From a virus: a stretch of DNA of 64,000 bases. Both the position numbers and the translations under genes were made by a program. Location: IMG/VR virus record IMGVR_UViG_3300044769_000080; one strand, given 5' to 3'. The notes beneath the pieces were generated by a model. That model was given only the letters and a program-made list of their open reading frames with translations, ran no database searches and had not been told where the DNA came from. Shown here in pieces: positions 1 through 64,000 of this stretch (positions are counted from its first letter, which is position 1; the number at the start of each line of letters is the position of its first letter).

Positions 1-1987
1 GCTTTCAGGGTTGCGTTCTCGGCTGTGAGGCGAGCGATGTTGTCATCACCTGACTGGCTAAGAGCTGCCTTAAGGTCGTCTGGGGTTGTGCCAGCGAGGA
101 CACGATTGATGCCAACTGGAGCGGAGTCAGGGACGGCTGTAGCCGCTGCCTGTGGTGCGCCCTGTGTGGCTTTCTGAGCCGGAGTGTATTCAGCTTTCGG
201 TCCTGCTTGCAGGCCAAATCCCTTGCGGACTTGCTGGATTTTTGACATGACTGACTTACGTCCGGCGCCTTTGGCTACGTCAGCTTGTGCCCAAAGATTC
301 GTGAGTGACTGTTTGGCTTCGTCAGGCATGGCTGCTTGTGCAGCGGCATGCTGTTCGGCCTGTGCAGGGTTGCGGAACAGCCGAACGAAGTTCTGCCCAG
401 CAGGAGCCTTGGTTGGGATTGCGGTTGCCTGCTCTGCAATGGTTGGAGCAGCTGCTGTTGGGTCTGTCGAACGTTTACCACCAATGACAGGCTCTGATGT
501 TGGGCTACGCCGGTTGACTCGCGCGATAGCGGCTGCATCACCAGCTGGGTTGTTGACATACGGTTCAGCAGGCAGCTCACCCTTAGCGGTTGCTGGAGTC
601 TGGTAACCCTCACGGTCACCGAACCTCGCTTCGGCCACGTCATCGGCGAGCTTCATCGAGCCTGAGCCCTCGATCTGCGCGATGGTGTCTAGTTTTGCGT
701 TGCCTGTTGGTGCGAGTGGGGCTTCAGGCGCGACAGGAGCAATCGGCGCTACTGGCCTTGCAGCTGGCAGCATGCGTGATGCAAGTTCCTGCTCAAATAT
801 CACCTTCACGTCAGGTGTGATGGAAGGATCTTTTAGATAAGCCTGAAGGTCTTCTGGTCCCATCTGCTTTGCGAGTTGATCAAAGCCAACTGTAGCAGCT
901 GGGGTTGCTGTAGGTTGTGCTGGCGTAGCTCCGCCCTTCGCAGCCTTTGGGCCACGCTGACGTGTCTTGACTGGCTCAACTGCTCCAGACGCTGCTTCCT
1001 CACCGGCTTCTTCAGCCGGACGAGCATAGCCAACACGCTTAGACAGTTTCGTGCCATCTGCTGCCGTAGCTGAAATCGATTCGCTAACCGTTGGAGCCTT
1101 AGGAACTAGCCCCTCTGACTGAATCGTGTCAGCAATCTCAGTAGCCTTGTTGATGTTCTGCTGCGCCTTATCAGCAGCATTCATATTGCGAGCTTCTTGA
1201 GTCCACATATTCATGTGGTTCTTCTTAGATGCCTGCGAGTTCTTCGCATGCACCTTACGGCTCACTTCAGCAATCTCCTGCTGCGCCACAATCGCGTCAT
1301 CAATGTTCTTGACAGGATTCTTCGGATCGATAACCCTCAGCCCACGCATCCGGGCTTCACGAGCCGCCGGAATTGGTGCATCTGTGTTATCAACATAAGG
1401 CATTTCAGGCTTCTTGACAAGTCGTGGCCGGGCTTCACCCTGAACTTTCAGCTGAGTATCAAGCGCACCAGCGACATCATCAACAGCATTCTTTGGGGCC
1501 TTCGTGAAACGTCCAATCAAGCCACCTGTTGCTACGCCAATACCTGCTGACAGAGCTGCGCCCTTTAGGTTCGTCTCCTCACCAGCAACTTTCTGGCGGA
1601 CAAGCTCTCCAACACCAGTAATCGCGCCAGATCGAAGAGCCGACGCGCCAGCATGACCGGCCTTGACAAATGCACCACCGGGAATGGCTGTAAGGCCAGC
1701 TGCCACACCGGCACGAGCAAGCGATTCACGATCAAGAAGATCGTCATTGCCCTCAAGTGCCTGAGCTGCTAGCTCGCCTGCGCCACCAATAACTCCGCCA
1801 ACGAGCGAAGCTACGCCGGGAGCGATGACCTGACCGCCAGATGATGCAAGTCCACCAAGCCAGCCAGAGCCGACACGAGTAGCACCAGCACCGACCTTAC
1901 GCCATGTGATTGGGCCTTCCGGCTTAACTTCCTGCTGAGGAGCTGTCGATGTTGGAGGACGGAAAATTAGTCTACGCTGTTCTGGCA
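1..1987 (-). CDS. 3'-truncated large virion/internal (ejection-type) protein, at least 660 aa, Gly/Ala-rich N-terminal region; runs off left edge
   Basis: Manual reverse-complement translation from ATG at 1987 (MPEQRRLIFRPP...) stays open to position 1. Not in the ORF track because there is no in-window stop. The 2 kb has no other long ORF on either strand. Confidence 0.5.
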
Positions 1988-3232
1988 TTATTGTGCGCTT
2001 TTCAGATAGCCGATTACGGTTTGAAGTTGCTGTAGCTCGTCAGGCCGGAGGGGAGTTCCATCCTGAGCGTTGAGATATCCGCCTCTGACAAGTTCGTCAA
2101 GAGACATATTGCTGGCTTCTGGATGACTTGCGATGTCTGTTGCCACATCTACAATATACGGTCTAGCACCAGTTGATGAAACAATAGCCGTCCGTAGAGC
2201 ATCAAGCTGAGTTTGGAGGTTAATCTGCTCAGCATCTGGAGCACTATCCCAGATACGGCCGTGGCGCTTCTGTTCCTTCTCAGCCAGCGAACCTTTGATG
2301 GTTGCATAACGAGTAAGTAGACCAGCCGTAGGAGGCTTTGGTGCTGGAAGGTTGCCCTTAACAACTGGCCCCTGTGAGATGTTGTTAATGAGGGTGCCTT
2401 CTGATGCTTGCTGACCCGGCTTGACCCAGTAAGTGTCGTAGCCTGAGCCATCTGGCTTGGGGACTTGGATAGGTGCTGGAACATTTGCAGCGGCGCCGCC
2501 GAAATAGCCGCTAGGCTGCCAGTTGAGTTCTGAACCCTGACCACCGCGAGGAAGATTGATTGTAGGAAGCGCCTTCCCAGTCGGTGTGTATGGTGTGATT
2601 GATGGAGGAGCACCAACAAGATTCGCTGGTAGGCCCTCTGCAACGCCGCCACGAACCATTGCGATTCCGCGTGCTGTGTCAGCGTCTTTTGCAAGTGCAG
2701 GATTTGCCCGCATCATTTCGTCGATACGCGCAGTCTGCATGTCAATTTTCTGCTGTGTCTCACCACCGATGTAGCGGCGAGATGGCGCAGTCACGCTGGA
2801 TTTGAATGCCGCTCCAGCTGGCTGCTCAGGAGCTTCAGGTGTGGTGCCTGTCAGTGCATCCGTAGTAGGTGCTGGGTCGGCCGAGTGATCGATAACCTGT
2901 CCACCTGTGCCTGGAGTTGTACGGACATTGCCTGTGTCCTCAAGCATTTTCACGACATCTGCATTGCCAATGTCTTCGATATTCGCGCCAGCTTGCGGAG
3001 CCATTTTCGCAAGGTCGCTTGTAATGTTGTGCTTCTGTAGCTCGCCTGCACGAGCATCAGTATGCTGGTTGAGTTTCAGGTTTTCGTCCTGAATCCCCCA
3101 ACCATGCTCCGTATCCTTGCGCTGTAGCGCATCAAGCATAGCTTGACGCTGCTCAAGGTTACGCTGTTTGAGGAAGTCATGAACTGCTCCCGCAGCTGAT
3201 GCGCCGGGAGATTGAAAGTCGTAACGAGGCAT
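1988..3232 (-). CDS. hypothetical virion protein (414 aa), Pro/Gly-rich middle
   Basis: ORF track; same strand and tightly packed with neighbours in the structural operon. Confidence 0.5.
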   Translation of the reverse strand: MPRYDFQSPGASAAGAVHDFLKQRNLEQRQAMLDALQRKDTEHGWGIQDENLKLNQHTDARAGELQKHNITSDLAKMAPQAGANIEDIGNADVVKMLEDTGNVRTTPGTGGQVIDHSADPAPTTDALTGTTPEAPEQPAGAAFKSSVTAPSRRYIGGETQQKIDMQTARIDEMMRANPALAKDADTARGIAMVRGGVAEGLPANLVGAPPSITPYTPTGKALPTINLPRGGQGSELNWQPSGYFGGAAANVPAPIQVPKPDGSGYDTYWVKPGQQASEGTLINNISQGPVVKGNLPAPKPPTAGLLTRYATIKGSLAEKEQKRHGRIWDSAPDAEQINLQTQLDALRTAIVSSTGARPYIVDVATDIASHPEASNMSLDELVRGGYLNAQDGTPLRPDELQQLQTVIGYLKSAQ

Positions 3233-4323
3233 TACTTTTTCTCACCTGAGTAGGGATTACGATACTGGCCAGCGAATGAAAGTGCCGGACCCAGCCAGCT
3301 ACCAATCTTTTCACCTGCGCCAGCATGCATGAGGTTCGGATCGTTCTGGTAATAATTAGGCTGCTCAAGCTTTGGCAGCTGACTACCTTGTGTCAGCCGT
3401 GGCTGCACCTGAGTGTTCATGCTCATCGCGTTCTGAATCAAGCTATCTGACGGCTTAGCCATGCCGGTGCCGAAGTTTGGCAACGCAGATGGTCCCTGAC
3501 CGGGAACGAGGTTGAGCGATGCGGGCTGATAGCCTTTAGCGTTAGCCACGCGGTCAGCCTGAACGGATTTCGTGAATGCGTCTGTCAGCGACTCTCTGTC
3601 ATCCTGGGAGCGTTGAATCAGCTGGTTCTCAAACGATTCCTGCTGACGCTGCCGCATGAGCGCTGCTTGCTGTTCGGCATCAAGTGCAACGCCTCTATTG
3701 TTGGCAGCGGCCTGTGAGCCGCCTGCGAGTGCTGAGCCAGCCGAGCCAATTGCTCGCTGTGCGAAGTCTCCACCAAGCTGCTTACCGAGGCCACCGAGAT
3801 ATCCACCTATACCCATGCCTGCTCCTGCTCCCGAACCAATGCCGGGAACTGCTCCCATCGCTAGCGACGCTGGAATCGATGATGCACCAATCAGGCCCGG
3901 TGCTGAGCCTAGAGCAGCAGCTGTTCCGCCAGCTACACCTCCAGACATTCCAGAACCAGCCATGCTCGCAATGCCAGCAGCATTTGCTGCTTGGCCTCCA
4001 CCAGCACCCATAATGCCTGCTAATGGGCCAACCCCTGCTGCACCGAGGCCCAGTGTTCCAAGGCCAATCGCTGCGGGGATAATCCATTTCTTGTGCTTAG
4101 AGAACCCTTCGTCTTCGTTGGCGTTGCCAGCTGGGTCAATTTCAGCGCCTTTCGGTGTCTGAACGCCATGCTGCTGCATCCATTGAAGCAGCTGCTTACG
4201 CTGACGACTATCAAGCGTGATTGGGCCACCAACAGGTTCACCTACTGCTCGTAGGCCCTGCTCGTAAAGAGGTGACTGCCTCCACTGCTCGTTGAATGAA
4301 TTGATTCCGTTACTTGATGCCAT
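3232..4323 (-). CDS. Gly-rich virion/internal protein (363 aa) with long GxGxAG low-complexity core
   Basis: ORF track. ATGA overlap with the downstream gene. About 120 aa tract of G/A/S/M repeats (GLGTLGLGAAGVGPLAGIMGAGGG...). Confidence 0.5.
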   Translation of the reverse strand: MASSNGINSFNEQWRQSPLYEQGLRAVGEPVGGPITLDSRQRKQLLQWMQQHGVQTPKGAEIDPAGNANEDEGFSKHKKWIIPAAIGLGTLGLGAAGVGPLAGIMGAGGGQAANAAGIASMAGSGMSGGVAGGTAAALGSAPGLIGASSIPASLAMGAVPGIGSGAGAGMGIGGYLGGLGKQLGGDFAQRAIGSAGSALAGGSQAAANNRGVALDAEQQAALMRQRQQESFENQLIQRSQDDRESLTDAFTKSVQADRVANAKGYQPASLNLVPGQGPSALPNFGTGMAKPSDSLIQNAMSMNTQVQPRLTQGSQLPKLEQPNYYQNDPNLMHAGAGEKIGSWLGPALSFAGQYRNPYSGEKK

Positions 4324-5228
4324 TATGCTCTCGTTCTGAGAGGATCGTTCCAGTAATTATACTGGTTCTCTGCTCGTAGGCCAATGTCAGCCATGAACTG
4401 ATTGTTATTAAGAAGAGCACGCTGCCAGTCTTGGTCGAGTGACTTGCCCTGTAGCGCAATTCCCTGCTCCTTGATAGCTTGGTCAAGGATTGACAGCTCA
4501 CGTTGCAAGCCAGCTTGCTGGTCTGCATTAAGCATTCCAGTCATTGCATTGAGGGCTTGAGCGATTTCATCTCGCTTCGTCTGAAGCTCTCTACCAATCA
4601 ACTGAGCTTCGAAACCACCAGTGCGTTGACCCATGCGCTCAGCGGCCATTCGTGACTCGCCTCGGATATTTGCAAGCGGACCAGCGGATTCTGCAAGGTC
4701 GCCAATGTAATTTCGGCGGGCTCGCTCTTCGTTGGCGCTGTAAGCGTCAGCTTGCTGCCTGATGATTGGATCATTGCCGTTGATGTTGAGAGATGCCTGC
4801 GACCGTCCCAGCCATGTGTTGTAAAGGGAGTCAGCTTTCTGCTTACGCTCAGCTTCAGCAGAATTCGCCCTGTTCCGCATGTCATCAAAGTAACCCTTAT
4901 ACCAGTCTGGAGGATTAAAACCAGACTGTGGGGCCTGAGCAGGCTGTGTCGTCTGCTGCTTGGCATCAATATCGCTCTGATACGCGGAGCCTATACGACT
5001 GTAATCACCGGGATTGCGTCGGATGAAATCTTCTGCCCAACCAGTCGGCACACCTTGAGGAACCTGACTTGCATCGAACGGATTATCCTGTTGAGGAGTC
5101 TGTGCGGGAGCTGCCGTTGGCTGCTCAGGCTGTTGCTGTGTATACTGGTTGGTCTGTGGGCTGTAGTTATACTGTTCGTCCGGGTTCCACAGCTGCCCGT
5201 TGTTGTTGAGGTATGGTGATTCTGCCAT
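4323..5228 (-). CDS. Gln/Asn-rich virion protein (301 aa)
   Basis: ORF track. N-terminal Q/P-rich region, coiled-coil-like C-terminal half. Confidence 0.5.
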   Translation of the reverse strand: MAESPYLNNNGQLWNPDEQYNYSPQTNQYTQQQPEQPTAAPAQTPQQDNPFDASQVPQGVPTGWAEDFIRRNPGDYSRIGSAYQSDIDAKQQTTQPAQAPQSGFNPPDWYKGYFDDMRNRANSAEAERKQKADSLYNTWLGRSQASLNINGNDPIIRQQADAYSANEERARRNYIGDLAESAGPLANIRGESRMAAERMGQRTGGFEAQLIGRELQTKRDEIAQALNAMTGMLNADQQAGLQRELSILDQAIKEQGIALQGKSLDQDWQRALLNNNQFMADIGLRAENQYNYWNDPLRTRA

Positions 5229-5692
5229 TACTGTCCCTTAATGACTTTGTTGGTCATTGCGTTCTGATAAGCCTGCGATGAGCGGCGTGATGGGTCAAGG
5301 TTACTGACTGCATAAGCCGATTGGAGAGCACCAAGATTTGCTGCAATAGCGTCAGCAGCACGAGGGCTGAACCGTTTAATGAGTGATGTAACGCCTTTGG
5401 ATGCAGCAAGTCCTCCAAGCGCACCAAGAGCGGTCATTTCTGGATTGTTGTTTGCAAAACCCATCATTGCATTACCTTCTCGGCCTGTTCCGCGCTTGAG
5501 GAAATAATATGTTGACGCAGCATCAGCTAATCCACCAATTGTTGCAAGTCGGTGAGGGTCTATTGGGCTTATGCTGGGACCGCTTTGCAAACCAAGATCA
5601 AACTTGGGACGTGCAGCGTTGAATTGTTCAGGATCCCTCGCCAGCTCACGTTTCATGAGTTCATCGCCGAGGGCGCCGATTGATTGTGGCAT
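5228..5692 (-). CDS. hypothetical virion protein (about 154 aa; start chosen at MPQSIG, not the longer 5821 start)
   Basis: The ATG at 5692 lies 2 nt after the TAA of the upstream gene (TAATATG). The longer ORF-track version overlaps the tail-collar gene by 128 nt. Confidence 0.4.
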   Translation of the reverse strand: MPQSIGALGDELMKRELARDPEQFNAARPKFDLGLQSGPSISPIDPHRLATIGGLADAASTYYFLKRGTGREGNAMMGFANNNPEMTALGALGGLAASKGVTSLIKRFSPRAADAIAANLGALQSAYAVSNLDPSRRSSQAYQNAMTNKVIKGQ

Positions 5693-5693
5693 A

Positions 5694-6440
5694 TTAGAGC
5701 GTTGAAACCCCGCTGTAGACAATGTGATGGCAGACGATGTATGGAGGATTGGCTTCATCTGAATCGCCTGATGAAGTGCTGTCTGTGCTGCCAGAAACAG
5801 ACACAGTATGAGTGTGATCACCTACGGAAACTGAGTGAGCATGGTCTGACACACTATCTGTAGTGTGGTGGTGGTTATCGAGTGAAAAGAACGTTCCACC
5901 GGCAGTAGTCGCAATTCCTGCATTACTGTCTGGATCACCTGTTGTGTGTGAGTGACCACCAGCACTGCTGGTGTTGGCTGAGAAACCGCCGTTGCCTGAT
6001 GTGGTTCCAGACGCCGAGACGCTGTGGTTGTGTCCTGGCAGAGCGTGAGTATGATCAATCTCACCACCAGTTTCACCGAGCACTGATCCGGTGCCTGATG
6101 TTGATTTGTTGAGGGTAAATCTACCGCGTGCGTCAGGAGCGTTGAAGGTAGTAGAACCGTCTCCTACTCCGTAAGTCGTGCCCCAGATTTCGAACAAGCC
6201 CTTATACGTGACTCTGCTTAGCTGCTGTCCGATAAGGAAAATCCATTTATCGGGTGCAGTGTCACTCCACCACTCCATGCCACCACCAACTGGCACAACA
6301 CCAGCTGGTGCTGGAGTGATAAGTTCACCATCCTCGGTGAATGACACGCTCAGAAACTCATTGAGCCTCGCGTAAAGGCGCTCGAATTCCAGTTGCGTAA
6401 CCGGATCGAGCTGCCCTCGTGTTGTAAGTCCGCCAAACAT
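5694..6440 (-). CDS. tail fibre protein with phage tail-collar domain and His-rich C-terminal repeats (248 aa)
   Basis: Motif LFEIWGTTYGVGDGSTTFNAPDARGRF matches the tail-collar (MdpB-like) signature. C-terminus has repeated HSHT / DHAHSVSVGDHTHTVSV His-rich units. Confidence 0.6.
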   Translation of the reverse strand: MFGGLTTRGQLDPVTQLEFERLYARLNEFLSVSFTEDGELITPAPAGVVPVGGGMEWWSDTAPDKWIFLIGQQLSRVTYKGLFEIWGTTYGVGDGSTTFNAPDARGRFTLNKSTSGTGSVLGETGGEIDHTHALPGHNHSVSASGTTSGNGGFSANTSSAGGHSHTTGDPDSNAGIATTAGGTFFSLDNHHHTTDSVSDHAHSVSVGDHTHTVSVSGSTDSTSSGDSDEANPPYIVCHHIVYSGVSTL

Positions 6441-8404
6441 TAGCCCGATTGTCCTGACGTGATGATGAAAGAGAATTCATTGACTTCCCAACGCTCAGTT
6501 GGAATGTCTGGATCGAAGTAACTAATCTGTACAACCCCTAGCTCAGCAAACGTCAGATCCTTGAGGATGTTGATGATTTGTGTTTCATCTCCCGCTGGTG
6601 AACAGCTGATGTCTTCGCTGGTTGGATTTGTTTCTGCCCCGAAATCTCGAATCAAGCTCGCTCCAAGTGACGCTCCATCTACGGCTTTGGTGATGAGCGC
6701 ACAGCCTGCAACTTCGAACTGGTTGATGACGCCGACTGGAGTGTAAGGCTTGGTCACGATTCTGGCGGTAAAATTACTGCCATTATCATCGCTGCCGGTG
6801 TTGAGGCGCCAGATGAGGCCATTACCTTCGACGCCAATAAACGGCACAAGGTTGCGGGACCGTGATGTTGCGTCGTCGATGTTATCAGCAAACATACAGA
6901 CTGTCAGGGCTCCAGTAACCTCTCCGGTCCAAAGCACCCAACCTCTACGGTCACCGTCTTCGGTGTCGCGCATACGATTAGTGTGGAGAACCATCACGAG
7001 ATTTGGAACATCTGAGCCGTCAGTAGCAATCCACCAAATGACTTGCTGCTTCTTAGGAAAGTACACACCCCTCGCGACCACGTTAGTGGCGTCAAGGTTG
7101 ATTGATTCCCATGTTGTGCGAACATCTGCACCACAACTACGGACTTCGCCGTTACCTAGGGTGCATGGCCCGACGCTTGGGTCGAGGAAGAAAATCGTTG
7201 GTGCCCCACGTTCATCGAGCCCGCTCACGACAGAGCCGTAAAGAGCCCCACGCTGCTTGGTTAGGTTGTATGCTTGATAGGCGTTGGTGCGCCTGCCGGA
7301 TCTGATCAGCTGATAAATATGGCTGGACTTGAAAATATAGATATAACCCTGCACACCGCTGATCATATCTGTGATTGGTCCACCTTCGAGGCCGTCTAGG
7401 TCGAGAAACGGGTCTGTATCCTCTTCCATGCGCTCATCGTTGCCTGCACCTTCGGCCTTATTGACCGGAGTCCAGCCAACTCTGCTTGAGAGGGCTTCTG
7501 ACTCGAAACTCCCAGCCCACACAATACGGTCGTCATCGACGGCAACGAAGCGGGCGCTTGGGATAAGGCTATAATCACCGATATCTGGGGCAAGATCAAA
7601 GCCAGATGAGGGAGCAGCATAGCCGGGACTGAAGGCTGTGCTGTCATCGTATGTCGTTGTGCCAACCACAACAGTTGCGATAACGTAGAAATTCGCGTTA
7701 TCAACAGATGCCTCGATTTCCCAGTGAGTCTCTGACTCTCCAATCGTGGCTGGCTTAGTGATACGCGCAGCAGAGCCTGTGCCGGAAGGCACAAACGTTA
7801 CCGTATCAGATGGTTCGCCTCTGCGAAGTGTTGTTCCTGCTGACTGAACTGTGTAACGAACCCTGTAATAGCGGGTGCCGGTGAAAGAACCAGCGCCAGT
7901 GTCAGCTACTGATGGAACACCAGCTTCAGCGAGGCCGGTGCGGCGTAGCGTCGTGCCATCATAAACGTGCAACCTGTCTTGACTGCTTTTGTAGCAGAGG
8001 AATTTCTTCCCATGCAAGCTTGCGCCTCTCAGCTGATACTGATACGTCCCTGTGATGGTGATTGCATCAACCGGGGTAATCGTTGACCAGCTGGTTGTCT
8101 TATGGCACAAGGCAGATGATGACGTTCCAGTCACCCCAAGTGCCCACAGTTCAGCATCTCCCTCATTCGTGGTTGAGACGTGGCGATAGAGATAACTGAC
8201 CCGATCTTTTCCAACTAGATCACTCCCTGTAATGTTGATGCCGTCCGTGCCGAGGCGACGTTCGCCACACATAGAAACGACAAACTCGACATTCTCAGCA
8301 ACAGTCACCTGATCGTCAGGAATTGTGCTTGGTGGGTCTGAGTTGTTCAATCCTCCTCGCAGGTTAGCGATTCGGAGGATTGATGTTCCTGATGCCTTTG
8401 CCAT
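6440..8404 (-). CDS. large tail structural protein (654 aa)
   Basis: ORF track. TAATG-type overlap with neighbours. Lies among tail fibre genes. Confidence 0.5.
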   Translation of the reverse strand: MAKASGTSILRIANLRGGLNNSDPPSTIPDDQVTVAENVEFVVSMCGERRLGTDGINITGSDLVGKDRVSYLYRHVSTTNEGDAELWALGVTGTSSSALCHKTTSWSTITPVDAITITGTYQYQLRGASLHGKKFLCYKSSQDRLHVYDGTTLRRTGLAEAGVPSVADTGAGSFTGTRYYRVRYTVQSAGTTLRRGEPSDTVTFVPSGTGSAARITKPATIGESETHWEIEASVDNANFYVIATVVVGTTTYDDSTAFSPGYAAPSSGFDLAPDIGDYSLIPSARFVAVDDDRIVWAGSFESEALSSRVGWTPVNKAEGAGNDERMEEDTDPFLDLDGLEGGPITDMISGVQGYIYIFKSSHIYQLIRSGRRTNAYQAYNLTKQRGALYGSVVSGLDERGAPTIFFLDPSVGPCTLGNGEVRSCGADVRTTWESINLDATNVVARGVYFPKKQQVIWWIATDGSDVPNLVMVLHTNRMRDTEDGDRRGWVLWTGEVTGALTVCMFADNIDDATSRSRNLVPFIGVEGNGLIWRLNTGSDDNGSNFTARIVTKPYTPVGVINQFEVAGCALITKAVDGASLGASLIRDFGAETNPTSEDISCSPAGDETQIINILKDLTFAELGVVQISYFDPDIPTERWEVNEFSFIITSGQSG

Positions 8405-10239
8405 TAGTTATACATTTCCACAACAGATGCTTCGTATACGATGTCGTTGGAGTTGATTCCTTCACCAGTTAGAACAATTGGGATTGCGCTGGAATCAGTT
8501 TTAGCTGCTGTGGTTACTTCTGCTGCTGTTTGTGTAGACGATGTGCCGTTTGATGCGCCCATCAAGTGCGCTTTCGCAATGACACGTTGGGAGTTGGAAC
8601 CAATTCTGATAATTCTCAGCTCAACTTCGAAGCGTGTGTAGGCAGCTGCATTCTGTGAAACCACAATAATGATGGTGCCAGCAATGCTATCGAAACGAAC
8701 ACGAATGATTTTATTGTCTGTGTCAGCGGCTAGTGTTCCCCATGCTCTAAATACAACCATACGGCCGTTTGCGTTTAGCGTATTCGCTGGGATCGAATAG
8801 CTGTAAAGAGTAGCTTCAGTGCCTGCGGCAGTCGCTTGGGTGTCGTCCGTCTCGATAATGCCACCAAGTTTGAACTGTTCGGTTCCACCGCCTGCTGAGA
8901 CTTGGACATCTTCGGCCAGCCACTCACCAGTGGTTGGGAGGTCGGCTACGACGAGGGAACGGAACGTCGGAGTTGCTGCACCACCGCTTGTTGGCCCTGC
9001 ATACACTCTGTTAGCAGCCTGGGCTGTAGCATTTGCGGCAGTGTCAAGGACAGCCCCGTTTGACATGCTCAGGCCAGCACCTAGGGAGCACTCTTCCCAG
9101 TCACCACCAGCACCACTTCTGATGCCAACGATTTTTGAGCCTGTTGTAGACTGGACGAGGTTGGCGTAAGGAAGTCGGCCAGTGATATGGGATGCAACGT
9201 TGACGGCGTTGAGGGTGATGACCTGTGCCGCAAGCGACAAATAGTTATGCGTGCCAGCAAGTGTAATGTCGCCGGTGTTGGTGCCGCTTAGCGTGCCCGT
9301 AGCGCCATCAGAGATGGTGATACCGCTGTTCTGAATCGTATCACCGCCCGAGCCATTGAACCTGACAATAGCATTATCGGTTGATGATGCTGGACCTTGA
9401 ATTCCACCAACAGCTGTGATGATGTCTGCAACCGTGAGGCCTTGTAGGAAATTCGCATCGAGGTTGTCAACCATTGCAGAGCCTGAGCTGACTGCAAATG
9501 GAGCATCAGGGTCACGGTCGAAGGTAATGAGGCCGCTTTGCGTCCAAGATGTGCCACCACTAATGGCGCTTCCGCCTCCACCACTTGTGCCACCTACACC
9601 GAATCTGGATGAACCAGCTTCGTTCTGTCGAATCTGTGCGCCAATTGACTTGGCACGCCACATTCGAAGGTCAGAGATGCGCTTTTCATACTTACCAGCT
9701 GCACGGTCACTGAGCTGAATCTGCTGTTTCTTGAGATATTCCTCAACCAACACGCCATCGACAAGAGCGTCATGGAATGATTCTGGGAACGCTGGCTCGT
9801 CACTGCCCGTGAGAGTTGAGACGACGATGTAGCCGTCGGCTTTTAGGTTGAAAACGGTCTGTGGGAGTGCATCAATCCTTATGGTAACCGTGGTCGAAGT
9901 CCAAGACTCGACAGCCCATTTGCGAATAGTATCGCTAGCAGCCGGGTTGATGTCACGTAGCTGATCATATGTGACTTCTGGCAACATACGAATGCTGCCG
10001 GACGTATCATCATAGACGCGCTCAAGCTTTTCGACGCCAGTAAACGTAATCGTAGGGATACCAAGAGACGTTGATGCCGCGAGTGCTGCGACTCGCCGAG
10101 ACAGATCAATACCGATAGATGTTGTTATCTCTCGGTAAACATCATTCACCAGTCGCCCAATTCGGGCTCTCGAATCCAGTGCAGTTGCAGGAATGTTGAG
10201 GCGTTCTGCAATGCGGTCTACGATTTCATTAAACGTCAC
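8404..10239 (-). CDS. tail fibre/spike protein (611 aa), GTG start; globular N-terminus plus G/S/T-rich beta-rich C-terminal part
   Basis: ORF track (start codon GTG at 10239). C-terminal G/T/S/A-rich repeats typical of fibre shafts. Confidence 0.5.
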   Translation of the reverse strand: MTFNEIVDRIAERLNIPATALDSRARIGRLVNDVYREITTSIGIDLSRRVAALAASTSLGIPTITFTGVEKLERVYDDTSGSIRMLPEVTYDQLRDINPAASDTIRKWAVESWTSTTVTIRIDALPQTVFNLKADGYIVVSTLTGSDEPAFPESFHDALVDGVLVEEYLKKQQIQLSDRAAGKYEKRISDLRMWRAKSIGAQIRQNEAGSSRFGVGGTSGGGGSAISGGTSWTQSGLITFDRDPDAPFAVSSGSAMVDNLDANFLQGLTVADIITAVGGIQGPASSTDNAIVRFNGSGGDTIQNSGITISDGATGTLSGTNTGDITLAGTHNYLSLAAQVITLNAVNVASHITGRLPYANLVQSTTGSKIVGIRSGAGGDWEECSLGAGLSMSNGAVLDTAANATAQAANRVYAGPTSGGAATPTFRSLVVADLPTTGEWLAEDVQVSAGGGTEQFKLGGIIETDDTQATAAGTEATLYSYSIPANTLNANGRMVVFRAWGTLAADTDNKIIRVRFDSIAGTIIIVVSQNAAAYTRFEVELRIIRIGSNSQRVIAKAHLMGASNGTSSTQTAAEVTTAAKTDSSAIPIVLTGEGINSNDIVYEASVVEMYN

Positions 10240-10402
10240 TGTTTTCTACCTGATTCACCGCTGCGTCCTTGTCTTCTTTGCGATGACGATTTGCCTTGCG
10301 GAGCGCGATTGCGATGGCTTGCTTTTCTTTGTAGCCAGACTTACGAAGCTCACGGATGTTCTCGCTAATAACCTCGTCGCTGTGTCCATGTAGTAAAGGC
10401 AT
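10229..10402 (-). CDS. small basic protein (57 aa), not in ORF track
   Basis: ATG at 10402 overlaps the TAA of the upstream gene (TAATG). Translation MPLLHGHSDEVISENIRELRKSGYKEKQAIAIALRKANRHRKEDKDAAVNQVENSDV fills an otherwise empty 160 nt gap. Confidence 0.3.
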   Translation of the reverse strand: MPLLHGHSDEVISENIRELRKSGYKEKQAIAIALRKANRHRKEDKDAAVNQVENSDV

Positions 10403-10713
10403 TATTCTATGGCTTCTGCGTGGACAATCATTTCAGATGTCGCACCGTTCCAAGTGTTGAGGACAAAGTGGCCGCGAACTTCATAGCGACCTTCCTCAGT
10501 CCAACCATCACTTTCTGTCGTGTATTGAATCTTACCATCTTGACCGTCAGTGGAGAAGGTTGCGTCCTTTGTCAGAACTAAACCACCGGGCTTCTTGATA
10601 AGGATTTGTAGGCTTGCTGCTGCGCTGATGTTTTTGACCTCGTTGTCCTCGTAAACTGTGAGGACAATAACGGTTCCAACATCACCGACATGCACTTGAT
10701 GAATGTGGCTCAT
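10402..10713 (-). CDS. hypothetical virion protein (103 aa)
   Basis: ORF track. ATGA/TAATG coupling on both sides. Confidence 0.45.
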   Translation of the reverse strand: MSHIHQVHVGDVGTVIVLTVYEDNEVKNISAAASLQILIKKPGGLVLTKDATFSTDGQDGKIQYTTESDGWTEEGRYEVRGHFVLNTWNGATSEMIVHAEAIE

Positions 10714-12017
10714 TAGATTCTCACATCAGCTGCTAGGGTTGTGCTGACTTTCACTGGCTGCGTCATGGTTGTTGTGATGAAGACGTTTCCTTCAAGAACA
10801 GTTCCGATTGGGATCGTTGCATCAGTGATGACTGTGATGCTTGTGCCAGTTAGCGCATAGCTGCCACCATCGGCTGCAAGTGCAAAGGTTTGTGCAGTTT
10901 CGGTGTCTGTGCCGGTTAGGGTATATGAACCTGCTGACGCAGTAACATGAAACGCACGGTTTGTGCTTGCATTGGTGCCACTGACTGCGTAGCTGCCTGA
11001 ATCTGCAACAAGCTTATGGCTAACTTCAAGCGATGCGCTCGTGCCTGTGATGGCATAACTTCCGCTGTTTGCAGCCAGCAATCCTTTTGTGAGGGTTGCG
11101 TCTGTGCCAGTTAGGGCATAAGAGCCAGCGGATGCTGTAACTCGATAAGCTGTTCGAAGAGCTGCTGTAACGCCTGTGTAGGTATATGTGCCTGTTGATG
11201 CAGCAATAACGTAGGATTGAGATGCAAACAGGTCACGCGGTGGACGACGCTTGCTGACGAGCTGTCCGAATACTGATGGAGCAAACTGACGAGGCCACGT
11301 GCTGCGAGCCTTGATTCGCCGTGAAATCTGAGGCGTTGTCGCTGTTAGAGAAGCTGCTTCTCCGCCGATAATGTATTCACCTGGGTTTGCAGCAATGATG
11401 TAGTCTTGAACTGCTGTAAGTGCAATCCTGATCGGCTTGCGTAGGGTTGGGTGAAATGCTCTCGGGTAGTTGTGCCGTTTTAACTGGGTAATACTGAGGA
11501 AGTTCGCTGGTGCTGCAACATCGTTGAGGCCAGCATCTGCTCCTGTGATGAGGTAGCTTGAACCAGCGGCTGTGATTTTATAACCAACGAGCAGGTTGGC
11601 TGATGAGCCAGTGGCTGTGTATGTTCCTGGGTCCGCTGTCAACGTATAGTTGACAATTGGCACTGCGAAGCGCATTGGCTTTCGCAGGCTCGGATGGAAT
11701 GCTCGTGGGTAGTTCTTGCGACGAAGGTCTGTGAAGCTGAGTGATGCCGGAATGACCTCGGCTACGAGGTCGGCGTCCGTGCCAGAAATCGCGTAGCTGC
11801 CTGAGTCAGCAGCGATAAACCTTTCACCCTGTGAAAGAGTGGCATCTGTTCCGGTTACTGCATAGCTACCAGCATTGACTGGTGTAAGCTTGCGGTCAGC
11901 CCGCGTTCCGGCGTCTGCGCCTGTTATGTTGTATGTGCCAGCATCCGCCGTCAGGGTTAGATTAAGAGGTTCCCTGAACTTAAGTGGCTTAGCTGTGCGT
12001 AGCTGTGGGAAACCCAT
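10713..12017 (-). CDS. tandem-repeat tail fibre-like protein (434 aa); about 13 copies of a 21-23 aa unit GSYA(I/V/L)TGTDA.L
   Basis: Repeats visible directly in translation (AGSYAVTGTDATL, SGSYAISGTDADL, AGSYALTGTDATL, SGSYAITGTSASL, SGSYAVSGTNAST, AGSYTLTGTDTET, GGSYALTGTSITV...). A larger unit with the anchor NYPRAFHP(S/T)LRKP occurs twice. Confidence 0.55.
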   Translation of the reverse strand: MGFPQLRTAKPLKFREPLNLTLTADAGTYNITGADAGTRADRKLTPVNAGSYAVTGTDATLSQGERFIAADSGSYAISGTDADLVAEVIPASLSFTDLRRKNYPRAFHPSLRKPMRFAVPIVNYTLTADPGTYTATGSSANLLVGYKITAAGSSYLITGADAGLNDVAAPANFLSITQLKRHNYPRAFHPTLRKPIRIALTAVQDYIIAANPGEYIIGGEAASLTATTPQISRRIKARSTWPRQFAPSVFGQLVSKRRPPRDLFASQSYVIAASTGTYTYTGVTAALRTAYRVTASAGSYALTGTDATLTKGLLAANSGSYAITGTSASLEVSHKLVADSGSYAVSGTNASTNRAFHVTASAGSYTLTGTDTETAQTFALAADGGSYALTGTSITVITDATIPIGTVLEGNVFITTTMTQPVKVSTTLAADVRI

Positions 12018-12060
12018 CTATAGAGCCCTTTATGAATTACATAGCGGAGAGAGTCTCCTG

Positions 12061-12678
12061 TTAGCGGCCAAATCCTGGTGCGAATGCGTTTGGTCTGATG
12101 TTGTTTGACAGCCTGAATGATTTCTGTAGCGTAACAGCACCTTCTGTGTAATCAATGGTAAGATGAGCCATTCGAGTAGCATCGCCATCATTGAATCCAT
12201 AGATACGGGCGCTGTTATTGGAAGTAGAGCTGTTGTCGTTGATGCGAAACGCCATGTCGCTGCCAGATGACCATGTGCCATTGACAATTTCCTGCACGAT
12301 CGTCGTCACGGTTGCCACATATTCGTCTGCTGCGTCAACAGTCCAGACGGTTGGATCAAATGCTACAGTTGCTGTCGTGGGTGTGAAACCAACGTTTGGT
12401 GAGAACACTCCGTCAGCAAATGCTGGTGCATCGCCCTTGTGACCGGCAATCGTTCCATGCACGTTTGTAATCGTGCCTGTCAGGTTACGTGGTGTGAGTT
12501 TGATTGTAGCACTGTTGATTGTAGCGCTCGGGGCAATAGTAACGTTGTTCCACCTGAGCCCGATATGTACCGACGTGCTGTCATTGCCGACGTACGCAAT
12601 CGCCGCTGTCCAGACGCCTCCCTGCTCGAAGCCGTTTTCGGCGTTGCTGGCGATGTCTGATGGTCCGAATGTTGACAT
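12061..12678 (-). CDS. hypothetical tail protein (205 aa)
   Basis: ORF track. Confidence 0.45.
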   Translation of the reverse strand: MSTFGPSDIASNAENGFEQGGVWTAAIAYVGNDSTSVHIGLRWNNVTIAPSATINSATIKLTPRNLTGTITNVHGTIAGHKGDAPAFADGVFSPNVGFTPTTATVAFDPTVWTVDAADEYVATVTTIVQEIVNGTWSSGSDMAFRINDNSSTSNNSARIYGFNDGDATRMAHLTIDYTEGAVTLQKSFRLSNNIRPNAFAPGFGR

Positions 12679-12687
12679 TTAATTCCT

Positions 12688-14541
12688 TTAGGGGGTTGCT
12701 ACTGCCCACAACGTTGTTGATGCGTATAGTGGGTAAATACGTGCCTCAAACGTGCCAGCAGGGTCTGTGCATGTGAATGGAGAGTCGATGACCACCTGAT
12801 AAGGAATGCGGTCACTGAAGCAGACAACCATTCGAGTGATGGTTGCATCACTTGGGACAACCGTGCAGGTTGAGCCGTTGCACGTATACGTGCCAGAGAG
12901 CGTCCAGTTTGCTCGATACGGATGCGCGCCAATGGCATTGTCTACGGCATTATCTCCATAGTACACCCCGTCACCGTTCGCCCATGTGAAGGAGCTGGTG
13001 ACTGTGATGTTATTGCCGCTGATGCTGAGGATCCGTCGAACGTCCGTGCCGATCGTGATGATGTCACCCGCCGCGAGGTTGCCGCCGTACTGCGCGATGC
13101 TGGCATCGAAGCCGCGGAAGAATCCGGCCCCGCCAGAGGCCACCGTGAACGTGGTCCCCGTGCCGCTGCCACTGGTCGTCGTCAGCGGTCCAGCCGCGTT
13201 GCTCACGGGAGAACTGACGGTCGGCTGAAACAAGTCGTTGGCGTAGTCAGCAAACAACGGCTGCTGTGTCTTGATATTGGTTGCTGAGGCACCGAATACG
13301 CAGCAGTAGCTCTCCGCTGCACCAATCGACGCATCCCACGCGAGATTGAACGAGGACGTACCAGGGCTGCCGTCGAAATCATGCACAGCCGCATTGGTGA
13401 TGGCCGCGTTCCACACGTCTTGAAACAGACTATTGTTCACGCGCGTGAACGTGCCAAACCTGGTCAGGATCGAAGAGGTGCCTGCCGGGTCAGACACCTG
13501 TGTGTCGATATACGTCTCCTGCGCGATATACACCGTCGTGAAGTTGAAGATCCCATGCGCCCCACCCGCGTTGTTGTGGATGACATTCCGCCGATACAGC
13601 AGATTCCCCGAGTTATCTGGGCTCGTCTCCATGTTCGAGAAGTGCTGGTTATCGCCCGGAGGATTACCCACATAGAAATTTGCTTCAATGGTGGCGCCTT
13701 CCGTGCCGACCGTGCGCGAGCAACACCAGCCAGTCTGTGCAAAGTCCGAGTGCTGCCCGTTGTGCGGGGTATGCGCCGGACCCCAGGCGTAGTTATTGAA
13801 CACCCGAAAGCCAGGACCGTAGAACGTGTAGTAGTCGTTCCCGGCCATGTTGTGCGTGTTGTAGGCCGCGAGATTGTGCGAGCCGTAGATGGCGACCTGT
13901 TGGTTATCAACGCCATACACACCGTTCATCGTGTTCCCGAGGAAGATGAGGTTATCGTCGTTCTCACCAACAATCGGGCCAGTGGTGACGAGTGCCCCCT
14001 CGACAAACCCAGAGAAGGTGCTGTTCCAGACTTCGATCCCGTCGCTGTCCTGCGTGGAGACACAGGCCTGCGCGCCGCCACACACGAAGGTGAACCCGAT
14101 GATTCGGATGTAGTTGCCGGTCGTGGTGAATGTGCCGTTGAGGGTCACTGACGCAGGAGCCGCTGCACCTACGAATGTAATTGTGTTATTGACAGATGAT
14201 CCACTGTTGTTGATGGTAACTGTTTCTGTATACGTCCCGGCCGAGACTAGGCAGATATCACCAGCGGTTGCTGCCGCTGCACACAGATTAATGGTTGCAT
14301 ACTCACTCGGAACGCACCGTGTCGCTGTGTCTGAGCAATTGAGAGCAGTAGGCCCACCGCCTCCGGTTGGGGCTGGTGCATTGATATTGACATTTGTCGG
14401 AGCAGACGGAGCTTGCTCCACTGCTTCAGCAACACCTGAATACTCCGCTTTGTTAGGCGGATACTCGACAATCTGCTGTGGTGTAGCAGCTAGTGACGCT
14501 AGAATAGCAAGGCCGGTGAGGAGGTTCTTGAAGAATTTCAT
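12688..14541 (-). CDS. secreted right-handed beta-helix (pectate-lyase-fold) protein, putative polysaccharide depolymerase (617 aa) with N-terminal Sec signal peptide
   Basis: N-terminus MKFFKNLLTGLAILASLAATPQQ is a signal peptide. NxxG/T-rich beta-helix-like repeats. Gene is about 62% GC against about 52% flanks, giving many spurious antisense ORFs in the track. Confidence 0.6.
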   Translation of the reverse strand: MKFFKNLLTGLAILASLAATPQQIVEYPPNKAEYSGVAEAVEQAPSAPTNVNINAPAPTGGGGPTALNCSDTATRCVPSEYATINLCAAAATAGDICLVSAGTYTETVTINNSGSSVNNTITFVGAAAPASVTLNGTFTTTGNYIRIIGFTFVCGGAQACVSTQDSDGIEVWNSTFSGFVEGALVTTGPIVGENDDNLIFLGNTMNGVYGVDNQQVAIYGSHNLAAYNTHNMAGNDYYTFYGPGFRVFNNYAWGPAHTPHNGQHSDFAQTGWCCSRTVGTEGATIEANFYVGNPPGDNQHFSNMETSPDNSGNLLYRRNVIHNNAGGAHGIFNFTTVYIAQETYIDTQVSDPAGTSSILTRFGTFTRVNNSLFQDVWNAAITNAAVHDFDGSPGTSSFNLAWDASIGAAESYCCVFGASATNIKTQQPLFADYANDLFQPTVSSPVSNAAGPLTTTSGSGTGTTFTVASGGAGFFRGFDASIAQYGGNLAAGDIITIGTDVRRILSISGNNITVTSSFTWANGDGVYYGDNAVDNAIGAHPYRANWTLSGTYTCNGSTCTVVPSDATITRMVVCFSDRIPYQVVIDSPFTCTDPAGTFEARIYPLYASTTLWAVATP

Positions 14542-14542
14542 A

Positions 14543-14887
14543 TTACGTCAGTGGGAGGGAGAAATCGTCGCCAGTTGATTCGCTGGTGCCACCTGAACCG
14601 ATAGCGGCTACCTTGACGGTGTAGTTGCCAGCCGAGAGAGGCGTAAGGATATCAGTAATGTCGGCTCGGATGTTACCGTTGCTCTCAGGCACCGGCTTTC
14701 CGATGTTTTTGTTCACAAGAATCGTGCTACCACCTTGGGAATAAACTCTAACATCATAGGACTGCACTGAGGCGTGTTCAGTGGACTTAGTGAACGTAAC
14801 CACGCCACTCTTGTCGCTAATACCTTGCAGCCCAGTAACTTTGGTTCCTCGGTTGCGATGAACGTGGAAGTCGTCAGAAAACGGCAT
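14543..14887 (-). CDS. hypothetical virion protein (114 aa)
   Basis: ORF track. ATGA overlap downstream. Confidence 0.45.
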   Translation of the reverse strand: MPFSDDFHVHRNRGTKVTGLQGISDKSGVVTFTKSTEHASVQSYDVRVYSQGGSTILVNKNIGKPVPESNGNIRADITDILTPLSAGNYTVKVAAIGSGGTSESTGDDFSLPLT

Positions 14888-15591
14888 TATTTGAATCCAG
14901 CCCTTTCACCGACAGAGATTCCGCTGCCCGCCCGAACGGATTTGAATACATTGATGTTGCGAGGTGGGGTTTCTTTGTAATATGCTGCCACTGCGCCCCA
15001 GTCATCTGATGTGCCAAACGTCCAGCTCAAGGTGTGTGAGCCAAGGCCTGGGTTGAGAATATACTGCTCTCCACCACCTGTTGCTCCGTCGTCGGTGTTC
15101 GCGATGATTGTGCCGACCTGAGCTGATGGGCTCCATGTCTGCCAGCCACCTGCTGCGATGCCGAAGGCAATGTCATTAGCCGTTGTAACAGTAACCGCTC
15201 CTGGAGTTGGGTTGGTTGATGTTGCGTTACCGCCTGAAGCTGCGTCAAAAGCAGAATACCCACCACCAGCGGCACGTCCAATAGCCACAGTGTGGAGGAT
15301 CGTCAATGCGCCAGTGTTGGGTATTGTGAGGGTAGCTGTGCCTGGAAATGGGTTCAAAACATCCCACAACTCTGCACTAGCTTCAGGAGAAGAAGCGGCT
15401 TTCTGTGTGCTGCTTCTCTGTGTAAATGTATAACTTCCCCACGTAGGTGAACCTCCGGCTCGGCTAGTTCCACTAGCTACGTTCAGCAGCAAACAGATGA
15501 CGGTATCACCTGCTGCTACTGTGTAGGAAAAAGTTATAGGGTTCCCAGCCGACGACGCACGAGCCCGACCAAGCGAATAGGTATGAGCCAT
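14887..15591 (-). CDS. hypothetical virion protein (234 aa), T/G/A/S-rich
   Basis: ORF track. Confidence 0.45.
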   Translation of the reverse strand: MAHTYSLGRARASSAGNPITFSYTVAAGDTVICLLLNVASGTSRAGGSPTWGSYTFTQRSSTQKAASSPEASAELWDVLNPFPGTATLTIPNTGALTILHTVAIGRAAGGGYSAFDAASGGNATSTNPTPGAVTVTTANDIAFGIAAGGWQTWSPSAQVGTIIANTDDGATGGGEQYILNPGLGSHTLSWTFGTSDDWGAVAAYYKETPPRNINVFKSVRAGSGISVGERAGFK

Positions 15592-15607
15592 GAAGGCCCC
15601 CTTTCTC

Positions 15608-16186
15608 TTAGTTCAGGCCTTCGACGACGTAGATGTTACCCTGAAGACTGTTTGCAGCGTTAGCAGTGCCCCATGTAGTTGTCAGCGAGAGTGCTGTATC
15701 AGCTGTGAGGTCTGCGGTGACTGCGACCGGCGTTGTGCCGCCTGTTGAACCTGATGCAAGCACGACCGGCATGCCGTAGTTTGTCACGGTGCCTGCGGTG
15801 CCAACTGTAGATGTGAACAGGTTAATAGCGCCGTCGGTGAAGAGGGTTCCTGACGAACCATTTGAACGGGTCTGGATGAGGATTTCAAGCTCCCAGATAG
15901 CTGTCATTGATGCGCCGCCACCTGTGCCTGATGTGGTAACCGCTGCACCTGTTTTACCGAGGACAGTGCCTGCCACGCCACCCCAGCGAACGCTGAACGT
16001 TAGGGTAGGAGTTGCGGTGGTGCCATATGCACCGAATGCCCGAAGGCGTAGCACACGACCATCCTGCATGTAATTCGCAGGAATCGTAATGTTAGGGAAC
16101 ACGATTGTTTCGGTTGTGGTGTTCGCAACCGCCGTGCCGTTAGCTGTTGCCCATGCAAGGGCTTCTGACCAAAACTGTCTTGACAT
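15608..16186 (-). CDS. hypothetical virion protein (192 aa), T/G/A-rich beta-rich
   Basis: ORF track. Confidence 0.45.
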   Translation of the reverse strand: MSRQFWSEALAWATANGTAVANTTTETIVFPNITIPANYMQDGRVLRLRAFGAYGTTATPTLTFSVRWGGVAGTVLGKTGAAVTTSGTGGGASMTAIWELEILIQTRSNGSSGTLFTDGAINLFTSTVGTAGTVTNYGMPVVLASGSTGGTTPVAVTADLTADTALSLTTTWGTANAANSLQGNIYVVEGLN

Positions 16187-16197
16187 TTATGATTTCC

Positions 16198-16362
16198 TTA
16201 TCGTTTACCTAGAGGATTTAGGATAGCACCGAGTCTTCCCGGCTCTGCTTTCATGTTGAAGTGTCTGCAACCACAGACGGTGCAGGTTGATGTTTTCAGG
16301 TCTGGACGGATTGAATCCGTGTGGACGCTGAGGTTATCTGGGTTAGAGCAGCATTCTTTCAT
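16198..16362 (-). CDS. small 4-Cys zinc-ribbon protein (54 aa), not in ORF track
   Basis: Manual translation MKECCSNPDNLSVHTDSIRPDLKTSTCTVCGCRHFNMKAEPGRLGAILNPLGKR. ATG 4 nt after the stop of the upstream gene. CxxC...CxxC pattern. Confidence 0.35.
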   Translation of the reverse strand: MKECCSNPDNLSVHTDSIRPDLKTSTCTVCGCRHFNMKAEPGRLGAILNPLGKR

Positions 16363-16365
16363 AGA

Positions 16366-16788
16366 TTAGGCTAGGGTGAAGACAGATGCGCCGAAATCGA
16401 CGGTAAAGGATTCGCCGTCCTGTAGTGTGATTGATGAACCGTAATCCCACCACGCAACGAGTGCGTCTGCGGGAGAGGTTGCTGTGTCGTTGTAGAGAAC
16501 CACGTAGCGGAACGCACCAATAGTGCCGCCTGATGCTGTCCATGCAACGTCTGTTGCGGCGACAGTGGCTGTGCCGGTGGTTTCTGATAGTGTGTTCTGG
16601 ACGTCAGTTCCGCCAGCTGTGTAACCATTGCCTGCTGAGATGTCAGCGATGTCGGTCTTGATGGTGTCTGTGGCTAGAGGAGCCTCGTTAGAGAGGTAGA
16701 CCTTGAAGACATGCCCTGATGCAGTGAAATCGTGCTTTGCAGTCAGAACCTGCTCTACGAAGTCTTGAAATTTGTTATACGTTGCCAT
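16366..16788 (-). CDS. hypothetical virion protein (140 aa)
   Basis: ORF track. TAATG coupling with the upstream small ORF. Confidence 0.45.
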   Translation of the reverse strand: MATYNKFQDFVEQVLTAKHDFTASGHVFKVYLSNEAPLATDTIKTDIADISAGNGYTAGGTDVQNTLSETTGTATVAATDVAWTASGGTIGAFRYVVLYNDTATSPADALVAWWDYGSSITLQDGESFTVDFGASVFTLA

Positions 16789-16916
16789 TAGTTAGTAGAA
16801 TCCTTCTTTGTCAGTTCCTCGATGAGTTTCTTGACCAAGGCTTCGACAAGTTTCTCGACTGCATCTGGGTTTGATTCCAGATATTTCAGCACGGCTTTGA
16901 TGATGACACTGCTCAT
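16788..16916 (-). CDS. small helical protein (42 aa), not in ORF track
   Basis: ATG at 16916, stop overlapping the ATG of the next gene (TAATG). Translation MSSVIIKAVLKYLESNPDAVEKLVEALVKKLIEELTKKDSTN. Confidence 0.25.
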   Translation of the reverse strand: MSSVIIKAVLKYLESNPDAVEKLVEALVKKLIEELTKKDSTN

Positions 16917-16933
16917 AATTGTTTGCTCAGGGA

Positions 16934-16969
16934 TAAAAAAAGCGGGCCACCCGAATTGGATAGCCCGCT
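16934..16969 (-). terminator. rho-independent terminator on minus strand
   Basis: Minus strand reads AGCGGGC-15 nt loop-GCCCGCT followed by TTTTTTT, 33 nt downstream of the stop of gene 17002-17520. Confidence 0.55.
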
Positions 16970-17001
16970 AACGTGGGGATTACGTCAAGTTGTTTGGAAA
17001 C

Positions 17002-17520
17002 TTACTCGTCGTCTTCGATCTCAAGCGGCTTTGGCGCTGAGGCTTCTGCGACACACCGCTGTAAAAGCTCTAGGAATGTGCGGATTCCGAATTCGTTACT
17101 GAGGCGGAGTCGCTGAGAGTTGGTGCGGATAGGGTAGTCGATGTCGATTCCCTTATCGCGGCGTCTGACGACTTTGACGTAGCCGTTGCAGTAACTGCCC
17201 GGCTTGAGTTTGTTGAACAGCTCAACTTCCGCAGGGAGGAGTCGGTTGTTTGGTTCTGTTGGGTCACCAAGCAGAAGACCGTGATGGTAGACTCGGCGCT
17301 TCAGGCGAGGCTTAGCGCTTCCGTCCTTTGGCATCCAAGGGGTCTTGGATGGCTTGTTGAACTGGGTGCGCTTCGTGATAGGCTGTGCTGCGTGGATAGC
17401 CTGAAGCAGTGCAGCCGCGAGTTCTTTTGATGAGTCGCTCGGCTTTGGAGCGGTTACGTCTTCTGTTTTCCCAACCTGAGCTTCTGGCTCAGTTGGTGCA
17501 ACTTTGCGTGGTCGTGCCAT
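17002..17520 (-). CDS. hypothetical protein (172 aa), basic N-terminus
   Basis: ORF track. Followed by the intrinsic terminator. Confidence 0.45.
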   Translation of the reverse strand: MARPRKVAPTEPEAQVGKTEDVTAPKPSDSSKELAAALLQAIHAAQPITKRTQFNKPSKTPWMPKDGSAKPRLKRRVYHHGLLLGDPTEPNNRLLPAEVELFNKLKPGSYCNGYVKVVRRRDKGIDIDYPIRTNSQRLRLSNEFGIRTFLELLQRCVAEASAPKPLEIEDDE

Positions 17521-17619
17521 TTGATTGTCCTTGTTTCAGCTTCCAGTCTATGGTAAACCGACGCAAATAACAGGGAAGCTCCTGAGCGTCAGTCACAGTG
17601 GTTATGTTACTGTGATAAA

Positions 17620-17880
17620 TTATGTTGTAACGATAATTGCAACAGTCCGTCCTTCATTTGACGAAACTGCATAAAGAGAGTCACCGTTGCCCAGCTCAAT
17701 GTATAGTGTTTCTCCCTGAACTGCCTGAAGCCCGTTGCTGGTGGAAACTGATGAAGCTCCGTAGAACACATCATTTGTTGGTGTGATGTTCTTTACAATC
17801 ACCTTTGTTGTCTTTCCAGAGCCGGTATGAAGCAGTATTGGAGATGTGCCAACTGATATCTGAGCATTTGATATTGACAA
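17620..17880 (-). CDS. hypothetical small virion protein (86 aa)
   Basis: ORF track. Confidence 0.4.
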   Translation of the reverse strand: MSISNAQISVGTSPILLHTGSGKTTKVIVKNITPTNDVFYGASSVSTSNGLQAVQGETLYIELGNGDSLYAVSSNEGRTVAIIVTT

Positions 17881-17883
17881 GCT

Positions 17884-18342
17884 TTATCCCTTCGCTATGG
17901 CATAAATAGCCAATGTTGTGCTTCCTGCATAGGTGCCAACACTTGTATACTTAACACGAATCCTATCGCCGAGGATTCCTGGGACTGCTGTACTTGCTGT
18001 CAGTGCTCCATCCGAAGGTGTGACAGGCGCATAAGGTGATGCACTGGTCTGATAAACAGATACTGAGTTTACCTTTTTCAACGTCGCCGTTGTAAAAGCA
18101 AATTCCATGATGTCTATCCATGTTAGTCCACCGTCAATAGACGTTTGGATATAAACATCTACAGTAGTTCCGCCAGAACCGTATGTAAACTGCGGATTTA
18201 CAACGAGATACTTCATCCCGGCAAGCTTTGGACTAACCACAGTAGGAGATGCAGTGACGCCAGCAGCTGCGGTTGTAATAACCGTAGGAGCCAAGAGGAT
18301 CATTCTCTGGGCGTTATTATGAACGTTATCTGATGCTCCCAT
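17884..18342 (-). CDS. hypothetical virion protein (152 aa)
   Basis: ORF track. Confidence 0.45.
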   Translation of the reverse strand: MGASDNVHNNAQRMILLAPTVITTAAAGVTASPTVVSPKLAGMKYLVVNPQFTYGSGGTTVDVYIQTSIDGGLTWIDIMEFAFTTATLKKVNSVSVYQTSASPYAPVTPSDGALTASTAVPGILGDRIRVKYTSVGTYAGSTTLAIYAIAKG

Positions 18343-18350
18343 TATAACCT

Positions 18351-18947
18351 TTAGAAAGATGCTGCGTAAAATTCGTTATGGGGTGCGTAGCCATAGAGAG
18401 GGCCAACATACGTGGCTGGATCTCCGGCTTCGGTGATTTCTACATCCGGTGGGATATAGACTTCAATTCCCCTTGCTCTGGCCTGCTCGACCCAGTAAAA
18501 GAAACACGGTCGTTCGTGGTCGTATTGATGTTCTCGTCGGAGCTGGAAGCCCCAGAGTTCGATGCGCTCGAACTTCTCAACGATGGCGAACGCAATTTGC
18601 CACGCGACTGAGCAGGTAAAAAATTTGAACGGTGTGCCGTCTGTGCTGAACGTTGCCTGAATCTGTTCCCGTGGGAAGGCGATGCTTGACGGGATGTCAG
18701 GGTTGGCTTCGTGCAGATAGATTGGTTTGCTCTGATGCGAATACCAGTTCCAAGCTGACGGGTAGCGTGTCTTGATGTGGTTCAACGTATGCATGTTGAA
18801 CCAGCGGGTGTAGGTGTCTAAGGCTTGCTTGAAGCCCTTAAGACGGTAAGAGCGGGGGACATTGCTGCACCACCGCTCTACACCTTCGATTGTTGGTGTC
18901 TCCACAACATTGGGAGCGACTCCCAATATTTGGACGACTTTAGTCAT
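18351..18947 (-). CDS. hypothetical virion protein (198 aa)
   Basis: ORF track. Confidence 0.45.
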   Translation of the reverse strand: MTKVVQILGVAPNVVETPTIEGVERWCSNVPRSYRLKGFKQALDTYTRWFNMHTLNHIKTRYPSAWNWYSHQSKPIYLHEANPDIPSSIAFPREQIQATFSTDGTPFKFFTCSVAWQIAFAIVEKFERIELWGFQLRREHQYDHERPCFFYWVEQARARGIEVYIPPDVEITEAGDPATYVGPLYGYAPHNEFYAASF

Positions 18948-19435
18948 TAGACGGCTGCTGAGAATGGATTCGTTGGGTCTGTCTCACCCTGTAGAACGCC
19001 ACGGACTGCGTAGAACCCGGCTGCATAGTCTTCTAGCTCAATGAAGTCACCAGCCTTACCAGCACCGATTGACGCTGTTAGCGTAATCGTGTCTGAGGTT
19101 GATGCTGTTGGGAAGAAGTCTGCCGTTGCAGCTGTTGAGTCGCCGATGTCGTTGATGACCACTCCACCACGCATCACGTCTGTTGCGTTGGCAACCTGAA
19201 TGACGATTGTGTTGGATGTCAGTGTCGTGCCGACCAGAATGCGGTATGTGCGTCCTGAGCCGCTTGATGCTGGCAGTGTCAGGGTTAGGCCTGCTGCTGC
19301 GGTGACGAGCATCGTGCGCCCTGCGTGATCCTGACGGTTTAGTGTAGCCGTTGCTGTGAACGCCTGCACACCGTTCTGCTGAAACCCGTGGGCTAGAATC
19401 GGGCCGTTAAAGCGCCGAACATTACGTTTTGCCAT
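18947..19435 (-). CDS. hypothetical virion protein (162 aa)
   Basis: ORF track. TAATG overlap with the upstream gene. Confidence 0.45.
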   Translation of the reverse strand: MAKRNVRRFNGPILAHGFQQNGVQAFTATATLNRQDHAGRTMLVTAAAGLTLTLPASSGSGRTYRILVGTTLTSNTIVIQVANATDVMRGGVVINDIGDSTAATADFFPTASTSDTITLTASIGAGKAGDFIELEDYAAGFYAVRGVLQGETDPTNPFSAAV

Positions 19436-19507
19436 TTAAGATACTCACTTTCAAACGCGCGAGGCGTAAGTGAAAAAACTAAAGGGGAGTTGCCTCCCCC
19501 TCAGTTA

Positions 19508-19960
19508 TTAGTCGACTGCTAGGTCAAGAGCGAACGGATACGCAATCTGGAATGTTGACATACCAGTTGTTGTATCACGGTCGGTAAGACCGATTGCATT
19601 GTGAACCGCGTCACTTGCAACGTCAGCGTCGTCAACCGACCCTGCTGTTGATGTGAGGTAGGTTCCAGCTCCGTTGGTTCCGTCGAAGGACGCAAGACAT
19701 AGGCCAGTCTCATTGCCCCATACTGTGAACCAGCCGAACTTTGTTGCTGCGTCAACGGCTGCGTTTGCAATAGCAAGCATACCCTGTGCGTCAGCAACGG
19801 CTAGGACTGCTGTCCATGAAGCTGCGATTGAAACCCATGAACCGTCAGCGCAGGATGTCACACCTTTCAGGTAGACATACTCGTTGGCGTTTTTGCCCTT
19901 TAGGCGAGTTCCAAGACGATACTTCTGGACCGCGTGAACATCATCATACCACTGTGGCAT
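19508..19960 (-). CDS. hypothetical head-associated protein (150 aa), immediately downstream of capsid gene
   Basis: ORF track. Position after the major capsid protein. Confidence 0.45.
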   Translation of the reverse strand: MPQWYDDVHAVQKYRLGTRLKGKNANEYVYLKGVTSCADGSWVSIAASWTAVLAVADAQGMLAIANAAVDAATKFGWFTVWGNETGLCLASFDGTNGAGTYLTSTAGSVDDADVASDAVHNAIGLTDRDTTTGMSTFQIAYPFALDLAVD

Positions 19961-19982
19961 TTTCTTTCTTTCTCTCCCAACT

Positions 19983-20000
19983 TATCTGCATAAGCAGATA
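19983..20000 (-). promoter_or_regulatory. perfect stem-loop TATCTGC-ATAA-GCAGATA between capsid gene and next gene (RNA stabiliser or attenuator candidate)
   Basis: 7 bp perfect inverted repeat with 4 nt loop seen in sequence. No T-run, so not a classic terminator. Confidence 0.3.
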
Positions 20001-20062
20001 CCCACATCCTGTGTGGGGAGGGAGTGTCAAAAAGGGCCAGCGTTATGCCAGCCCCTTAGTTA

Positions 20063-28999: not shown

Positions 29000-29282
29000 G
29001 CAACCAGCCTTTACGGTCCACCCACACCCAGACTTGGTGTTTGTAAGCCTGAAACCCAGACGGTAGATTAGGGCGCTGGTAACGAGCCATTAGGAGCTTA
29101 GCACCTCTGATGGTGTTGGCCCGTTTGATAGTGATACAAATGATGGGCTCAGTGGGTTGTGATTCGTTTACCGCAACCAGCTGCCATGCATAGCTATCGT
29201 CGGTTTGGACAACGGTATAGCCAGTGGTTTCTAGTTCGACCTTGGCGATGCGCTTCACTCGTTCTGAGTCTAGTCGTGCCAA
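28950..29282 (-). CDS. hypothetical protein (110 aa), possible nuclease-fold
   Basis: ORF track. D...E.K-like arrangement (TDDSYAWQLVAVNESQ...ITIKR), not conclusive. Confidence 0.35.
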   Translation of the reverse strand: MARLDSERVKRIAKVELETTGYTVVQTDDSYAWQLVAVNESQPTEPIICITIKRANTIRGAKLLMARYQRPNLPSGFQAYKHQVWVWVDRKGWLHDIEAGEHGTTLVPSN

Positions 29283-29630
29283 TTAAATTTTCCTGCCGTC
29301 AAAATCGGATGATAGGTAATCAAGCATGCGTTTGGCTGTAAATACGGTGTTATTGCCTACCCTGAGTTTGTTACAGGCCCAACAAAGCAAGCCTCTGACT
29401 CGGCCGGTTTTGTGATCATGGTCTACGTGAGCAGTCATCTTACCTAGGTGGTTACCCGGTTTGTTGAGGCGCTTGAAGCAGATAGGACAGATACCGGATT
29501 GATGATCGAACATAGCATCCCACTGGTCGGATGTGATGCCATAATTACGGTTGAGGGAATAACAGCGCTTACAGAGTCCTTTAGCGGTTGAGGGACGGTC
29601 GGGATGACAGGTGGCTTGCTTAGGAGGCAT
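29283..29630 (-). CDS. recombination endonuclease VII-like Holliday-junction resolvase (115 aa)
   Basis: CxxC pairs plus HVDHDHKTGRVRGLLCWACN, matching the T4 gp49 / endonuclease VII motif H.DH.H.TG..RG.LC..CN. Confidence 0.7.
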   Translation of the reverse strand: MPPKQATCHPDRPSTAKGLCKRCYSLNRNYGITSDQWDAMFDHQSGICPICFKRLNKPGNHLGKMTAHVDHDHKTGRVRGLLCWACNKLRVGNNTVFTAKRMLDYLSSDFDGRKI

Positions 29631-29640
29631 CGATTCGGGG

Positions 29641-29670
29641 ATTATACCTCACCGGGCCTCGGATTGTCAA
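29641..29670 (-). promoter_or_regulatory. strong sigma70-like promoter on minus strand (TTGACA-18-TATAAT) driving the endonuclease VII gene and downstream block; near-leaderless
   Basis: Minus strand reads cgcTTGACAatccgaggcccggtgaggTATAATccccgaatcgATG. The -10 ends about 10 nt before the ATG at 29630. Confidence 0.5.
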
Positions 29671-29852
29671 GCGGCTGTAACTTTACCGCCAGTTTGGCTG
29701 TAGAGACTTCCCATGAAGTTAGCTAGGTTCATCATTACCCTGTCTCGCCTATGGGACCAAAGAACGGTCCTCCCGGCTTCGAAAGGGTAATTCCGTTGGG
29801 AGTGCTTTGGTGGCTGGGACTGGCACTGCAAAAAACCCCTACTCTTATAGAG

Positions 29853-29975
29853 TACTGAAATATTTCAGTAATTGGTTGCAGTAGAAAATTGCAGTAAATA
29901 AGTCCTTTAGATTCATGGGGTTGGCGGGTTACTGAAAATGCACTGCAACTGCAATTTACTGAATTTTTCATGAAA
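29853..29975. promoter_or_regulatory. AT-rich operator array in the divergent region: 18 bp perfect palindrome TACTGAAATATTTCAGTA, repeated TGCAGTA / TACTGAA half-sites, 10 bp palindrome TTTCATGAAA
   Basis: Seen directly: palindrome at 29853-29870. TGCAGTAgaaaatTGCAGTA at about 29877-29897. TTACTGAAAATGCACTGCAACTGCAATTTACTGAA at about 29929-29963. TTTCATGAAA at 29966-29975. Confidence 0.45.
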
Positions 29976-30389
29976 TGTGAGTCTGGAGCACTCAACCTTT
30001 GGTCCCTGGCGGCTGTCTGGTGGCGGGACTTTAGTCTCATTCCCGCATGCTGAGGCTAAAGCATGCTTTTTCTCAGGTACCCGTCCTGCGGGGGGGACTT
30101 TTAACCCCTACCCCCCATTGCCAAAATCGACAAGGTTTTGAATTTTCCCTAGGAACAACCGCGAGGCTACCCTCCCCGCCTAAAAAATGACACCCCCCGT
30201 CAGAGAATTGACCCCGAACTGGCGCACACTCGGCCCAAGGTTGTCAAGGCTTGACACGCTAAGTCGTTGTGTGGTAGGCACTTAGCGCCTAGCACGTCTC
30301 AGGCCCAGCGTCAACGCCAATCTATTGACGCTCGCAGGGCGTCAAGCGGGACCATAGGCGGGAATTGTAAGTCGTTGATTCTAAAGGAC

Positions 30390-30419
30390 TTGACCCTATG
30401 GCCGGGGTTGTGCTACCAT
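30390..30419 (+). promoter_or_regulatory. candidate early promoter on plus strand (TTGACC-18-TACCAT); a second weaker candidate is TTGACA-18-TAGGCA at 30251-30280
   Basis: Sequence acTTGACCctatggccggggttgtgcTACCATg. 10-mer TAAGTCGTTG repeated at about 30260 and 30367. Confidence 0.3.
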
Positions 30420-30508
30420 GTTTGCGGGCCGAAGTCTACCCGACACGGCCCAGCCCGCCGCATGATGTCCAATACAGGGCACAATGCAAGGGCAAAGGAC
30501 GGTATCAG

Positions 30509-30907
30509 ATGGGACAAGTCAAAATCGGTGACAAGGTGTTCAAGGATCAACCATCCGCGATGGAGTGGATGAACCAAGAGATGACGCGACTCGCAGAGGC
30601 TAACAAGGCGCTTGAAGCCAAAGCGGCCAATGGCGGCACGGTTGCCAGCGAGCGGTCATTTTCGGTGACGGAAGCGACCTACTCGGCCGGTGACAAGGCG
30701 AAAGCCAAGTCATTCCTTCAGGGCAAGCCGAAAGGGAACTTGAAGATCACCGGCCCGGGACTCGACTACGGCGTCGAAGTCTCTCCGCTCGGCATCAGGA
30801 CGATCTTGGAGCACAAGGATGAGATCATGACCTTCGTGACCGAGAACGAAGCGAAGCTTGCCGCGAACGCGGCAACGGTCAAGGAACTCAAAGCCAAGAA
30901 TCGCTAG
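30509..30907 (+). CDS. hypothetical early protein (132 aa; internal ATG with RBS preferred over ORF-track start 30398)
   Basis: AGGA 8-10 nt upstream of ATG 30509. In frame with the ORF-track entry. Confidence 0.45.
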   Translation: MGQVKIGDKVFKDQPSAMEWMNQEMTRLAEANKALEAKAANGGTVASERSFSVTEATYSAGDKAKAKSFLQGKPKGNLKITGPGLDYGVEVSPLGIRTILEHKDEIMTFVTENEAKLAANAATVKELKAKNR

Positions 30908-31177
30908 ACAGGTGCACGTTGGGAGTGCAGCAGGCGTGGCTTGTTGCACTCACAAGGTCCACGGTCAACAGCAGGGACAAGGCAAACCGCGAATCGAGTT
31001 CGGGCAAGGGCTCGCGGCAGGATGGCCCGGCAAGGCCCCTAGCCGCCCCCAGGACGCGAAAACGGCAGGCACGACGCGGGTTAGGCCACAACGGTTCGCC
31101 GAACGCAGGCAGGGCAGCCAATCGAGACTTTCGCCACGAAAAGCGAAACCGGCCGCCAGACAGAGCATCAAGAGCAC

Positions 31178-31375
31178 TTGGAGCGTAGACAGATGGTAGA
31201 CAAGCCAGCACAGACCGACAGAGCACAGCCTATGTGCTCGTATTGCGACCGTCCAGCTTATGCATGGGACGCATTGAGCGGGACTAACCACTATGGCTGC
31301 GTCCAGCACGAGTCAATGCTTGCGATCCCTGTGCTGATGTCGGTAATGGTTGCGCGTCCGAAACGCATTCGGTGA
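31178..31375 (+). CDS. small Cys-rich protein (65 aa)
   Basis: ORF track. CSYCDRPAY...GCVQHE zinc-ribbon-like. Confidence 0.35.
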   Translation: MERRQMVDKPAQTDRAQPMCSYCDRPAYAWDALSGTNHYGCVQHESMLAIPVLMSVMVARPKRIR

Positions 31376-31456
31376 TGGACGCTCTGACTCGTGCAATACG
31401 GTAACATGGGCCTTTAGTATGCTGAGAACCACCGGGAGTCACTAACGGTGGTTTGA

Positions 31457-31678
31457 TTGGACACTATGAAACAAACGATGAAAGAGCAGTGGGTTAAGCT
31501 GGCAGTCTCCACTAAGCTGCCCTGTCCTGTGGGACATGGTTGGACGTGGATGACTGTCGAAGGCGAGCCATCTGCTGACGGTTGCTGGATGGAACATTCA
31601 CACGCTGTCAGCATTGCTGAGCAGATTGAAGCCATTCGGCCTGATGTCAAGACTGAGATTTATCCGATCTTCGGATAG
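31457..31678 (+). CDS. hypothetical protein (73 aa)
   Basis: ORF track. Confidence 0.4.
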   Translation: MDTMKQTMKEQWVKLAVSTKLPCPVGHGWTWMTVEGEPSADGCWMEHSHAVSIAEQIEAIRPDVKTEIYPIFG

Positions 31679-31689
31679 GAGCTGAGACG

Positions 31690-31878
31690 ATGGAAGGAAC
31701 AACACCAGTGCAACAGCAACAATACACTATCCTGATCACATCCAACGGGGCTGAGGCTCGATTCACCTACCGTCGGCCTGTGGATGCGAGCATTAAAATG
31801 CATTCACTGATGCAGGTTTTCGGTGTGTTTGATTACACCTACGACGTTCTGAGCAGAACGTATCTGATTGAGTGGTAG
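31690..31878 (+). CDS. hypothetical protein (62 aa)
   Basis: ORF track. Confidence 0.4.
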   Translation: MEGTTPVQQQQYTILITSNGAEARFTYRRPVDASIKMHSLMQVFGVFDYTYDVLSRTYLIEW

Positions 31879-31888
31879 GAGGACTGAG

Positions 31889-32149
31889 ATGGCTGATATT
31901 AAAAACTGTGGAGAAGCTGTGAAATACTTCATGCTTCACATTTTCCTGCACGATGATGAATGTGCTGTGTATCTGAGCAAGTTTACAGGTGCACAGATAC
32001 GCTTCACGTTCCACAACTACGGTGGTGACATTGACTGGGGAACGGTGTTCAAATGCATCCGGTTCTTTGAGCCGGAAAACGTCATCATCAGCCCTCGAGC
32101 GCAAGCTGCTGATGGAATGACTGACGCTCAGGAGGTTAGCTGTGGTTAG
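31889..32149 (+). CDS. hypothetical protein (86 aa)
   Basis: AGGAGG RBS then ATG at 31889. In frame with ORF-track entry 31868. Confidence 0.45.
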   Translation: MADIKNCGEAVKYFMLHIFLHDDECAVYLSKFTGAQIRFTFHNYGGDIDWGTVFKCIRFFEPENVIISPRAQAADGMTDAQEVSCG

Positions 32150-32303
32150 TAGCATCATTTACATTACAGTCAAGGCAGTCATCAAAGCTGATGACGAGCG
32201 ACAAGCGAAGGAGCGGATTGACGCCTTGCGCGAGTGTATCGAGGGCTCTTGCAAGGTGCTTCCGTTCGTTGGTCACGTTTCATTGATAGAACAAGAAAGG
32301 TAA
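32142..32303 (+). CDS. small protein (53 aa), GTG start, not in ORF track
   Basis: CAGGAGGttagctGTG. Translation MVSSIIYITVKAVIKADDERQAKERIDALRECIEGSCKVLPFVGHVSLIEQER. Confidence 0.4.
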   Translation: MVSSIIYITVKAVIKADDERQAKERIDALRECIEGSCKVLPFVGHVSLIEQER

Positions 32304-32313
32304 CGGCCCTGTA

Positions 32314-32493
32314 ATGACTGCCAAACGCCGTCGGCCAACAGACATTAGTGATCTTGAATCACTTACGTTCCACCTGACGTGGTGGAATGTATTTGATTGC
32401 CTTGTACAACGGTATGTGCTTGGCTATATCACGATTCAGGATTACATGGCGGCACGGCTGCTGTTTCACAATCATTTCAACAAGGAAGACTGA
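32314..32493 (+). CDS. small protein (59 aa), not in ORF track
   Basis: Translation MTAKRRRPTDISDLESLTFHLTWWNVFDCLVQRYVLGYITIQDYMAARLLFHNHFNKED. Fills the gap between neighbours. Confidence 0.35.
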   Translation: MTAKRRRPTDISDLESLTFHLTWWNVFDCLVQRYVLGYITIQDYMAARLLFHNHFNKED

Positions 32494-32495
32494 AA

Positions 32496-32633
32496 ATGCA
32501 CAACTATCGAATCACCTTGACTGATGACAACGGCGATCCATTGAGTGCCGCACGCGGGATCATGGTTGGGCTGATTATGGGTATGTTCTGCCTTGCCGTG
32601 ATCAGTGCAGTTGCTTACGTGCTTGTGCACTAG
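32496..32633 (+). CDS. small membrane protein (45 aa)
   Basis: GGAAG RBS. Translation MHNYRITLTDDNGDPLSAARGIMVGLIMGMFCLAVISAVAYVLVH. In frame with ORF-track entry 32397. Confidence 0.4.
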   Translation: MHNYRITLTDDNGDPLSAARGIMVGLIMGMFCLAVISAVAYVLVH

Positions 32634-32645
32634 GGAGGACAACGA

Positions 32646-32951
32646 ATGGCCGCAAGACTATATAGCCTGTTTCGCAAGGACGGTAGGAACTGGGTTCGTG
32701 AGCAAGGTGCTGGTGCGTATCAGCGGAGCACAGCTGTTCGCATCTTTCAGTCTCGCCTGATTGATTCAGCGTTCAGCCCAGCACCGCTCAGCCTCCGTCC
32801 AGTCAAGTCTCAGACCCCGACTGCATTGGAAGCGTCCGAGCTACTGTGCAAACGCTGCGAAGCACACTTGCACAATGCGTGTTTGGGCGGAACGTGTGCA
32901 TGTATCTGTCGCCGGTTCAAGACAGTGGACAAGGGAGGAAATGATGCGTAA
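32646..32951 (+). CDS. hypothetical protein (101 aa), C-terminal Cys cluster
   Basis: ORF track. Confidence 0.4.
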   Translation: MAARLYSLFRKDGRNWVREQGAGAYQRSTAVRIFQSRLIDSAFSPAPLSLRPVKSQTPTALEASELLCKRCEAHLHNACLGGTCACICRRFKTVDKGGNDA

Positions 32952-33162
32952 GCGTCCATCAGGACTCAAGTCACTGCCTAAGAGCAGCAACGGCACGCAC
33001 CGAATCGCTGGCAGTTTTGGGATACTGAAATACCAGCGGGAGGAGATCCGTCGCCGTGCTTGGTCAAAAGGCTGGACCGTGAGCCGATACGTGAATCACC
33101 TGCTCTGGTCTGATTGGCTGCAAGAGCAGGATCGTCGGGTGACTCGTAAGCGGATAAAGTGA
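32941..33162 (+). CDS. hypothetical basic protein (73 aa)
   Basis: GGGAGG RBS before ATGATG at 32941. In frame with ORF-track entry 32761. Confidence 0.4.
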   Translation: MMRKRPSGLKSLPKSSNGTHRIAGSFGILKYQREEIRRRAWSKGWTVSRYVNHLLWSDWLQEQDRRVTRKRIK

Positions 33163-33374
33163 GGCCGTTTGTGTTTATTGTAAAGTTCAAGCAAGACGGC
33201 AAACTCATGCAGCTATGGACGCATGAGCCCATCGCTTGCGAGCTTGGGACCGTCAAGATTGGAGATGTTGTTTACGTCCCAGATCCGCCTGAGGATGATT
33301 ACAAGGGACTGGTTATCGATACGGTGCATGCAACGCTGCTGCCATTGCTGAATGCGAGGAATTTCGAACCATGA
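33159..33374 (+). CDS. hypothetical protein (71 aa)
   Basis: ORF track. ATGA overlap. Confidence 0.4.
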   Translation: MRPFVFIVKFKQDGKLMQLWTHEPIACELGTVKIGDVVYVPDPPEDDYKGLVIDTVHATLLPLLNARNFEP

Positions 33375-33598
33375 AACAGCTCACACGCACAGCCGTCCTC
33401 GACATTGCTGGTGGGTTACGTATCGCGGCTGCTCAGATGGGACGCGAAGCAAAATCAGCTAGGGATCTTGGCTTCGTTGACTTGGCTGCGGCCTGCACAT
33501 CGAAAGCTGCGAAATACAGCACACTGGCGGAACTGATTGGCAGAAGTCTGACGGGCAACCCTCAGGCTACCCGTCAGCGTCAGGTCAGTAAACCTTAG
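33371..33598 (+). CDS. hypothetical protein (75 aa)
   Basis: ORF track. ATGA overlap. Confidence 0.4.
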   Translation: MKQLTRTAVLDIAGGLRIAAAQMGREAKSARDLGFVDLAAACTSKAAKYSTLAELIGRSLTGNPQATRQRQVSKP

Positions 33599-33667
33599 GC
33601 TTACTTTTCAGGATCACTAATGCTGCCACGACTAGCAGGAAAACCACTAAGGGATCTGGCATGGGCC

Positions 33668-34369
33668 TTAGCCAGCGGTGCCGGTCCTCGGGATCTCTTC
33701 CTCTGTCGTGGTGGTCAGTGTCGGAACGACAAGTCTGAGTGCGCCAAGCGCATGAACCCCTCTGGGCTCACGCAGCGTGACCAGTGGCTCGATGTTCCGA
33801 GCTTCGTTCTCGATCCTGCTGACCGTGCGATCCGGCCAGTGCAGCTGGATCTTGAGTGCGTCGAACAACGACCGTGCCTGATCGGGAGGGATGAATCCCA
33901 TGATGGTTTTCATAGCCCTCGCCATCGCGACGGTTGGAGAGACGGGCGCATTCGCTATTCTGTGCGACCGTTCTACGGGCGTTTCGGCTGTGGCTGTTCC
34001 TGCTTGTTTACCTGCCACCCGGCGGAGATACTCAGCGGCCTGATACGCAGGGTGGTCACGGTAACCCAGAGACTGAGGCTTGGATCGGCTCTGCTCTGGC
34101 AGGTCAGGAATGAACAAGCGAACGAACGTGGCAAACGTCCCTCCACCTGTTTCCTGTTGCCATGCAGCAAAAGCCGTCATAAATTTGGGCGCAAGCTCCG
34201 CCCGAGATTCAGATACGATCTTGAACTCATCCACGTAAGACGTGAACGCACGTCTGAGGTTGTTCACGGTTTTCCGAAGCTTCGCAGACAGAGCGGCCAT
34301 CACAGACGGTTCAGCCGCTGCTCTGATCTTGCGCGCTGTTTTCTTTGCCATACTACACACTCCACTCAT
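33668..34369 (-). CDS. reverse-oriented gene in the early block: candidate regulator (about 230 aa), GC-rich
   Basis: The only minus-strand gene between 30.4 and 57 kb. Divergent from the plus gene at 34628, with two palindromic operators between. About 60% GC. The plus-strand 424 aa ORF across it is its antisense artefact. Confidence 0.5.
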   Translation of the reverse strand: MSGVCSMAKKTARKIRAAAEPSVMAALSAKLRKTVNNLRRAFTSYVDEFKIVSESRAELAPKFMTAFAAWQQETGGGTFATFVRLFIPDLPEQSRSKPQSLGYRDHPAYQAAEYLRRVAGKQAGTATAETPVERSHRIANAPVSPTVAMARAMKTIMGFIPPDQARSLFDALKIQLHWPDRTVSRIENEARNIEPLVTLREPRGVHALGALRLVVPTLTTTTEEEIPRTGTAG

Positions 34370-34558
34370 GCCGGGCAAAATGCACGGCTAGCCGGGAACC
34401 TGCAACCCGCGTGCCAAACCGCTAAATCGTTGCGGGTCAACGAGTTGCACGGCAGAGCGGCAATGGGCTACATGAGTTTCGGGATGCGCCGATGCCACCT
34501 CTTACGCCTCTGTTACACACCGAAGCTCTACATTCAACTGTATTGTTTCCATACACAG

Positions 34559-34607
34559 CAGTGTAATTCTTACACTGTCACTGTATTGGATCGTGTAATT
34601 ATTACAC
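34559..34607. promoter_or_regulatory. two palindromic operators GTGTAA-N3-TTACAC (O1 CAGTGTAATTCTTACACTG 34559-34577; O2 GTGTAATTATTACAC 34593-34607), centres about 32 bp apart
   Basis: Perfect inverted repeats read directly. Located between the divergent gene pair 33668-34369 (-) and 34628-34894 (+). Confidence 0.55.
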
Positions 34608-34627
34608 TGTTCTCAGTGGAAACAGCC

Positions 34628-34894
34628 ATGGAAACAGCCATTCAGATGATTGAGCAGGCGAAGAAAAAGCGAAACCCACTCATGAAACAGCCGGGCTTCT
34701 ATGGCTGGGTCGGCGGTAATATTACAGCCACTTACGCGCATAAGAACGCGGCAAACGCGCGATATTCGAATGAGAACCCCTGGGGGTTGGGTCGATTTGA
34801 CAAACCGGCTGGCCCGGGCGTAGGCTTGTCGCGACCCGAGTTGTGGCCAGTCGGCCAAAAACGGCCTGCAAGTGCTCTTATACAAGTTGATTGA
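34628..34894 (+). CDS. hypothetical protein (88 aa) starting within a 12 bp tandem duplication GGAAACAGCCAT x2
   Basis: ATG immediately after operator O2. Tandem 12-mer at 34618-34641 gives METAMETA. Contains an internal TTGACAAACC-18-TAGGCT promoter-like element at 34796-34825. Confidence 0.4.
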   Translation: METAIQMIEQAKKKRNPLMKQPGFYGWVGGNITATYAHKNAANARYSNENPWGLGRFDKPAGPGVGLSRPELWPVGQKRPASALIQVD

Positions 34895-35352
34895 GGATTC
34901 AGGTGCTGAAACAAATTATCTCAGGTGGACAGTATGGAGCTGACCAAGGAGGCTCTGAAGCTGCCATCACACTTGGCCTTGAGCCGGGAGGATTCATTCC
35001 GAAGAATTATCTGACTGAGCGTGGTGCTTTGTCACTGGACTTTGTGCGGCGTTGGAAGCTTACTGAGCACAATGCAACTGGTTATCCTCCGAGGACCGCT
35101 GCTAATGTCCGTTGGGGACATGGAACAGTGATCTTCGGTGACGTTACCAGTGCTGGCTCGAAGCTTACGCTTCGTCTGTGCAAGGAAGAAGGCAAACCGT
35201 GTCTTACGAATCCAACATCTGATCAGCTAAAGAGGTGGGTGGAGGAGAATAAGATCGAGATACTGAATGTCGCTGGTAATCGTGAGAGCAAAGCTCCCGG
35301 TATTTACCAGCAAGTGCATGATACCATCGTCGCAGCCTTCGGAGGCAAGTAA
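34891..35352 (+). CDS. Rossmann-like nucleotide-binding protein, LOG/SLOG/DprA-like (153 aa)
   Basis: N-terminal ISGGQYGADQGGSEAA and later NVAGNRES resemble GGxxGxD motifs of the SLOG/LOG superfamily. Low certainty. Confidence 0.35.
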   Translation: MRIQVLKQIISGGQYGADQGGSEAAITLGLEPGGFIPKNYLTERGALSLDFVRRWKLTEHNATGYPPRTAANVRWGHGTVIFGDVTSAGSKLTLRLCKEEGKPCLTNPTSDQLKRWVEENKIEILNVAGNRESKAPGIYQQVHDTIVAAFGGK

Positions 35353-36077
35353 TGGGTGTTTTCTACGATCAGACCAGCAAAGACGAGCTTGAGATTCGCC
35401 GTCAGCCATCTGAATACGTCTCCTCATTACCGACCATGATGCAGTGGACACTGTGGCTCGCATTCACTCGCCCTGAGCACGCAGCTGTCCTCACACATAG
35501 TCAATTCTCGTTAGTGCTCTACACCTGTATCGCATGCGGTGCTCAGTTCAACGAGTATCCGAATGCTGACCACACAGCCATGTCGAAGCAAGCGCCGAAG
35601 CGGGTTCACAAGATCCGTGTCGGTGCGAAGGTTCGGAAGGAAAAGATCGACCACTACCTTCGCATGAGTGACAGCATGAAAGTAACTGAGAAAGAACAGA
35701 TTCCCGTCACCGTGACAAAGCAAGGGCTTGGCTGCCCTGATTGTGTTGCTCTCTACGCTGAGAAAGAATCTGAGGCAGCTGGAGTGAACATCACTCGCGA
35801 ACAGATCAACACCATACAGGCTCATATGGCACAGCTGAAAGGCTGTGCTAACAGCGGCTGCGGGAAGCCTTACAACGAATGCAAGTGCAAGAAGTTCAAG
35901 CCTCATACGTTCCGAGCAATGGGGCTGGTGCAGCCTTACTTAACCGTGCTTGAAACACCTGAATGCAAGGTCTGCAAGGATACGCTGCATCGATGGGACG
36001 CAACGAAATGGAACACTGAGCGTAAGGCTCTAGGCGCCTATGTTCGGTGTCGGTGCTCGCCTGAGAGATTGAGTTGA
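35352..36077 (+). CDS. multi-Cys (zinc-finger-like) protein (241 aa)
   Basis: CIACG, CPDC, CANSGCGKPYNECKCKK, CKVCKD, CRCSPE clusters. Confidence 0.4.
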   Translation: MGVFYDQTSKDELEIRRQPSEYVSSLPTMMQWTLWLAFTRPEHAAVLTHSQFSLVLYTCIACGAQFNEYPNADHTAMSKQAPKRVHKIRVGAKVRKEKIDHYLRMSDSMKVTEKEQIPVTVTKQGLGCPDCVALYAEKESEAAGVNITREQINTIQAHMAQLKGCANSGCGKPYNECKCKKFKPHTFRAMGLVQPYLTVLETPECKVCKDTLHRWDATKWNTERKALGAYVRCRCSPERLS

Positions 36078-36138
36078 CCACCACATCCGAACCTCCTAAG
36101 CTGCACGAGATGTGTGAGGGCTAAGGGGGACGTAGGGT

Positions 36139-36348
36139 GTGGTGGTCTGTGACCGAGTGAACGGAGGCCCAATGAGACTGAGAGCGGATCGTCTTGAGAT
36201 GAGGCGAAGTGAAGCTGCTCAGCGTAATGCTGAGTGGCGGAAGCTGTCGCCAAAAGAAAAACTAGATGCCCTCGACACGAGATTAGGTGTCGGTAAGGGT
36301 GCAACGAGACAGCGGAAGCTGCTTGGAAAAGCCGAGGCGAAGTCATGA
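36139..36348 (+). CDS. hypothetical basic protein (69 aa)
   Basis: ORF track. Confidence 0.35.
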   Translation: MVVCDRVNGGPMRLRADRLEMRRSEAAQRNAEWRKLSPKEKLDALDTRLGVGKGATRQRKLLGKAEAKS

Positions 36349-36776
36349 GACTGATCATCAAGGGTGCGAGCATGGAGAACATGAAGCTCCTCATGCTGGC
36401 TGTCGAAAACGTCAACTCTATCGCTGGTGCGAACCTGGAGATGGAGATTGATCCTGAATTCCCTGCCCTGCCGAAGCGTCGTGGCCGTGGCCCGAGGGTT
36501 CAGTATCGTTCGCTGGTCAGCCCTGATCACTTCAAGACCGTGCTTGAGGGGATCGGTGAGAAAACATGGGAAGGCGTGATCTTCACTCACATCCATCAAT
36601 CTGGTCCTTGCACGGAGAAACAGCTGCGAGGATCTATTGTGGGCCTCAAGCAGAAAGCTGCTGAGTCTGCCATCCATCGCCTGAAAGGCATGACGTGGAT
36701 TCAGGCTGAAGAGCTTGGGACAACCGACCAGCCTGCCGATGACGACGAGATCATCATCATCGGTGACCAGCGATGA
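36345..36776 (+). CDS. hypothetical protein (143 aa) with acidic C-terminal tail ...ADDDEIIIIGDQR
   Basis: ORF track. The C-terminal motif is shared with gene 45415-45975. Confidence 0.45.
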   Translation: MRLIIKGASMENMKLLMLAVENVNSIAGANLEMEIDPEFPALPKRRGRGPRVQYRSLVSPDHFKTVLEGIGEKTWEGVIFTHIHQSGPCTEKQLRGSIVGLKQKAAESAIHRLKGMTWIQAEELGTTDQPADDDEIIIIGDQR

Positions 36777-36934
36777 GCCTCGTTGACAAGGCACGTCGGC
36801 GACGGAATCGTGAGGTTCGTGTCACTGAACGTTTGAGGGCGATTGCGAACGCGGCATTCCCCAAACCCGTGGCACACAGGAGCACTCGCAACCACTTCAA
36901 ACGCCTGAAGGAACAGCTGCAAGGGGGTAAGTGA
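36773..36934 (+). CDS. small basic protein (53 aa), not in ORF track
   Basis: ATGA overlap. Translation MSLVDKARRRRNREVRVTERLRAIANAAFPKPVAHRSTRNHFKRLKEQLQGGK. Confidence 0.35.
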   Translation: MSLVDKARRRRNREVRVTERLRAIANAAFPKPVAHRSTRNHFKRLKEQLQGGK

Positions 36935-37296
36935 TGGAAACCAAGTGTGTCCTCACACCTGTCACAGAGTTCGAGATCAGTCGCAAGGTGTGGCTGAGGG
37001 GCGAGGGCGGAGTCAAGAGCTGGCTCAGGCGACGCGATGACGGCAAGATGTGCTGTGTCGGTATCTACGTCAAAGCGATGGGCGCATCTGATGATGACAT
37101 TACAGATATTAAGTCTGTGAATGGCCTGATCGACGCTGGTGTTGACGTGCCGTACTGGATGGATGGTCGAGGTTTCGATCACATTGGAGGGCTGTACCGC
37201 AACAACGACAACCAAGCCCTCAGCCCGGATGAACGTGAACGCCTCATTACAGAAGGCTTCGCAGCCAACAGCATCAAGGTGACGTTCATCGATTAA
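36931..37296 (+). CDS. hypothetical protein (121 aa)
   Basis: ORF track. Followed by a strong terminator. Confidence 0.45.
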   Translation: MMETKCVLTPVTEFEISRKVWLRGEGGVKSWLRRRDDGKMCCVGIYVKAMGASDDDITDIKSVNGLIDAGVDVPYWMDGRGFDHIGGLYRNNDNQALSPDERERLITEGFAANSIKVTFID

Positions 37297-37333
37297 CGGC
37301 TCGCCAGCAAGTTCCCTCGGACGGGGAGCGGAG

Positions 37334-37370
37334 AAGGCTCATTCACATGTGTGGGTGGGCCTTTTTTATT
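37334..37370 (+). terminator. rho-independent terminator on plus strand
   Basis: Stem of about 13 bp AAGGCTCATTCACA / TGTGGGTGGGCCTT (3 G-U pairs) followed by TTTTTTATTT, 38 nt after the stop at 37296. Confidence 0.55.
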
Positions 37371-37488
37371 TGAAGCTGACCATTGCTGAGGAGACGACAT
37401 ATGCGCTAAACCATGAATGCTTCCTATCCGCACATAAGAGTAGTAACCCCCTAAAATCCTGTGGTGGGAAACGCTCAGCGCATCGTGG

Positions 37489-37902
37489 ATGGGAAGTTTT
37501 GATGGCTTAGGCCCCAGTCTGAACAGAAAGTATGGTGATGTGATGAGGCGGTTCAAGGAAAACAAGCTCTATCATCGTGAGATTGAGAAGCTCGAACGAA
37601 GTTTGGTCTTGTCTGCGATGACATTGCACAGAGGCAACGTCAAGGCAGCTGCTCAATACCTTGGCATTGCACGCACATCGTTGTTTGAGAAAGTCATCAA
37701 ATTCGGAATCGCGAAGCAGAACAAGCAGCATGATGTTGTCGAACCTCCCAAGAAACATCAATACATTGTGAGGTTCATCAACAAACACGGCAGGCTGACT
37801 AATGGCTACACGAACCTCGATGATGTCAGCTACGATGATGTGTGTGTTTGGCTCGCTGAGGGCATCGCATTCATCGAGCAGCTTGACGAGAGGTCGAAAT
37901 GA
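37489..37902 (+). CDS. Fis/NtrC-type HTH DNA-binding regulator (137 aa; true start may be internal ATG at about 37543)
   Basis: ERSLVLSAMTLHRGNVKAAAQYLGIARTSLFEKVIKFGI matches the Fis-family C-terminal HTH (E..LI..AL...GN...AA..LGI.R.TL..K.KK.GI). Confidence 0.5.
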   Translation: MGSFDGLGPSLNRKYGDVMRRFKENKLYHREIEKLERSLVLSAMTLHRGNVKAAAQYLGIARTSLFEKVIKFGIAKQNKQHDVVEPPKKHQYIVRFINKHGRLTNGYTNLDDVSYDDVCVWLAEGIAFIEQLDERSK

Positions 37903-38000
37903 TTGAGTTCATTGCAGCTGCCATCGTTGTTGTCGCTGTTGCTGTTTTCTTAACGTTCATCATTGCTGTGGCTGTGGAGGCCCTAGGGGAATACTTGTGA
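37899..38000 (+). CDS. tiny membrane peptide (33 aa), not in ORF track
   Basis: ATGA overlap. Translation MIEFIAAAIVVVAVAVFLTFIIAVAVEALGEYL. Confidence 0.25.
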   Translation: MIEFIAAAIVVVAVAVFLTFIIAVAVEALGEYL

Positions 38001-38170
38001 AAACCGTTATCACTGCACGATCGAGGGGAGTCGTAGTCACGCGGACGCTGTATGGTGACATGTCGCAGGCACGTTTCGAGGCCGAGATGCTTGATATTAA
38101 GCATCGTGCGAAGCAGCTTGACATTGATGGGATGAAGGTGAGAAGCCCACGGATGCCGGGGGAGGAGTAG
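37997..38170 (+). CDS. small protein (57 aa), GTG start, not in ORF track
   Basis: GTGA overlap with previous. Fills the gap to gene 38174. Confidence 0.25.
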   Translation: MKTVITARSRGVVVTRTLYGDMSQARFEAEMLDIKHRAKQLDIDGMKVRSPRMPGEE

Positions 38171-38173
38171 CTT

Positions 38174-38641
38174 ATGAACGTTTCGCCCGCTCTCGTGACC
38201 CAGATGGAAGCCCTGATCGAGCAGTGGCGAGACAAGGCCGATCTATTACACCCACTGTTGTCAGCGACATACTTGCGCGACTGCGCCGATCAATTACAGC
38301 CCCTCCTGGTCCTCCTCCTTGAGCAGCAGCGAGGCCAGCGAACGATTAAATCCATCGCGACGATGCTTGGATGGGACAACGTGCCGCCACAGCGGACGCT
38401 GGAGATGGACATCAGTACCCTAAAGGCTCGCGTGGTCGATTCGCAGGCCGAGGTCCAGCGGCTCAAAGCAATCAACAGTGAACTATGTTCGGAGCATAAC
38501 GGGTTACTGGCAGACGGTGCCAGATGGCAACGACGCGCTGAAGCTGCCGAGGCCGAGATCCAGCGGCTCACGGACGCCCTGGACGCGGAAAACGATATCA
38601 TTGTTTGCACTGACCGAACAACTCAACCTGCTGAGGGATGA
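38174..38641 (+). CDS. coiled-coil protein (155 aa)
   Basis: ORF track. Heptad-like L/E/A/Q-rich sequence. Confidence 0.4.
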   Translation: MNVSPALVTQMEALIEQWRDKADLLHPLLSATYLRDCADQLQPLLVLLLEQQRGQRTIKSIATMLGWDNVPPQRTLEMDISTLKARVVDSQAEVQRLKAINSELCSEHNGLLADGARWQRRAEAAEAEIQRLTDALDAENDIIVCTDRTTQPAEG

Positions 38642-38647
38642 CAAGTG

Positions 38648-38824
38648 ATGGAATACATCCTCGTTGATATTCGAACAAAACGTCTTCTATCAGCTGGTTG
38701 TCAGAACTTCGGCAGCAAGCTTGACCAGTACCTGTTCGAGCAGCTGCAAGAGTCCGTTGGCCGAGAGGTTCATTGGGACAAGCTGCCAGACGAACTTCGT
38801 GAGCCTGAGGGAGAGCCCAAATGA
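38648..38824 (+). CDS. small protein (58 aa), not in ORF track
   Basis: Translation MEYILVDIRTKRLLSAGCQNFGSKLDQYLFEQLQESVGREVHWDKLPDELREPEGEPK. Confidence 0.3.
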   Translation: MEYILVDIRTKRLLSAGCQNFGSKLDQYLFEQLQESVGREVHWDKLPDELREPEGEPK

Positions 38825-38988
38825 GCCCAACAGTCATTACTGTCATGGTGATTAGTGCGTTTTTCCTCGGCTACATCTCACGGTGGTTGCAAGACACCGA
38901 CACCGCTGCGCCGCTCAGTGAGGATTACGTATCCGCCGATTGCCTCAATTGGCTGCTCAGACAGGAACAACGAAAGGGAATGCTATGA
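38821..38988 (+). CDS. small membrane protein (55 aa), not in ORF track
   Basis: ATGA overlap. Translation MSPTVITVMVISAFFLGYISRW... Confidence 0.3.
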   Translation: MSPTVITVMVISAFFLGYISRWLQDTDTAAPLSEDYVSADCLNWLLRQEQRKGML

Positions 38989-39173
38989 TCCTACCGCTTG
39001 GAATTTTTATTGCCCTTGTTTGGTTCCTTGTTTGGCTGGTGGTTGGATATGCCGAGGACGAAAAATGGATGTTTCCTGTGATGCTGTTTGGAACGATTGC
39101 CATTGGTATCGCAACTGCCCTCATTCACCATAATTGGCCGGTAGCGCAGACACTTGCGGAGGCGGTGAAGTGA
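38985..39173 (+). CDS. small two-TM membrane protein (about 63 aa)
   Basis: Translation MILPLGIFIALVWFLVWLVVGYAEDEKWMFPVMLFGTIAIGIATALIHHNWP. In frame with ORF-track entry 38940. Confidence 0.35.
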   Translation: MILPLGIFIALVWFLVWLVVGYAEDEKWMFPVMLFGTIAIGIATALIHHNWPVAQTLAEAVK

Positions 39174-39637
39174 AAGAAGTCAAGGGCGACCTCTGGACCT
39201 ACGCCCCTGCTGAGTCAGTTGTTCGCTGCATCACAACGAATGGCTTCGTCAAGAAATCAGGTGAGGCTGTGATGGGTGCAGGATGTGCGAAGGAAGCCAC
39301 TCAACAATGGCCTGTTATTGCTCACGACGTTGGCCTGAGGATCACAAATTTTGGCAACAAGGTTCAAGACCTCGGTGAGTATTTCGATGAGAACGATAGG
39401 CCAGTTAATTTGGCAATGTTCCCAGTCAAGCACAACTGGTGGGAAAAAGCTGACCTCGCACTGATTGAGCAGAGCTGTAAAGAGCTTCTTGCTCTCGCTG
39501 CGATGTATCCTCACAGCACTGTGTTTGTCATCCCGAGGCCGGGTTGTGGAAACGGGAAGCTTCGATGGGAGGACGTCAGGCCAGTGTTGTTGAAATATTT
39601 CGATGCAGACGACAGATTCCACGTCATTACGTGGTAA
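39134..39637 (+). CDS. macro domain (ADP-ribose binding/processing) protein (about 155-167 aa)
   Basis: GDLW...VVRCITTNGFVKKSGEAVMGAGCAKEA and VFVIPRPGCGNG correspond to the macro-domain N.AN...GGGV..AI and P.I(S/G)TG..G motifs. Confidence 0.55.
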   Translation: MAGSADTCGGGEVKEVKGDLWTYAPAESVVRCITTNGFVKKSGEAVMGAGCAKEATQQWPVIAHDVGLRITNFGNKVQDLGEYFDENDRPVNLAMFPVKHNWWEKADLALIEQSCKELLALAAMYPHSTVFVIPRPGCGNGKLRWEDVRPVLLKYFDADDRFHVITW

Positions 39638-39663
39638 CACGAAGCGCGGCGAACGGCTGAGTT

Positions 39664-39681
39664 GGCGGTAAAATTACCGCC
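39664..39681 (+). repeat. copy of 18 bp hairpin repeat GGCGGTAAAATTACCGCC
   Basis: Perfect 7 bp stem with 4 nt A/T loop. 27 nt after the macro gene stop, 56 nt before the dsbA start. Confidence 0.5.
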
Positions 39682-39736
39682 GCCCCAGCAACGGTCAAAA
39701 GGTCCCAAACGAAAGTCCATCAGAGGAGCGTGATAA

Positions 39737-40402
39737 GTGATTGAGAAAACGTTGAACATCATCACTGCTGTTGCGTTGATCATTGCATCCAGCATCATCA
39801 GCTGGAAATTCATCTATCCACAACAGGCTGCCGGGGTTCAGCAGCCGCCTCCAGCAGTAGAACAGATCGACCAGAAAATCGAGGTGGATGCCCAACAACA
39901 CACGTTCGGAACCGGCCGAATAGCTGTGATTGAATTCACAGACTACGAGTGTCCATATTGCAAGCTGTTCGCTCAGAGTGAACTGTCCGTCCTCAAGCGG
40001 GACTTCAGCAATAGGATCAGCTTTTACTCGTACAACTTTCCATTGTCGATCCATGCTCAAGCTGAGGGCGCTGCTAGGGCCGCTGTTTGTGCATCATGGC
40101 AGAAGAAACTTGGTGACATGCACGACAAGCTGTTTTCGTCACCGCTCAGCCAAGATGTATACAGCACCTATGCAGTCCAGATTGGCTTGGACACAAAGCA
40201 GTTTTCAAGCTGCATGACCACAGATCTTTCACAGACTGCAATCAACAACCACAAGAAAATTGGTGATTTCCTTAGGGTGCAGGGAACACCATCGTTCTTT
40301 GTTGGGACCATTGCCGGGGACGGGAGGACCGTGCAACTGAAGTCTCGTGTTGCAGATCGTTCCAAGCTGGTGTCAGAAATCCAAAGATTGGCAGCAATCT
40401 AA
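39737..40402 (+). CDS. dsbA: DsbA-like thiol:disulfide oxidoreductase with N-terminal membrane anchor (221 aa)
   Basis: Active-site CPYC, cis-Pro loop VQGTPSFFVG, thioredoxin-fold layout. N-terminal TM helix IITAVALIIASSIISW. Confidence 0.65.
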   Translation: MIEKTLNIITAVALIIASSIISWKFIYPQQAAGVQQPPPAVEQIDQKIEVDAQQHTFGTGRIAVIEFTDYECPYCKLFAQSELSVLKRDFSNRISFYSYNFPLSIHAQAEGAARAAVCASWQKKLGDMHDKLFSSPLSQDVYSTYAVQIGLDTKQFSSCMTTDLSQTAINNHKKIGDFLRVQGTPSFFVGTIAGDGRTVQLKSRVADRSKLVSEIQRLAAI

Positions 40403-40432
40403 GCTGCCAGTGTAAGGGCCAATAACGGCCGG

Positions 40433-40723
40433 GTGAAAGAGAGAATGCTTGTGAAGAAATCAATCATGCGATTGTTGGCAGCTGTAGTGTTCGTGGCTGC
40501 AACATTCGTCTACCAGTCCGAACAGCAGCCGCTGCAAGCACAGTGGCCGAGCTGCCAGAATGCGTGGATGGACTGCCAGCAGAGGCTGGGCTGTCTGGTC
40601 ACGGCTGGGGATAATCAGTGTTATCAGGGTCATTTGATCGTGCAAGTGGCCTGCACCGTCTGCGGGTACCAATGGTGGGTGCTCAGTTCCGGTGGCTGTG
40701 ACTACGGCTGGTGTCCGTCCTAG
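40433..40723 (+). CDS. secreted Cys-rich small protein (96 aa; 10 Cys)
   Basis: Signal peptide MKERMLVKKSIMRLLAAVVFVAATFVYQ. Cys spacing CQNAWMDCQQRLGC...CYQGH...CTVCGYQWW...GGCDYGWC. Confidence 0.45.
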   Translation: MKERMLVKKSIMRLLAAVVFVAATFVYQSEQQPLQAQWPSCQNAWMDCQQRLGCLVTAGDNQCYQGHLIVQVACTVCGYQWWVLSSGGCDYGWCPS

Positions 40724-40780
40724 ATCCACAAAACTGAGGGTGTGGGGACTTCGGTCCCCCACCTCTCAAAGGAAACAACC

Positions 40781-41272
40781 ATGAAGAGATTTTCGATATT
40801 GCTGTTGGTCTGTGCTGCGGCATGCGCGCCATCTCCGGTTGCACCGACGCCTCAGCCAGTTCCATCGTTCCCATCACAGCTGCGAGCTGAGGCATCATGT
40901 GAACAACCAACCAATGTGTGGGTTGGACAGACACAAGGCAGGACTGATATTACATGGGATGGCGCCGGTGACAAGTTTCTCGTGTGGTTCGAAGTGGAGG
41001 ACCACAATGTTTACGTTTCCGTTCCGGGCAGCCCTGCAACGGCTGATGGCAATCGTTACGAGACGCGCAGCCTCGACAGCGCTCGAACCCATGCCGTGCA
41101 AGTGCAGTCAGTGTGTGGAGATTCGTACAGTCCTCGCAGCGCCTCGGTCGTTTTCGGAGGAAGCAGCGGCCCGATTGTGCCAGCGCCTCAGCCACCTGTG
41201 AACCCTTGTGTCACACTAAAAACAACTGGTCAACGCTGCACTGGAGGCGGTTGTGGCAACGAATGCCCCTAG
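40781..41272 (+). CDS. lipoprotein (about 163 aa) with C-terminal Cys-rich tail
   Basis: AAGGAAA RBS. MKRFSILLLVCAAACAPSP lipobox-type signal. C-terminus CVTLKTTGQRCTGGGCGNECP. Confidence 0.45.
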   Translation: MKRFSILLLVCAAACAPSPVAPTPQPVPSFPSQLRAEASCEQPTNVWVGQTQGRTDITWDGAGDKFLVWFEVEDHNVYVSVPGSPATADGNRYETRSLDSARTHAVQVQSVCGDSYSPRSASVVFGGSSGPIVPAPQPPVNPCVTLKTTGQRCTGGGCGNECP

Positions 41273-41493
41273 CAAGCAACGACGATACAACGAGGAACGA
41301 AAGCTGGAAGGAAAATGTTTGCGATGCCGCAGGCCCTCCCGTCCTGACAGAGTAACATGCGAGGGTTGTTGGGTGAAACAGAAACAATACGTTGTCAGCC
41401 GTGCAGCGTAAGTGTCTTCGGGAAGCCTCTACGGAGGCTTGTCGTAGCTACTTAGCTGGCTAGATTTACCTTAACAAAACAATCAAATTTTCA

Positions 41494-41511
41494 GGCGGTA
41501 TTTTTACCGCC
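41494..41511 (+). repeat. copy of hairpin repeat GGCGGTATTTTTACCGCC
   Basis: Intergenic, about 117 nt upstream of gene 41628. Confidence 0.5.
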
Positions 41512-41627
41512 AGTGCGAGGTGCATCTAATGCGCGTCGTGGCTCTACTCGTTTGCCTGCTTGCAGCTGGCTGCGAGGACATATGAGAGAGTAGTTGAGAC
41601 AACTGGCAGCTGCCAGTAGGAGGTCAA

Positions 41628-41819
41628 ATGGGTCGAATCCGAGACATACACATTGTTGCAACCATCGACGGGCCTGATGGTCCGATCTTGGTGGATTGCG
41701 CCGCTCGCGAACGAGACATCGAGGCTGAGGTGCTTGTTTATCTGAGGGAGAAGGCAAATGGGATTACGACGGATGCTATCCTGGATGAGTTTGAGCGTAG
41801 TGATGCTCTTGGCGGCTAG
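41628..41819 (+). CDS. hypothetical protein (63 aa)
   Basis: ORF track. AGGAGG RBS. Confidence 0.4.
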   Translation: MGRIRDIHIVATIDGPDGPILVDCAARERDIEAEVLVYLREKANGITTDAILDEFERSDALGG

Positions 41820-41961
41820 TTGCGAAAAGTCCGATGAGACACGTCATACCGCAAAACGGTGTGAGGAGCTTGGTGGGCTTGTCATCTGGGACAACGACTA
41901 TCCACAACGGGTTCTTAGCTGCATCATTCCATGTAACTATCCTCAGGCGGAACACAAATGA
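41758..41961 (+). CDS. small lipoprotein (about 59-67 aa)
   Basis: MSLSVVMLLAASCEK lipobox (LAASC). Confidence 0.35.
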   Translation: MGLRRMLSWMSLSVVMLLAASCEKSDETRHTAKRCEELGGLVIWDNDYPQRVLSCIIPCNYPQAEHK

Positions 41962-42085
41962 CTCCACAGCATGATGTATATTCGAGTTTTGCAACATTGG
42001 TTTTCTTCGTCGGTTTGTTGGTTGCGATTGCTGCGTTCTCCATCATAGTAACACAAGCTATCCGGGTGCTGCTGGAAGGATAAGC

Positions 42086-42298
42086 ATGAACGAACCACTC
42101 CCCAACGACCCGACATTGGCTGATATCATCAACGTGTTTCAGCGCCGAATCGCAGAACTTGAGGAGTCGCTCGCGACGAGAGGGCGGGCCATCATGATGT
42201 TCTCTCGGATGAACATTGACCAGCGGAAACGAATTGACCAGCTCGAACACGAGGTGCAGTGTCTGAAATCGGCTGCATCATCTGGCTATAAGACGTAA
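42086..42298 (+). CDS. hypothetical coiled-coil protein (70 aa)
   Basis: ORF track. Confidence 0.4.
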   Translation: MNEPLPNDPTLADIINVFQRRIAELEESLATRGRAIMMFSRMNIDQRKRIDQLEHEVQCLKSAASSGYKT

Positions 42299-42310
42299 AG
42301 GAGGAGCAGC

Positions 42311-42499
42311 ATGCCACTTCATCGTCATCAATGCGGTGATGCTGACAAGTTCAAGTACAAAAGCTTTGATCCCTCGAAGGGCTGCGGTCACGTTTTCGAG
42401 CATGATGACTCGTTCTTCGGTAAGGATGAGGAACACATGTGCCCTGAGTGTGGCCGAGGACCGTGGGTTATCAAGTATCCTGAGGAGATGAAGCCGTGA
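42311..42499 (+). CDS. zinc-ribbon protein (62 aa)
   Basis: HQCGD...GCGHVFEH...CPECG. Confidence 0.4.
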   Translation: MPLHRHQCGDADKFKYKSFDPSKGCGHVFEHDDSFFGKDEEHMCPECGRGPWVIKYPEEMKP

Positions 42500-42855
42500 A
42501 CCTCGACGACATTGAAATCCCGACCTTCGAGATCGACCTGACACCTCAGCCTGAGCCAACCCGCGAGTCGCGCGCTGCCCTAACCGGCAAGGAAAGGGTT
42601 GTGACCATCGTCGAAGCTACCCGTGCCGTAGCCGCAACTGATAGGGTTCGGGCACGTCTGAAGCCAGAGCTGATTGATCACTGGAAGAAAACCGGCACGA
42701 TGGATGAATATACCTATGGCAGTTATCGCATTTGTCATTCAAAGCTGACCGGCAAGTGGTGGGTGATGACTGAGGATGGTGTCTTCATGGGCTACGCTGA
42801 TGACTACATCGGAGGTCGAATGATGATTGATCAGGCAATAGCAAGGGACAAATGA
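42496..42855 (+). CDS. hypothetical protein (119 aa)
   Basis: ORF track. ATGA overlap. Confidence 0.4.
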   Translation: MNLDDIEIPTFEIDLTPQPEPTRESRAALTGKERVVTIVEATRAVAATDRVRARLKPELIDHWKKTGTMDEYTYGSYRICHSKLTGKWWVMTEDGVFMGYADDYIGGRMMIDQAIARDK

Positions 42856-43022
42856 ACATCAACGTTGCCATGATCCTCTCAACCGTGATGGTGCTTCAAT
42901 GCTTGGTTGTGATGGCATGGGCAGCACTGCACGGCACGTTCCTCAGCTTCGCTGCTGGGCTTACTGATTTCAGTCTATCGTTCTACATCGTAGGGATACT
43001 ACTCCCTGCCAAGGAGGAATAA
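42852..43022 (+). CDS. small membrane protein (56 aa), not in ORF track
   Basis: ATGA overlap. Translation MNINVAMILSTVMVLQCLVVMAWAALHGTFLSFAAGLTDFSLSFYIVGILLPAKEE. Confidence 0.3.
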   Translation: MNINVAMILSTVMVLQCLVVMAWAALHGTFLSFAAGLTDFSLSFYIVGILLPAKEE

Positions 43023-43024
43023 GC

Positions 43025-44359
43025 ATGTCACTGATTCTCGTTGGGATCGCAGCTGCGGCTGTTGTCCTCTCAGTCGGACTCGTCCTCGCCTTTGCATGGC
43101 GTGTGGTGGTGCCGACAAACATTGTTCACATTGTGCAGTCCAGCAAGAAAACCACAAGCTATGGTGCTGGAAGCGCGTCTGGGAACACATACTACAACAT
43201 TCCATCGTTCGTTCCGGTGTTTGGTGTCAATCGCATCACGCTGCCGATCAACAACTTCTCAATCCCGCTGCACGCCTACGAGGCGTATGACAAGGACCGA
43301 GCCCCGTTCGAGCTTGACCTGATTGGGTTTTTTGTCGTGACTGACACCAACCTCGCGGCATCCAGGTGTGCAAGCTTCGACGAGCTGAAAGGCCAGTTGA
43401 TGTCAATCATGCAGGGTGCGGCACGAACCATCCTCGCACGGCATGATATCAATGAAATCATGGGCGACCGTGCAACGTTTGGCAAGGCGTTTACTGACGA
43501 GGTTGACCACGGCCTCACAGCATGGGGCGTGCAGACTGTCAAGTCGTTGGAACTGATGGACATTCGGGATGCCAAGGCCAGCAAAATCATTGCTGACATT
43601 ATGGCGAAGAAATCCTCGAAAATCTCGATGGAATCCCGCACAACCGTGGCCGAGAACGGCCGCCTCGCACAGCTGGCAGAGATTGAAGCGAATCAGGCTG
43701 TTGAGGTTCGCAAGCAAGAACAGATACAGCAGGTTGGACAGCGCAAGGCTGAACAGGAACGGGAGGTTGGTATCGCGAACGAGCGCTCCAAACAGCAGGT
43801 GCAGGCCGAGGCGAAGACCACCAAGGAACGTGAGATGGCCGTTGCTCAGGTGCAAGCTGTGAAGCAGGCTGAGATTAACAAGGAAGCTGCGATTATCAGT
43901 GCTGAACAGCAGCGCCAGACACAAGTCATCTCGGCTCAAGCACAACGTGCAGTTCAGGTCACCGAGGCTGAAGGCGAACGCGATGCCCTCACACTCAAGG
44001 CCGCTGGCGTCAGGGCTGAAGGTGAGGCCAAGGGTGCAGCCAAGCTCGCCGTTGATATGGTTCCCATCACAACGCAGGTTGCGCTGGCGAAGGAAATCGG
44101 TGAGAACAAGGAATACCAGCATTACCTTGTCACGGTTGAGCAGATCAAGGCGAACAAGGAAGTTGGTGTTGCGAACGCTGCTGCCCTCGACAAGGCCGAA
44201 GTCAGGGTGATTGTGAACTCTGGCAACGTGCAGAGCGGCATTTCGACTGTGACTGACCTCATCAGCTCCAAGGGTGGAACAGCGATTGCTGGCTTGCTTG
44301 AGGGGCTGGCTGGTACCGAAGCCGGGGAAAGCTTGGTAAAGAAACTGACCGGCAAGTGA
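43025..44359 (+). CDS. SPFH/band-7 (flotillin/YqiK-like) membrane protein (444 aa)
   Basis: N-terminal TM helix, SPFH-type domain, then a long E/A/Q/K-rich coiled coil with flotillin-like EA repeats. The 374 aa minus-strand ORF across it is antisense artefact. Confidence 0.6.
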   Translation: MSLILVGIAAAAVVLSVGLVLAFAWRVVVPTNIVHIVQSSKKTTSYGAGSASGNTYYNIPSFVPVFGVNRITLPINNFSIPLHAYEAYDKDRAPFELDLIGFFVVTDTNLAASRCASFDELKGQLMSIMQGAARTILARHDINEIMGDRATFGKAFTDEVDHGLTAWGVQTVKSLELMDIRDAKASKIIADIMAKKSSKISMESRTTVAENGRLAQLAEIEANQAVEVRKQEQIQQVGQRKAEQEREVGIANERSKQQVQAEAKTTKEREMAVAQVQAVKQAEINKEAAIISAEQQRQTQVISAQAQRAVQVTEAEGERDALTLKAAGVRAEGEAKGAAKLAVDMVPITTQVALAKEIGENKEYQHYLVTVEQIKANKEVGVANAAALDKAEVRVIVNSGNVQSGISTVTDLISSKGGTAIAGLLEGLAGTEAGESLVKKLTGK

Positions 44360-44535
44360 TCGGTCGATAAGCCCCGATACCTTGCGGTGTGTGTCGGTAA
44401 CGGTTGGTAAGGTTAACCGCGAGGACGAAGAGTCCCTGCAACCCGAGAGGGTTGCGGCCTTCTTGCGAAGGCTGTTCTTGACAAACAGCAACCGCAGGCA
44501 GACCGGAATCCTCTCACACAGTAACAATTAAATTC

Positions 44536-44611
44536 GCATCCGTAGCTCAATTGGCAGAGCAGCGGGCTTTTAACTCGTGGGCTGGAGGTTCGACTCCTCC
44601 CGGATGCACCA
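44536..44611 (+). tRNA. tRNA-Lys (anticodon UUU)
   Basis: GCATCCGTAGCTCAATTGGCAGAGCAGCGGGCTTTTAACTCGTGGGCTGGAGGTTCGACTCCTCCCGGATGCACCA. Perfect 7 bp acceptor, D-arm with GG, anticodon loop CTTTTAA, T-arm GGAGG/TTCGACT/CCTCC, encoded CCA. Confidence 0.8.
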
Positions 44612-44632
44612 TTTGGATCAGCCGTGGGAAGT

Positions 44633-44685
44633 GGCGGTAAATGTCCGCCTGTTTCTATCTGGCGTGTGGCGGTAATTTTACCGCC
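44633..44685 (+). repeat. two copies of the hairpin repeat (GGCGGTAAATGTCCGCC partial; GGCGGTAATTTTACCGCC perfect) right after tRNA-Lys
   Basis: Seen in sequence. A fifth imperfect copy GGCTGTAACTTTACCGCC lies at 29673-29690. Confidence 0.5.
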
Positions 44686-44778
44686 CAACACCAGCCAAGA
44701 TTGGCGTCTAGCTGTTCCGCCATGAAATTGAGCAGCTTTGCTTCGCAGATAGAATAACCAATCGTAGGAGAAAACTCA

Positions 44779-45165
44779 ATGAAGAAGCTCGTAATCGGCC
44801 TCGCACTGGCTATGCTGGCAATCAGTGCAACCCCGTCGTTCGCTCAAGTTCCTCCGGTCAAGAATCCTGTCGGTATTGCATTCGATTCGCCCGACCATGC
44901 GAATGCAGCCGTCACTGGTTACATGGTTGAAATCGTCAAGACCGACGGCTCAGTCCTCCAGACCTTGCAGATTCAGAAATCCAACACGACTGTTCGTGTG
45001 TCTGATGGTAAGGTTGTGGTTACCATCAACGTGCAGCCGATCACGTTTGGAACGTATACGTTCCGTGCGTTCACAGTCGCCGGAACGGTATTCAGCGTGC
45101 CGTCGCCTCTTTCTGACCCGTGGGAGCGTGTCGCTGGGTCGCCGAGCAAGCCAATCGTCCAATAA
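44779..45165 (+). CDS. secreted beta-rich protein (128 aa) with signal peptide
   Basis: MKKLVIGLALAMLAISATPSFAQ signal peptide. Ig/FN3-like beta-strand pattern. Confidence 0.45.
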   Translation: MKKLVIGLALAMLAISATPSFAQVPPVKNPVGIAFDSPDHANAAVTGYMVEIVKTDGSVLQTLQIQKSNTTVRVSDGKVVVTINVQPITFGTYTFRAFTVAGTVFSVPSPLSDPWERVAGSPSKPIVQ

Positions 45166-45218
45166 CAAGCTACGGGGGCAGGGGCTGTTGCCCCTCCCCT
45201 ACTCCAAAGGAGGATTAT

Positions 45219-45395
45219 ATGGCGAAGAGAATCGTGAAGGTGAAGGTGTTTCCGAAGGAAATCTTTGCTATTTATCGTGAAAACGGCGGCGAACTCCAGG
45301 TTATCGAAAAGCAATATCTGAGCAATGGCAGGAGAGCTGCAACCTACAAGCTTGTGAAGGTTGGTAAGGCCAAAGTCAAGACAACAGTCGAGTAA
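45219..45395 (+). CDS. small basic protein (58 aa)
   Basis: CTCCAAAGGAGGATT RBS, identical to that of the next gene. In frame with ORF-track entry 45120. Confidence 0.4.
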   Translation: MAKRIVKVKVFPKEIFAIYRENGGELQVIEKQYLSNGRRAATYKLVKVGKAKVKTTVE

Positions 45396-45414
45396 ACTCC
45401 AAAGGAGGATTCAA

Positions 45415-45975
45415 ATGCCCAGAACATCACGTAACACGGTCGAATTCGAGTCAGACGGCATCAAGCTCAAGGCAGAGTTCAAGCACCAGCATGCTGAGGA
45501 GCATGATCATCGCGAGGCCCTTCCTGTTTACAAGGATGCTGTCAAGGAAGTTGAGCTGATTGAGCTGGTTGGGGGTACCCTCGGCAGCGGACGTGAGGTT
45601 CGCAAGAACGTCCTGATGGTTGAGCGTATCCTCGTCCGTAACGACTGGGAATACGCTGTCAAGACTCCGATCATCGAGGAAGTAGAGATCGACGGTCGCC
45701 GGGCTGAACGTAAGCTGCGCCACATCACGACATGCTTGCTCTATACATCAGCTGATGGTATCGAATGGAAAAACCCCATCGGGCAGGGAACGTCCCGTTG
45801 CTCGGTCAAGGACAAGTACAACTGGCGTTTCGGTATCAAGGAATCGCTGGTTGAGGCTATCAAGTCGGCTGGCATCGAGAACTCTGGGCCGGTCCTCGGG
45901 GCGTTTTACACCGAGCTGCCGAAACGTCCGAAGCAGGTTGAGGCGGACGACGATGAAATCATCGTCATCGGTTAA
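45415..45975 (+). CDS. hypothetical protein (186 aa) with acidic C-terminal tail ...ADDDEIIVIG
   Basis: Same 15 nt RBS context as 45219. C-terminal motif shared with gene 36345-36776. Confidence 0.45.
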   Translation: MPRTSRNTVEFESDGIKLKAEFKHQHAEEHDHREALPVYKDAVKEVELIELVGGTLGSGREVRKNVLMVERILVRNDWEYAVKTPIIEEVEIDGRRAERKLRHITTCLLYTSADGIEWKNPIGQGTSRCSVKDKYNWRFGIKESLVEAIKSAGIENSGPVLGAFYTELPKRPKQVEADDDEIIVIG

Positions 45976-45985
45976 GAGGTGAGTC

Positions 45986-46843
45986 ATGAAGCTGCCGAAG
46001 TTCGAAGACAAACATCCGAAACACACGGCTGAGGGCTATGCAGCCACGAACGAGGAGCCGGAAGCTCATCGTAAGCTGATCAGCAACAAGCGATTCAAGC
46101 GCGCGGCTTCCATTGCATCTGGTGGAGAGATCCCTTATTGTGTATTGCTCAGCCGGTCGGATGAGGTGGTTGCTGTTGACCACTCATATCGAGCAATCAT
46201 TATGTGTTATCTGAAGGCTGTGTTGCTCAACACGCTCGGCCCGAGGGGAATGAAGGCATTGTTTGTCGAATCAAGCTATGAAGACGTGAAGGCTGTGTTG
46301 CTGGAAGCGGCAAAGTTGATGCCTCAGGTGTTACAGGACAAAGTGAATTGGGCTGATAAACAGCCTTACTACGATTACTATTCGGAATCAGCAAACCGAC
46401 GGTACTCGGTACTTTCGATCAGTGACATCAAGTATCTTCGTCGAGAAGCCTTCTTCACTCCACTGGCCACCCTCGAAGCAGTTGTGAAGCGACTGGATCA
46501 GGTCACCCTCGTGCACGGCGACCTGAGTGACCTCAAGCTATACGGTGGAAACTTCGATATTTTGTATGCCTCAAACGCGATGGGACATACCAATCGAGAC
46601 AAGAAATATCCGACCTTTAGCCAGTTCGAGGAACTCGTCAAACCTGACGGATATATCTTGATGACAACAGGCTATGGCACCAAAACAGATCCCAAGCTTC
46701 CAACCACCCTGAAGGAAATCAAGCGCATTAGTGGTCTGAGGTCTGATTGGGACCATGTTCTGTTGCAGAAAGCGGTAAAGAATGAGCCTGCCAAAGAAAC
46801 AACCCAAGCCGAAGCCCAAGTTTCCTCGAGTCCCAGTGCCTAA
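45986..46843 (+). CDS. hypothetical protein (285 aa), possible methyltransferase-like fold
   Basis: ORF track. No clear catalytic motif. Confidence 0.35.
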   Translation: MKLPKFEDKHPKHTAEGYAATNEEPEAHRKLISNKRFKRAASIASGGEIPYCVLLSRSDEVVAVDHSYRAIIMCYLKAVLLNTLGPRGMKALFVESSYEDVKAVLLEAAKLMPQVLQDKVNWADKQPYYDYYSESANRRYSVLSISDIKYLRREAFFTPLATLEAVVKRLDQVTLVHGDLSDLKLYGGNFDILYASNAMGHTNRDKKYPTFSQFEELVKPDGYILMTTGYGTKTDPKLPTTLKEIKRISGLRSDWDHVLLQKAVKNEPAKETTQAEAQVSSSPSA

Positions 46844-46888
46844 GCCCACAAAGGTGATTCCGAACAAGAAGAAAGACGCCAAAGAAAG

Positions 46889-47161
46889 GTGGGACGAATG
46901 CGATTTCTAGTATGGCTCGGTTGTATGACGATCCTCATCGGTGGCGCATGGCTTGGTGAGGTTTACGTGATGCCAATCACGCATGCTCAGTCGGCAGCTG
47001 TGAATCCTGAATGGGCTTACACCTGCTACAAGACACCTGATGCAGTCATCAACTTCCTCAACACCCTGAACTCTGTGAAGGCAGAGAAGGCAAAGTTGTT
47101 TGTAACTCGTGATGCTGTTCTGTCACACGTTCACATCTATTGCGTGGCGTATTGGAAGTGA
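46889..47161 (+). CDS. membrane-anchored or secreted small protein (90 aa)
   Basis: Hydrophobic N-terminus FLVWLGCMTILIGGAWLG. Confidence 0.35.
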   Translation: MGRMRFLVWLGCMTILIGGAWLGEVYVMPITHAQSAAVNPEWAYTCYKTPDAVINFLNTLNSVKAEKAKLFVTRDAVLSHVHIYCVAYWK

Positions 47162-47337
47162 TGGAAGACCGGGATACACAAATCAGGCGCATCGCGCCTC
47201 TCCTGATGCAACAACTCGGTATCAAGCGGCCTGAAGCCATCGATAGGCTGTGCAAGATGTCGCGTGAGGAGCGGTTGCGAGTGCGTCAACGTTTCAGGGC
47301 AGCGTTAGGAGGTAAGCGTGGGACACCACAAGTGTGA
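47161..47337 (+). CDS. hypothetical protein (about 58 aa)
   Basis: In frame with ORF-track entry 47140. Confidence 0.3.
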   Translation: MEDRDTQIRRIAPLLMQQLGIKRPEAIDRLCKMSREERLRVRQRFRAALGGKRGTPQV

Positions 47338-47518
47338 ATGGGTCTACGTGGGACACATCACATTCAGCACTGACAGCACTACAGTTGGCAAACACGAATG
47401 GGAATGTCCTCAATGTACGAGCAAGATGCATTCACAGCGTATTGCACCGGCTGGGAGGATCGAGGTTCGCAAGCCGACGAGGCGGTTCAGCAACGAACAT
47501 AGGCTGGTGGGCAAATGA
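47318..47518 (+). CDS. zinc-ribbon protein (66 aa)
   Basis: HKCEW...CPQC. Confidence 0.35.
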   Translation: MGHHKCEWVYVGHITFSTDSTTVGKHEWECPQCTSKMHSQRIAPAGRIEVRKPTRRFSNEHRLVGK

Positions 47519-47706
47519 ACTGCACCGTGCATGAGACGATCGAAACATTGCCGAACCGAGTGAGGATTTATCCCTATCGATGTGCTCGCTGTGGTGAGTG
47601 CTTTCTCTGTCAGCACAAACAGGAATCGACGACTGCGTGGATCTGTCCTGACGGATTCCGAATGACAACCCGGTGGACACCAGGTGTTAGAGCGGAGGAG
47701 CTATGA
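47515..47706 (+). CDS. zinc-ribbon protein (63 aa)
   Basis: CARCGECFLC...C. Confidence 0.35.
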   Translation: MNCTVHETIETLPNRVRIYPYRCARCGECFLCQHKQESTTAWICPDGFRMTTRWTPGVRAEEL

Positions 47707-47882
47707 AGGTTCAAACTCTTATCGAAATCCTCAGTCGTCGTAGTCCTGAGCTTGATGTTGTTCTTTACATTCCAGAGCTGGATTACTTGCCTGATGGCAG
47801 TGGAATTCGTGAGATTGCTGACGTAGAGCTGGAGGAATCTGATCACTCTGACGCTGCGCTCATCTGGGCAAAGGAGAAGTAA
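47703..47882 (+). CDS. small acidic protein (59 aa), not in ORF track
   Basis: ATGA overlap. Translation MKVQTLIEILSRRSPELDVVLYIPELDYLPDGSGIREIADVELEESDHSDAALIWAKEK. Confidence 0.3.
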   Translation: MKVQTLIEILSRRSPELDVVLYIPELDYLPDGSGIREIADVELEESDHSDAALIWAKEK

Positions 47883-48047
47883 ATGGCATCGAAGAGCACG
47901 ATCATCAAGTTCGGGCCTCAGAACAAAGCCAAGCTGCGGATGAAGGTGCAGCACTCACGAACTGGGGCATGCACCGCGAAGGGAAAGTGTTATCACGGCA
48001 TGATCCAGAGCCATAACCGGAAAAAAAGCAAGGGAGGGGGTCTGTGA
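47883..48047 (+). CDS. small basic protein (54 aa), not in ORF track
   Basis: Translation MASKSTIIKFGPQNKAKLRMKVQHSRTGACTAKGKCYHGMIQSHNRKKSKGGGL. Confidence 0.3.
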   Translation: MASKSTIIKFGPQNKAKLRMKVQHSRTGACTAKGKCYHGMIQSHNRKKSKGGGL

Positions 48048-48109
48048 TGGAGATGTGGGAAATCAATTCCACCTCCTGCGGATTCCTCGGAAACTGACGG
48101 AGGTCGATA

Positions 48110-49159
48110 ATGACAAAAACACGTTACGTTGATGATGTGAAAGTGCAGGCTCCGATTGATCAGGCCCTCATCAACCATGTTGCCCTCGTCGTTGACGGGT
48201 CAGGTAGCATGGCGGGCCTCGAAACCACGGTTGTGCGAGTCGTGGATGAGCTGATGGCAACCCTCGCGAGCAAGTCTCGTGAAACCGATCAGGAAACTCG
48301 TGTCAGTCTGTATGTGTTCGAGAACACCCTGTCAATCAAATGTCTCACATATGACAAGGATGTCCTCCGCATGCCATCGATGAAAGGCCTGTATCGAGCT
48401 GTCGGTAACACGCCCCTCATCGATGCTACGCTCAAGTCGATTGATGATTTGAAACAGTCAGCCACGCTGTATGGTGATCATGCGTTCCTCATCTATGTCC
48501 TGACGGATGGCGCTGAGAATGCGTCGAAGCATGCGCCTGATTCGCTTCGCAAGACAATCCAACAGTTGGACGAGAACTGGACCCTCGCGTGCTTCGTTCC
48601 TGACCGGACTAGTAAGAACGCAGCTGAGAGATTCGGTTTCCCTGCTGATAACGTGCAGCTATGGGAAGTGACCGAGGGTGGCTTGAAAGATGCTGCTCGG
48701 ACGATTACCAATAGCGTTTCCAGCTATTACACGATGCGCTCTAGCGGCGTGCGTGGTAGCAAGAACCTGTTTTCGATGGACCTCAGTAAACTGTCGAAGT
48801 CAACAATAGCAAAGAAACTGACGCCGCTCACGTTCGGCCAGTATCGCATGTTCGACGTGAAAGACAAGACACCGATTGCACATTTCGTGGAGGTGCAGCT
48901 ACGTCGGCCGTATAAGCTGGGTGAGGCTTACTACCAGCTAACCGAGCCGGTCAAGGTCCAGCCACAGAAACAAGTGTGTATCTGGGACCGTAAGAAGCAT
49001 GTCCTCTACGCCGGTAACGAAGCACGTCAGTTGCTTGGTCTGCCGAGCTACGAGGTCAAGCTGGAGCCTGCGGCTACGCCTGACTTCGATATCTTTATCC
49101 AGAGCACGAGCGTAAACCGAAACCTCTTGCCGGGACAGAAGGTTGTGGTGCTATCATGA
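48110..49159 (+). CDS. von Willebrand factor A (vWA) domain protein (349 aa)
   Basis: MIDAS motif VALVVDGSGSMAG (DxSxS) near N-terminus, later T and D positions. Stop overlaps the start of the NAMPT-family gene. Confidence 0.55.
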   Translation: MTKTRYVDDVKVQAPIDQALINHVALVVDGSGSMAGLETTVVRVVDELMATLASKSRETDQETRVSLYVFENTLSIKCLTYDKDVLRMPSMKGLYRAVGNTPLIDATLKSIDDLKQSATLYGDHAFLIYVLTDGAENASKHAPDSLRKTIQQLDENWTLACFVPDRTSKNAAERFGFPADNVQLWEVTEGGLKDAARTITNSVSSYYTMRSSGVRGSKNLFSMDLSKLSKSTIAKKLTPLTFGQYRMFDVKDKTPIAHFVEVQLRRPYKLGEAYYQLTEPVKVQPQKQVCIWDRKKHVLYAGNEARQLLGLPSYEVKLEPAATPDFDIFIQSTSVNRNLLPGQKVVVLS

Positions 49160-50649
49160 ACCTGCTCCCACCTCTGCGGAAAGATCAATACTATGTCAAG
49201 GTGCTGACAATGCAGTTGTTACCTCCCCTGAGGGCCGACGGATATAAGTGCGACCACCGTTCACAGTACCCCAAGGGCACGACCCTCGTGTACTCGAACG
49301 CCACCTGTCGTGGCAGCCGCCTCGCTGGTGTCGATCAGGCAGTTGTCTTCGGCCCTCAATATTGGGTCATCGAGCATCTGTCCCGAAGATGGTTTGCTGA
49401 TTTCTTCAACAAGCCCCTCGACCGGGTGATGCGGACCTACAAGCGTAGGATTGATAACTACCTCGGCCCTGGCGCGATTACGTATGACCACATCGAGGCG
49501 CTCCACAAGCTGGGCTACTTGCCACTATGCGTGAAGGCGCTGCCCGAGGGAACCCTCGTGCCGATGCGTGTACCCTATCTGACTATCAGAAACACGCATC
49601 CAGACTTCTTCTGGCTGACTAACATGCTCGAAACCAACCTCAGCAACGTGGTGTGGGGAATGGTGAACAGCGCAACGATTGCGTTCACGTATCGCAGGCA
49701 GTTTGAAGCCTTCGCCCGCATAACCGGATTTCCTCGTGAGATGATCAAGTGGATGGGACATGATTTCAGCTACCGGGGCATGTTTGGTGAGGACGCTGCC
49801 ATCATGTCTGGCATGGCTCATTTGCTGTCATTCACCGGAACCGACACCATCCCTGCTATCGACGGGCTGGAGGAGTATTATGGAGCAAATTCTGACACCG
49901 AACTCGTTGGGGGCTCCGTTCCGGCTACTGAGCACAGTGTTATGTCTATGGGCGGGCAGGAGTCCGAGATTGACACCTACCGGCGACTCATTAGTGAGGT
50001 TTACCCCAAAGGCATCGTGTCCGTTGTCTCAGATACATGGGATTACTTCAACGTGCTCGATACTATCCTTCCGGCGCTCAGAGAAGTTATTCTGGGGCGA
50101 GATGGAAAGGTAGTCATCCGGCCCGATAGCGGTGACCCGGTTGAGGTTATCTGCCAGAGCATGGAGAAGTTGTGGGCCACCTTTGGCGGGACGGTCAACG
50201 AGAAGGGTTATAAGGAGCTTGATCCTCACATCGGTCTGATCTATGGTGATAGCATCACGCTTGAGAGGCAGGGGAAGATTCTCAGCAGGCTTGAGGAGAT
50301 GGGCTTTGCGAGCTTGCCTGTGCTGGGGATTGGGAGCTTCACGTATCAGTACAACACAAGAGACACCTTGGGGCAGGCAATTAAGGCTACGTATGGAGAG
50401 GTCAACGGTGAGAGGCGTGAAATCTTCAAGCAGCCCAAGACTGATGACGGGACGAAGAACAGCGCGAGGGGCTTACTTGCGGTTCATCGGGCTGATGGCG
50501 ATCTTCCAGGTGGTAGGCTGTATCTCAAGGAGTCATGTAGCTGGAAGGAGGAAGCTGGCGGTGAGCTGCTGACCGTGTTCATGGACGGTGAGGTTAGAAA
50601 CTTTCAGACACTTGCCCAGATTCGAGCGCGGCTGGAGGCGCAACTCTGA
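49156..50649 (+). CDS. nadV: nicotinamide phosphoribosyltransferase family enzyme (NAMPT/NadV; possibly Namat-type) (497 aa)
   Basis: Long colinear matches to NAMPT: GTDTI, SVPATEHSV, VSVVSDTWDYFNV, VIRPDSGDP, NEKGYKEL, LIYGDSI, GIGSF, KQPKTDDGTKNSARGLLAVHR. Confidence 0.75.
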   Translation: MNLLPPLRKDQYYVKVLTMQLLPPLRADGYKCDHRSQYPKGTTLVYSNATCRGSRLAGVDQAVVFGPQYWVIEHLSRRWFADFFNKPLDRVMRTYKRRIDNYLGPGAITYDHIEALHKLGYLPLCVKALPEGTLVPMRVPYLTIRNTHPDFFWLTNMLETNLSNVVWGMVNSATIAFTYRRQFEAFARITGFPREMIKWMGHDFSYRGMFGEDAAIMSGMAHLLSFTGTDTIPAIDGLEEYYGANSDTELVGGSVPATEHSVMSMGGQESEIDTYRRLISEVYPKGIVSVVSDTWDYFNVLDTILPALREVILGRDGKVVIRPDSGDPVEVICQSMEKLWATFGGTVNEKGYKELDPHIGLIYGDSITLERQGKILSRLEEMGFASLPVLGIGSFTYQYNTRDTLGQAIKATYGEVNGERREIFKQPKTDDGTKNSARGLLAVHRADGDLPGGRLYLKESCSWKEEAGGELLTVFMDGEVRNFQTLAQIRARLEAQL

Positions 50650-50888
50650 TGTGTGCCATTGAAGGATCAAGCCCATACATCTGGACGATCTACGAGAAAA
50701 TCCCAGAGAACAGGCTCACCGACGACCAGAAGCGCTTTGGCATCACCCATGAGCGTATGTCATGCGGTGATTTTTCAAGCGAGGAACGTGCCAAGATGTG
50801 GCTGGACAATGCTCGTCGTGCCAAAGAACATCCTGAGAACTTCAAGGTCGAGAAGCACATGCTCGACTATCTGTTGAGGTGTCACTAA
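50649..50888 (+). CDS. hypothetical protein (79 aa)
   Basis: ORF track. Confidence 0.4.
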   Translation: MCAIEGSSPYIWTIYEKIPENRLTDDQKRFGITHERMSCGDFSSEERAKMWLDNARRAKEHPENFKVEKHMLDYLLRCH

Positions 50889-51052
50889 TGAAATACAACA
50901 ACTTCCTCACTCCACTGATGGTTGGTGCGTGGATTCCTGTGCCGATTATCATGGCAACCTCAGGCCAGGTTCGACAGGCTTCATGGATCTGGTTGTCTAT
51001 CGTCACTACAGCATGGGTTCTGGCCTGCGTATTCGGCAAGGAAAACGAATGA
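50888..51052 (+). CDS. small membrane protein (54 aa), not in ORF track
   Basis: Translation MKYNNFLTPLMVGAWIPVPIIMATSGQVRQASWIWLSIVTTAWVLACVFGKENE. Confidence 0.3.
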   Translation: MKYNNFLTPLMVGAWIPVPIIMATSGQVRQASWIWLSIVTTAWVLACVFGKENE

Positions 51053-51168
51053 ACATCCTAGAATTCATAGACAAGCACGCAGATGGCCTCGGTTTCCTGT
51101 TGTTCATCTTTATCGTTTTTGTGCTACCAGAGATCATTGATGCGTTTCGGAGGAAGCGTGGCTAAGTC

Positions 51169-51858
51169 ATGACAGCTAAGTTCTATCAAGTCGGTGGGTC
51201 GGTGCGGGACGAGTTCCTCGGCCTGCGCTCGAAGGACATCGACTATTCTGTGGAGGCTGAATCCTATGCAGCAATGCGACAAGCCATTCTTGACCGAGGC
51301 GGAGATATCTTCCTTGAAACGCCTAAGTACTTTACCATTCGGGCGAAGGTTCCCGGCCTCGGTGCGTGTGACTACGTGCTTTGTCGGAAAGACGGAGCTT
51401 ACAGTGATGGCCGACGCCCTGAGACAGTCGAGGTCGGGAGCATCTATGATGATCTCGCGAGACGCGATTTCACGATGAACGCCATCGCTCGGGCTGAGGA
51501 CGGCACAATCATTGACCCGTTTGACGGCAGAGCTGATATCGAGCAGCGTCTTATCAGATGTGTTGGAACAGCGAAAGCTCGTTTCACTGAAGACGGCCTC
51601 AGGATGCTGCGAGCCATCAGGTTCTCGGTAACCAAAAACTTCCGTATCGCAGACGACATCGTTACCTGTATCCGGCATGAGGACTTCTTAGGAACTCGAA
51701 TGTGGGGTGTTTCCGATGAGCGCATTCGTGAAGAGCTTCACAAAATGTTCCAGCACGACAGTGATTATTCGTTTAGCTTGCTTGGGACGTTTCCAGAATT
51801 CAGGCATTTTCTACTGCGTGGAAATCTCTGGCTCAAGCCGACATTGGAGGCGCGATGA
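51169..51858 (+). CDS. Pol-beta-like nucleotidyltransferase of the CCA-adding/poly(A) polymerase head-domain type (229 aa)
   Basis: FYQVGGSVRDEFLGLRSKDIDYSV matches the GG.VRD..LG....D.D signature of class II tRNA nucleotidyltransferases. Protein is short (head plus neck only). Confidence 0.55.
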   Translation: MTAKFYQVGGSVRDEFLGLRSKDIDYSVEAESYAAMRQAILDRGGDIFLETPKYFTIRAKVPGLGACDYVLCRKDGAYSDGRRPETVEVGSIYDDLARRDFTMNAIARAEDGTIIDPFDGRADIEQRLIRCVGTAKARFTEDGLRMLRAIRFSVTKNFRIADDIVTCIRHEDFLGTRMWGVSDERIREELHKMFQHDSDYSFSLLGTFPEFRHFLLRGNLWLKPTLEAR

Positions 51859-52025
51859 AAGTTTAACAAAGTCATCATCGTCTGGTGGAACAACCGCAGG
51901 TTTGCTGAGATTCATGAGGCGAGCTACGAGATCATCGCTGGCGAGCTTCTGCGGCTCTAACGAGGATGGACACCGGTATCTGTGTTTCATCGCAACCGGG
52001 CTTTTGAGCTTGGGGAGGAGATGAA

Positions 52026-52424
52026 GTGAAACTTTTCATACCAGAGCTCCAAACTGTCCTCAAGCTTACCAAAGCTTGGACGTTCCCTGTCGAACTGGAG
52101 CACCGTAACTCAACTCTAATTGAGGTGATGAGCGGTCACAAGGCACAGGACTTCTATCCAACTGTCACCTACGACTGGAAGAATCTTAGTAAGCACTCCC
52201 GTCAGATGACTAATCGCATAGAGCATCCTCCCAAGGTCGAGTGGACTGGGTTACAGGGTAGGATGCCTAAGGGGACGCTTCTCACGGTGGACCGAATCTA
52301 TATCCGTGCAGGTAATGCAACGTTCTCGTCAGTCACGTTCAAGACGAAGTTGAACGGCAAGTCTGTACGTTTCTGGGCAAAACTATCATCGGTCAATACA
52401 ATAGAAGCAGAGGTGGTTGAGTGA
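52026..52424 (+). CDS. hypothetical protein (132 aa), GTG start
   Basis: GGGAGGAG RBS before GTG. Confidence 0.4.
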   Translation: MKLFIPELQTVLKLTKAWTFPVELEHRNSTLIEVMSGHKAQDFYPTVTYDWKNLSKHSRQMTNRIEHPPKVEWTGLQGRMPKGTLLTVDRIYIRAGNATFSSVTFKTKLNGKSVRFWAKLSSVNTIEAEVVE

Positions 52425-53260
52425 GAATCTATACACGAGCTGGAGACTTAGCGTTCGAAGAATTCACATTCCCAGACGGGCAGCCTCACTTCAAGTTGCT
52501 CACTTGGACGAGGGAATTCCGCGATGTGACCATTGAGATTGCGATCAAGTCGCCTCTCGACATCTTCCGTGTACTGTTGGCTGGGAGGGTGCTTTCGGAC
52601 AACAGCTATCACGTTCACCTCAACATCCGTTACTTGCTCGGTGCGAGGATGGACCGACCAATCGACAAGTGGCAGCCTGACACGCTTGCGCTCGTGCGCC
52701 TTATGCTACAGGCTGACGGGCCATTCCATAGTATCCGAGTGTTGGATGTTCACAACCCATCAGCTACCATCGGAATGATTAATGTCCTCCCATTTAAGGT
52801 GGTGAAGGCTGTCTATGATACGGTTGGCGATCCAATCATCATCGTTCCTGACAAGGGAGCGGTGCAGCGGGTTGAGGCATTGACTGCGGCGCTGCGCGTC
52901 AAGAACCGGATTTACTGTGAGAAAACTCGCGACGTGGCAACCGGGAAGATCACTGGTTTCAAGATCCTCAACGCTTTAGTCGCCAATGACGAGGACTGCC
53001 TCATCATTGACGACATCTGCGACGGTGGTGCAACCTTTACGAGCCTTGCGATGGGCCTGAAGGATATTGGTGCGAAGACAGTTAATCTCTATGTCACGCA
53101 TGGCATCTTCAGCAAGGGATTCAAGGATCTTGTAAATGCTCCTGACATGGGCATGAAAGGCCAGATTGATCGCATCTTTACCACGGATTCGTATCGTGAC
53201 TGGCACGTAGTGCCTCATGTGCCTGTGAGCTGTATCCCGGTGAGAATGGAGAATATGTGA
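52421..53260 (+). CDS. prs: ribose-phosphate pyrophosphokinase (PRPP synthetase) homologue, possibly ADPR-PP synthetase type (279 aa)
   Basis: FPDGQ, IRYLLGARMDR (compare IPYFGYARQDR), RVLDVHNP, IIVPDKGAVQRV, IIDDICDGGATF (PRPP-binding DDxxDTGGT-like), YVTHGIFS. Confidence 0.65.
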   Translation: MRIYTRAGDLAFEEFTFPDGQPHFKLLTWTREFRDVTIEIAIKSPLDIFRVLLAGRVLSDNSYHVHLNIRYLLGARMDRPIDKWQPDTLALVRLMLQADGPFHSIRVLDVHNPSATIGMINVLPFKVVKAVYDTVGDPIIIVPDKGAVQRVEALTAALRVKNRIYCEKTRDVATGKITGFKILNALVANDEDCLIIDDICDGGATFTSLAMGLKDIGAKTVNLYVTHGIFSKGFKDLVNAPDMGMKGQIDRIFTTDSYRDWHVVPHVPVSCIPVRMENM

Positions 53261-53535
53261 TGTTGAGAGCTGCATTTGCTGTCGTCATCTTGGTAGCACT
53301 TCTCGCAGGAGCATGCCTCCCAGCAGGCTGCAATGTCAATGCAGTCTTCGGGCAGCAAGCTGAGGCCCACTACGTGCGGTTTCATCGTTACAGCTATAGC
53401 CAGATTGACAACTTCACGAACATTGATATGGTGAAGGATACGCGGGATGACACCTGTTATGTGGTGTACAACCACTCTAATATGACTTATCCGGTGACGT
53501 ATACATCCGTCCCACTCGGACAAGTCAAGTGCTAA
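53257..53535 (+). CDS. lipoprotein (92 aa)
   Basis: MMLRAAFAVVILVALLAGACLPAGC lipobox. Confidence 0.4.
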   Translation: MMLRAAFAVVILVALLAGACLPAGCNVNAVFGQQAEAHYVRFHRYSYSQIDNFTNIDMVKDTRDDTCYVVYNHSNMTYPVTYTSVPLGQVKC

Positions 53536-53608
53536 TCGACACCATCGGGGCAATGATTTTCATCTCATTCCCAGCCACGCTACTTGCGATCTGGATGAGG
53601 AACGATGA

Positions 53609-53794
53609 GTGGAGGCGAAAGTGATCAACAACCCGCCGCGTGTGTTACTTGGTATTGTGCTTGGCTTTGTGGGAGGTGCACTGATATCAAACTCCCTTGG
53701 CCTTGGCTGGGGCATTGGCAACCTCATCGGTGCCATCATTGGGGCAGTTGGAATGGACTGGATACTAGGAACTGATAATGACAACCAAGCCTGA
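53609..53794 (+). CDS. small Gly-zipper membrane protein (61 aa)
   Basis: LLGIVLGFVGGALISNSLGLGWGIGNLIGAIIGAVG. Confidence 0.35.
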   Translation: MEAKVINNPPRVLLGIVLGFVGGALISNSLGLGWGIGNLIGAIIGAVGMDWILGTDNDNQA

Positions 53795-54818
53795 AGTGCT
53801 CATCCTCTCCGGCTTGCCGGGGTCTGGGAAGAGCACATTTGCCGAGGACTGGCTTGTCCAGAAACAAGGACAAGGCGTCCGTATCAACTACGACAACATC
53901 CGCCTTGAACTGTTCGGCACGGACTGGAATTGGAACCGTACTGACGAGGGCAAGATGAAGGACCACGCTATGGAGACGGCGAACGATGCCCTCAAATGTG
54001 GTTATAGCCTTATCATCGACAACACGAACCTGACGCCTAAGGCGAGGGCACCGTGGGAGAACCTTGCTCGCAGCTATGGGCTGACGCCCGAGAACATGGA
54101 ATTTGATACACCTGTTGCCGAGTGTGTCCGTCGCGACTCTTTGAGGAGCGATCGTAGCCGAGTCGGGCGTGCGGTGATTGAACGGTTCGCGCTGTTCAAT
54201 GGATTCATCGACTGGAACGACCGATCTCTGTATCCGAGGGATTTCATCATCGTTGACATGGACGGAACGGTAGCGGATTGTGATTGGCGACGGAAGCTGG
54301 CGTTTGAGGGACCAACCAAGCACAAGGATGTTAAGATTTTCCTTGAATCCTCGAATGGAGTCACCGTTCCGTGTTCATTGAAGAACAAGGTAGTGGACCG
54401 TGAGTGTCCCGAGTGTGGTGGGAAGGCTCGCAAAAACTGGCCTCTGTTCGCGGCGAACGTGGAGAACGATCCACCGATTCAGCCAATCGTGAGTCTTGTC
54501 CAGACGCTCGAAATGTATGGTGGTGAGGATACTAGCGGAGATTTCTCAGGGCTTGATGTGATCGTGGTGTCTGGCCGTGAGATTGGCCCCTCCGGTAAGG
54601 GAACTGAAGCGTGGTTGGAAAAGATGCCGTGGCACACTCTCCACTTGTTCATGCGTAACTCACAAGACTACCGCCCAGATGACGTGATCAAACAGGAAAT
54701 CCTCGACCTCCTGCCGAAGAATCGCATCCGCTACGTCCTCGACGACCGCCAGCGTGTTGTCGATATGTGGCGCAGAAACGGCTTAACGTGCTTGCAGGTG
54801 GCAGATGGCAAATTCTGA
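53778..54818 (+). CDS. pseT: polynucleotide 5'-kinase/3'-phosphatase (T4 Pnk/PseT-like) with inserted zinc ribbon (346 aa)
   Basis: P-loop LSGLPGSGKST, DNTNL, HAD motif IIVDMDGTVAD, VVSGREIG. C-terminus DDRQRVVDMWRRNGLTCLQVADGKF nearly identical in pattern to the T4 Pnk C-terminus. CPECGG insert. Confidence 0.8.
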   Translation: MTTKPEVLILSGLPGSGKSTFAEDWLVQKQGQGVRINYDNIRLELFGTDWNWNRTDEGKMKDHAMETANDALKCGYSLIIDNTNLTPKARAPWENLARSYGLTPENMEFDTPVAECVRRDSLRSDRSRVGRAVIERFALFNGFIDWNDRSLYPRDFIIVDMDGTVADCDWRRKLAFEGPTKHKDVKIFLESSNGVTVPCSLKNKVVDRECPECGGKARKNWPLFAANVENDPPIQPIVSLVQTLEMYGGEDTSGDFSGLDVIVVSGREIGPSGKGTEAWLEKMPWHTLHLFMRNSQDYRPDDVIKQEILDLLPKNRIRYVLDDRQRVVDMWRRNGLTCLQVADGKF

Positions 54819-54993
54819 GTGTCAACCAACCAAAAACATCATGTGCCTCAACTGCTGGAAGGTGGTGGAACAACACTGCGGCTGTTCTCCTCTTCCAGGC
54901 ACTAACACCTGCAAGTGTCCAGAACCAGATCGGTTTGACGCAGAAGCTGCGATTGACGAGCTTCTGGAGGAACTCAAGCATGAGCATATCTAG
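54805..54993 (+). CDS. small Cys-rich protein (62 aa)
   Basis: ORF track. CLNC...CGC...CKC. Confidence 0.3.
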   Translation: MANSECQPTKNIMCLNCWKVVEQHCGCSPLPGTNTCKCPEPDRFDAEAAIDELLEELKHEHI

Positions 54994-55507
54994 CCGCTTC
55001 TCGGAGGAAGTCGAGTCCAAGCTGTACCATCTCGACATCTGTACTCACATCAAGAACGAAGAAGACATTGACATTCTCACTCGTCGTGGCTTCAACGTTA
55101 ACCTTCGCCTGATGAAGACCTCGCCAGTCTATCACGCCATCATAGCTCAGTGCGTGCATTACATCCGCGACTGTGCGACGACCAAGAGGGCTGGCTACTC
55201 CCGGCCGATGGGCTTCAGCGGCGCTAATGCTGGCATCCCGTTCAACATCATTGCGATGCGGGATGGGACGTATATGATCAATCCTCAAGTGATCGAAGCT
55301 AGCGACAAGATGAGGATTACGAGCAGTGACTGTGGCAGCTTGACGCTGAAGAAGCCAATCAACGTGCAGCGTCCGACTTATGTCACCATCGAATACTACG
55401 ACCTCGATGGGAAGCCGCATGTTGTTAGTGGTTTCTTGCCGACTGAGCAGCACGAAATCGACCACAACAATGGGATTCTGATTACTGACCCGCGCAGGAG
55501 GGCCTGA
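54980..55507 (+). CDS. def: peptide deformylase (175 aa)
   Basis: GFSGANAGIP (G.G.AA.Q-like), SDCGSL (EGCLS-like), EQHEIDHNNG (HE.DH metal motif). In frame with ORF-track entry 54767. Confidence 0.65.
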   Translation: MSISSRFSEEVESKLYHLDICTHIKNEEDIDILTRRGFNVNLRLMKTSPVYHAIIAQCVHYIRDCATTKRAGYSRPMGFSGANAGIPFNIIAMRDGTYMINPQVIEASDKMRITSSDCGSLTLKKPINVQRPTYVTIEYYDLDGKPHVVSGFLPTEQHEIDHNNGILITDPRRRA

Positions 55508-55668
55508 TGACTTGGAAAGAATTCAAAGCATGGATGGAAAAGCAGGGTGTCACTGATAAGATTCACGTTGAAACTGTAGACATCAGGGGTTATGACTTTG
55601 ACGAAAAGCATCCTCCAAATGTCCACTGGGGCCGTGATGGCCGTAAACGAACTGTGAGTGTCTGGTAA
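55507..55668 (+). CDS. small protein (53 aa), not in ORF track
   Basis: TGATG overlap with def. Translation MTWKEFKAWMEKQGVTDKIHVETVDIRGYDFDEKHPPNVHWGRDGRKRTVSVW. Confidence 0.35.
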   Translation: MTWKEFKAWMEKQGVTDKIHVETVDIRGYDFDEKHPPNVHWGRDGRKRTVSVW

Positions 55669-55679
55669 AGGAGAGTCTA

Positions 55680-55958
55680 GTGTCATTCAAGCTCCAACCA
55701 ACATCAGATACGCTCTGTCTAAGCTGCCGCTTCGCAAACATTGCTGAGTTTTCAAACGGTGACCGTATGATTGGCTGTTTGAAATTCGGGAATTTTGAGC
55801 TGTCGAAAATCATACCGTATCCTGTCATCAAGTGTAATGTGTTTGAGAACAAGAACTCAGCGACTGAGTGGGAAATGCGACAAATCGCATGGGACGTCAA
55901 AGTTTCCTCCAAAGGTGGGTTCATTGGGTTCGAAGCGCCACCGAAGGAGGACAGGTGA
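55680..55958 (+). CDS. hypothetical protein (92 aa)
   Basis: ORF track. Confidence 0.35.
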   Translation: MSFKLQPTSDTLCLSCRFANIAEFSNGDRMIGCLKFGNFELSKIIPYPVIKCNVFENKNSATEWEMRQIAWDVKVSSKGGFIGFEAPPKEDR

Positions 55959-56186
55959 GGGATGCTCATGTTGCCGATACTGAGGTCAGTGCAGCGATTC
56001 GTGGTTGTCTTGTTCCATTCGGAGACATGGCGATTACTGACTTGCCGAGGAAGCGATTCAGTTGGCCCAAAGTCTACGCCTACACCGACCACGTTAGGGC
56101 CGCTGAAGTTCGTTCAGTTGGAAGTCTCAGACTGGACACAAGGCGGGAGGATCAAGACAGCTAAGGGCATAGGTCATCACGAATCG

Positions 56187-56534
56187 ATGCTTGATGCTCT
56201 GAAACATGACCCGTGTGCGTATTGTGGCGGTAAATTTCCTGCCGGTTCCCACAACAACGGGAAGCGAACGTATGCGTCGATTGACCATATCGCTCCTCTG
56301 AACAGGCATCACGTGAAGGCCAAGCAGGGGAGGGACCATTGGTCGAACATGACTGGTTGCTGCTCTACGTGCAACAACAAAAAACAAAATATCAAGTTGA
56401 TTTACTTCCTCTGGTGGAAGCGAGACGGCTTCAAGCGACCACTGGCACACGTTCTCAGACAGCGCAAGGAGCGATATGGTAGCAGGCTTAACAGAATTCA
56501 ACACATCGTGGCATTCCTACCCGTCGGTGCATAA
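56187..56534 (+). CDS. HNH endonuclease (115 aa; C-terminal part of ORF-track entry 55962-56534)
   Basis: CAYCGGKF...SIDHIAPL...HWSNMTGCCSTCNNKK is an HNH motif. The upstream 75 codons of the ORF-track entry look like out-of-frame overlap. Confidence 0.55.
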   Translation: MLDALKHDPCAYCGGKFPAGSHNNGKRTYASIDHIAPLNRHHVKAKQGRDHWSNMTGCCSTCNNKKQNIKLIYFLWWKRDGFKRPLAHVLRQRKERYGSRLNRIQHIVAFLPVGA

Positions 56535-57495
56535 TCTAGGGCATCCCGCCATCTCCCAGCTTCTCACCGTTCCAGTCCAAGTCGAGGAAAAAATCGACGG
56601 GAGCCAGTTCAGCTTCGGGCTGTTTCCTGACACTGATACGCCTGTCGTGCGGATGGATGGCGGGGTCGGGTATGGCCTGAAGATTCGGTCGCGTGGTGCT
56701 GTGATGCACCCTGACGCTCCGGTGGATATGTTCAAGCGTCCCACCGAGACGGTCAAGTCACTGATTCCCATGCTGAAACTGGGTTGGACGTATCGGGGTG
56801 AGGTGCTTGTCAAGAAACAACACAACGCCCTCGCCTATGACCGCACCCCTGAAGGCTATATCATCATCTGGGACATCAACCCTGGATATGAGGAATACCT
56901 TGATTATCAAGCTAAAGCAGCGGAAGCCGCTAGACTCGGCCTTGAGTGCGTTCCATTACTATATACAGGTATGGTGGCTGGCATTGAGCAATTCCGAACG
57001 TTCCTCGATACGACAAGCTGTCTCGGAGGGCAAAAGATTGAAGGGGTTGTCGTCAAGCCTCTTGGATATAGCTTGTTTGGCACAGACAAAAAAGTCCTCA
57101 TCGGGAAGTTCGTCTCGGAAGCGTTCAAAGAAGTCCACCGCAAAACCTGGGGCGAAAGCAACCCAGCGGGCAAGGACATCCTCGCGCTGATCGGGGCAAA
57201 GTACACGACTGCTGCGAGGTGGCAGAAAGCGCTTGCTCATTTAAGGGAAACAGGAAAGATCGAGGACAGTCCACGAGATATTGGTTTGTTAATCAATGAG
57301 GTACCAGTTGATGTGCTCAGTGATTCTCAAGACGAAATAAAGGAGGCTCTATTCAAATGGGCTTGGCCTCACATTAAAAGACAAGTCACTCGTGGGTTGG
57401 CTGAATGGTACAAAGAGAAACTTTTGGAGAAGTCTTTCTCTTCAGTCGAATCTCACGAATCTGTTGACCAAGAACAAGCATCTCCTGATAAGTGA
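56476..57495 (+). CDS. RNA ligase, Rnl2-like (339 aa)
   Basis: Motif I VQVEEKIDGSQFSF (KxDG), motif IV EGVVVKP, motif V LIGKFV. Size and layout like T4 Rnl2. Confidence 0.7.
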   Translation: MVAGLTEFNTSWHSYPSVHNLGHPAISQLLTVPVQVEEKIDGSQFSFGLFPDTDTPVVRMDGGVGYGLKIRSRGAVMHPDAPVDMFKRPTETVKSLIPMLKLGWTYRGEVLVKKQHNALAYDRTPEGYIIIWDINPGYEEYLDYQAKAAEAARLGLECVPLLYTGMVAGIEQFRTFLDTTSCLGGQKIEGVVVKPLGYSLFGTDKKVLIGKFVSEAFKEVHRKTWGESNPAGKDILALIGAKYTTAARWQKALAHLRETGKIEDSPRDIGLLINEVPVDVLSDSQDEIKEALFKWAWPHIKRQVTRGLAEWYKEKLLEKSFSSVESHESVDQEQASPDK

Positions 57496-57898
57496 AGAAA
57501 TCGCTCTTTGCTGTGTTGCACACCCAACAGCACTGGACAACGTTGTCAATCTCGTAGCCTATTGACGAGTCAATTCTGTCAAGCCCTACTCCTGAAATAT
57601 TCAGAGGGAAGCCACAATAGTGGCAAGGCTGTTCAATCAATTTAACATAGGTATCTCTGTCTATGTTTGTACCTTTTCTTTTCATGATGGTATATCGGCC
57701 ATCTGGCGTTTGGCCGTACCCACGTCTACGTAGTTTATTGCAAAGCTTGCATTCGCTCTGGAGTCCATCACTTGAGGACGAAGATTTCCAGAAATCGGAT
57801 ACTGGCTTAGAAAGATCACACGAACAGCAGAATTTGGTGGAAGTTGACATACTTCCATTTAACCACAATTCATCTGAATTGTCAAGTTCCTTTATCAA
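57386..57898 (-). CDS. HNH homing endonuclease (170 aa) on opposite strand, AT-rich cassette
   Basis: CHYCGF...LDRIDSSIGYEIDNVVQCCWVCNTAKSD. Low-GC segment. Converges on, and overlaps, the 3' end of the RNA ligase gene by about 110 nt. Confidence 0.6.
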   Translation of the reverse strand: MIKELDNSDELWLNGSMSTSTKFCCSCDLSKPVSDFWKSSSSSDGLQSECKLCNKLRRRGYGQTPDGRYTIMKRKGTNIDRDTYVKLIEQPCHYCGFPLNISGVGLDRIDSSIGYEIDNVVQCCWVCNTAKSDFFTYQEMLVLGQQIREIRLKRKTSPKVSLCTIQPTHE

Positions 57899-57922
57899 AG
57901 ATCGCGACCCAGGAGATGAGGC

Positions 57923-58255
57923 ATGAGAAAAATTCTATACTCTCCCGGTTATGGTGCTGGATGGAGCACATGGAACAGTGGTGAAGTAGCGCGTTTCATG
58001 CTAGTCTATCAGCCAATCATTGATTTCATCGAAGGTGGTAATTCGTTTACCAACGATGACACTGACGAAAAAACAATTCATCCTTTACTTAAACAGCTTC
58101 AGGATGAATGCCGGGAGAAGTTTGGCAAGGAGTATGTATGCATGCTGGGTGCTGATGACCTAGAAATCTTCACAACTAACAAGCGTGTTCGTATTAGTGA
58201 ATACGACGGCTTTGAGTCGATAGAAGAAGAAGGCGAGTTTGAGGAGTGGCTATGA
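57923..58255 (+). CDS. hypothetical acidic protein (110 aa)
   Basis: ORF track. Confidence 0.4.
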   Translation: MRKILYSPGYGAGWSTWNSGEVARFMLVYQPIIDFIEGGNSFTNDDTDEKTIHPLLKQLQDECREKFGKEYVCMLGADDLEIFTTNKRVRISEYDGFESIEEEGEFEEWL

Positions 58256-58953
58256 AAGAAATAATCGTCCCCGACATTCACGAACAGTTTGAGAAGCTAA
58301 ATAAGCTTGAGTCCCGACTGCTTCAGGCCGACCGGGTAATCTTCCTCGGTGACTGGTTTGATAGTTTCAACGAGCCTCAGCACATCCAGACTGCTTGGTG
58401 GCTGAAGAAGCACATCGACATCAAGGGCTGGGAATTTCTGCTCGGCAACCATGACTGTCATTATGCGTTCAGCAACGCTGGTTTTATCTGTTCCGGCTAT
58501 AGCCCAAAGAAAAAGGAAGACATCGCAAACATCCTGACCATCGAGGACTGGGCGAAGTTCAAGGTTTTCGCCTACACGCATGACAAGGAGTTTCTCCTCA
58601 GCCACGCTGGCCTGCGGCCTGAGACTGCCCACTTCCTGAACGAAGAGGATGCGGCGCTTCAGATTGCCCAACATGGTGGGTTTGGGAATTTCTGGTCAGC
58701 TGGCGTAGCCAGAGGCGGTTATGCTAAGTTCGGTGGCCCAACATGGCTGGATTTCAATCGAGAGTTTCGGCCCATTGACGCACAGAGGCAGATCGTCGGA
58801 CACACGTCAGCGAGCGCTGAAATACGTAGAGTCCGTGGCGCAGGGAAGAACGGCAGCACCGGCAACAATTACTGCATCGATACTGGCTTTCGACACGCAG
58901 CTTTCTACGAGGACGGCACGTTGGAATTCTTGAAACTGGAGGACTTGAAGTGA
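58246..58953 (+). CDS. calcineurin-like metallophosphoesterase / Ser-Thr protein phosphatase (235 aa)
   Basis: FLGDWFD (GDxxD), LLGNHDC (GNH[DE]), later H residues. Lambda-PPase-like. Confidence 0.65.
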   Translation: MAMKEIIVPDIHEQFEKLNKLESRLLQADRVIFLGDWFDSFNEPQHIQTAWWLKKHIDIKGWEFLLGNHDCHYAFSNAGFICSGYSPKKKEDIANILTIEDWAKFKVFAYTHDKEFLLSHAGLRPETAHFLNEEDAALQIAQHGGFGNFWSAGVARGGYAKFGGPTWLDFNREFRPIDAQRQIVGHTSASAEIRRVRGAGKNGSTGNNYCIDTGFRHAAFYEDGTLEFLKLEDLK

Positions 58954-59330
58954 CGAGCAGAAAAACCCGGTTATTCAGAAGCGGCTCTCTGTCCAACAGA
59001 CAGAAGGACAATATCATGCGGCAGGCTAGCCGTTATGCTGCGATGGTCGATGCAGTGTGCATCTCGATGGTCAAGACCCTCGGTAGCAGCCTGAAGCAAG
59101 GTGAATGGAGCATCACCCTCACCAAGGACGAGGTAAACAGCGCAAAGACTTACGAGAAACTTGTCATCAACGAAGGGCCGAACGGAGAGGTCATCTTAAC
59201 AGTCCAGACCGACCCTGATATGCAGGCACAAATCGATGCATTCAAGGCAGAACTTACAACACCTGAGACTGCTACGAGTGAGCAGCCCGTTGTGGAGGTG
59301 CCAGATGATTTCAATTCCATTGAAGGCTAA
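58950..59330 (+). CDS. hypothetical protein (126 aa)
   Basis: ORF track. Confidence 0.4.
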   Translation: MTSRKTRLFRSGSLSNRQKDNIMRQASRYAAMVDAVCISMVKTLGSSLKQGEWSITLTKDEVNSAKTYEKLVINEGPNGEVILTVQTDPDMQAQIDAFKAELTTPETATSEQPVVEVPDDFNSIEG

Positions 59331-59496
59331 GTATCGGATACCGGGACGCATTCTGCACCGGGACGGCATTGACCCTCCCTTCGGGACTGGTGTCTACAAC
59401 GCCGGTCGGTTTAAGTCCAAGAGTAGCAATGCTGGCACGAAAGGCAAGTCTGGACAGACCTTGAAGCCGCGTCAGAGGGCATACGGGCCGTGGTAA
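59305..59496 (+). CDS. small basic protein (63 aa)
   Basis: In frame with ORF-track entry 59236. Translation MISIPLKAKYRIPGRILHRDGIDPPFGTGVYNAGRFKSKSS... Confidence 0.3.
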   Translation: MISIPLKAKYRIPGRILHRDGIDPPFGTGVYNAGRFKSKSSNAGTKGKSGQTLKPRQRAYGPW

Positions 59497-59575
59497 GGCT
59501 AAGAGCGCCGCTGTCGTGGAACAGTAGGGGCAGCCTATACCTAAACTGGCTCTGGCTTCGTAAGCTGGACCAGCG

Positions 59576-59818
59576 ATGGTGGGTGTGGAGGAATCGATGA
59601 TTAAGTTAGTTAACGGTGCTGAGTGCCTGTCTGTGGGCGAACTCAAGAAAGCGCTTGAGGGAGTTGATGAAAACTTGCCAGTTGAGGTTTTCTTTTCAGC
59701 CGATGTTCCATCTGGCAATCCTGATGGTGCATACATAGACAAGGCACTGGAATCTAAGGGCTCACCATTCAGCTGGCCCTGCTTTGACCTCTACGTGACC
59801 CGTTTCTTTTGGTATTGA
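59576..59818 (+). CDS. hypothetical protein (80 aa)
   Basis: ORF track. Confidence 0.35.
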   Translation: MVGVEESMIKLVNGAECLSVGELKKALEGVDENLPVEVFFSADVPSGNPDGAYIDKALESKGSPFSWPCFDLYVTRFFWY

Positions 59819-59829
59819 TGGAGGAATCG

Positions 59830-60189
59830 ATGAGTGATAAGAAATATTTTGGTGGATTCAATAACCTTGAGGACATTGCACGAGAGTTTGCTGATGAACC
59901 TTACAATAGGAAGCGCAAAATCCCAGAAAACCTCCCAACCGAGGAGCAGATTATCTTCGCTGCTTATGAAGGTGGCAGTTATGAAGGTGCAGCCATCGTT
60001 GTGTATGAGAAAGACGGAAAGCTGTATGAGGTCAATGGCAGTCACTGTTCATGCTATGGCCTAGAAGGTCAGTGGGCGCCTGAGGAGACAACTCGGGAAG
60101 CTTTAGCGATGCGTAAGCTTGCGAGCTACGATTACGAAAAGGACACCCGCACCCGATTCCATGAGCTGTTTGGAGGCACAGATGGGTAA
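59830..60189 (+). CDS. hypothetical protein (119 aa)
   Basis: GGAGG RBS then ATG 59830. In frame with ORF-track entry 59809. Confidence 0.4.
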   Translation: MSDKKYFGGFNNLEDIAREFADEPYNRKRKIPENLPTEEQIIFAAYEGGSYEGAAIVVYEKDGKLYEVNGSHCSCYGLEGQWAPEETTREALAMRKLASYDYEKDTRTRFHELFGGTDG

Positions 60190-60586
60190 GTATAGGATTT
60201 TCGTTTACGGTACGTTGCTGCGAGGGTTCGGCAACTACCGTCGGCTGCTGGAGAAGCAAGCAACGTTCATCACTGAGGCTGAGACGCCTCCAACCTATAC
60301 GCTCCTACACCTTGGTGGTTTCCCCGGCCTGATCGCCGAAGGCACCACCGCTGTGAAGGGAGAGGTGTTTGAATTCGATTCTGATGGTGTCCTGCAAGGC
60401 CTTGATTGGCTAGAGGGCCACCCAACGTTCTATACTCGTACTCCGATCAAGCTGGCCGATGGGACGGATGCTGAGACATACATCCTCAACCTGACCGGCA
60501 AGCATTCATATCGAGCTGTTGAAAACGGTAGCTGGCGCACCGAAACTGGAATCAAAGCGCCAGAACAGGAGGTTGTGAATGGGTAA
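60182..60586 (+). CDS. gamma-glutamyl cyclotransferase-like (AIG2/GGCT family) protein (134 aa)
   Basis: N-terminal FVYGTLLRG (YGTL motif), later VKGEVFEF with the conserved Glu. In frame with ORF-track entry 60119. Confidence 0.55.
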   Translation: MGKYRIFVYGTLLRGFGNYRRLLEKQATFITEAETPPTYTLLHLGGFPGLIAEGTTAVKGEVFEFDSDGVLQGLDWLEGHPTFYTRTPIKLADGTDAETYILNLTGKHSYRAVENGSWRTETGIKAPEQEVVNG

Positions 60587-61790
60587 TCTGGTTATCGTCA
60601 ATCCGGGCGTTACAATCGGCGCTGACCCGGAACTATTCCTCGTCAAGCGCGGCAAGACAAAGGAACACGTCATCGGTTCGGAGACGATCATTAAGGAATC
60701 GCTTGAGAACCCATTCAATAAGGGCTATGGCACCGTTGTCACTGATGGTGTTCAGGTTGAGTTGCATCCGAACGGCAATGGCAGCTGTCGTCAGTCAATG
60801 GTTGAATACCTCAAAGCATGTCTCAGTGCTTTGCACACAGAGGTCAGTAAACACCAGGACCTCAGAGTCAGCTTCGATCAAATGGTGACGGTTTCCCGTA
60901 AAGAGCTTATGCAGTTGAGTGATCATGCCAAGTTCCTCGGCTGCAAGCCTAGTCTCAACTTCTATGGCCGTGAGTCAAAGCTGGTTGACGGCTTAGTATA
61001 TCGTAAGCGAAGCGCATCTGGCCATATTCATCTTGGCTCACAGTACATCGCCAATGCTGCTCACCCTGTGGGGGCCGTCAAGGCTGACCGTATCATCCCA
61101 GCCCTCGATATTCTTGTCGGCATCATTGGTGTTCTCCTCGACCGTGACCCGAAAGCTGTTGAACGACGCAAGTTGTATGGTCGTGCTGGTGAGTATCGCC
61201 TCCCAAATCATGGCATCGAGTATCGGACGCTCAGCAACTTCTGGCTGATCAGCTATCCTGTGATGTCCCTCATGATGGCACAGGCGAAGACGGCTTTTTG
61301 CCTGGCGTTTACCGAGACATCGGCAGCAGATCGTTTTAAGTCTAGCTTCCACGACCTGCTCGCCAAGGATGCTTTGAATGAACTCATCAACCTTGCCAAC
61401 CTCAAGCAGGTCGAGAAAGCCATTAACAAGAATGACTTCGACCTCGCATATAGCATCTACGACCGTGCCATCAAACCAGTAATGATGCAGACTAACGGAT
61501 GCATGGGCCTCGGTCCCAACACCGAAGCTGGCGAAGGTGTCTTCAATGATTTTGAGTACTTCATCAGCAAGCCGCTGAAGGAATGGTTTCCGCATGACCC
61601 CATCGAGCATTGGCTGAATGCGAAGGGCCGTGACTATGGCTGGGAAAGCTATGCACAACGTACGATTCGCAGTGCGAGGCTCGGAACACCGACCATAGTT
61701 GATGTTCCAACGCAAGATGTGGCTGTTCCTACCACTGCCCCGCCTCCCAACGGTGGTTCATACGTAACATACACCATCCAAACTAGTTAG
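60579..61790 (+). CDS. glutamine-synthetase-fold carboxylate-amine ligase (GCS2/YbdK-like amidoligase) (403 aa)
   Basis: N-terminal TIGADPELFLV (acidic metal-ligand strand) and SGHIHLGS (G.H.H.G signature) of the GS/GCS2/amidoligase superfamily. Confidence 0.45.
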   Translation: MGNLVIVNPGVTIGADPELFLVKRGKTKEHVIGSETIIKESLENPFNKGYGTVVTDGVQVELHPNGNGSCRQSMVEYLKACLSALHTEVSKHQDLRVSFDQMVTVSRKELMQLSDHAKFLGCKPSLNFYGRESKLVDGLVYRKRSASGHIHLGSQYIANAAHPVGAVKADRIIPALDILVGIIGVLLDRDPKAVERRKLYGRAGEYRLPNHGIEYRTLSNFWLISYPVMSLMMAQAKTAFCLAFTETSAADRFKSSFHDLLAKDALNELINLANLKQVEKAINKNDFDLAYSIYDRAIKPVMMQTNGCMGLGPNTEAGEGVFNDFEYFISKPLKEWFPHDPIEHWLNAKGRDYGWESYAQRTIRSARLGTPTIVDVPTQDVAVPTTAPPPNGGSYVTYTIQTS

Positions 61791-61798
61791 GAGGGATT

Positions 61799-62302
61799 GT
61801 GAACATCGACATCAAGCAAGAGAAAGAAACCGTCATCCATACCTACCTCAAGCGCACCAAACATGGGGTGCGTGTGGATGTGCTGGTCGATCCTGAGGTT
61901 GAGGAATTTTTCCAGCATTGGGGCACTGGAAAGCAGGCAAATGTGACCCTCAATGGCAGGTCATGGAAACCCTATCCTCTCCCAAAGGAAGGTCAAACTG
62001 AAACTGAGTTGCTGGCATGGCAAATCAACGGCCTCAGGGATGACACGACCGGGGCATATGACATCTACAGTACTGGTCGCAGCTTGACAACACCAACAGA
62101 ACGTGGTCAGAACATCTCTTTCATCCGGCTCGTTGGCGCAAGCAAGGGAGTCAGTTTCCTGTACGAGGACGTTGTAGGCTGGGACGGAATGCTTGCGATG
62201 GCTGAGCGCATCCGCAACGCAAGCGGTAGGTTTTATGATCAATTCATCCGTCCCGCTCACCTCCACATCACGGTGAACACGGACATTGAAAGGTTGGAGT
62301 GA
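61799..62302 (+). CDS. hypothetical protein (167 aa) inside the amidoligase cluster
   Basis: ORF track. Confidence 0.4.
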   Translation: MNIDIKQEKETVIHTYLKRTKHGVRVDVLVDPEVEEFFQHWGTGKQANVTLNGRSWKPYPLPKEGQTETELLAWQINGLRDDTTGAYDIYSTGRSLTTPTERGQNISFIRLVGASKGVSFLYEDVVGWDGMLAMAERIRNASGRFYDQFIRPAHLHITVNTDIERLE

Positions 62303-62306
62303 TTGC

Positions 62307-63125
62307 ATGGCGAAGCGAGTAGGCATTAGAAACCGAATCTATCGTGTCGGTGTCGAGCTTGAGGGGGGTTGGGAACAGTTACCGAGTGGGAGCAGGATTG
62401 AGCATGATGGAAGTGTAGTGATCAGTCTACCCGGCGCCATTGATGCCAATGGAAGGCCGCTAAGTCCTCCTCAGGCACCACAGCCTAGGGGCCTTCTCAT
62501 TGATGAGAATGCTGTGCCTCCACGCAAGATGCCAGCGATTGTGGTAGGGGAGATCCCATCACCGCCTCTTGACATGGATGCATATGCAGGCTGGATGAAA
62601 AACTGTTACCCAAAGCACGTCAATGAAACATGTGGCCTCCATACCCATATGAGCTTCAAGTTCAAGATCCATTACATGCGTTTGATGACACCAGAGCTGA
62701 CACCTCATATCGTGAATGGGCTTCTGCGCTGGGCGGAGGAAGAAAAGCTAGCACCAAGTCATCCTATCTGGCCGAGGTTGCAGCGCAAGGACCATCGTCA
62801 CTGTGCTCATATCTATCTAGGTGACAATCAGGTTCGTATAGCACGGAAAGACTACAACAGCCGAGGAACAGCGTATTCTCGATACACCGCTTTGAATTAC
62901 TGTTACTCAAAAGAACAGCCAGACGGCACCAGACTCGGCACTGTTGAGTGTCGTCTGCTGCCTATGATGGAAACATCAGATCAAGCTGTGCGAGCAGTCA
63001 CAACTGTCTTCGACTTGACTAACAGATTCCTCTCCCAGCTGAAGAGAAAAGAGCCTCGGGTGGAAGCGAAAGTTGCGCTTGCTCCAATGCTAAGTGCGAC
63101 ATACAGAACCGGAAGGAGAACGTAA
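62307..63125 (+). CDS. Amidoligase_2-type enzyme (GS-like) (about 272 aa)
   Basis: YRVGVELEGG (G.E.E) and CGLHTHMS (GLH.H) motifs. GGAG RBS before ATG 62307. In frame with ORF-track entry 62286. Confidence 0.5.
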   Translation: MAKRVGIRNRIYRVGVELEGGWEQLPSGSRIEHDGSVVISLPGAIDANGRPLSPPQAPQPRGLLIDENAVPPRKMPAIVVGEIPSPPLDMDAYAGWMKNCYPKHVNETCGLHTHMSFKFKIHYMRLMTPELTPHIVNGLLRWAEEEKLAPSHPIWPRLQRKDHRHCAHIYLGDNQVRIARKDYNSRGTAYSRYTALNYCYSKEQPDGTRLGTVECRLLPMMETSDQAVRAVTTVFDLTNRFLSQLKRKEPRVEAKVALAPMLSATYRTGRRT

Positions 63126-64000
63126 ATGTGTGTGATTTTTGGAGCATTCAAGGGTGAACGTCCTACCGAGGAAATGATTCGCCTTGGCTTTGTCAAAAAC
63201 AATGCTGGAGGTGGGGCGGCGTGGCGTGAGAACGGTAAGGTGCGTTATATGAAAGGGATGACGCTGAGTGAGGTACAAGTCATCAACAAGCACTTGCCTT
63301 TTCCGTATGTGCTACATCTTCGCAATCCATCAACCGGGACAGCGATTGGACCTTTCGCAACCCAGCCGTTTGTGGTAAGTGAGGACGCAGATTTCACCCT
63401 CAAGGGTGAAGCTCCGCAGGGTGTGCTGTTTCACAATGGTTTCTGGTCGGACTGGCGGAATAAGATTCTCGAAGCCGCTATCAATGGAGGTTGGAAGCTG
63501 CCAGATGGTCCGTGGACTGATACGAGAGCCCTTGCAATTATGGCACATCATGTGGGCGGAGGTGCGCTGGAATTCGCTGATGAAAAGCTGATTTGGTTCA
63601 AGGAACATGACATCCGTATCTATGGACCCGTCGGTGGACACCGAGGTTGGGTACAGGTGAACAAGATTCTTTGTTCCAATCGTGATTGGGAGCCAGTTGG
63701 AGGGACAAGATCAATGGGTTTTATCCCAGCCTCGTCCACCCAAGTGAGCATACCGGAGACGAGGCAGCAGGATACTGGGGATGCGGGTTCAACTAAAGAG
63801 ACGGCCGGAGGTGCGTCTCAAAATCGATCCTTTCGTAGTGGCGACGCTTTCGGCACAGCGGGATCGAGGGGAGATAAGCAAGAACGCCTTCAAGCGGGAA
63901 ATGAAAAAACTGTTCGGGAAGGGGTGGCCGAACAACGCGCAGCTCTAGTCCTCTTTCCAGGTGAACACATGTGCGAGGACTGTGACAAGGCTCTTGCACG
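63126..64000 (+). CDS. class II (Ntn) glutamine amidotransferase-like protein, 3'-truncated at window edge (more than 290 aa)
   Basis: Starts MCVIFGAF (Cys2 nucleophile right after Met). Open to the end of the window, so absent from the ORF track. Confidence 0.5.
   Translation, partial: MCVIFGAFKGERPTEEMIRLGFVKNNAGGGAAWRENGKVRYMKGMTLSEVQVINKHLPFPYVLHLRNPSTGTAIGPFATQPFVVSEDADFTLKGEAPQGVLFHNGFWSDWRNKILEAAINGGWKLPDGPWTDTRALAIMAHHVGGGALEFADEKLIWFKEHDIRIYGPVGGHRGWVQVNKILCSNRDWEPVGGTRSMGFIPASSTQVSIPETRQQDTGDAGSTKETAGGASQNRSFRSGDAFGTAGSRGDKQERLQAGNEKTVREGVAEQRAALVLFPGEHMCEDCDKALA

What the first reader, a model, noticed from the sequence alone, without database searches (positions are those of the whole stretch)
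12688..14541. GC-rich, signal-peptide-bearing beta-helix enzyme embedded in the tail gene block
The 617 aa protein has a textbook Sec signal peptide (MKFFKNLLTGLAILASLAATPQQ) and pectate-lyase-like beta-helix repeats. Its DNA is about 10% higher in GC than its neighbours, which causes a pile of spurious antisense ORFs in the track.

Virion tailspikes are assembled in the cytoplasm and lack signal peptides. This looks like a recently acquired secreted glycanase or lyase (moron) rather than a canonical tailspike. Alternatively it is a tail protein whose N-terminal helix is misread as a signal.
Basis: partly seen in the sequence, partly recalled or inferred. Interest (0 to 1): 0.6.

Follow-up and report, generated by a model that had tools for sequence, protein, structure and literature searches.

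The report
Exported phage beta-helix glycan-degrading enzyme
A phage tail-gene operon carries a sugar-chain-cutting enzyme that has an export signal and paired cysteines, so it is probably sent out of the cytoplasm as a free enzyme, not built into the virus particle; its GC-rich core was swapped in from a GC-richer phage.

Summary
The ORF (12688-14541, minus strand, 617 aa) is real. It has a Sec-type signal peptide, a 45-residue disordered linker, a right-handed beta-helix and a C-terminal Ig/FN3-like module.

The GC claim is overstated. The ORF is 56.3% GC against 52.3% for the window. GC3 is 66%, and 68-88% in residues about 100-550.

That patch is a recombined cassette (about 12873-14148). 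It is 89% identical in DNA to a 65%-GC viral contig that shares no other DNA with the window. The signal peptide and linker are native (91-95% identical to the closest relative).

The gene is not a moron. Homologues fill the same slot, between head genes and the SU10-type adaptor gene, in related phages (capsid about 63% identical), and almost all carry signal peptides.

Export is supported by four cysteine pairs gained and lost together, 14 Cys against 0-1 in most tail neighbours, cellular homologues with surface-sorting tags, no virion-anchor domain, and a phage DsbA-like gene.

Best reading: a late-expressed, exported, soluble depolymerase acting on a host envelope glycan. Substrate, chemistry, host and absence from virions are untested.

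The parts
12688..14541 (-). Whole gene: 617-aa exported beta-helix enzyme (stop codon 12688-12690)
   Evidence: ORF list. 24 homologues at E<=1e-3 in the word-index search. Large family: 1,182 cluster representatives at E<1e-30. dN/dS 0.083 against the L015 copy.
14482..14541 (-). Signal peptide, residues 1-20 (MKFFKNLLTGLAILASLAAT). Cleavage probably after A18 or A19.
   Evidence: Sequence. Helix 5-13 followed by disorder in the model. The same three-part pattern in phage-borne homologues. 130 of 156 family members of at least 450 aa pass a crude signal-peptide test. DNA here is 91-95% identical to relative L002, so this part is native.
14344..14481 (-). Disordered Pro/Ala/Gly-rich linker, residues 21-66, containing the strand-like motif QAPSAPTNVNINAP
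   Evidence: pLDDT 27-48. The motif is found only in this protein family among all loci scanned. Related motifs occur at N- or C-termini of other members.
13207..14343 (-). Right-handed parallel beta-helix, residues 67-445, with family-invariant E170, H264, D266, R317, N370 and near-invariant E286, W377
   Evidence: AlphaFold model. Foldseek against PDB and BFVD. Profile hits to the beta-helix N-cap of 3vst, 7dmk and 5olq. Invariant columns.
12691..13206 (-). Conserved C-terminal region, residues 446-617: a small beta domain followed by an Ig/FN3-like sandwich (last 70 residues or so) with the conserved pair C574-C591
12873..14148 (-). GC3-rich recombined cassette, residues about 132-556, replaced relative to the closest relative phage. 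Boundaries are good to about +/-30 nt.
   Evidence: Flanks are 96-98% identical to L002, but this part is only 40-70% identical. Window 12694-14148 is 89% identical to L015, a 65%-GC viral contig with no other DNA similarity to the window. Third-position differences are biased 78:20 towards A/T in the window.
14543..14887 (-). Upstream 114-aa protein without a signal peptide; FN3-like only by a weak match and my reading of the sequence. Its stop codon lies 1 nt before the enzyme's ATG. Conserved partner gene, role unknown.
   Evidence: Weak PHROG hit to part of central tail fiber J (E 0.005). Same gene pair in L001, L002, L011/L012 (43% identity) and L026. Junction sequence.
39737..40402 (+). 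DsbA-like thiol:disulfide oxidoreductase with an N-terminal membrane anchor and a CPYC motif. Possible folding helper for the exported Cys-rich proteins (inferred link).
   Evidence: Pfam DSBA 42.9 bits (cut-off 25.6) and Thioredoxin_4. Sequence with CPYC and hydrophobic segment. Weak NCBIfam DsbA-type matches below cut-off.

Best explanation
The gene encodes a late-expressed polysaccharide-degrading enzyme (a depolymerase; hydrolase or lyase not resolved) that is exported, not built into the particle in the cytoplasm.

Proposed mechanism, step by step:
1. It is transcribed with the tail genes and translated directly after the upstream gene (arrangement shown; co-transcription and coupling inferred).
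2. The 20-residue Sec signal peptide takes it across the cytoplasmic membrane (inferred from sequence and family evidence).
3. Outside the cytoplasm its 14 cysteines form about seven disulfides (inferred from paired gain and loss), possibly helped by the phage's own membrane-anchored DsbA-like protein (inferred).
4. From the periplasm or cell surface, and as a free enzyme once the cell bursts, it cuts a host envelope glycan such as capsule, EPS or O-antigen (inferred).
5. This clears the glycan around the lysing cell and its neighbours, so progeny are not trapped or wasted on debris and can reach new cells (inferred). This would make it a receptor-destroying or 'exit' enzyme.

The gene is a fixed member of the variable region between head genes and the SU10-type adaptor gene in this phage clade. 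Its substrate-binding core is exchanged between phages as receptor-binding modules are. Here it came from a lineage of about 65% GC, which explains the GC-rich patch.
For: Fold:
- Beta-helix model, pLDDT 82.5.
- Best PDB matches are secreted PL6/PL9 lyases, GH136 and RbmB, followed by tailspikes.
- The C-terminal Ig/FN3-like module is of the kind found in secreted carbohydrate-active enzymes.

Export:
- The three-part signal peptide is kept in the window, P0001, P0002, P0013, P0021, P0012, P0016, L015-L018 and P0008 (corrected start), despite low sequence identity.
- 130 of 156 family members pass a crude signal-peptide test.
- Cysteine pairs co-occur. Counts are both present / one only / neither: C69-C76 11/1/12, C87-C97 9/1/14, C554-C559 5/0/19, C574-C591 17/2/5.
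- The protein has 14 Cys against 0-1 in most neighbouring tail genes.
- Cellular homologues carry a MYXO-CTERM domain (24.4 bits, cut-off 20), or C-termini that I read as T9SS-like (Elusimicrobia) and dockerin-like (Planctomycetales).
- One homologue lies inside a polysaccharide-synthesis locus.
- In L016, L018 and L010 the helix starts right after the signal peptide, leaving no room for a virion anchor.
- The whole 81-616 architecture is shared with cellular proteins.
- The phage encodes a DsbA-like protein with a CPYC motif.

Conserved slot and operon position.

Cassette exchange under purifying selection: (dN/dS 0.083).

Precedents from papers:
- A periplasmic beta-helix lyase, VexL, degrades capsule in transit (PMC6003464).
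- A phage endolysin can be Sec-exported (PMC6116005).
- About 5% of prophage carbohydrate-active enzymes have predicted signal peptides (PMC13507307).
Against: - The gene sits in the middle of the tail-gene operon, immediately after a structural-looking gene. That is where virion tailspikes sit.
- Tailspikes are also among the fold matches.
- In one related contig (L018) a neighbouring signal-peptide-bearing ORF carries a tail-fibre motif and a phage cement domain. Signal peptides may therefore occur on appendage-like proteins in these phages.
- One phage-borne member (P0014) lacks a signal peptide.
- No catalytic residues could be assigned. There is no Pfam, PHROG or NCBIfam hit for the protein itself.
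- Host and substrate are unknown, so it is unknown whether export ends in a periplasm or outside the cell.
- SignalP was not run.
- The link to the DsbA-like gene is inference only.
Confidence: 0.6

Rival explanations
1. It is a virion-associated tailspike or depolymerase after all. Either the hydrophobic N-terminus is not used for export, or the enzyme is exported, oxidised in the periplasm and then docks onto released particles after lysis, for example through the short strand-like motif next to the signal peptide.
For: - Position inside the tail operon, directly after the upstream gene.
- Beta-helix fold shared with HK620 and P22 tailspikes.
- Cassette exchange typical of receptor-binding proteins.
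- A conserved gene pair with a small protein that lacks a signal peptide.
- A recurring 'P..N(L/V).(I/V)' motif at the termini of family members.
- In L018, a signal-peptide ORF with a tail-fibre motif and a cement domain.
Against: - There is no N-terminal anchor domain. Several phage copies start the helix right after the signal peptide.
- The architecture is the same as in cellular exported proteins.
- Paired cysteines point to oxidative folding.
- Signal peptide features are kept under divergence.
- I found no report of a tailed-phage particle protein with a cleaved Sec signal. This is a limited literature search.
Confidence: 0.15
2. It is an auxiliary metabolic enzyme: a secreted carbohydrate-active enzyme that degrades environmental polymers (for example plant or microbial polysaccharide) to feed the infected host. 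It is not aimed at the host's own envelope.
For: - Signal peptide plus a beta-helix lyase/hydrolase fold, with an Fn3-like module as in catabolic secreted enzymes.
- Phage-encoded carbohydrate-active enzymes with signal peptides are catalogued (PMC13507307).
- Cellular relatives include proteins whose C-termini look dockerin-like or T9SS-like by my reading.
Against: - A fixed slot in the late structural operon across a phage clade.
- Cassette swapping between phages of different GC, as expected for host-surface specificity.
- Late expression leaves little time for a nutritional benefit (inference).
Confidence: 0.1
3. It is a membrane-tethered or periplasm-retained enzyme used for superinfection exclusion or as a lysis accessory. 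It removes or shortens the receptor glycan, or a wall polymer, from inside while the cell is still intact, in the way receptor-blocking lipoproteins of other phages act. The N-terminus could then be an uncleaved or releasable anchor.
For: - The hydrophobic core is only moderately hydrophobic and rich in G/A/S/T.
- VexL shows that a periplasmic beta-helix lyase can reach capsule in transit (PMC6003464).
- The window encodes other exported proteins: two lipoprotein-like ORFs and an anchored DsbA-like protein.
- In L018 the homologue lies next to small membrane proteins.
Against: - The core of about 13 residues is too short for a stable membrane span, and small residues sit at -3/-1.
- Expression with late tail genes is late for exclusion (inference).
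- No lysis genes were identified near the gene in the window.
Confidence: 0.15

Closest known systems
Phage tailspike depolymerases (P22 gp9, HK620, Klebsiella and Acinetobacter capsule depolymerases)
   Same: Right-handed beta-helix fold. Encoded among tail genes. The catalytic, specificity-determining part is exchanged between phages by recombination.
   Different: Tailspikes have an N-terminal particle-binding domain, no signal peptide and few or no disulfides, and are trimers assembled in the cytoplasm (established knowledge). Here there is a Sec signal peptide, a disordered linker in place of an anchor, and seven covarying or paired cysteines. The architecture is identical to that of cellular exported proteins.
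Secreted or periplasmic bacterial beta-helix polysaccharide lyases and hydrolases (PL6 alginate lyases and chondroitinase B, PL9 Pel9A, RbmB, VexL, GH136 LnbX)
   Same: Best structural matches. Signal peptide, and an accessory Ig/Fn3-like module. One homologue lies in a polysaccharide-synthesis locus, as VexL and RbmB do (PMC6003464).
   Different: Sequence identity is 10-14%. Sequence-level matches cover only the N-terminal cap. The family's invariant residues (E170, H264-x-D266, R317, N370) could not be mapped onto the PL6 or PL9 catalytic sets. The gene is encoded by a virus inside its structural operon.
Sec-exported and SAR phage endolysins (Lys44 of Oenococcus phage fOg44; P1 Lyz and R21)
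   Same: A phage-encoded envelope-degrading enzyme that uses the host Sec system to reach its substrate before or at lysis (PMC6116005).
   Different: Those enzymes are peptidoglycan hydrolases in lysis cassettes. This one is a beta-helix glycanase in the tail operon.
Receptor-blocking lipoproteins encoded next to receptor-binding genes (T5 Llp, Cor of phi80/N15). Cited from my own knowledge, not tested here.
   Same: Signal-peptide-bearing phage proteins encoded in the tail or receptor-binding region that act on the receptor of the infected cell.
   Different: They are small lipoproteins that mask a protein receptor. This is a 60-kDa enzyme with no lipobox.
Prophage-encoded carbohydrate-active enzymes with signal peptides (PMC13507307)
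   Same: Virus-encoded glycan-active enzymes with predicted signal peptides exist (5%, 3,261 of 64,678).
   Different: Those are treated as accessory metabolic genes of prophages. This one is a conserved component of the late structural operon of an SU10/phiEco32-like phage clade.

Membership tests
Right-handed parallel beta-helix (pectate-lyase-like) superfamily | Stack of three-stranded coils forming a right-handed beta-helix with an N-terminal cap | tested here: met
   AlphaFold model, pLDDT 82.5, with about 40 short strands at residues 74-440. 94 Foldseek hits at E<=1e-3 in PDB, all listed ones beta-helix proteins. Profile hits to the caps of 3vst, 7dmk and 5olq.
PL6 / PL9 polysaccharide lyases | Family-level sequence match (Pfam Pel9A-like PF22842 or CAZy family signature) | tested here: not met
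   No Pfam family at E<=1 for the window protein. Only 3 of 24 homologues carry a precomputed PF22842 hit. PDB profile matches are confined to about 70 N-terminal residues.
PL6 / PL9 polysaccharide lyases | Ca2+-binding acidic cluster plus a Lys/Arg Bronsted base in register on the groove | tested here: inconclusive
   The family invariants E170, H264, D266, R317, N370 and near-invariant E286 could serve either a lyase or a hydrolase. No residue-level superposition was available.
Sec (type I) signal peptide | Positively charged n-region, 7-15-residue hydrophobic core, small residues at -3/-1, no twin arginine, no lipobox cysteine | tested here: met
   K2 and K5; L7-A19; S16-L-A18 or A18-A19; no RR; no Cys before residue 69. 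The pattern is kept in homologues.
Sec (type I) signal peptide | Prediction by a trained method (SignalP) and experimental cleavage or export | not testable with these tools
Phage tailspike / virion depolymerase | Encoded in the tail gene block, with a beta-helix enzymatic body | tested here: met
   The gene lies between capsid-proximal genes and the SU10-type adaptor gene. Fold.
Phage tailspike / virion depolymerase | N-terminal particle-binding (anchor) domain conserved among related phages | tested here: not met
   Residues 1-66 are a signal peptide plus a disordered linker. In L016, L017, L018 and P0021 the helix starts directly after the signal peptide.
Phage tailspike / virion depolymerase | Cytoplasmic folding: no export signal | tested here: not met
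   A signal peptide is present. Cysteine pairs covary.
Phage tailspike / virion depolymerase | Homotrimer; present in purified particles | not testable with these tools
   Only single-chain prediction was available, and there is no proteomics.
Moron (independently acquired accessory gene) | Present or absent between otherwise collinear relatives | tested here: not met
   A homologue is in the same slot in L001, L002, L004, L016 and L010.
Moron (independently acquired accessory gene) | Own promoter and terminator | tested here: not met
   The ATG is 1 nt after the upstream stop codon and the next gene starts 9 nt downstream. The nearest strong terminator-like sites are at 16969-16941 and 19506-19477. 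This was a consensus scan only.
Moron (independently acquired accessory gene) | Deviant base composition | tested here: met
   Met only for the internal cassette, residues about 132-556: GC3 0.68-0.88 against 0.44 in the first 100 codons.

The most novel reading that the evidence does not exclude
Some tailed phages may finish building their particles outside the cytoplasm. Appendage proteins such as this depolymerase, and the signal-peptide-bearing fibre-like ORFs beside its homologues in L016, L018, L010 and L011, would be Sec-exported, disulfide-bonded in the periplasm with the help of a phage DsbA, and would dock onto virions only after lysis, perhaps through the short 'P..N(L/V).(I/V)' strand motif.
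Probability: 0.08. Interest if true: 0.85.

Novelty: new variant of a known kind. Interest (0 to 1): 0.5.

Why it matters
Phage depolymerases are normally thought of as parts of the particle, or as the same cytoplasmic protein released free at lysis.

A clade of phages that keeps a Sec-exported, disulfide-stabilised depolymerase-like enzyme inside its tail operon, and swaps its specificity core between unrelated phages, would add a distinct strategy. The enzyme would reach the envelope glycan from the infected cell before or at burst, like a receptor-destroying enzyme.

Practical consequences:
- Such enzymes are naturally secretion-competent and stable monomers. That is attractive for anti-capsule or anti-biofilm use.
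- Tools that label every beta-helix gene in a tail block as a 'tailspike' would mis-assign them.
- The family is large (over 1,000 cluster representatives at E<1e-30) and has no Pfam model.

Tried and rejected
- Direct annotation failed. Pfam, PHROGs and NCBIfam gave no hit for the protein. tblastn against 50,697 phage records gave nothing for the protein or for the portal, so there is no isolated relative and no host.
- Fusion with the upstream gene by frameshift or readthrough is rejected. The spacing and frame differ between relatives: 1-nt gap in the window and L002, in-frame 3-nt gap in L001, overlap in L011.
- The linker motif as a shared tag in other genes: a pattern search found it only in this family. 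In L015 it is the first strand of an Ig-like domain, so it may be a vestige. Left unexplained.
- Homology between the window's 234-aa neighbour and the signal-peptide-bearing neighbours in L010, L016 and L011 is not supported (hhalign probability 0.5%).
- A search for the phage DsbA-like gene in viral contigs found no relatives, so co-occurrence with the enzyme could not be tested.
- The first related-loci scan with the full alignment failed for lack of a conserved stretch. It worked with a narrower alignment.
- The cellular loci L020-L024 contain no other window-like phage genes, so they give no host clue.
- Literature searches found no description of a signal-peptide-bearing phage depolymerase in a tail operon. 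The library is limited.
- No endolysin or holin was recognised in the window. A lysis role could therefore be neither linked nor excluded by position.
Full report
**Observation**

The ORF at 12688-14541 on the minus strand exists and encodes 617 aa beginning MKFFKNLLTGLAILASLAATPQQ. The N-terminus has the layout of a Sec signal peptide:
- two lysines (K2, K5);
- a 13-residue hydrophobic core (L7-A19);
- small residues at S16-L-A18;
- no twin arginine, and no cysteine before residue 69.

An AlphaFold model built on 24 homologues (mean pLDDT 82.5, pTM 0.83) has four parts:
- a short helix at residues 5-13;
- a disordered stretch at 16-66;
- a right-handed beta-helix from about residue 70 to 445;
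- beta-rich C-terminal domains.

**Composition**

The GC excess is real but smaller than stated.
- The ORF is 56.3% GC. The window is 52.3% and the neighbouring genes are 47-55%.
- It is still the GC maximum of the window for a span of this length.
- The signal lies in third codon positions. GC3 is 0.66 overall and 0.68-0.88 for residues about 100-550. It is 0.44 for the first 100 codons, the same as the neighbours.
- The gene contains 11 overlapping ORFs of at least 60 aa in other frames, against 5 in the equally long gene 8404-10239.

**Context: a phage, and a conserved slot**

The minus-strand block 1988-27540 encodes a terminase, a major head protein, an SU10-type adaptor and a collar-type tail fibre. 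The plus-strand half encodes a phiEco32-like COOH-NH2 ligase, tRNA-repair and NAD-salvage enzymes. No isolated phage in the 50,697-record collection matches the enzyme or the portal.

Homologues of the enzyme sit between head genes and an SU10-type adaptor gene in several related contigs:
- L001 and L002, which are close relatives;
- L004 and L016, whose capsid proteins are about 63% identical to the window's;
- L010, which has an SU10 portal and adaptor.

Homologues also occur in other phage types (L011-L013, L015, L017, L018). The enzyme's ATG lies 1 nt after the stop codon of the upstream 114-aa gene and has no Shine-Dalgarno sequence. The next gene starts 9 nt downstream. The nearest strong terminator-like sites are at 16969-16941 and 19506-19477. 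This is a resident operon member, not a moron.

**The GC-rich patch is a swapped cassette**

- Against L002, the DNA on both sides is 96-98% identical, while residues about 125-556 of the gene drop to 40-70%.
- Window 12694-14148 is 89% identical to L015, an IMG/VR contig of 65% GC. This is the only DNA similarity between the two sequences.
- Over 485 codons the proteins are 94% identical. dS is 0.48, dN is 0.040 and dN/dS is 0.083.
- Third-position differences are biased 78:20 towards A/T in the window. This fits a segment from a GC-richer lineage drifting towards its new genome's composition.
- In L015 the cassette is part of a 1,359-aa protein with a signal peptide, two Ig-like repeats and a second beta-helix.

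'Recently acquired' is therefore true only for the catalytic core. The signal peptide and linker belong to the resident gene (91-95% DNA identity to L002).

**Is the signal peptide real?**

Five independent lines say yes.
1. The phage-borne homologues keep the three-part pattern although the sequence has diverged. Examples are MKLLKKFLVGLALATTLGVA|SP, MRRALILLTVLLWSIPAQA|TTYYV, MRIILGLLLLLLWAIPASA|ATYYV and MRSVILYLILASSLYA|QTTYYV. P0008 gains a signal peptide once its start is corrected. Only P0014 lacks one.
2. In the wider family (1,182 cluster representatives at E<1e-30), 130 of 156 members of at least 450 aa pass a crude signal-peptide rule. Most failures look like truncated starts.
3. 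Cysteines are gained and lost in pairs. Counts are both present / one only / neither: C69-C76 11/1/12, C87-C97 9/1/14, C554-C559 5/0/19, C574-C591 17/2/5. This pattern is typical of disulfides. The protein has 14 Cys, while most tail-block neighbours have 0-1.
4. Cellular homologues are exported proteins. P0020 has a MYXO-CTERM domain above the curated cut-off. By my reading of the sequences, the Elusimicrobia copies end in a T9SS-type tail and the Planctomycetales copy ends in dockerin-like repeats. P0024 lies in a polysaccharide-synthesis locus.
5. The window encodes an anchored DsbA-like oxidoreductase with a CPYC motif and two Cys-rich lipoprotein-like ORFs. This phage therefore invests in extracytoplasmic proteins.

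**Is it a tailspike?**

Two defining features of tailspikes fail.
- There is no N-terminal particle-binding domain. The window protein has only a 45-residue disordered linker, and in several phage copies the helix starts right after the signal peptide.
- There is no sign of cytoplasmic folding.

The whole 81-616 architecture is shared with cellular exported proteins, so nothing in it is phage-specific. Trimer state and presence in particles could not be tested.

**Most likely mechanism**

The protein is made late with the tail genes. It is exported by Sec, oxidised outside the cytoplasm, and acts as a soluble depolymerase on a host envelope glycan, from the periplasm or cell surface and then freely after burst.
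- VexL shows that a periplasmic beta-helix lyase can reach capsule in transit (PMC6003464).
- Lys44 shows that phages do use Sec for envelope-degrading enzymes (PMC6116005).
- About 5% of prophage carbohydrate-active enzymes carry predicted signal peptides (PMC13507307).

The swapping of the core between phages of different GC suggests selection on glycan specificity, as for receptor-binding modules. Shown here: the ORF, the fold prediction, the signal-peptide pattern, cysteine covariation, synteny and recombination. Inferred: export itself, the disulfides, the substrate, the biological role and the DsbA link.

**Rivals and caveats**

The operon position and a conserved pairing with a small protein that lacks a signal peptide (window, L001, L002, L011/L012, L026) keep a virion role alive.

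In L010, L016, L018 and L011 the homologue sits beside other signal-peptide-bearing ORFs. One of these, in L018, has a tail-fibre motif and a Phage_cement_2 domain. This could mean clusters of secreted host-surface effectors. Less likely, it could mean appendages that mature outside the cytoplasm.

A nutritional (auxiliary metabolic) role and a retained-in-periplasm exclusion or lysis role are also possible. Host, substrate and hydrolase-versus-lyase chemistry remain unknown. The invariant residues E170, H264-x-D266, R317 and N370, with near-invariant E286, fit either chemistry.

**Verdict**

This is a new variant of a known kind: a beta-helix depolymerase-like enzyme, but Sec-exported, disulfide-bonded and fixed in the tail operon of an uncultured SU10/phiEco32-like clade. 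Interest is moderate, at 0.5.

Noticed in passing
window 39737-40402 (+): Phage-encoded DsbA-like thiol:disulfide oxidoreductase with an N-terminal membrane anchor and a CPYC active-site motif (Pfam DSBA 42.9 bits). No relatives were found in viral contigs with a single-protein scan.
   Followed up: partly
window 40781-41272 (+) and 41758-41961 (+): Two lipoprotein-like ORFs. One starts MKRFSILLLVCAAAC... and has 8 Cys and an FN3-like start. The other starts MGLRRMLSWMSLSVVMLLAASC... Possible spanin or exclusion proteins.
   Followed up: no
window 42852-43022 and 43025-44359 (+): A 56-aa membrane protein followed by a 444-aa SPFH/Band-7 protein with an N-terminal transmembrane helix.
   Followed up: no
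window 49156-57495 and 60119-61790 (+): An accessory gene set: NAMPT/NAPRTase, a phosphoribosyltransferase, a CCA-adding-type nucleotidyltransferase, polynucleotide kinase-phosphatase, RNA ligase, peptide deformylase, and a phiEco32-like COOH-NH2 ligase with a GGACT-family protein.
   Followed up: partly
window 26030-26668 and 26668-27540 (-): The terminase large subunit appears split into two abutting ORFs that overlap by one base. PHROG terminase hits were obtained for the 290-aa ORF; the 212-aa ORF was not scanned. This may be a true split or a frameshift.
   Followed up: no
window 14401-14442 (-); also P0015, P0026, P0037, P0040, P0049, P0077, P0081, P0087 C-termini; L015 near 5370: A short strand-like motif 'AP.AP(T)N(V/L).(I/V)' lies right after the signal peptide here. 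Similar motifs form the extreme C-terminus of many family members. In L015 it is the first strand of an Ig-like domain. It may be a vestige or a docking tag.
   Followed up: partly
L010 9225-10016; L016 3154-5112 and 5114-5878; L018 4266-5249 and 5249-5881; L011 1223-6152: In related phage contigs the enzyme's homologue is flanked by one to three further signal-peptide-bearing ORFs of unknown function. The L018 327-aa ORF has a tail-fibre motif and a Phage_cement_2 domain. The L011 1,125-aa ORF has 24 Cys.
   Followed up: partly
L015 4987-9066: In a 65%-GC viral contig the same enzyme cassette is embedded in a 1,359-aa open frame. It contains a Zn-ribbon-like start, a signal peptide, two Ig-like repeats, beta-helix A and a second beta-helix. 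An adjacent 370-aa protein (9059-10171) with a beta-helix-like N-terminus has no signal peptide.
   Followed up: partly
window 10713-12017 (-): A 434-aa protein made of repeated 'GSYA(I/V/L)TGTDA'-type units, probably fibrous. It is homologous to a 514-aa protein in L011 (31% identity).
   Followed up: no
window 8404-10239 (-): The SU10-type adaptor domain covers only residues 1-193 of a 611-aa protein. The rest is a Gly-rich, fibre-like C-terminal extension.
   Followed up: no
window 28271-28434 (-) and 44536-44611 (+): Three tRNA genes: Arg-TCG, Ala-AGC (87 nt, unusually long) and Lys-TTT.
   Followed up: no

Follow-up and report, generated by a model that had tools for sequence, protein, structure and literature searches.

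Copies of an 18-bp palindrome and the genes around them

The window, the whole 64,000 nt stretch of DNA that was analysed, is nearly the entire 64-kb contig of a novel phage. This uncultured phage has at least six copies of one 18-base palindrome, which is the sole repeated palindrome family in the window. No strand is assigned to the full-length copies. Three are perfect matches to GGCGGTA-WWWW-TACCGCC, and all three are intergenic according to independent gene calls on identical contigs. Copy A (39664..39681, GGCGGTA-AAAT-TACCGCC) follows a phosphatase-like gene, 27 nt beyond its stop, and is 55 nt ahead of the GTG of a plus-strand gene (39737..40402) for a DsbA-like protein with a thioredoxin fold, an N-terminal membrane anchor and a CPYC motif. 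Copy B (41494..41511, loop TTTT) is followed 5 nt downstream by the RBS GAGG (41517) and 17 nt downstream by the ATG of a plus-strand lipoprotein ORF (41529..41585, MRVVALLVCLLAAGC...), which a 213-nt deletion has shortened in the window and which is intact (101 aa) in the related strains L136 and L141. Copy C (44668..44685, loop ATTT) is 93 nt upstream of a plus-strand gene (44779..45165) that predicts a 128 aa protein with a Sec signal peptide (MKKLVIGLALAMLAISATPSFA/Q), and a homologue of this protein is encoded downstream of the copy in the relative L341. All three genes 3′ of the perfect copies thus encode exported proteins.

The core GGCNGTA-N4-TACNGCC is also found at three further sites. 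The copy at 29673..29690 (GGCTGTAACTTTACCGCC; GGCTGTA-ACTT-TACCGCC, with T at position 4) lies directly upstream of a perfect minus-strand sigma70-type promoter (29641..29670, TTGACA-18-TATAAT) that precedes an endonuclease VII gene (29283-29630). The −35 element is 2 nt downstream of the copy, and an additional GGCTGTA half-site follows the copy at 29696-29702. The copy at 34712..34729 (GGCGGTA-ATAT-TACAGCC, one mismatch, A at position 15) is within the 3′ part of a 424-aa gene (33620-34894), and 67 nt downstream of it is a plus-strand promoter-like site (34797..34826, TTGACAAACC...TAGGCT, 18-nt spacer) in a 40-nt island that is near-identical in the relative L350. The copy at 6764..6781 (GGCGGTA-AAAT-TACTGCC, one mismatch) is within a 654-aa tail gene on the minus strand (6440-8404), where it encodes GSNFTA. 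A doubtful match with two mismatches (56226..56243, GGCGGTAAATTTCCTGCC), inside an HNH endonuclease gene, may be a chance resemblance. A partial plus-strand copy (44633..44649, GGCGGTAAATGTCCGCC) retains the left half-site and has a stem of 5 bp, a loop of 7 nt and, after these, the T-rich run TGTTTCT. It lies 21 nt past tRNA-Lys and, judged on these features, looks like a terminator just 3′ of this gene; its counterpart in L341 is GGCGGACAATTACCGCC, followed by TGTTTCC.

The perfect form, present three times, did not occur in 100 shuffles. There are six exact matches to GGCNGTANNNNTACNGCC in the window and seven matches with up to two mismatches, where 0.10 are expected, and for the three perfect and three core-matching copies the chance expectation is 0.004-0.1. 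The family is real, symmetric, phage-specific, non-random and of a regulatory type. The earlier note gave exact coordinates for all five copies that it listed, namely the three perfect ones with loops AAAT, TTTT and ATTT, the imperfect one at 29673 and the partial one at 44633, both as described there; its count missed the sites at 34712-34729, 6764-6781 and 56226-56243. It placed the copies 50–120 nt upstream of plus-strand genes, which does not hold for copy B, given its 17 nt to the ATG and 5 nt to the RBS, nor for the copy at 29673, which is between two minus-strand features. Equal occurrence at random positions in coding regions, named there as grounds for rejecting a regulatory role, is not what was found, since the two intragenic copies far exceed chance (0.004 expected in a codon-preserving shuffle) and the DNA of one of them is preserved although its reading frame has changed (see below).

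Distances from the sites to the −35 elements of putative promoters are heterogeneous, at 2, 43 and 67 nt. No recognisable promoter was found in the vicinity of copy A, and the promoter-like site near copy C is not conserved in L341. Other stem-loops precede copy B (41423-41440) and copy C (44633-44649, with the T-run), so new transcription units may begin there.

Conservation of sequence and of pairing

The element is kept at orthologous places in related strains. The orthologue of copy A in L136 is GGCTGTAATTTTACCGCC, and the identity between the window and L136, at least 93% before this point, falls to 50-66% from copy A onward, the two DsbA-like proteins being only 41% identical. Copy B is unchanged in L136 and L141. 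In L341 the orthologue of copy C is perfect, with 14/14 stem positions retained although identity in the flanking gap sequence is just 43% (P about 1e-5). The intragenic copy at 34712 has an orthologue in L350 with 17/18 bases identical, including the A15 variant, between flanks that are 51% identical (P about 1e-4), and a 10-nt deletion and a 13-nt insertion around it shift the reading frame across the element. Retention of the element in L341 and L350 despite such diverged flanks establishes, by sequence comparison, that it is under selection at the nucleic-acid level.

Variation and covariation were analysed in 10 copies. Five of the seven stem pairs are invariant, there are no compensatory changes, and stem covariation is no better than in shuffles. 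Nearly all stem variation is mid-stem, at the symmetric position 4/15, which is G-C in 4 copies, G-U in 2 and unpaired in 4. The half-site variant GGCTGTA has arisen independently at 29673, at 34712 (as the reverse complement) and in L136. The spacer or loop is A/T in 38/40 positions (P about 1e-10) and otherwise unconstrained, with no consistent orientation among copies. By this pattern the element is conserved for its sequence and not for hairpin pairing, which makes a binding site of a phage regulatory protein the most likely function. Complete stem invariance in itself says nothing on pairing.

The element could instead act as an RNA hairpin in polycistronic early transcripts, tuning the downstream exported-protein genes as a 3′-exonuclease barrier, a 5′ stabiliser, a weak factor-dependent attenuator between cistrons or a target for a protein that recognises specific RNA sequences. 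Phages are well known to have hairpins between cistrons that serve in these ways (PMC8948821). The perfect copies fold at −12.4 to −14 kcal/mol (z from −3.5 to −4.9) and lie in transcribed gaps on the coding-strand side, between the phosphatase-like stop and the DsbA-like gene in the case of A and just before the RBS in that of B; the stems are 100% conserved in L341, and the neighbouring hairpin at 44633 resembles a true terminator with the same GGCGG/CCGCC stem. However, no compensatory change accompanies the variants that break pairing mid-stem, and these variants fold at −6.6 to −7.9 kcal/mol and persist in relatives despite the loss of about half the stability. The best fold at 29673 differs from the motif hairpin, and the copy at 6764, being in a minus-strand gene, would have an A-C mispair in the mRNA of that gene. 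Loops consist of A/U only, whereas other intergenic hairpins of the same genome have GNRA- or UNCG-type loops (e.g. GAGA, TACG). The copies lack a T-run, Rfam gave zero matches even at permissive settings, and a purely structural role does not need an identical stem sequence in unlinked copies. An RNA hairpin is therefore considered unlikely, if still deserving attention.

Several more specific RNA roles had been proposed in the earlier note. RNase III substrates require roughly two helical turns, and with a stem of just 7 bp the motif does not support such a site. An antiterminator or pause hairpin, defined by its structure or loop, is disfavoured by the same free loop, absence of compensatory change and mostly unpairing mid-stem variation, as is any structure-defined RNA element by the retention of destabilised variants in relatives. 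The conclusion that the copies are not classic intrinsic terminators stands, because A, B and C have no T-run afterwards on either strand. They resemble terminators in the GC-rich stem and short loop, but of all the sites only the partial copy at 44633 has the T-run.

A promoter, or promoter element, of a phage-specific sigma factor or RNA polymerase was also considered, with the central TAWWWWTA as a −10-like sequence. The centre is like A/T-rich −10 elements (TAAAAT in copy A), copies are found just upstream of genes, and the plus strand yielded no strong sigma70 promoter in intergenic DNA. A few genes are common to this phage and phiEco32-like phages, which have their own sigma factor (PMC8948821). 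Complete two-fold symmetry would not be expected of a promoter, however, and the asymmetry of the loop is opposite in A to that in B and C, yet all three precede plus-strand genes. Intragenic copies are on both strands, and a scan of about 50 proteins turned up neither a phage sigma factor nor an RNA polymerase, making this reading very improbable.

Mobile repeats and mosaic junctions

The suggestion of a small mobile palindromic repeat is not supported. Such a repeat would be a REP-like miniature palindrome, possibly derived from the host and spread by a RAYT-type transposase, with the imperfect copies as decaying insertions. REP/BIME and SMAG-type elements are likewise short GC-rich palindromes located between genes within operons, and GTAG is a feature of REP/SMAG-type palindromes (PMC2613905). 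This core also turns up in REP-like settings of two unrelated bacterial genomes: the MAG L300 has two core copies flanking an IS200/RAYT-like ORF, and in a Kamptonema genome the core forms part of a longer palindrome that is itself repeated. The phage element differs from these families in having no GTAG terminus, RAYT gene or insertion signature. Neither a conserved flank nor a GTAG tetranucleotide was found at the copies, nor a RAYT-like ORF in the window. With just 6-7 copies the family is small, and no genome dominated by the motif is present among the matches listed. The copy at 6764 aligns without gaps to homologous proteins and is thus not an insertion, and orthologous positions are held in relatives with 43-51% identical flanks. 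Invariant stems with free loops are the opposite of neutral decay. A mobile origin appears highly doubtful.

Mosaic breaks between strains that are 90-98% identical lie within about 15-160 nt of four copies. The divergent DsbA allele begins at copy A, the 213-nt indel is 64 nt past copy B, an indel of tRNA-Lys stops 15 nt short of the pair formed by 44633 and copy C, and a cpYpsA gene is present or absent just past the copy at 34712 and its promoter-like island. The element might therefore resemble the PeSLs of T4-type phages, repeated short regulatory stem-loops in hyperplastic accessory regions with nearby indels that tell close relatives apart (PMC2839356, PMC4122927), and, as its chief effect in evolution, provide homology for the exchange, gain or loss of accessory cassettes. 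The copy at 29673, read on the minus strand, has the PeSL layout (PMC4122927), a stem-loop joined to a consensus sigma70 promoter, TTGACA-18-TATAAT. A PeSL joins a terminator to a promoter, and the promoter is conserved from copy to copy (PMC2839356, PMC4122927). Here only the 18-mer is shared, most copies have no adjoining promoter, and A and B have no promoter-plus-stem-loop composite in common; stems are invariant, two copies are within conserved genes and the phage does not belong to the T4-like group. A copy is also missing beside the two other strong promoters (28798, 21220), and 18 bp is very short for homologous exchange. Junctions and copies both favour intergenic DNA, so their proximity may be indirect, and a junction function is judged improbable. 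Such a role would be compatible with operator or hairpin function.

A probable operator for a dimeric DNA-binding protein

The 18-bp element may well be an operator for a dimeric, sequence-specific DNA-binding protein, an interpretation of the sequence data that we hold with about even confidence. The interpretation in the earlier note is partly supported, and among its candidates the activator site, as a protein-binding site, fits best. We infer DNA rather than RNA as the target, and likewise which protein binds and in which direction it regulates. A symmetric dimer would read the element as double-stranded DNA through two inverted 7-bp half-sites, GGC[G/T/A]GTA, around a 4-bp A/T spacer, probably uncontacted but required for the DNA to bend or for its minor groove to be narrow. 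The protein, most likely phage-encoded, would set the level or timing of transcription of a small regulon comprising the three exported-protein units, the endonuclease VII promoter and the conserved internal promoter at about 34.8 kb. Perfect sites would have high affinity and position-4/15 variants lower affinity. Such an operator would be genuine, though rather ordinary as control elements go. Against it, the three best copies form perfect and stable hairpins within transcribed gaps, which is also how an RNA element would look.

The sole recognisable candidate for the binding protein in the window is an orphan 137 aa protein with a Fis-family HTH (37489..37902, plus strand), encoded 1.8 kb upstream of the motif cluster. 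It scores 31.8 bits against the HTH_8 Pfam cutoff of 22, and its residues 23-74 align with Fis 46-97 (helices B-D), retaining the equivalent of R85. Sites of Fis/NtrC-type HTH_8 proteins are similarly bound by dimers and have inverted half-sites around an A/T-rich centre that must bend or narrow. The E. coli Fis core differs in being 15 bp, of odd symmetry and highly degenerate, whereas the phage motif has 18 bp, even symmetry and 12 near-invariant positions, and the phage protein is extended by a C-terminal half of about 60 aa. Searches for homologues of this protein found none. Nor did one turn up in the samples behind the L341 and L350 contigs, both of which carry the motif; the assemblies of these samples are fragmentary but do contain 79%-identical homologues of two other window proteins.

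Global regulators of phages and plasmids can use dispersed palindromic operators, as KorB of plasmid RK2 does with its O_B sites and C1 of phage P1 with its multiple operators. As in those systems, a single short recognition motif serves several control points that are unlinked on the same replicon, weaker variants stand beside perfect ones, and some sites are away from promoters. The sequence and 7-4-7 geometry of the phage motif are unrelated to theirs, no protein resembling ParB/KorB or C1 was detected in the window and, also unlike them, the phage appears to be lytic. An analogy for an operator is offered by the relative L342, where a 7-4-7 palindrome of its own, ACACATA-N4-TATGTGT, occurs twice; one of these copies fills the 18-bp spacer of the best plus-strand sigma70-like promoter of that locus.

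Number and location of the palindrome copies

Three perfect copies of GGCGGTAWWWWTACCGCC are found in the window, copy A at 39664-39681, copy B at 41494-41511 and copy C at 44668-44685, exactly where an earlier note on this DNA had placed them, and no perfect copy arose in 100 dinucleotide-preserving shuffles. With up to 2 mismatches allowed, 7 sites were detected against 0.10 expected. Relaxing only the symmetric positions 4 and 15, GGCNGTANNNNTACNGCC, gives 6 exact matches, namely A, B, C and the copies beginning at 29673, 34712 and 6764, and a doubtful copy at 56226 is one mismatch further removed. The copies listed in the earlier note stand, including the partial copy at 44633-44649 (5-bp stem, 7-nt loop), but the element is more extensive than that list, to which 34712, 6764 and the doubtful 56226 are added. 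Because the motif reads as RNY codons in frame, a codon-preserving shuffle was run inside genes, where 2 intragenic matches were observed and 0.004 expected. Isolated half-sites (GGCGGTA/TACCGCC) are not enriched in the window beyond the palindromes themselves (7 observed, 5.3 expected), and an unbiased screen of the window recovered no other repeated palindrome families. All 10 aligned copies, which are the window copies plus orthologues in relatives (diverged relatives being few and the window genome probably incomplete), have the same geometry of two inverted 7-bp half-sites around a 4-nt centre (7-4-7), and 11 of 18 columns are invariant. The element is a lineage-specific cis-element that is selected for its sequence.

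The minus strand up to approximately 30 kb carries genes for the large terminase, major head protein, an SU10-type adaptor and the tail. From there, the plus strand carries early or accessory genes, including those for NAMPT, PNKP, an RNA ligase, a CCA-adding-like enzyme, a peptide deformylase and a phiEco32-type COOH.NH2 ligase. Megablast found no close relatives among cultured phages, and identity of the head protein to those of known phages does not exceed 28%. The window is nearly everything that was assembled, its source being a JGI contig of 64,128 bp, and this contig is probably an incomplete genome, as the ∼50 proteins scanned included no recognisable DNA polymerase, helicase or primase. 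A long minus-strand ORF at 1-1988, missing from the ORF lists for the window, runs off the window start and is at least 698 aa as called on an identical contig (L131).

Independent gene calls on identical contigs place A, B and C in intergenic DNA, and the plus-strand side has only ∼6-8 true non-coding gaps. Copy A is 27 nt past a stop codon and 55 nt 5′ of a DsbA-like gene, copy B is followed after 5 nt by the RBS of a lipoprotein ORF, and copy C is 93 nt upstream of a gene for a signal-peptide protein, the products downstream of all three being exported or membrane-anchored. The segment at 39737-45165 is an envelope-directed gene cluster that begins with the membrane-anchored DsbA-like protein and continues with a Cys-rich secreted protein (40433-40723), two lipoproteins (40781-41272 and from 41529), an SPFH/flotillin protein (43025-44359) belonging to a very large phage family with >1000 homologues, and the signal-peptide protein (44779-45165).

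Base pairing versus base identity

Five of the seven proposed pairs never vary among the 10 aligned copies, and no pair is altered on both sides. Shuffles gave a mean covariation score of 0.042, higher than the 0.025 of the real copies, in a test that has little power at the mostly invariant pairs, which are uninformative on pairing either way, and that fails at the one pair where it has power, 4-15. Of the 10 copies, 4 have G-C at this pair, 2 have G-U and 4 are unpaired there; the pair is mid-stem, where mismatches hurt most, and all three single-mismatch copies from the unbiased search, together with the orthologue in the close relative L136, have their stem change at position 4/15. A role as an RNA hairpin would fit the perfect copies, which would certainly fold if transcribed (-12.4 to -14 kcal/mol), but is less probable than a protein-binding site; covariation preserving pairing was not found in the 10 copies. 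The variants reach only -6.6 to -7.9 kcal/mol, and the best fold of 29673 is not the motif hairpin. They persist despite the weaker folding, A15 being common to the window and the relative L350.

The half-site variant GGCTGTA occurs in either arm (left in 29673 and L136, right in 34712), as is predicted if half-sites are recognised independently. The 4-nt centre is A/T at 38 of 40 positions (P ∼1e-10) and otherwise free, the loops seen being AAAT, TTTT, ATTT, ACTT, ATAT, AAAA and AGAT, and their asymmetry has no consistent orientation relative to the downstream genes. Other intergenic hairpins of the same genome carry GNRA- or UNCG-type loops. Taken together, the results on pairing, energy, half-sites, spacer and loops favour recognition of a symmetric duplex site whose A/T spacer is uncontacted, rather than selection for an RNA hairpin.

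Several specific RNA and DNA elements were considered. Copies A, B and C are followed by GCCCCAGC, AGTGCGAG and CAACACCA, respectively; none has a U/T-run and none is flagged by a terminator scan, which bears out the earlier view that they are not classic terminators. The partial copy at 44633-44649 is 21 nt past a tRNA-Lys gene, is followed by TGTTTCT, has the T-run feature of a terminator and looks like an ordinary one. RNase III processing sites need a double-stranded stem of roughly 20 bp. Here the stem is 7 bp with sharp boundaries and no extension into the flanks, and the suggestion in the earlier note of such a site was dropped. Its antiterminator hairpin fared no better: lambda-type nut/boxB sites have a conserved loop recognised by N protein and an adjacent boxA, and in this element the loop differs in almost every copy and the flanks have no shared motif. 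Rfam searches at gathering and permissive thresholds returned only tRNAs near or above threshold, and a CRISPR-repeat-like RNA (anti-CRISPR RNA) was rejected, as there was no match to Rfam, CRISPR-DR families included, at E up to 5, and the flanks are not conserved and contain no handles.

REP/RAYT palindromes carry a terminal GTAG (or GTGG) tetranucleotide (PMC2613905). This terminus is absent from the flanks of the six copies, which share no flanking sequence, and tblastn with a RAYT-like ORF detected no RAYT-like gene in the window. Copy 6764 (encoding GSNFTA) aligns ungapped to GESYTA and GAVYQS in homologues, and copies are retained at orthologous positions, neither of which is the signature of an insertion, so the small mobile palindrome once proposed was also set aside. 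Unrelated bacteria do have the 18-mer core in REP-like contexts. Two copies in a MAG (L300), at 2811-2828 and 3355-3372 and each within GGGGAGGGGCGGTATATTTACCGCCC, flank a 145-aa IS200/RAYT-like ORF, and in Kamptonema (L228, L266, L282 and L283) a longer repeated palindrome, cgtaacgccgcc...ggcggcgttacg, contains the core.

The two-fold symmetry, the lack of a consistent loop orientation and the presence of copies inside genes contradict a phage-specific promoter. A cruciform target for endonuclease VII found no support, the 7-bp arms being short for extrusion. No ParB-family protein or partition genes were seen among the ∼50 proteins scanned, which are part of the ORFs of a probably incomplete genome.

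Conservation in relatives and proximity to mosaic junctions

In three contigs that are 97-98% identical to the window (L135, L136 and L141), B and C are unchanged. Copy A falls in an 83%-identical segment of L136, where it is replaced by GGCTGTAATTTTACCGCC, with a G4-to-T change, no compensating change and a different loop. In a more distant contig, L341 (79% aa identity in the SPFH protein), the orthologous site of C is occupied by a perfect copy whose stem matches at all 14 bases and whose loop alone differs, whereas the 60-nt flanks are 43% identical (P ∼1e-5). The strongest case comes from L350, which is ∼90% identical over the region. There, the orthologue of 34712 is identical at 17 of 18 positions and has the same A15 variant, and its flanks are 51% identical (P ∼1e-4). 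The reading frame across this copy is displaced by a deletion of 10 nt just before the copy and an insertion of 13 nt just after it, and as L350 keeps the copy nonetheless, the element is maintained as nucleic acid independently of coding. The motif is absent from contigs with 50-64% SPFH identity (L129, L130, L140, L345 and L351), which have no repeated palindrome of their own, and also from L342 (63%), though this has its own 7-4-7 palindrome. Scanning IMG/VR identified 95 stretches with the motif, nearly all single-copy and none related to this phage, and a scan of a genome collection gave scattered matches, with no motif-dominated genome among the matches listed.

Two further features of the region around C were seen in relatives. 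A hairpin island of 26 nt, CCCTGCAACCCGAGAGGGTTGCGGCC, in which the loop is GAGA, lies 3′ of the SPFH gene at 44434-44459 in the window, 3455-3480 in L341 and ∼903-928 in L140, and is 100% conserved even at 57-79% SPFH identity in gaps that are otherwise unalignable; an exact 22-nt probe from it had no matches in IMG/VR. A possible upstream mini-ORF at 44722-44757, between C and the secreted-protein gene, predicts MKLSSFASQIE*, and its L341 equivalent MKLSANL*. In the first four codons the differences between the two are synonymous (TTG/CTG, AGC/AGT), and the mini-ORF may be a leader peptide or a coincidence.

Breaks between close strains are found near four copies, A, B, the 44633/C pair and 34712, though junctions and copies both favour intergenic DNA. 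A DsbA allele that is 41% identical begins at copy A, and 64 nt past copy B is the 213-nt indel by which the lipoprotein ORF of the window is truncated. Upstream of the 44633/C pair, 15 nt separate it from the end of a tRNA-Lys indel, and cpYpsA is present or absent just beyond 34712. The lipoprotein gene concerned (41529-41585, lipobox LLAAGC) retains 18 codons in the window after the 213-nt deletion and is intact, at 101 aa, in L136 (from 3166) and L141 (from 860). The tRNA-Lys(UUU) gene at 44536-44611 is cleanly absent from the 98%-identical L135, in which 16 nt replace ∼104 nt, and is also absent from L341 and L140.

An association with mosaic junctions and indels has been described for the promoter-early stem-loops (PeSLs) of T4-type phages (PMC4122927, PMC2839356). 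Like PeSLs, the element occurs where the genome is hyperplastic and close relatives differ by neighbouring indels. However, the PeSL layout of a stem-loop with a sigma70 promoter is seen only at 29673, and the composite does not recur in every copy, as no promoter follows the stem-loop at A or B and only the 18 bp are shared. We regard proximity to junctions as secondary and possibly incidental.

Promoters, a candidate regulator and other repeats

The element has two features expected of an operator, in that inverted half-sites at fixed spacing are conserved in sequence across copies, and base identity rather than pairing is selected, the half-sites varying independently. The operator of a dimeric DNA-binding protein is the most plausible reading of the element, with chances that we put at about even.

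Its position relative to promoters differs between copies. Copy 29673 had been described as lying upstream of a plus-strand gene. Instead, a perfect promoter on the minus strand, TTGACA-18-TATAAT, located 5′ of the endonuclease VII gene, has its -35 at 2 nt from this copy. Copy 34712 is 67 nt upstream of a promoter-like plus-strand site, TTGACAAACC-N-TAGGCT at 34797-34826, and copy C is 43 nt from a promoter-like site that is not conserved in L341. No convincing promoter was found near A or B, and nothing convincing of sigma70 type overlaps A, B or C. Copy B is preceded by a stem-loop at 41423-41440 and C by the T-run-bearing 44633-44649, and as each follows another stem-loop, B and C may be at the start of new transcription units. 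Three strong sigma70-type promoters, at 29641-29670, 28769-28798 and 21191-21220, are all on the minus strand. In all three the -35 is extended to TTGACAAWCC and the spacer has an unusual length of 18 nt, and one of them precedes the major head gene region. For the plus-strand genes, which span 34 kb, the search yielded no strong sigma70 promoter in intergenic DNA. The site at 34797-34826 is the sole exact plus-strand match to the extended -35 of the three, is inside a gene and lies in a 40-nt island that is nearly identical in L350.

The only recognisable DNA-binding candidate is a 137-aa protein encoded at 37489-37902 (HTH_8, 31.8 bits against a cutoff of 22), in which residues 23-74 align with helices B-D of Fis and the equivalent of R85 is conserved. 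As no homologues were found and the protein is an orphan, its link to the motif is one that we infer, and the failure to find an HTH_8 candidate homologue in the samples that yielded L341 and L350 counts weakly against it. A literature search with the half-sites returned primer sequences only.

A broader scheme can be envisaged, though we consider it improbable. In it, the Fis-like orphan would bind the 18-mer and coordinate a small regulon of envelope-directed cassettes (DsbA-like, lipoproteins and secreted proteins), and the sites would also be junctions for cassette exchange. A podovirus lineage with no relationship to T4 would have its own PeSL-like 'mobile regulatory cassette' system, in which a protein operator takes the place of the promoter-terminator unit, and lineages such as L342 would have switched to another 7-4-7 palindrome.

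For the operator reading itself, L342 offers an analogy. The palindrome of L342 is a perfect ACACATA-N4-TATGTGT at 3585-3602 and 11786-11803 (∼0.03 expected), also present in L343 and L344, and a uniform screen detected repeated palindrome families of the 7-4-7 type only in the window and L342. One L342 copy takes up the whole 18-bp spacer of TGGACA-18-TATAGT, which comes right after a canonical terminator and is the best plus-strand promoter-like site of that locus, and the other copy is directly 5′ of TGCTATACT, which is extended -10-like.

If the operator reading is right, one 18-bp site, approximately six targets and a candidate orphan regulator would make up a compact regulon open to direct test, in an uncultured phage group in which most early genes are unannotated. 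It would offer a handle on co-regulated accessory genes, here the exported or envelope-directed cluster, and an example of regulatory sites outlasting the turnover of gene cassettes and even an intragenic change of reading frame. The practical value would be modest, an operator/regulator pair for synthetic control or a marker for the phage lineage, and this would not be a new kind of biology.

Other repeats occur elsewhere in the window. A second group of palindromes is based on TTGAC...GTCAA, with TTGTCAAGGCTTGACA, TTGACGC-N7-GCGTCAA and TTGACGAGTCAA at 30242-30256, 30325-30345 and 57536-57575, in the divergent control region and in a 167-nt gap before two low-GC3 genes (57663-58255). These may be sites for another regulator; TAAGTCGTTG is repeated at 30260 and 30368. 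Short repeats, both direct and inverted (TACTGAAAT/ATTTCAGTA, two copies of TTGCAGTA and two of ACTGCAA), crowd the low-GC segment (∼40%) at 29800-29990. This segment overlaps a doubtful ORF of 101 aa on the minus strand (29735-30040), between the two gene modules, and looks like an iteron/origin-type or regulatory region rather than a gene. Two GTGTAA-N3-TTACAC palindromes and a tandem GGAAACAGCC repeat, at 34559-34577, 34593-34607 and 34618-34639, are found in the 3′ end of a 424-aa gene, ∼75-150 nt 5′ of copy 34712. They make up a dense cluster of possible sites within coding sequence, of which the second palindrome and the GGAAACAGCC repeat are conserved in L350.

What the first reader, a model, noticed from the sequence alone, without database searches (positions are those of the whole stretch)
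44536..57495. T4-like tRNA repair set (Pnk, Rnl2-type ligase, CCA-type NTase, tRNA-Lys) interleaved with peptide deformylase and HNH genes
The Pnk kinase-phosphatase (C-terminus almost T4-identical in pattern) and an Rnl2-like ligase (KIDGS, EGVVVKP) are the toolkit T4 uses to reseal tRNA-Lys cut by the PrrC anticodon nuclease. This phage also carries tRNA-Lys(UUU) itself and a short CCA-adding-type nucleotidyltransferase.

Together they suggest layered countermeasures against anticodon nucleases and tRNA-end damage (PrrC/RloC, colicin-like ACNases, tRNA 3'-end trimming defences). A deformylase sits between pnk and rnl, which is unusual.
Basis: partly seen in the sequence, partly recalled or inferred. 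Interest (0 to 1): 0.7.

Follow-up and report, generated by a model that had tools for sequence, protein, structure and literature searches.

The report
Phage tRNA-repair and NAD-rebuilding gene block
An uncultured phage carries, in one stretch of early genes, an RNA end-healing kinase/phosphatase, an RNA ligase, a shortened CCA-adding enzyme, its own lysine tRNA and a known NAD+-rebuilding enzyme pair; this looks like a kit for undoing host defence damage, and its parts are all of kinds already described in phages.

Summary
These are tRNA-Lys(UUU), a T4-type Pnk, a divergent phage-type peptide deformylase, two HNH-type nucleases, a PF09414 ligase and a 229-aa class II CCA-type nucleotidyltransferase.

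The ligase is Rnl2-like by fold, not a DNA ligase. Its model has an all-helical C-terminal domain and no OB fold. T4 Rnl2 is the best Foldseek match (E 3.6e-10), while DNA ligases score only about 1e-3.

Three corrections apply.
- T4's tRNA-Lys repair uses Rnl1, not Rnl2.
- This ligase family mostly sits in phage replication and recombination modules without Pnk. Only the window's own sub-lineage places it next to Pnk, with RlaP, SpoU, Ro60 and cREC genes nearby.

The ligase-Pnk-short-NTase trio also occurs in the cultured Arthrobacter phage Racecar. Such sets are already described in comparative genomics.

This is a new member of a known kind, of modest interest. The open points are the uncharacterised ligase clade and the tail-less CCA-type enzymes.

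The parts
44536..44611 (+). tRNA-Lys(UUU) with genomically encoded CCA. The anticodon loop is CUUUUAA and positions 36-41 read UAACUC.
   Evidence: ARAGORN; Rfam RF00005, 69.6 bits; sequence and fold.
48110..49159 (+). vWA-domain protein (349 aa). It is a conserved upstream neighbour of Namat in relative L003. Its role is unknown.
   Evidence: Weak VWA Pfam hits and phrog_26613 at 3e-97. There is a 61% identical homolog directly upstream of the NARP1 pair in L003.
49156..50649 (+). Namat-type nicotinamide ADP-ribose transferase (NARP1 enzyme 2).
   Evidence: PF04095. It scores 491 bits to SpbetaL1 Namat 9W5W/9W5X against 214 bits to true Nampts. The PDB ids are confirmed as Namat in PMC12774641. 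The clamp residues R40/F392/Y396 align to conserved R and GIGSFTYQYNTRD.
51169..51858 (+). Short (229 aa) class II CCA-adding-type nucleotidyltransferase. It has the head and neck domains only, with no body or tail.
   Evidence: PF01743 at 1e-20. NF009814 gives 145 bits but covers only profile positions 24-205 of 396. Alignment to 6ibp residues 61-246 shows GGSVRD...DID, RRD and EDGLRMLR. All 48 IMG/VR relatives at or above 41% identity are 226-276 aa.
52026..52424 (+). 132-aa protein of unknown function. Its stop overlaps the Adps start.
   Evidence: phrog_22676 at 1e-23 and no Pfam hit. Homologs occur in Pseudomonas, Rhizobium and Agrobacterium phages.
52421..53260 (+). Adps-like PRPS-fold enzyme (NARP1 enzyme 1).
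   Evidence: phrog_619 at 8e-56. It falls below all NCBIfam PRPS cut-offs and matches PRPS structures only weakly. It hits the prs gene of Vibrio phage ICP1 (29%); an ICP1 Adps homolog was the protein used for the structures in PMC13586617. It lies 1.8 kb from Namat.
53778..54818 (+). T4-type polynucleotide 5'-kinase/3'-phosphatase (346 aa). The phosphatase domain carries a Cys-rich insert.
   Evidence: PF13671 plus PF25109. T4 Pnk 1ltq matches at 1.5e-29 and Pnkp1 4xrp at 4e-22. The P-loop, the Asp and Arg catalytic residues, DMDGT and DDR are invariant among 5 orthologs, and the insert is shared with L002, L003 and L039.
54805..54993 (+). 62-aa Cys-rich ORF bridging pnk and pdf (hypothetical).
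   Evidence: ORF list; no Pfam hit. It is absent in L003, where pnk and pdf abut.
54980..55507 (+). Divergent phage-type peptide deformylase (175 aa counted from ATG 54980).
   Evidence: PF01327 at 3.5e-13. The best PDB match is Vibrio phage Vp16 PDF 5mtc at 1e-6. QHEIDH and the metal-binding Cys are kept, EGCLS is replaced by SDCGS, and the motif-1 Gln is replaced by Asn. The L003 ortholog is 77% identical and directly follows pnk.
55962..56534 (+). HNH endonuclease gene. It overlaps the ligase start by 59 nt in another reading frame.
   Evidence: PF01844 at 8.6e-7; phrog_2118. HNH genes also lie upstream of the ligase in L002 and L003.
56476..57495 (+). Rnl2-fold ATP-dependent RNA ligase (339 aa) with predicted adenylylation site Lys39.
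   Evidence: PF09414, 46.7 bits. The AF2 model has pLDDT 89.4 with an NTase domain and an all-helical C-terminal domain. The Foldseek top hit is T4 Rnl2 2hvr at E 3.6e-10, with DNA ligases at about 1e-3. hhalign against T4 rnlB aligns motifs I to V and the C-terminal domain. K39, D41, G42, E109, D133, E189, K194 and K211 are invariant in 61 homologs.
57386..57898 (-). HNH/endonuclease VII-like gene. It is convergent with the ligase and overlaps its 3' end by 110 nt.
   Evidence: phrog_1035 at 3e-25 plus other HNH phrogs.
58246..58953 (+). Calcineurin-type metallophosphoesterase. It is a possible extra 3'-end healing enzyme, but the link is weak.
   Evidence: PF00149 at 1.6e-10. It hits phrog_8238 at 2e-6; that family is annotated RNA ligase, and the window Pnk's kinase domain matches its N-terminal part. 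A metallophosphoesterase also sits next to the short NTase in L088. The PDB search was uninformative.

Best explanation
The span is part of a variable block of accessory, counter-defence genes in the early region of an uncultured phage. It holds at least two separate modules plus mobile nucleases.

**Module 1, NARP1 (assigned by homology).** The Adps-like enzyme would pyrophosphorylate ADP-ribose. The Namat-type enzyme would join the product to nicotinamide. Together they rebuild NAD+ after host NADase defences.

**Module 2, RNA break repair (inferred).**
- The Pnk phosphatase domain converts 2',3'-cyclic or 3'-phosphate ends to 3'-OH.
- The Pnk kinase domain phosphorylates 5'-OH ends.
- The Rnl2-fold ligase is adenylylated on Lys39 and seals the 3'-OH/5'-PO4 break, most easily as a nick held in a stem.
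- The head-and-neck-only CCA-type nucleotidyltransferase rebuilds trimmed tRNA 3' ends. All three phage tRNAs already encode CCA, so repair is a more likely job than maturation.
- The phage tRNA-Lys(UUU) is a spare part for a commonly attacked tRNA.

The deformylase is a translation-support gene of the Vp16 phage type. The HNH genes are most simply homing-type nucleases lodged beside the conserved ligase.
For: **Domain and active-site evidence**
- Pnk.
- Ligase.
- NTase.
- NARP1.

**Pnk-ligase linkage.** Pnk lies within 5.5 kb of the ligase in the window, L002, L003, L007, L008, L039 and L040. These, together with L041 and L001 (which have no Pnk within 10 kb), form one terminal clade in an NJ tree without bootstrap support.

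**RNA-specific partners in those relatives**
- RlaP, shown to add 1-2 nucleotides to damaged RNA 3' ends (PMC12776372).
- SpoU methylase, Ro60/TROVE and cREC.

**Independent recurrence**
- Arthrobacter phage Racecar has RNA ligase, Pnk and a short tRNA NTase within 3.6 kb.
- L088 has P-loop kinase, short NTase, metallophosphoesterase, Thg1, Adps and Namat in a row.
- 31 of 80 NTase relatives have tRNA genes within 8 kb, up to 19 of them.

**tRNA-Lys**
- The phage prefers AAG (58-69%) over AAA, so codon supplementation is not an obvious reason for carrying a UUU isoacceptor.
- Positions 39 and 41 differ from the E. coli AriB site. Changes at these positions block that nuclease (PMC12409363).

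**Literature.** Published comparative genomics already reads tRNAs, Rnl1/Rnl2/RtcB, PNK-HAD, CCA-adding enzyme, RlaP, TROVE and NAD+ salvage as phage counter-defence sets (PMC7824862).
Against: - No biochemistry exists for this ligase clade, and the host is unknown.
- At least 14 of 41 ligase relatives lie in replication or recombination modules with no Pnk within 10 kb.
- Among 149 immediate neighbours outside the lineage, the commonest families are PDDEXK/Cas4, AAA_25/Prim-Pol, DNA pol A, SSB and DnaB. Pnk appears only twice.
- The NJ tree nests the Pnk-linked clade inside these replication-linked branches.
- The biological role of T4 Rnl2 itself is unknown (my own knowledge), and T4's tRNA repair ligase is Rnl1.
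- The second Lys of ligase motif V aligns to an invariant Val.
- The NTase lacks the body and tail domains that bind tRNA in full-length class II enzymes.
- The tRNA-Lys anticodon loop is canonical, and no tRNA-Lys was found in the stretches fetched for relatives.
- Promoter and terminator scans give no operon evidence beyond chance.
Confidence: 0.6

Rival explanations
1. The ligase, and possibly Pnk, serves DNA metabolism rather than tRNA repair. It would seal or process nicks and ends arising in replication, recombination or repair, for example RNA-containing nicks. The adjacency to Pnk would then reflect DNA or RNA-DNA end healing.
For: - Relatives sit beside Prim-Pol/AAA_25, Cas4-like PDDEXK, DnaB/Toprim, SSB, DEAD helicase and DNA pol A.
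- L001, inside the window's own clade at 60% identity, has the order PDDEXK, ligase, DEAD helicase, PolA.
- The Pnk-linked clade is nested within replication-linked branches.
- T4-type Pnk also acts on DNA ends (my own knowledge).
Against: - The fold and C-terminal domain are Rnl2-type with no OB domain. DNA ligases score about 10^7-fold worse in E-value.
- L037 and L038 carry a canonical ATP DNA ligase immediately downstream, so the Rnl2-like enzyme is not simply the replicative ligase there.
- In the window's lineage the partners are RNA-specific: RlaP, SpoU, Ro60 and cREC.
- No replication genes lie in the window.
Confidence: 0.2
2. There is no functional set. The span is a hypervariable accessory region where unrelated auxiliary genes accumulate and each acts alone. 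The tRNA would serve codon supply, the NTase general tRNA 3'-end upkeep, the deformylase protein maturation, and Pnk and the ligase unrelated jobs.
For: - Gene content between conserved anchors differs in every relative.
- The NTase and the 132-aa gene are absent from the same position in L003 and L041.
- The tRNA differs among relatives.
- HNH genes mark mobility.
- There are no operon signals above chance.
Against: - Pnk and ligase recur together in 7 related loci.
- The ligase-Pnk-NTase trio recurs in an unrelated cultured phage.
- Kinase, NTase, metallophosphoesterase and Thg1 cluster in L088.
- Lys codon usage does not favour AAA.
Confidence: 0.15
3. The short nucleotidyltransferase belongs functionally to the NARP1 operon in which it is embedded, acting on an NAD-related nucleotide rather than on tRNA.
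For: - It lies between Namat and Adps.
- 10 of 80 relatives have a Nampt-like gene within 8 kb. The closest relative, L088, has Adps and Namat 2-3 kb away.
- NARP1 operons are known to recruit extra enzymes, such as the Macro-domain Adpp (10.64898/2026.01.28.702374).
Against: - All class II tRNA-NTase catalytic motifs are intact, including the nucleotide-templating EDxxR and the flexible-loop region.
- NARP1 operons in L003 and L041 lack it.
- Most relatives sit near tRNA arrays, Pnk or RlaP rather than NARP1.
- Annotated relatives are all called tRNA nucleotidyltransferase.
Confidence: 0.05

Closest known systems
T4 tRNA restriction-repair pathway (Pnkp plus Rnl1, countering PrrC cleavage of tRNA-Lys)
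   Same: - The healing enzyme has the same architecture: an N-terminal P-loop kinase and a C-terminal HAD phosphatase with all catalytic residues.
- The expected chemistry is the same: cyclic phosphate to 3'-OH, 5'-OH to 5'-PO4, then ATP-dependent sealing (PMC1920235).
   Different: - The sealing enzyme is Rnl2-fold, not Rnl1.
- Pnk carries a Cys-rich insert absent from T4.
- The phage also brings its own tRNA-Lys and a CCA-type NTase.
- Host, nuclease and trigger are unknown.
T4 RNA ligase 2 (gp24.1) and the kinetoplastid REL1 family
   Same: - It has the two-domain Rnl2 architecture.
- It is the best structural match (2hvr, E 3.6e-10).
- Motifs I, III, IIIa and IV and part of the C-terminal domain align.
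   Different: - Identity is only 14-16%. Neither phmmer nor a family profile finds any solved ligase.
- Motif V has Lys-x-Val where T4 has Lys-x-Lys.
- It forms a large separate clade: more than 4,600 clusters at 90% identity, all of those listed coming from metagenome sources or carrying no informative name.
- The usual genomic home of this clade is the replication module.
Phage RNA-repair gene sets described by comparative genomics (Iyer et al. 2021, PMC7824862; Burroughs and Aravind 2016 as cited there)
   Same: It shows the same repertoire logic: phage tRNAs, Rnl2, PNK-HAD, a CCA-adding enzyme or RlaP, TROVE in relatives, HNH next to Rnl2, and NAD+ salvage nearby.
   Different: - The published sets were described for jumbo phages. 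This phage is on a 64 kb contig (relatives are on contigs of 53-98 kb), and the six large structural-side ORFs I tested match no PHROG.
- The NAD module here is NARP1 (Namat and Adps) rather than Nampt plus NMNAT.
NARP1 NAD+ reconstitution pathway (Adps plus Namat; SpbetaL1, Bas63, ICP1)
   Same: - The Namat-type enzyme has conserved clamp residues and scores 491 bits to the solved Namat.
- A short PRPS-like partner lies within 5 genes.
   Different: Three or four extra genes, including the CCA-type NTase, are inserted between the two enzymes. No Macro-domain Adpp was detected.
Class II CCA-adding enzymes (B. stearothermophilus 1miv, Planococcus 6ibp)
   Same: The head and neck are present with motifs A to D and the flexible-loop region.
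   Different: - It ends at about residue 229 and lacks the body and tail domains.
- It belongs to a coherent phage clade of 226-276 aa enzymes. I found no biochemical study of this clade.
Vibrio phage Vp16 peptide deformylase (5mtc)
   Same: - It is the best PDB match.
- It has the minimal phage-type length with no C-terminal helix.
- The HEIDH motif and the Cys ligand are kept.
   Different: - Motif 1 Gln is replaced by Asn, and EGCLS by SDCGS.
- It has an N-terminal extension of about 45 aa.
- Its activity is untested.

Membership tests
T4-type polynucleotide kinase-phosphatase (Pnkp) | N-terminal P-loop kinase with GxxGxGKS/T, a catalytic Asp and Arg residues | tested here: met
   GLPGSGKST is present. 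D39 and R42 align to T4 D35 and R38, and R123 aligns to R126. These residues are invariant in 5 orthologs. PF13671 scores 6.6e-23.
T4-type polynucleotide kinase-phosphatase (Pnkp) | C-terminal HAD phosphatase (DxDxT) of the PNKP type, placed after the kinase | tested here: met
   DMDGT, VVSGRE, the conserved Lys and LDDR all align to T4. PF25109 scores 6.9e-28.
T4-type polynucleotide kinase-phosphatase (Pnkp) | 5'-kinase and 2',3'-cyclic/3'-phosphatase activity on RNA ends | not testable with these tools
   Needs an enzyme assay.
RNA ligase 2 (Rnl2) | Covalent nucleotidyltransferase motifs I, III, IIIa, IV and V | tested here: inconclusive
   Motifs I (EKIDGS), III (RGE), IIIa (WDI) and IV (EGVVVKP) align to T4 Rnl2 and are invariant. 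In motif V, K211 aligns to K225, but K227 aligns to an invariant Val.
RNA ligase 2 (Rnl2) | Signature all-alpha C-terminal domain instead of an OB fold | tested here: met
   The AF2 model has helices spanning residues 215-326 and no OB domain. Full-length T4 Rnl2 is the top Foldseek hit over 327 columns. C-terminal domain helices align in hhalign.
RNA ligase 2 (Rnl2) | Sealing of 3'-OH/5'-PO4 nicks with an RNA 3'-OH strand | not testable with these tools
   Needs an enzyme assay.
T4 PrrC-countering tRNA-Lys repair system | Rnl1-type ligase with a tRNA-specific C-terminal domain | tested here: not met
   The window protein gives no PF09511 hit. T4 Rnl1 ranks only 25th to 28th in the fold search. 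The T4 pathway uses Rnl1 (PMC1920235).
T4 PrrC-countering tRNA-Lys repair system | Host PrrC-type anticodon nuclease targeting tRNA-Lys | not testable with these tools
   The host is unknown. The tRNA sequence has no exact match in 185,579 species genomes. Ligase relatives occur only in MAGs of many phyla.
Class II CCA-adding enzyme | Head and neck catalytic motifs A to D (GGxVRD..DxD, RRD, EDxxR) with the flexible loop | tested here: met
   Shown by alignment to 6ibp. The best NCBIfam model is the CCA tRNA nucleotidyltransferase NF009814, ahead of PcnB.
Class II CCA-adding enzyme | Body and tail domains that bind the tRNA | tested here: not met
   The protein is 229 aa. It matches only profile positions 24-205 of 396 and scores below the equivalog cut-off, 145 against 290 bits.
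NARP1 (Adps plus Namat) | Nampt-fold enzyme of the Namat type with adenine-binding selectivity clamp residues | tested here: met
   It scores 491 bits to 9W5W/9W5X against 214 bits to Nampts. R40, F392 and Y396 align to conserved residues. The residue numbering was inferred from the 9W5X chain index.
NARP1 (Adps plus Namat) | PRPS-like Adps gene within 10 genes of Namat | tested here: met
   A 279-aa PRPS-like gene lies 1.8 kb downstream. It hits the ICP1 prs gene. The Adps-specific PP-loop features were not examined.
Peptide deformylase | Three motifs: GxGxAAxQ, EGCLS and HExxH | tested here: inconclusive
   HEIDH and the Cys are kept. Gln is replaced by Asn in motif 1, and EGCLS by SDCGS. 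Pfam scores 49.9 bits against a cut-off of 22.8, but the protein falls below all NCBIfam cut-offs.

The most novel reading that the evidence does not exclude
The window's ligase belongs to a very large, uncharacterised clade of Rnl2-fold ligases. The clade has more than 4,600 clusters at 90% identity, from metagenomic phages and MAG prophages. Its default genomic home is the phage replication and recombination module, sometimes directly beside a canonical ATP DNA ligase.

If these enzymes act on DNA or on RNA-DNA junction nicks, that would be a new biological role for the Rnl2 fold. The Pnk-linked arrangement here would then be a secondary recruitment into RNA repair, or the Pnk-ligase pair would not be repairing tRNA at all.
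Probability: 0.2. Interest if true: 0.6.

Novelty: new member of a known kind. Interest (0 to 1): 0.35.

Why it matters
It adds a compact example, from a phage lineage with no cultured relatives, of stacked countermeasures against two common host strategies: tRNA cleavage and NAD+ depletion. RNA-end repair genes and NARP1 are found side by side in the window and in three other contigs (L003, L041, L088).

It also flags two enzyme groups that are abundant in phages and that I found no biochemistry for:
- an Rnl2-fold ligase clade found mostly in replication modules;
- head-and-neck-only CCA-type nucleotidyltransferases, which lack the domains known to hold tRNA.

Testing either would be a straightforward experiment. 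Neither result would overturn current understanding.

Tried and rejected
- **Megablast of the 13.4 kb span against 50,697 phage records.** No match.
- **phmmer and a 40-sequence profile of the ligase against PDB sequences.** No ligase found. The family had to be placed by fold and hhalign instead.
- **Single-sequence Pnk scan of IMG/VR.** No relatives, so I could not build a Pnk-centred view of linkage.
- **Exact tRNA-Lys pattern in species genomes.** No match, so no host clue. Ligase relatives in genomes are all MAGs from many phyla, again giving no host.
- **BLAST-level markers on the MAG loci.** Too insensitive: 5 of 42 loci annotated.
- **Longer ligase homologs (P0017 and others) as possible Pnk-ligase or HNH-ligase fusions.** No extra Pfam domains.
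- **DNA-ligase reading.** Rejected on architecture and fold ranking.
- **HNH-ligase fusion in the window.** Rejected, because the two ORFs are in different frames.
- **The 132-aa ORF as the missing body/tail of a split CCA enzyme.** I judged this unlikely from reading its sequence, which looks strand-rich rather than helical. Its homologs do not accompany the NTase. No structure prediction was run.
- **Promoter and terminator scans.** Not above shuffled expectation.
- **Metallophosphoesterase against PDB.** Uninformative.
- **Bastille phage context of the nearest annotated ligase homolog.** Uninformative.
- **Phage identification.** tblastn of the 705-aa ORF found no match in the phage records. 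PHROG scans of that ORF and five other large minus-strand ORFs also found no family.

Full report
**Observation**

The window is almost all of a 64,128-bp JGI metagenome contig. Large minus-strand ORFs occupy 1-28 kb and tightly packed plus-strand genes occupy 30-64 kb.

- tRNA-Lys(UUU) lies at 44536-44611 (ARAGORN; Rfam 69.6 bits).
- The Pnk at 53778-54818 combines a P-loop kinase (PF13671) with the PNKP-type HAD phosphatase (PF25109). T4 Pnk is its best solved relative (1.5e-29). The catalytic residues align, and the C-terminus is strikingly T4-like.
- The ligase at 56476-57495 passes the PF09414 cut-off (46.7 against 27 bits).
- The 229-aa protein at 51169-51858 is a PolyA_pol-head enzyme. 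Its best solved relatives are class II CCA-adding enzymes, at about 1e-29.
- A deformylase homolog and an HNH gene lie between pnk and the ligase. A second HNH/EndoVII-like gene on the minus strand overlaps the ligase 3' end.
- The deformylase probably starts at ATG 54980, giving 175 aa like its L003 ortholog. A 62-aa Cys-rich ORF fills the gap after pnk.

**What the ligase is**

Sequence searches against solved structures find nothing, even with a 40-sequence profile.

An AlphaFold2 model built on 61 homologs is confident (pLDDT 89.4). It shows a nucleotidyltransferase domain followed by an all-helical C-terminal domain, with no OB fold.

- Foldseek ranks full-length T4 Rnl2 first (E 3.6e-10).
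- T. brucei REL1 and Naegleria Rnl follow.
- DNA ligases appear only at about 1e-3.
- hhalign of the family profile against T4 rnlB aligns motifs I, III, IIIa and IV and part of the C-terminal domain (E 9.5e-4). In motif V the second Lys of T4 falls on an invariant Val.

It is, however, a distant and separate clade. More than 4,687 clusters at 90% identity match it. Those listed are unnamed or called hypothetical, apart from one that JGI names 'RNA ligase'. The only relatives in 185,579 species genomes are in MAGs of many phyla.

**Where that ligase lives**

I fetched 41 related loci.

- Pnk lies within 5.5 kb of the ligase in six of them: L002, L003, L007, L008, L039 and L040. All are in the window's lineage, marked by a shared COOH-NH2-ligase module.
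- Those loci also carry RlaP, SpoU methylase, Ro60/TROVE, cREC, Acb5 and NARP1 genes.
- At least 14 others place the ligase among Prim-Pol/AAA_25, Cas4-like PDDEXK, DnaB/Toprim, SSB, DEAD helicase and DNA polymerase A genes, with no Pnk within 10 kb.
- An unbiased Pfam scan of 149 immediate neighbours outside the lineage gives the same picture. PDDEXK_1 occurs 6 times, AAA_25 5, Cas4 4, DNA_pol_A 3 and Prim-Pol 3. Pnk domains occur twice and canonical DNA ligase twice.
- The two DNA ligases, in L037 and L038, sit directly downstream of the Rnl2-like gene.
- An NJ tree rooted on T4 Rnl2 puts the Pnk-linked ligases in one terminal clade nested within replication-linked branches. The tree has no bootstrap support and is indicative only.

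The tRNA-repair reading therefore rests on the sub-lineage context. It does not rest on the family as a whole.

**The nucleotidyltransferase**

Motifs A (GGSVRD..DID), B (RRD) and D (EDGLRMLR) and the flexible-loop region align without gaps to the Planococcus enzyme. The protein stops after the neck domain.

This is a coherent phage clade.
- 475 GenBank phage records have relatives annotated as tRNA nucleotidyltransferase.
- In IMG/VR, all 48 relatives at or above 41% identity are 226-276 aa. More distant ones are 423-513 aa.
- 31 of 80 loci have tRNA genes within 8 kb, 14 have RlaP-like genes, 6 have Pnk and 10 have Nampt-like genes.
- In Arthrobacter phage Racecar the order is RNA ligase, hypothetical, Pnk, hypothetical, short NTase.
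- In L088, which carries the closest NTase at 61% identity, the order is HNH, P-loop kinase, NTase, metallophosphoesterase, a 202-aa ORF, Thg1, Adps-like, Namat-like.

All three tRNAs in the window encode their own CCA. A repair role therefore fits better than a maturation role. I found no biochemical study of these tail-less enzymes.

**The missed module**

The NTase sits between a Nampt-fold protein (49156-50649) and a short PRPS-like protein (52421-53260).

- The Nampt-fold protein scores 491 bits to SpbetaL1 Namat (9W5W/9W5X) against 214 bits to true Nampts. The entries are identified as Namat in PMC12774641.
- It conserves the clamp residues R40, F392 and Y396.
- The PRPS-like protein falls below every PRPS cut-off. 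It is homologous to the prs gene of Vibrio phage ICP1; an ICP1 Adps homolog was the protein used for the structures in PMC13586617.

This pair is NARP1, an experimentally established counter to NAD+-depleting defences. The same pair lies upstream of the ligase in L003 and L041.

**tRNA-Lys and the other genes**

- The tRNA's anticodon loop is the canonical CUUUUAA.
- Positions 36-41 read UAACUC, where E. coli has UAAUCA. Changes at positions 39 and 41 block the PARIS nuclease AriB.
- AriB nicks the anticodon stem and leaves 3'-OH and 5'-PO4 ends (PMC12409363). That kind of nick would suit an Rnl2-type enzyme (the substrate preference is from my own knowledge of T4 Rnl2). With the host unknown, this is suggestive only.
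- The phage prefers AAG to AAA.
- Relatives carry other tRNAs or none near the ligase.
- The deformylase is closest to Vibrio phage Vp16 PDF. It keeps HEIDH and the Cys ligand but has altered motifs 1 and 2.
- The pnk-pdf order is shared with L003.
- Published work notes that some Rnl2 genes are fused to HNH domains (PMC7824862). Here the HNH ORF is in a different frame from the ligase.

**Mechanism and comparison**

The best-supported reading (confidence 0.6) is a counter-defence gene block with two independent modules plus spare parts.
- NARP1 rebuilds NAD+.
- Pnk heals broken RNA ends and the Rnl2-fold ligase seals them.
- The short NTase restores 3' ends.
- The tRNA-Lys replaces a vulnerable tRNA.

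It works like the T4 Pnkp-ligase pathway but is not a copy of it. T4 uses Rnl1 (PMC1920235). Sets of this kind are already described for phages (PMC7824862). I therefore rate it a new member of a known kind, with interest 0.35.

The main rival (0.2) is a DNA-side role for the ligase, based on the family's usual neighbourhood. Enzyme assays on defined RNA and DNA nicks would settle it.

Noticed in passing
window 49156-53260: A NARP1 NAD+ reconstitution pair (Namat plus an Adps-like gene) is split by three or four inserted genes, including the CCA-type NTase. RNA-end repair genes and NARP1 lie side by side in the window and in L003, L041 and L088.
   Followed up: yes
L003:467-2059 and L002:422-2056: Close relatives encode a Ro60/TROVE plus vWA_Ro60 protein upstream of the same Pnk-ligase block. 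The window has only a 349-aa vWA protein (48110-49159) at the equivalent place. I did not search for Y-RNA-like partners.
   Followed up: no
window 53778-54818 (residues about 171-256): The Pnk phosphatase domain has an insert of about 59 aa relative to T4, with Cys171, Cys203 and CPEC (Cys215, Cys218). The insert is shared with L002, L003 and L039 but absent from L040 and T4. It may be a zinc knuckle.
   Followed up: partly
window 1988-27540, minus strand: Six large minus-strand ORFs (375-705 aa) have no PHROG match at 1e-5. The 705-aa ORF has no tblastn hit in 50,697 phage records. If these are the structural genes, they are very remote from cultured phages.
   Followed up: partly
window 28348-28434, minus strand: A tRNA called Ala(AGC) by ARAGORN is 87 nt long, with an oversized anticodon region (Rfam 45 bits). 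It could be an intron-containing or otherwise atypical tRNA. It abuts tRNA-Arg(UCG), and both encode CCA.
   Followed up: no
window 60579-61790 and 34891-35352: A phiEco32-like COOH-NH2 ligase is conserved downstream of the ligase in relatives; L002 and L003 also have a GGACT gene there. A circularly permuted YpsA SLOG protein is also present. These may be base-hypermodification and nucleotide-signal genes.
   Followed up: no
window 57386-57495: The minus-strand HNH/EndoVII-like ORF overlaps the last 36 codons of the ligase (110 nt, convergent). The upstream HNH ORF overlaps the ligase start by 59 nt.
   Followed up: no
L037:10898-12019 and L038:10895-12040: In a deep branch of the ligase family, a canonical ATP-dependent DNA ligase (KIDGER motif, PF01068 plus PF04679) is encoded immediately after the Rnl2-like ligase.
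   Followed up: partly
L039:8515-8970 and L040:4680-5198: A SpoU-type 2'-O-methyltransferase lies between or near Pnk and the ligase in relatives. It could play a Hen1-like role, protecting the repaired junction. The window instead has an unrelated class I methyltransferase-like gene at 45986-46843.
   Followed up: no
window 43025-44359: An SPFH/Band_7 protein (444 aa, with a long coiled-coil tail) is encoded just upstream of the tRNA-Lys. A Band_7 gene also occurs in relative L001.
   Followed up: no
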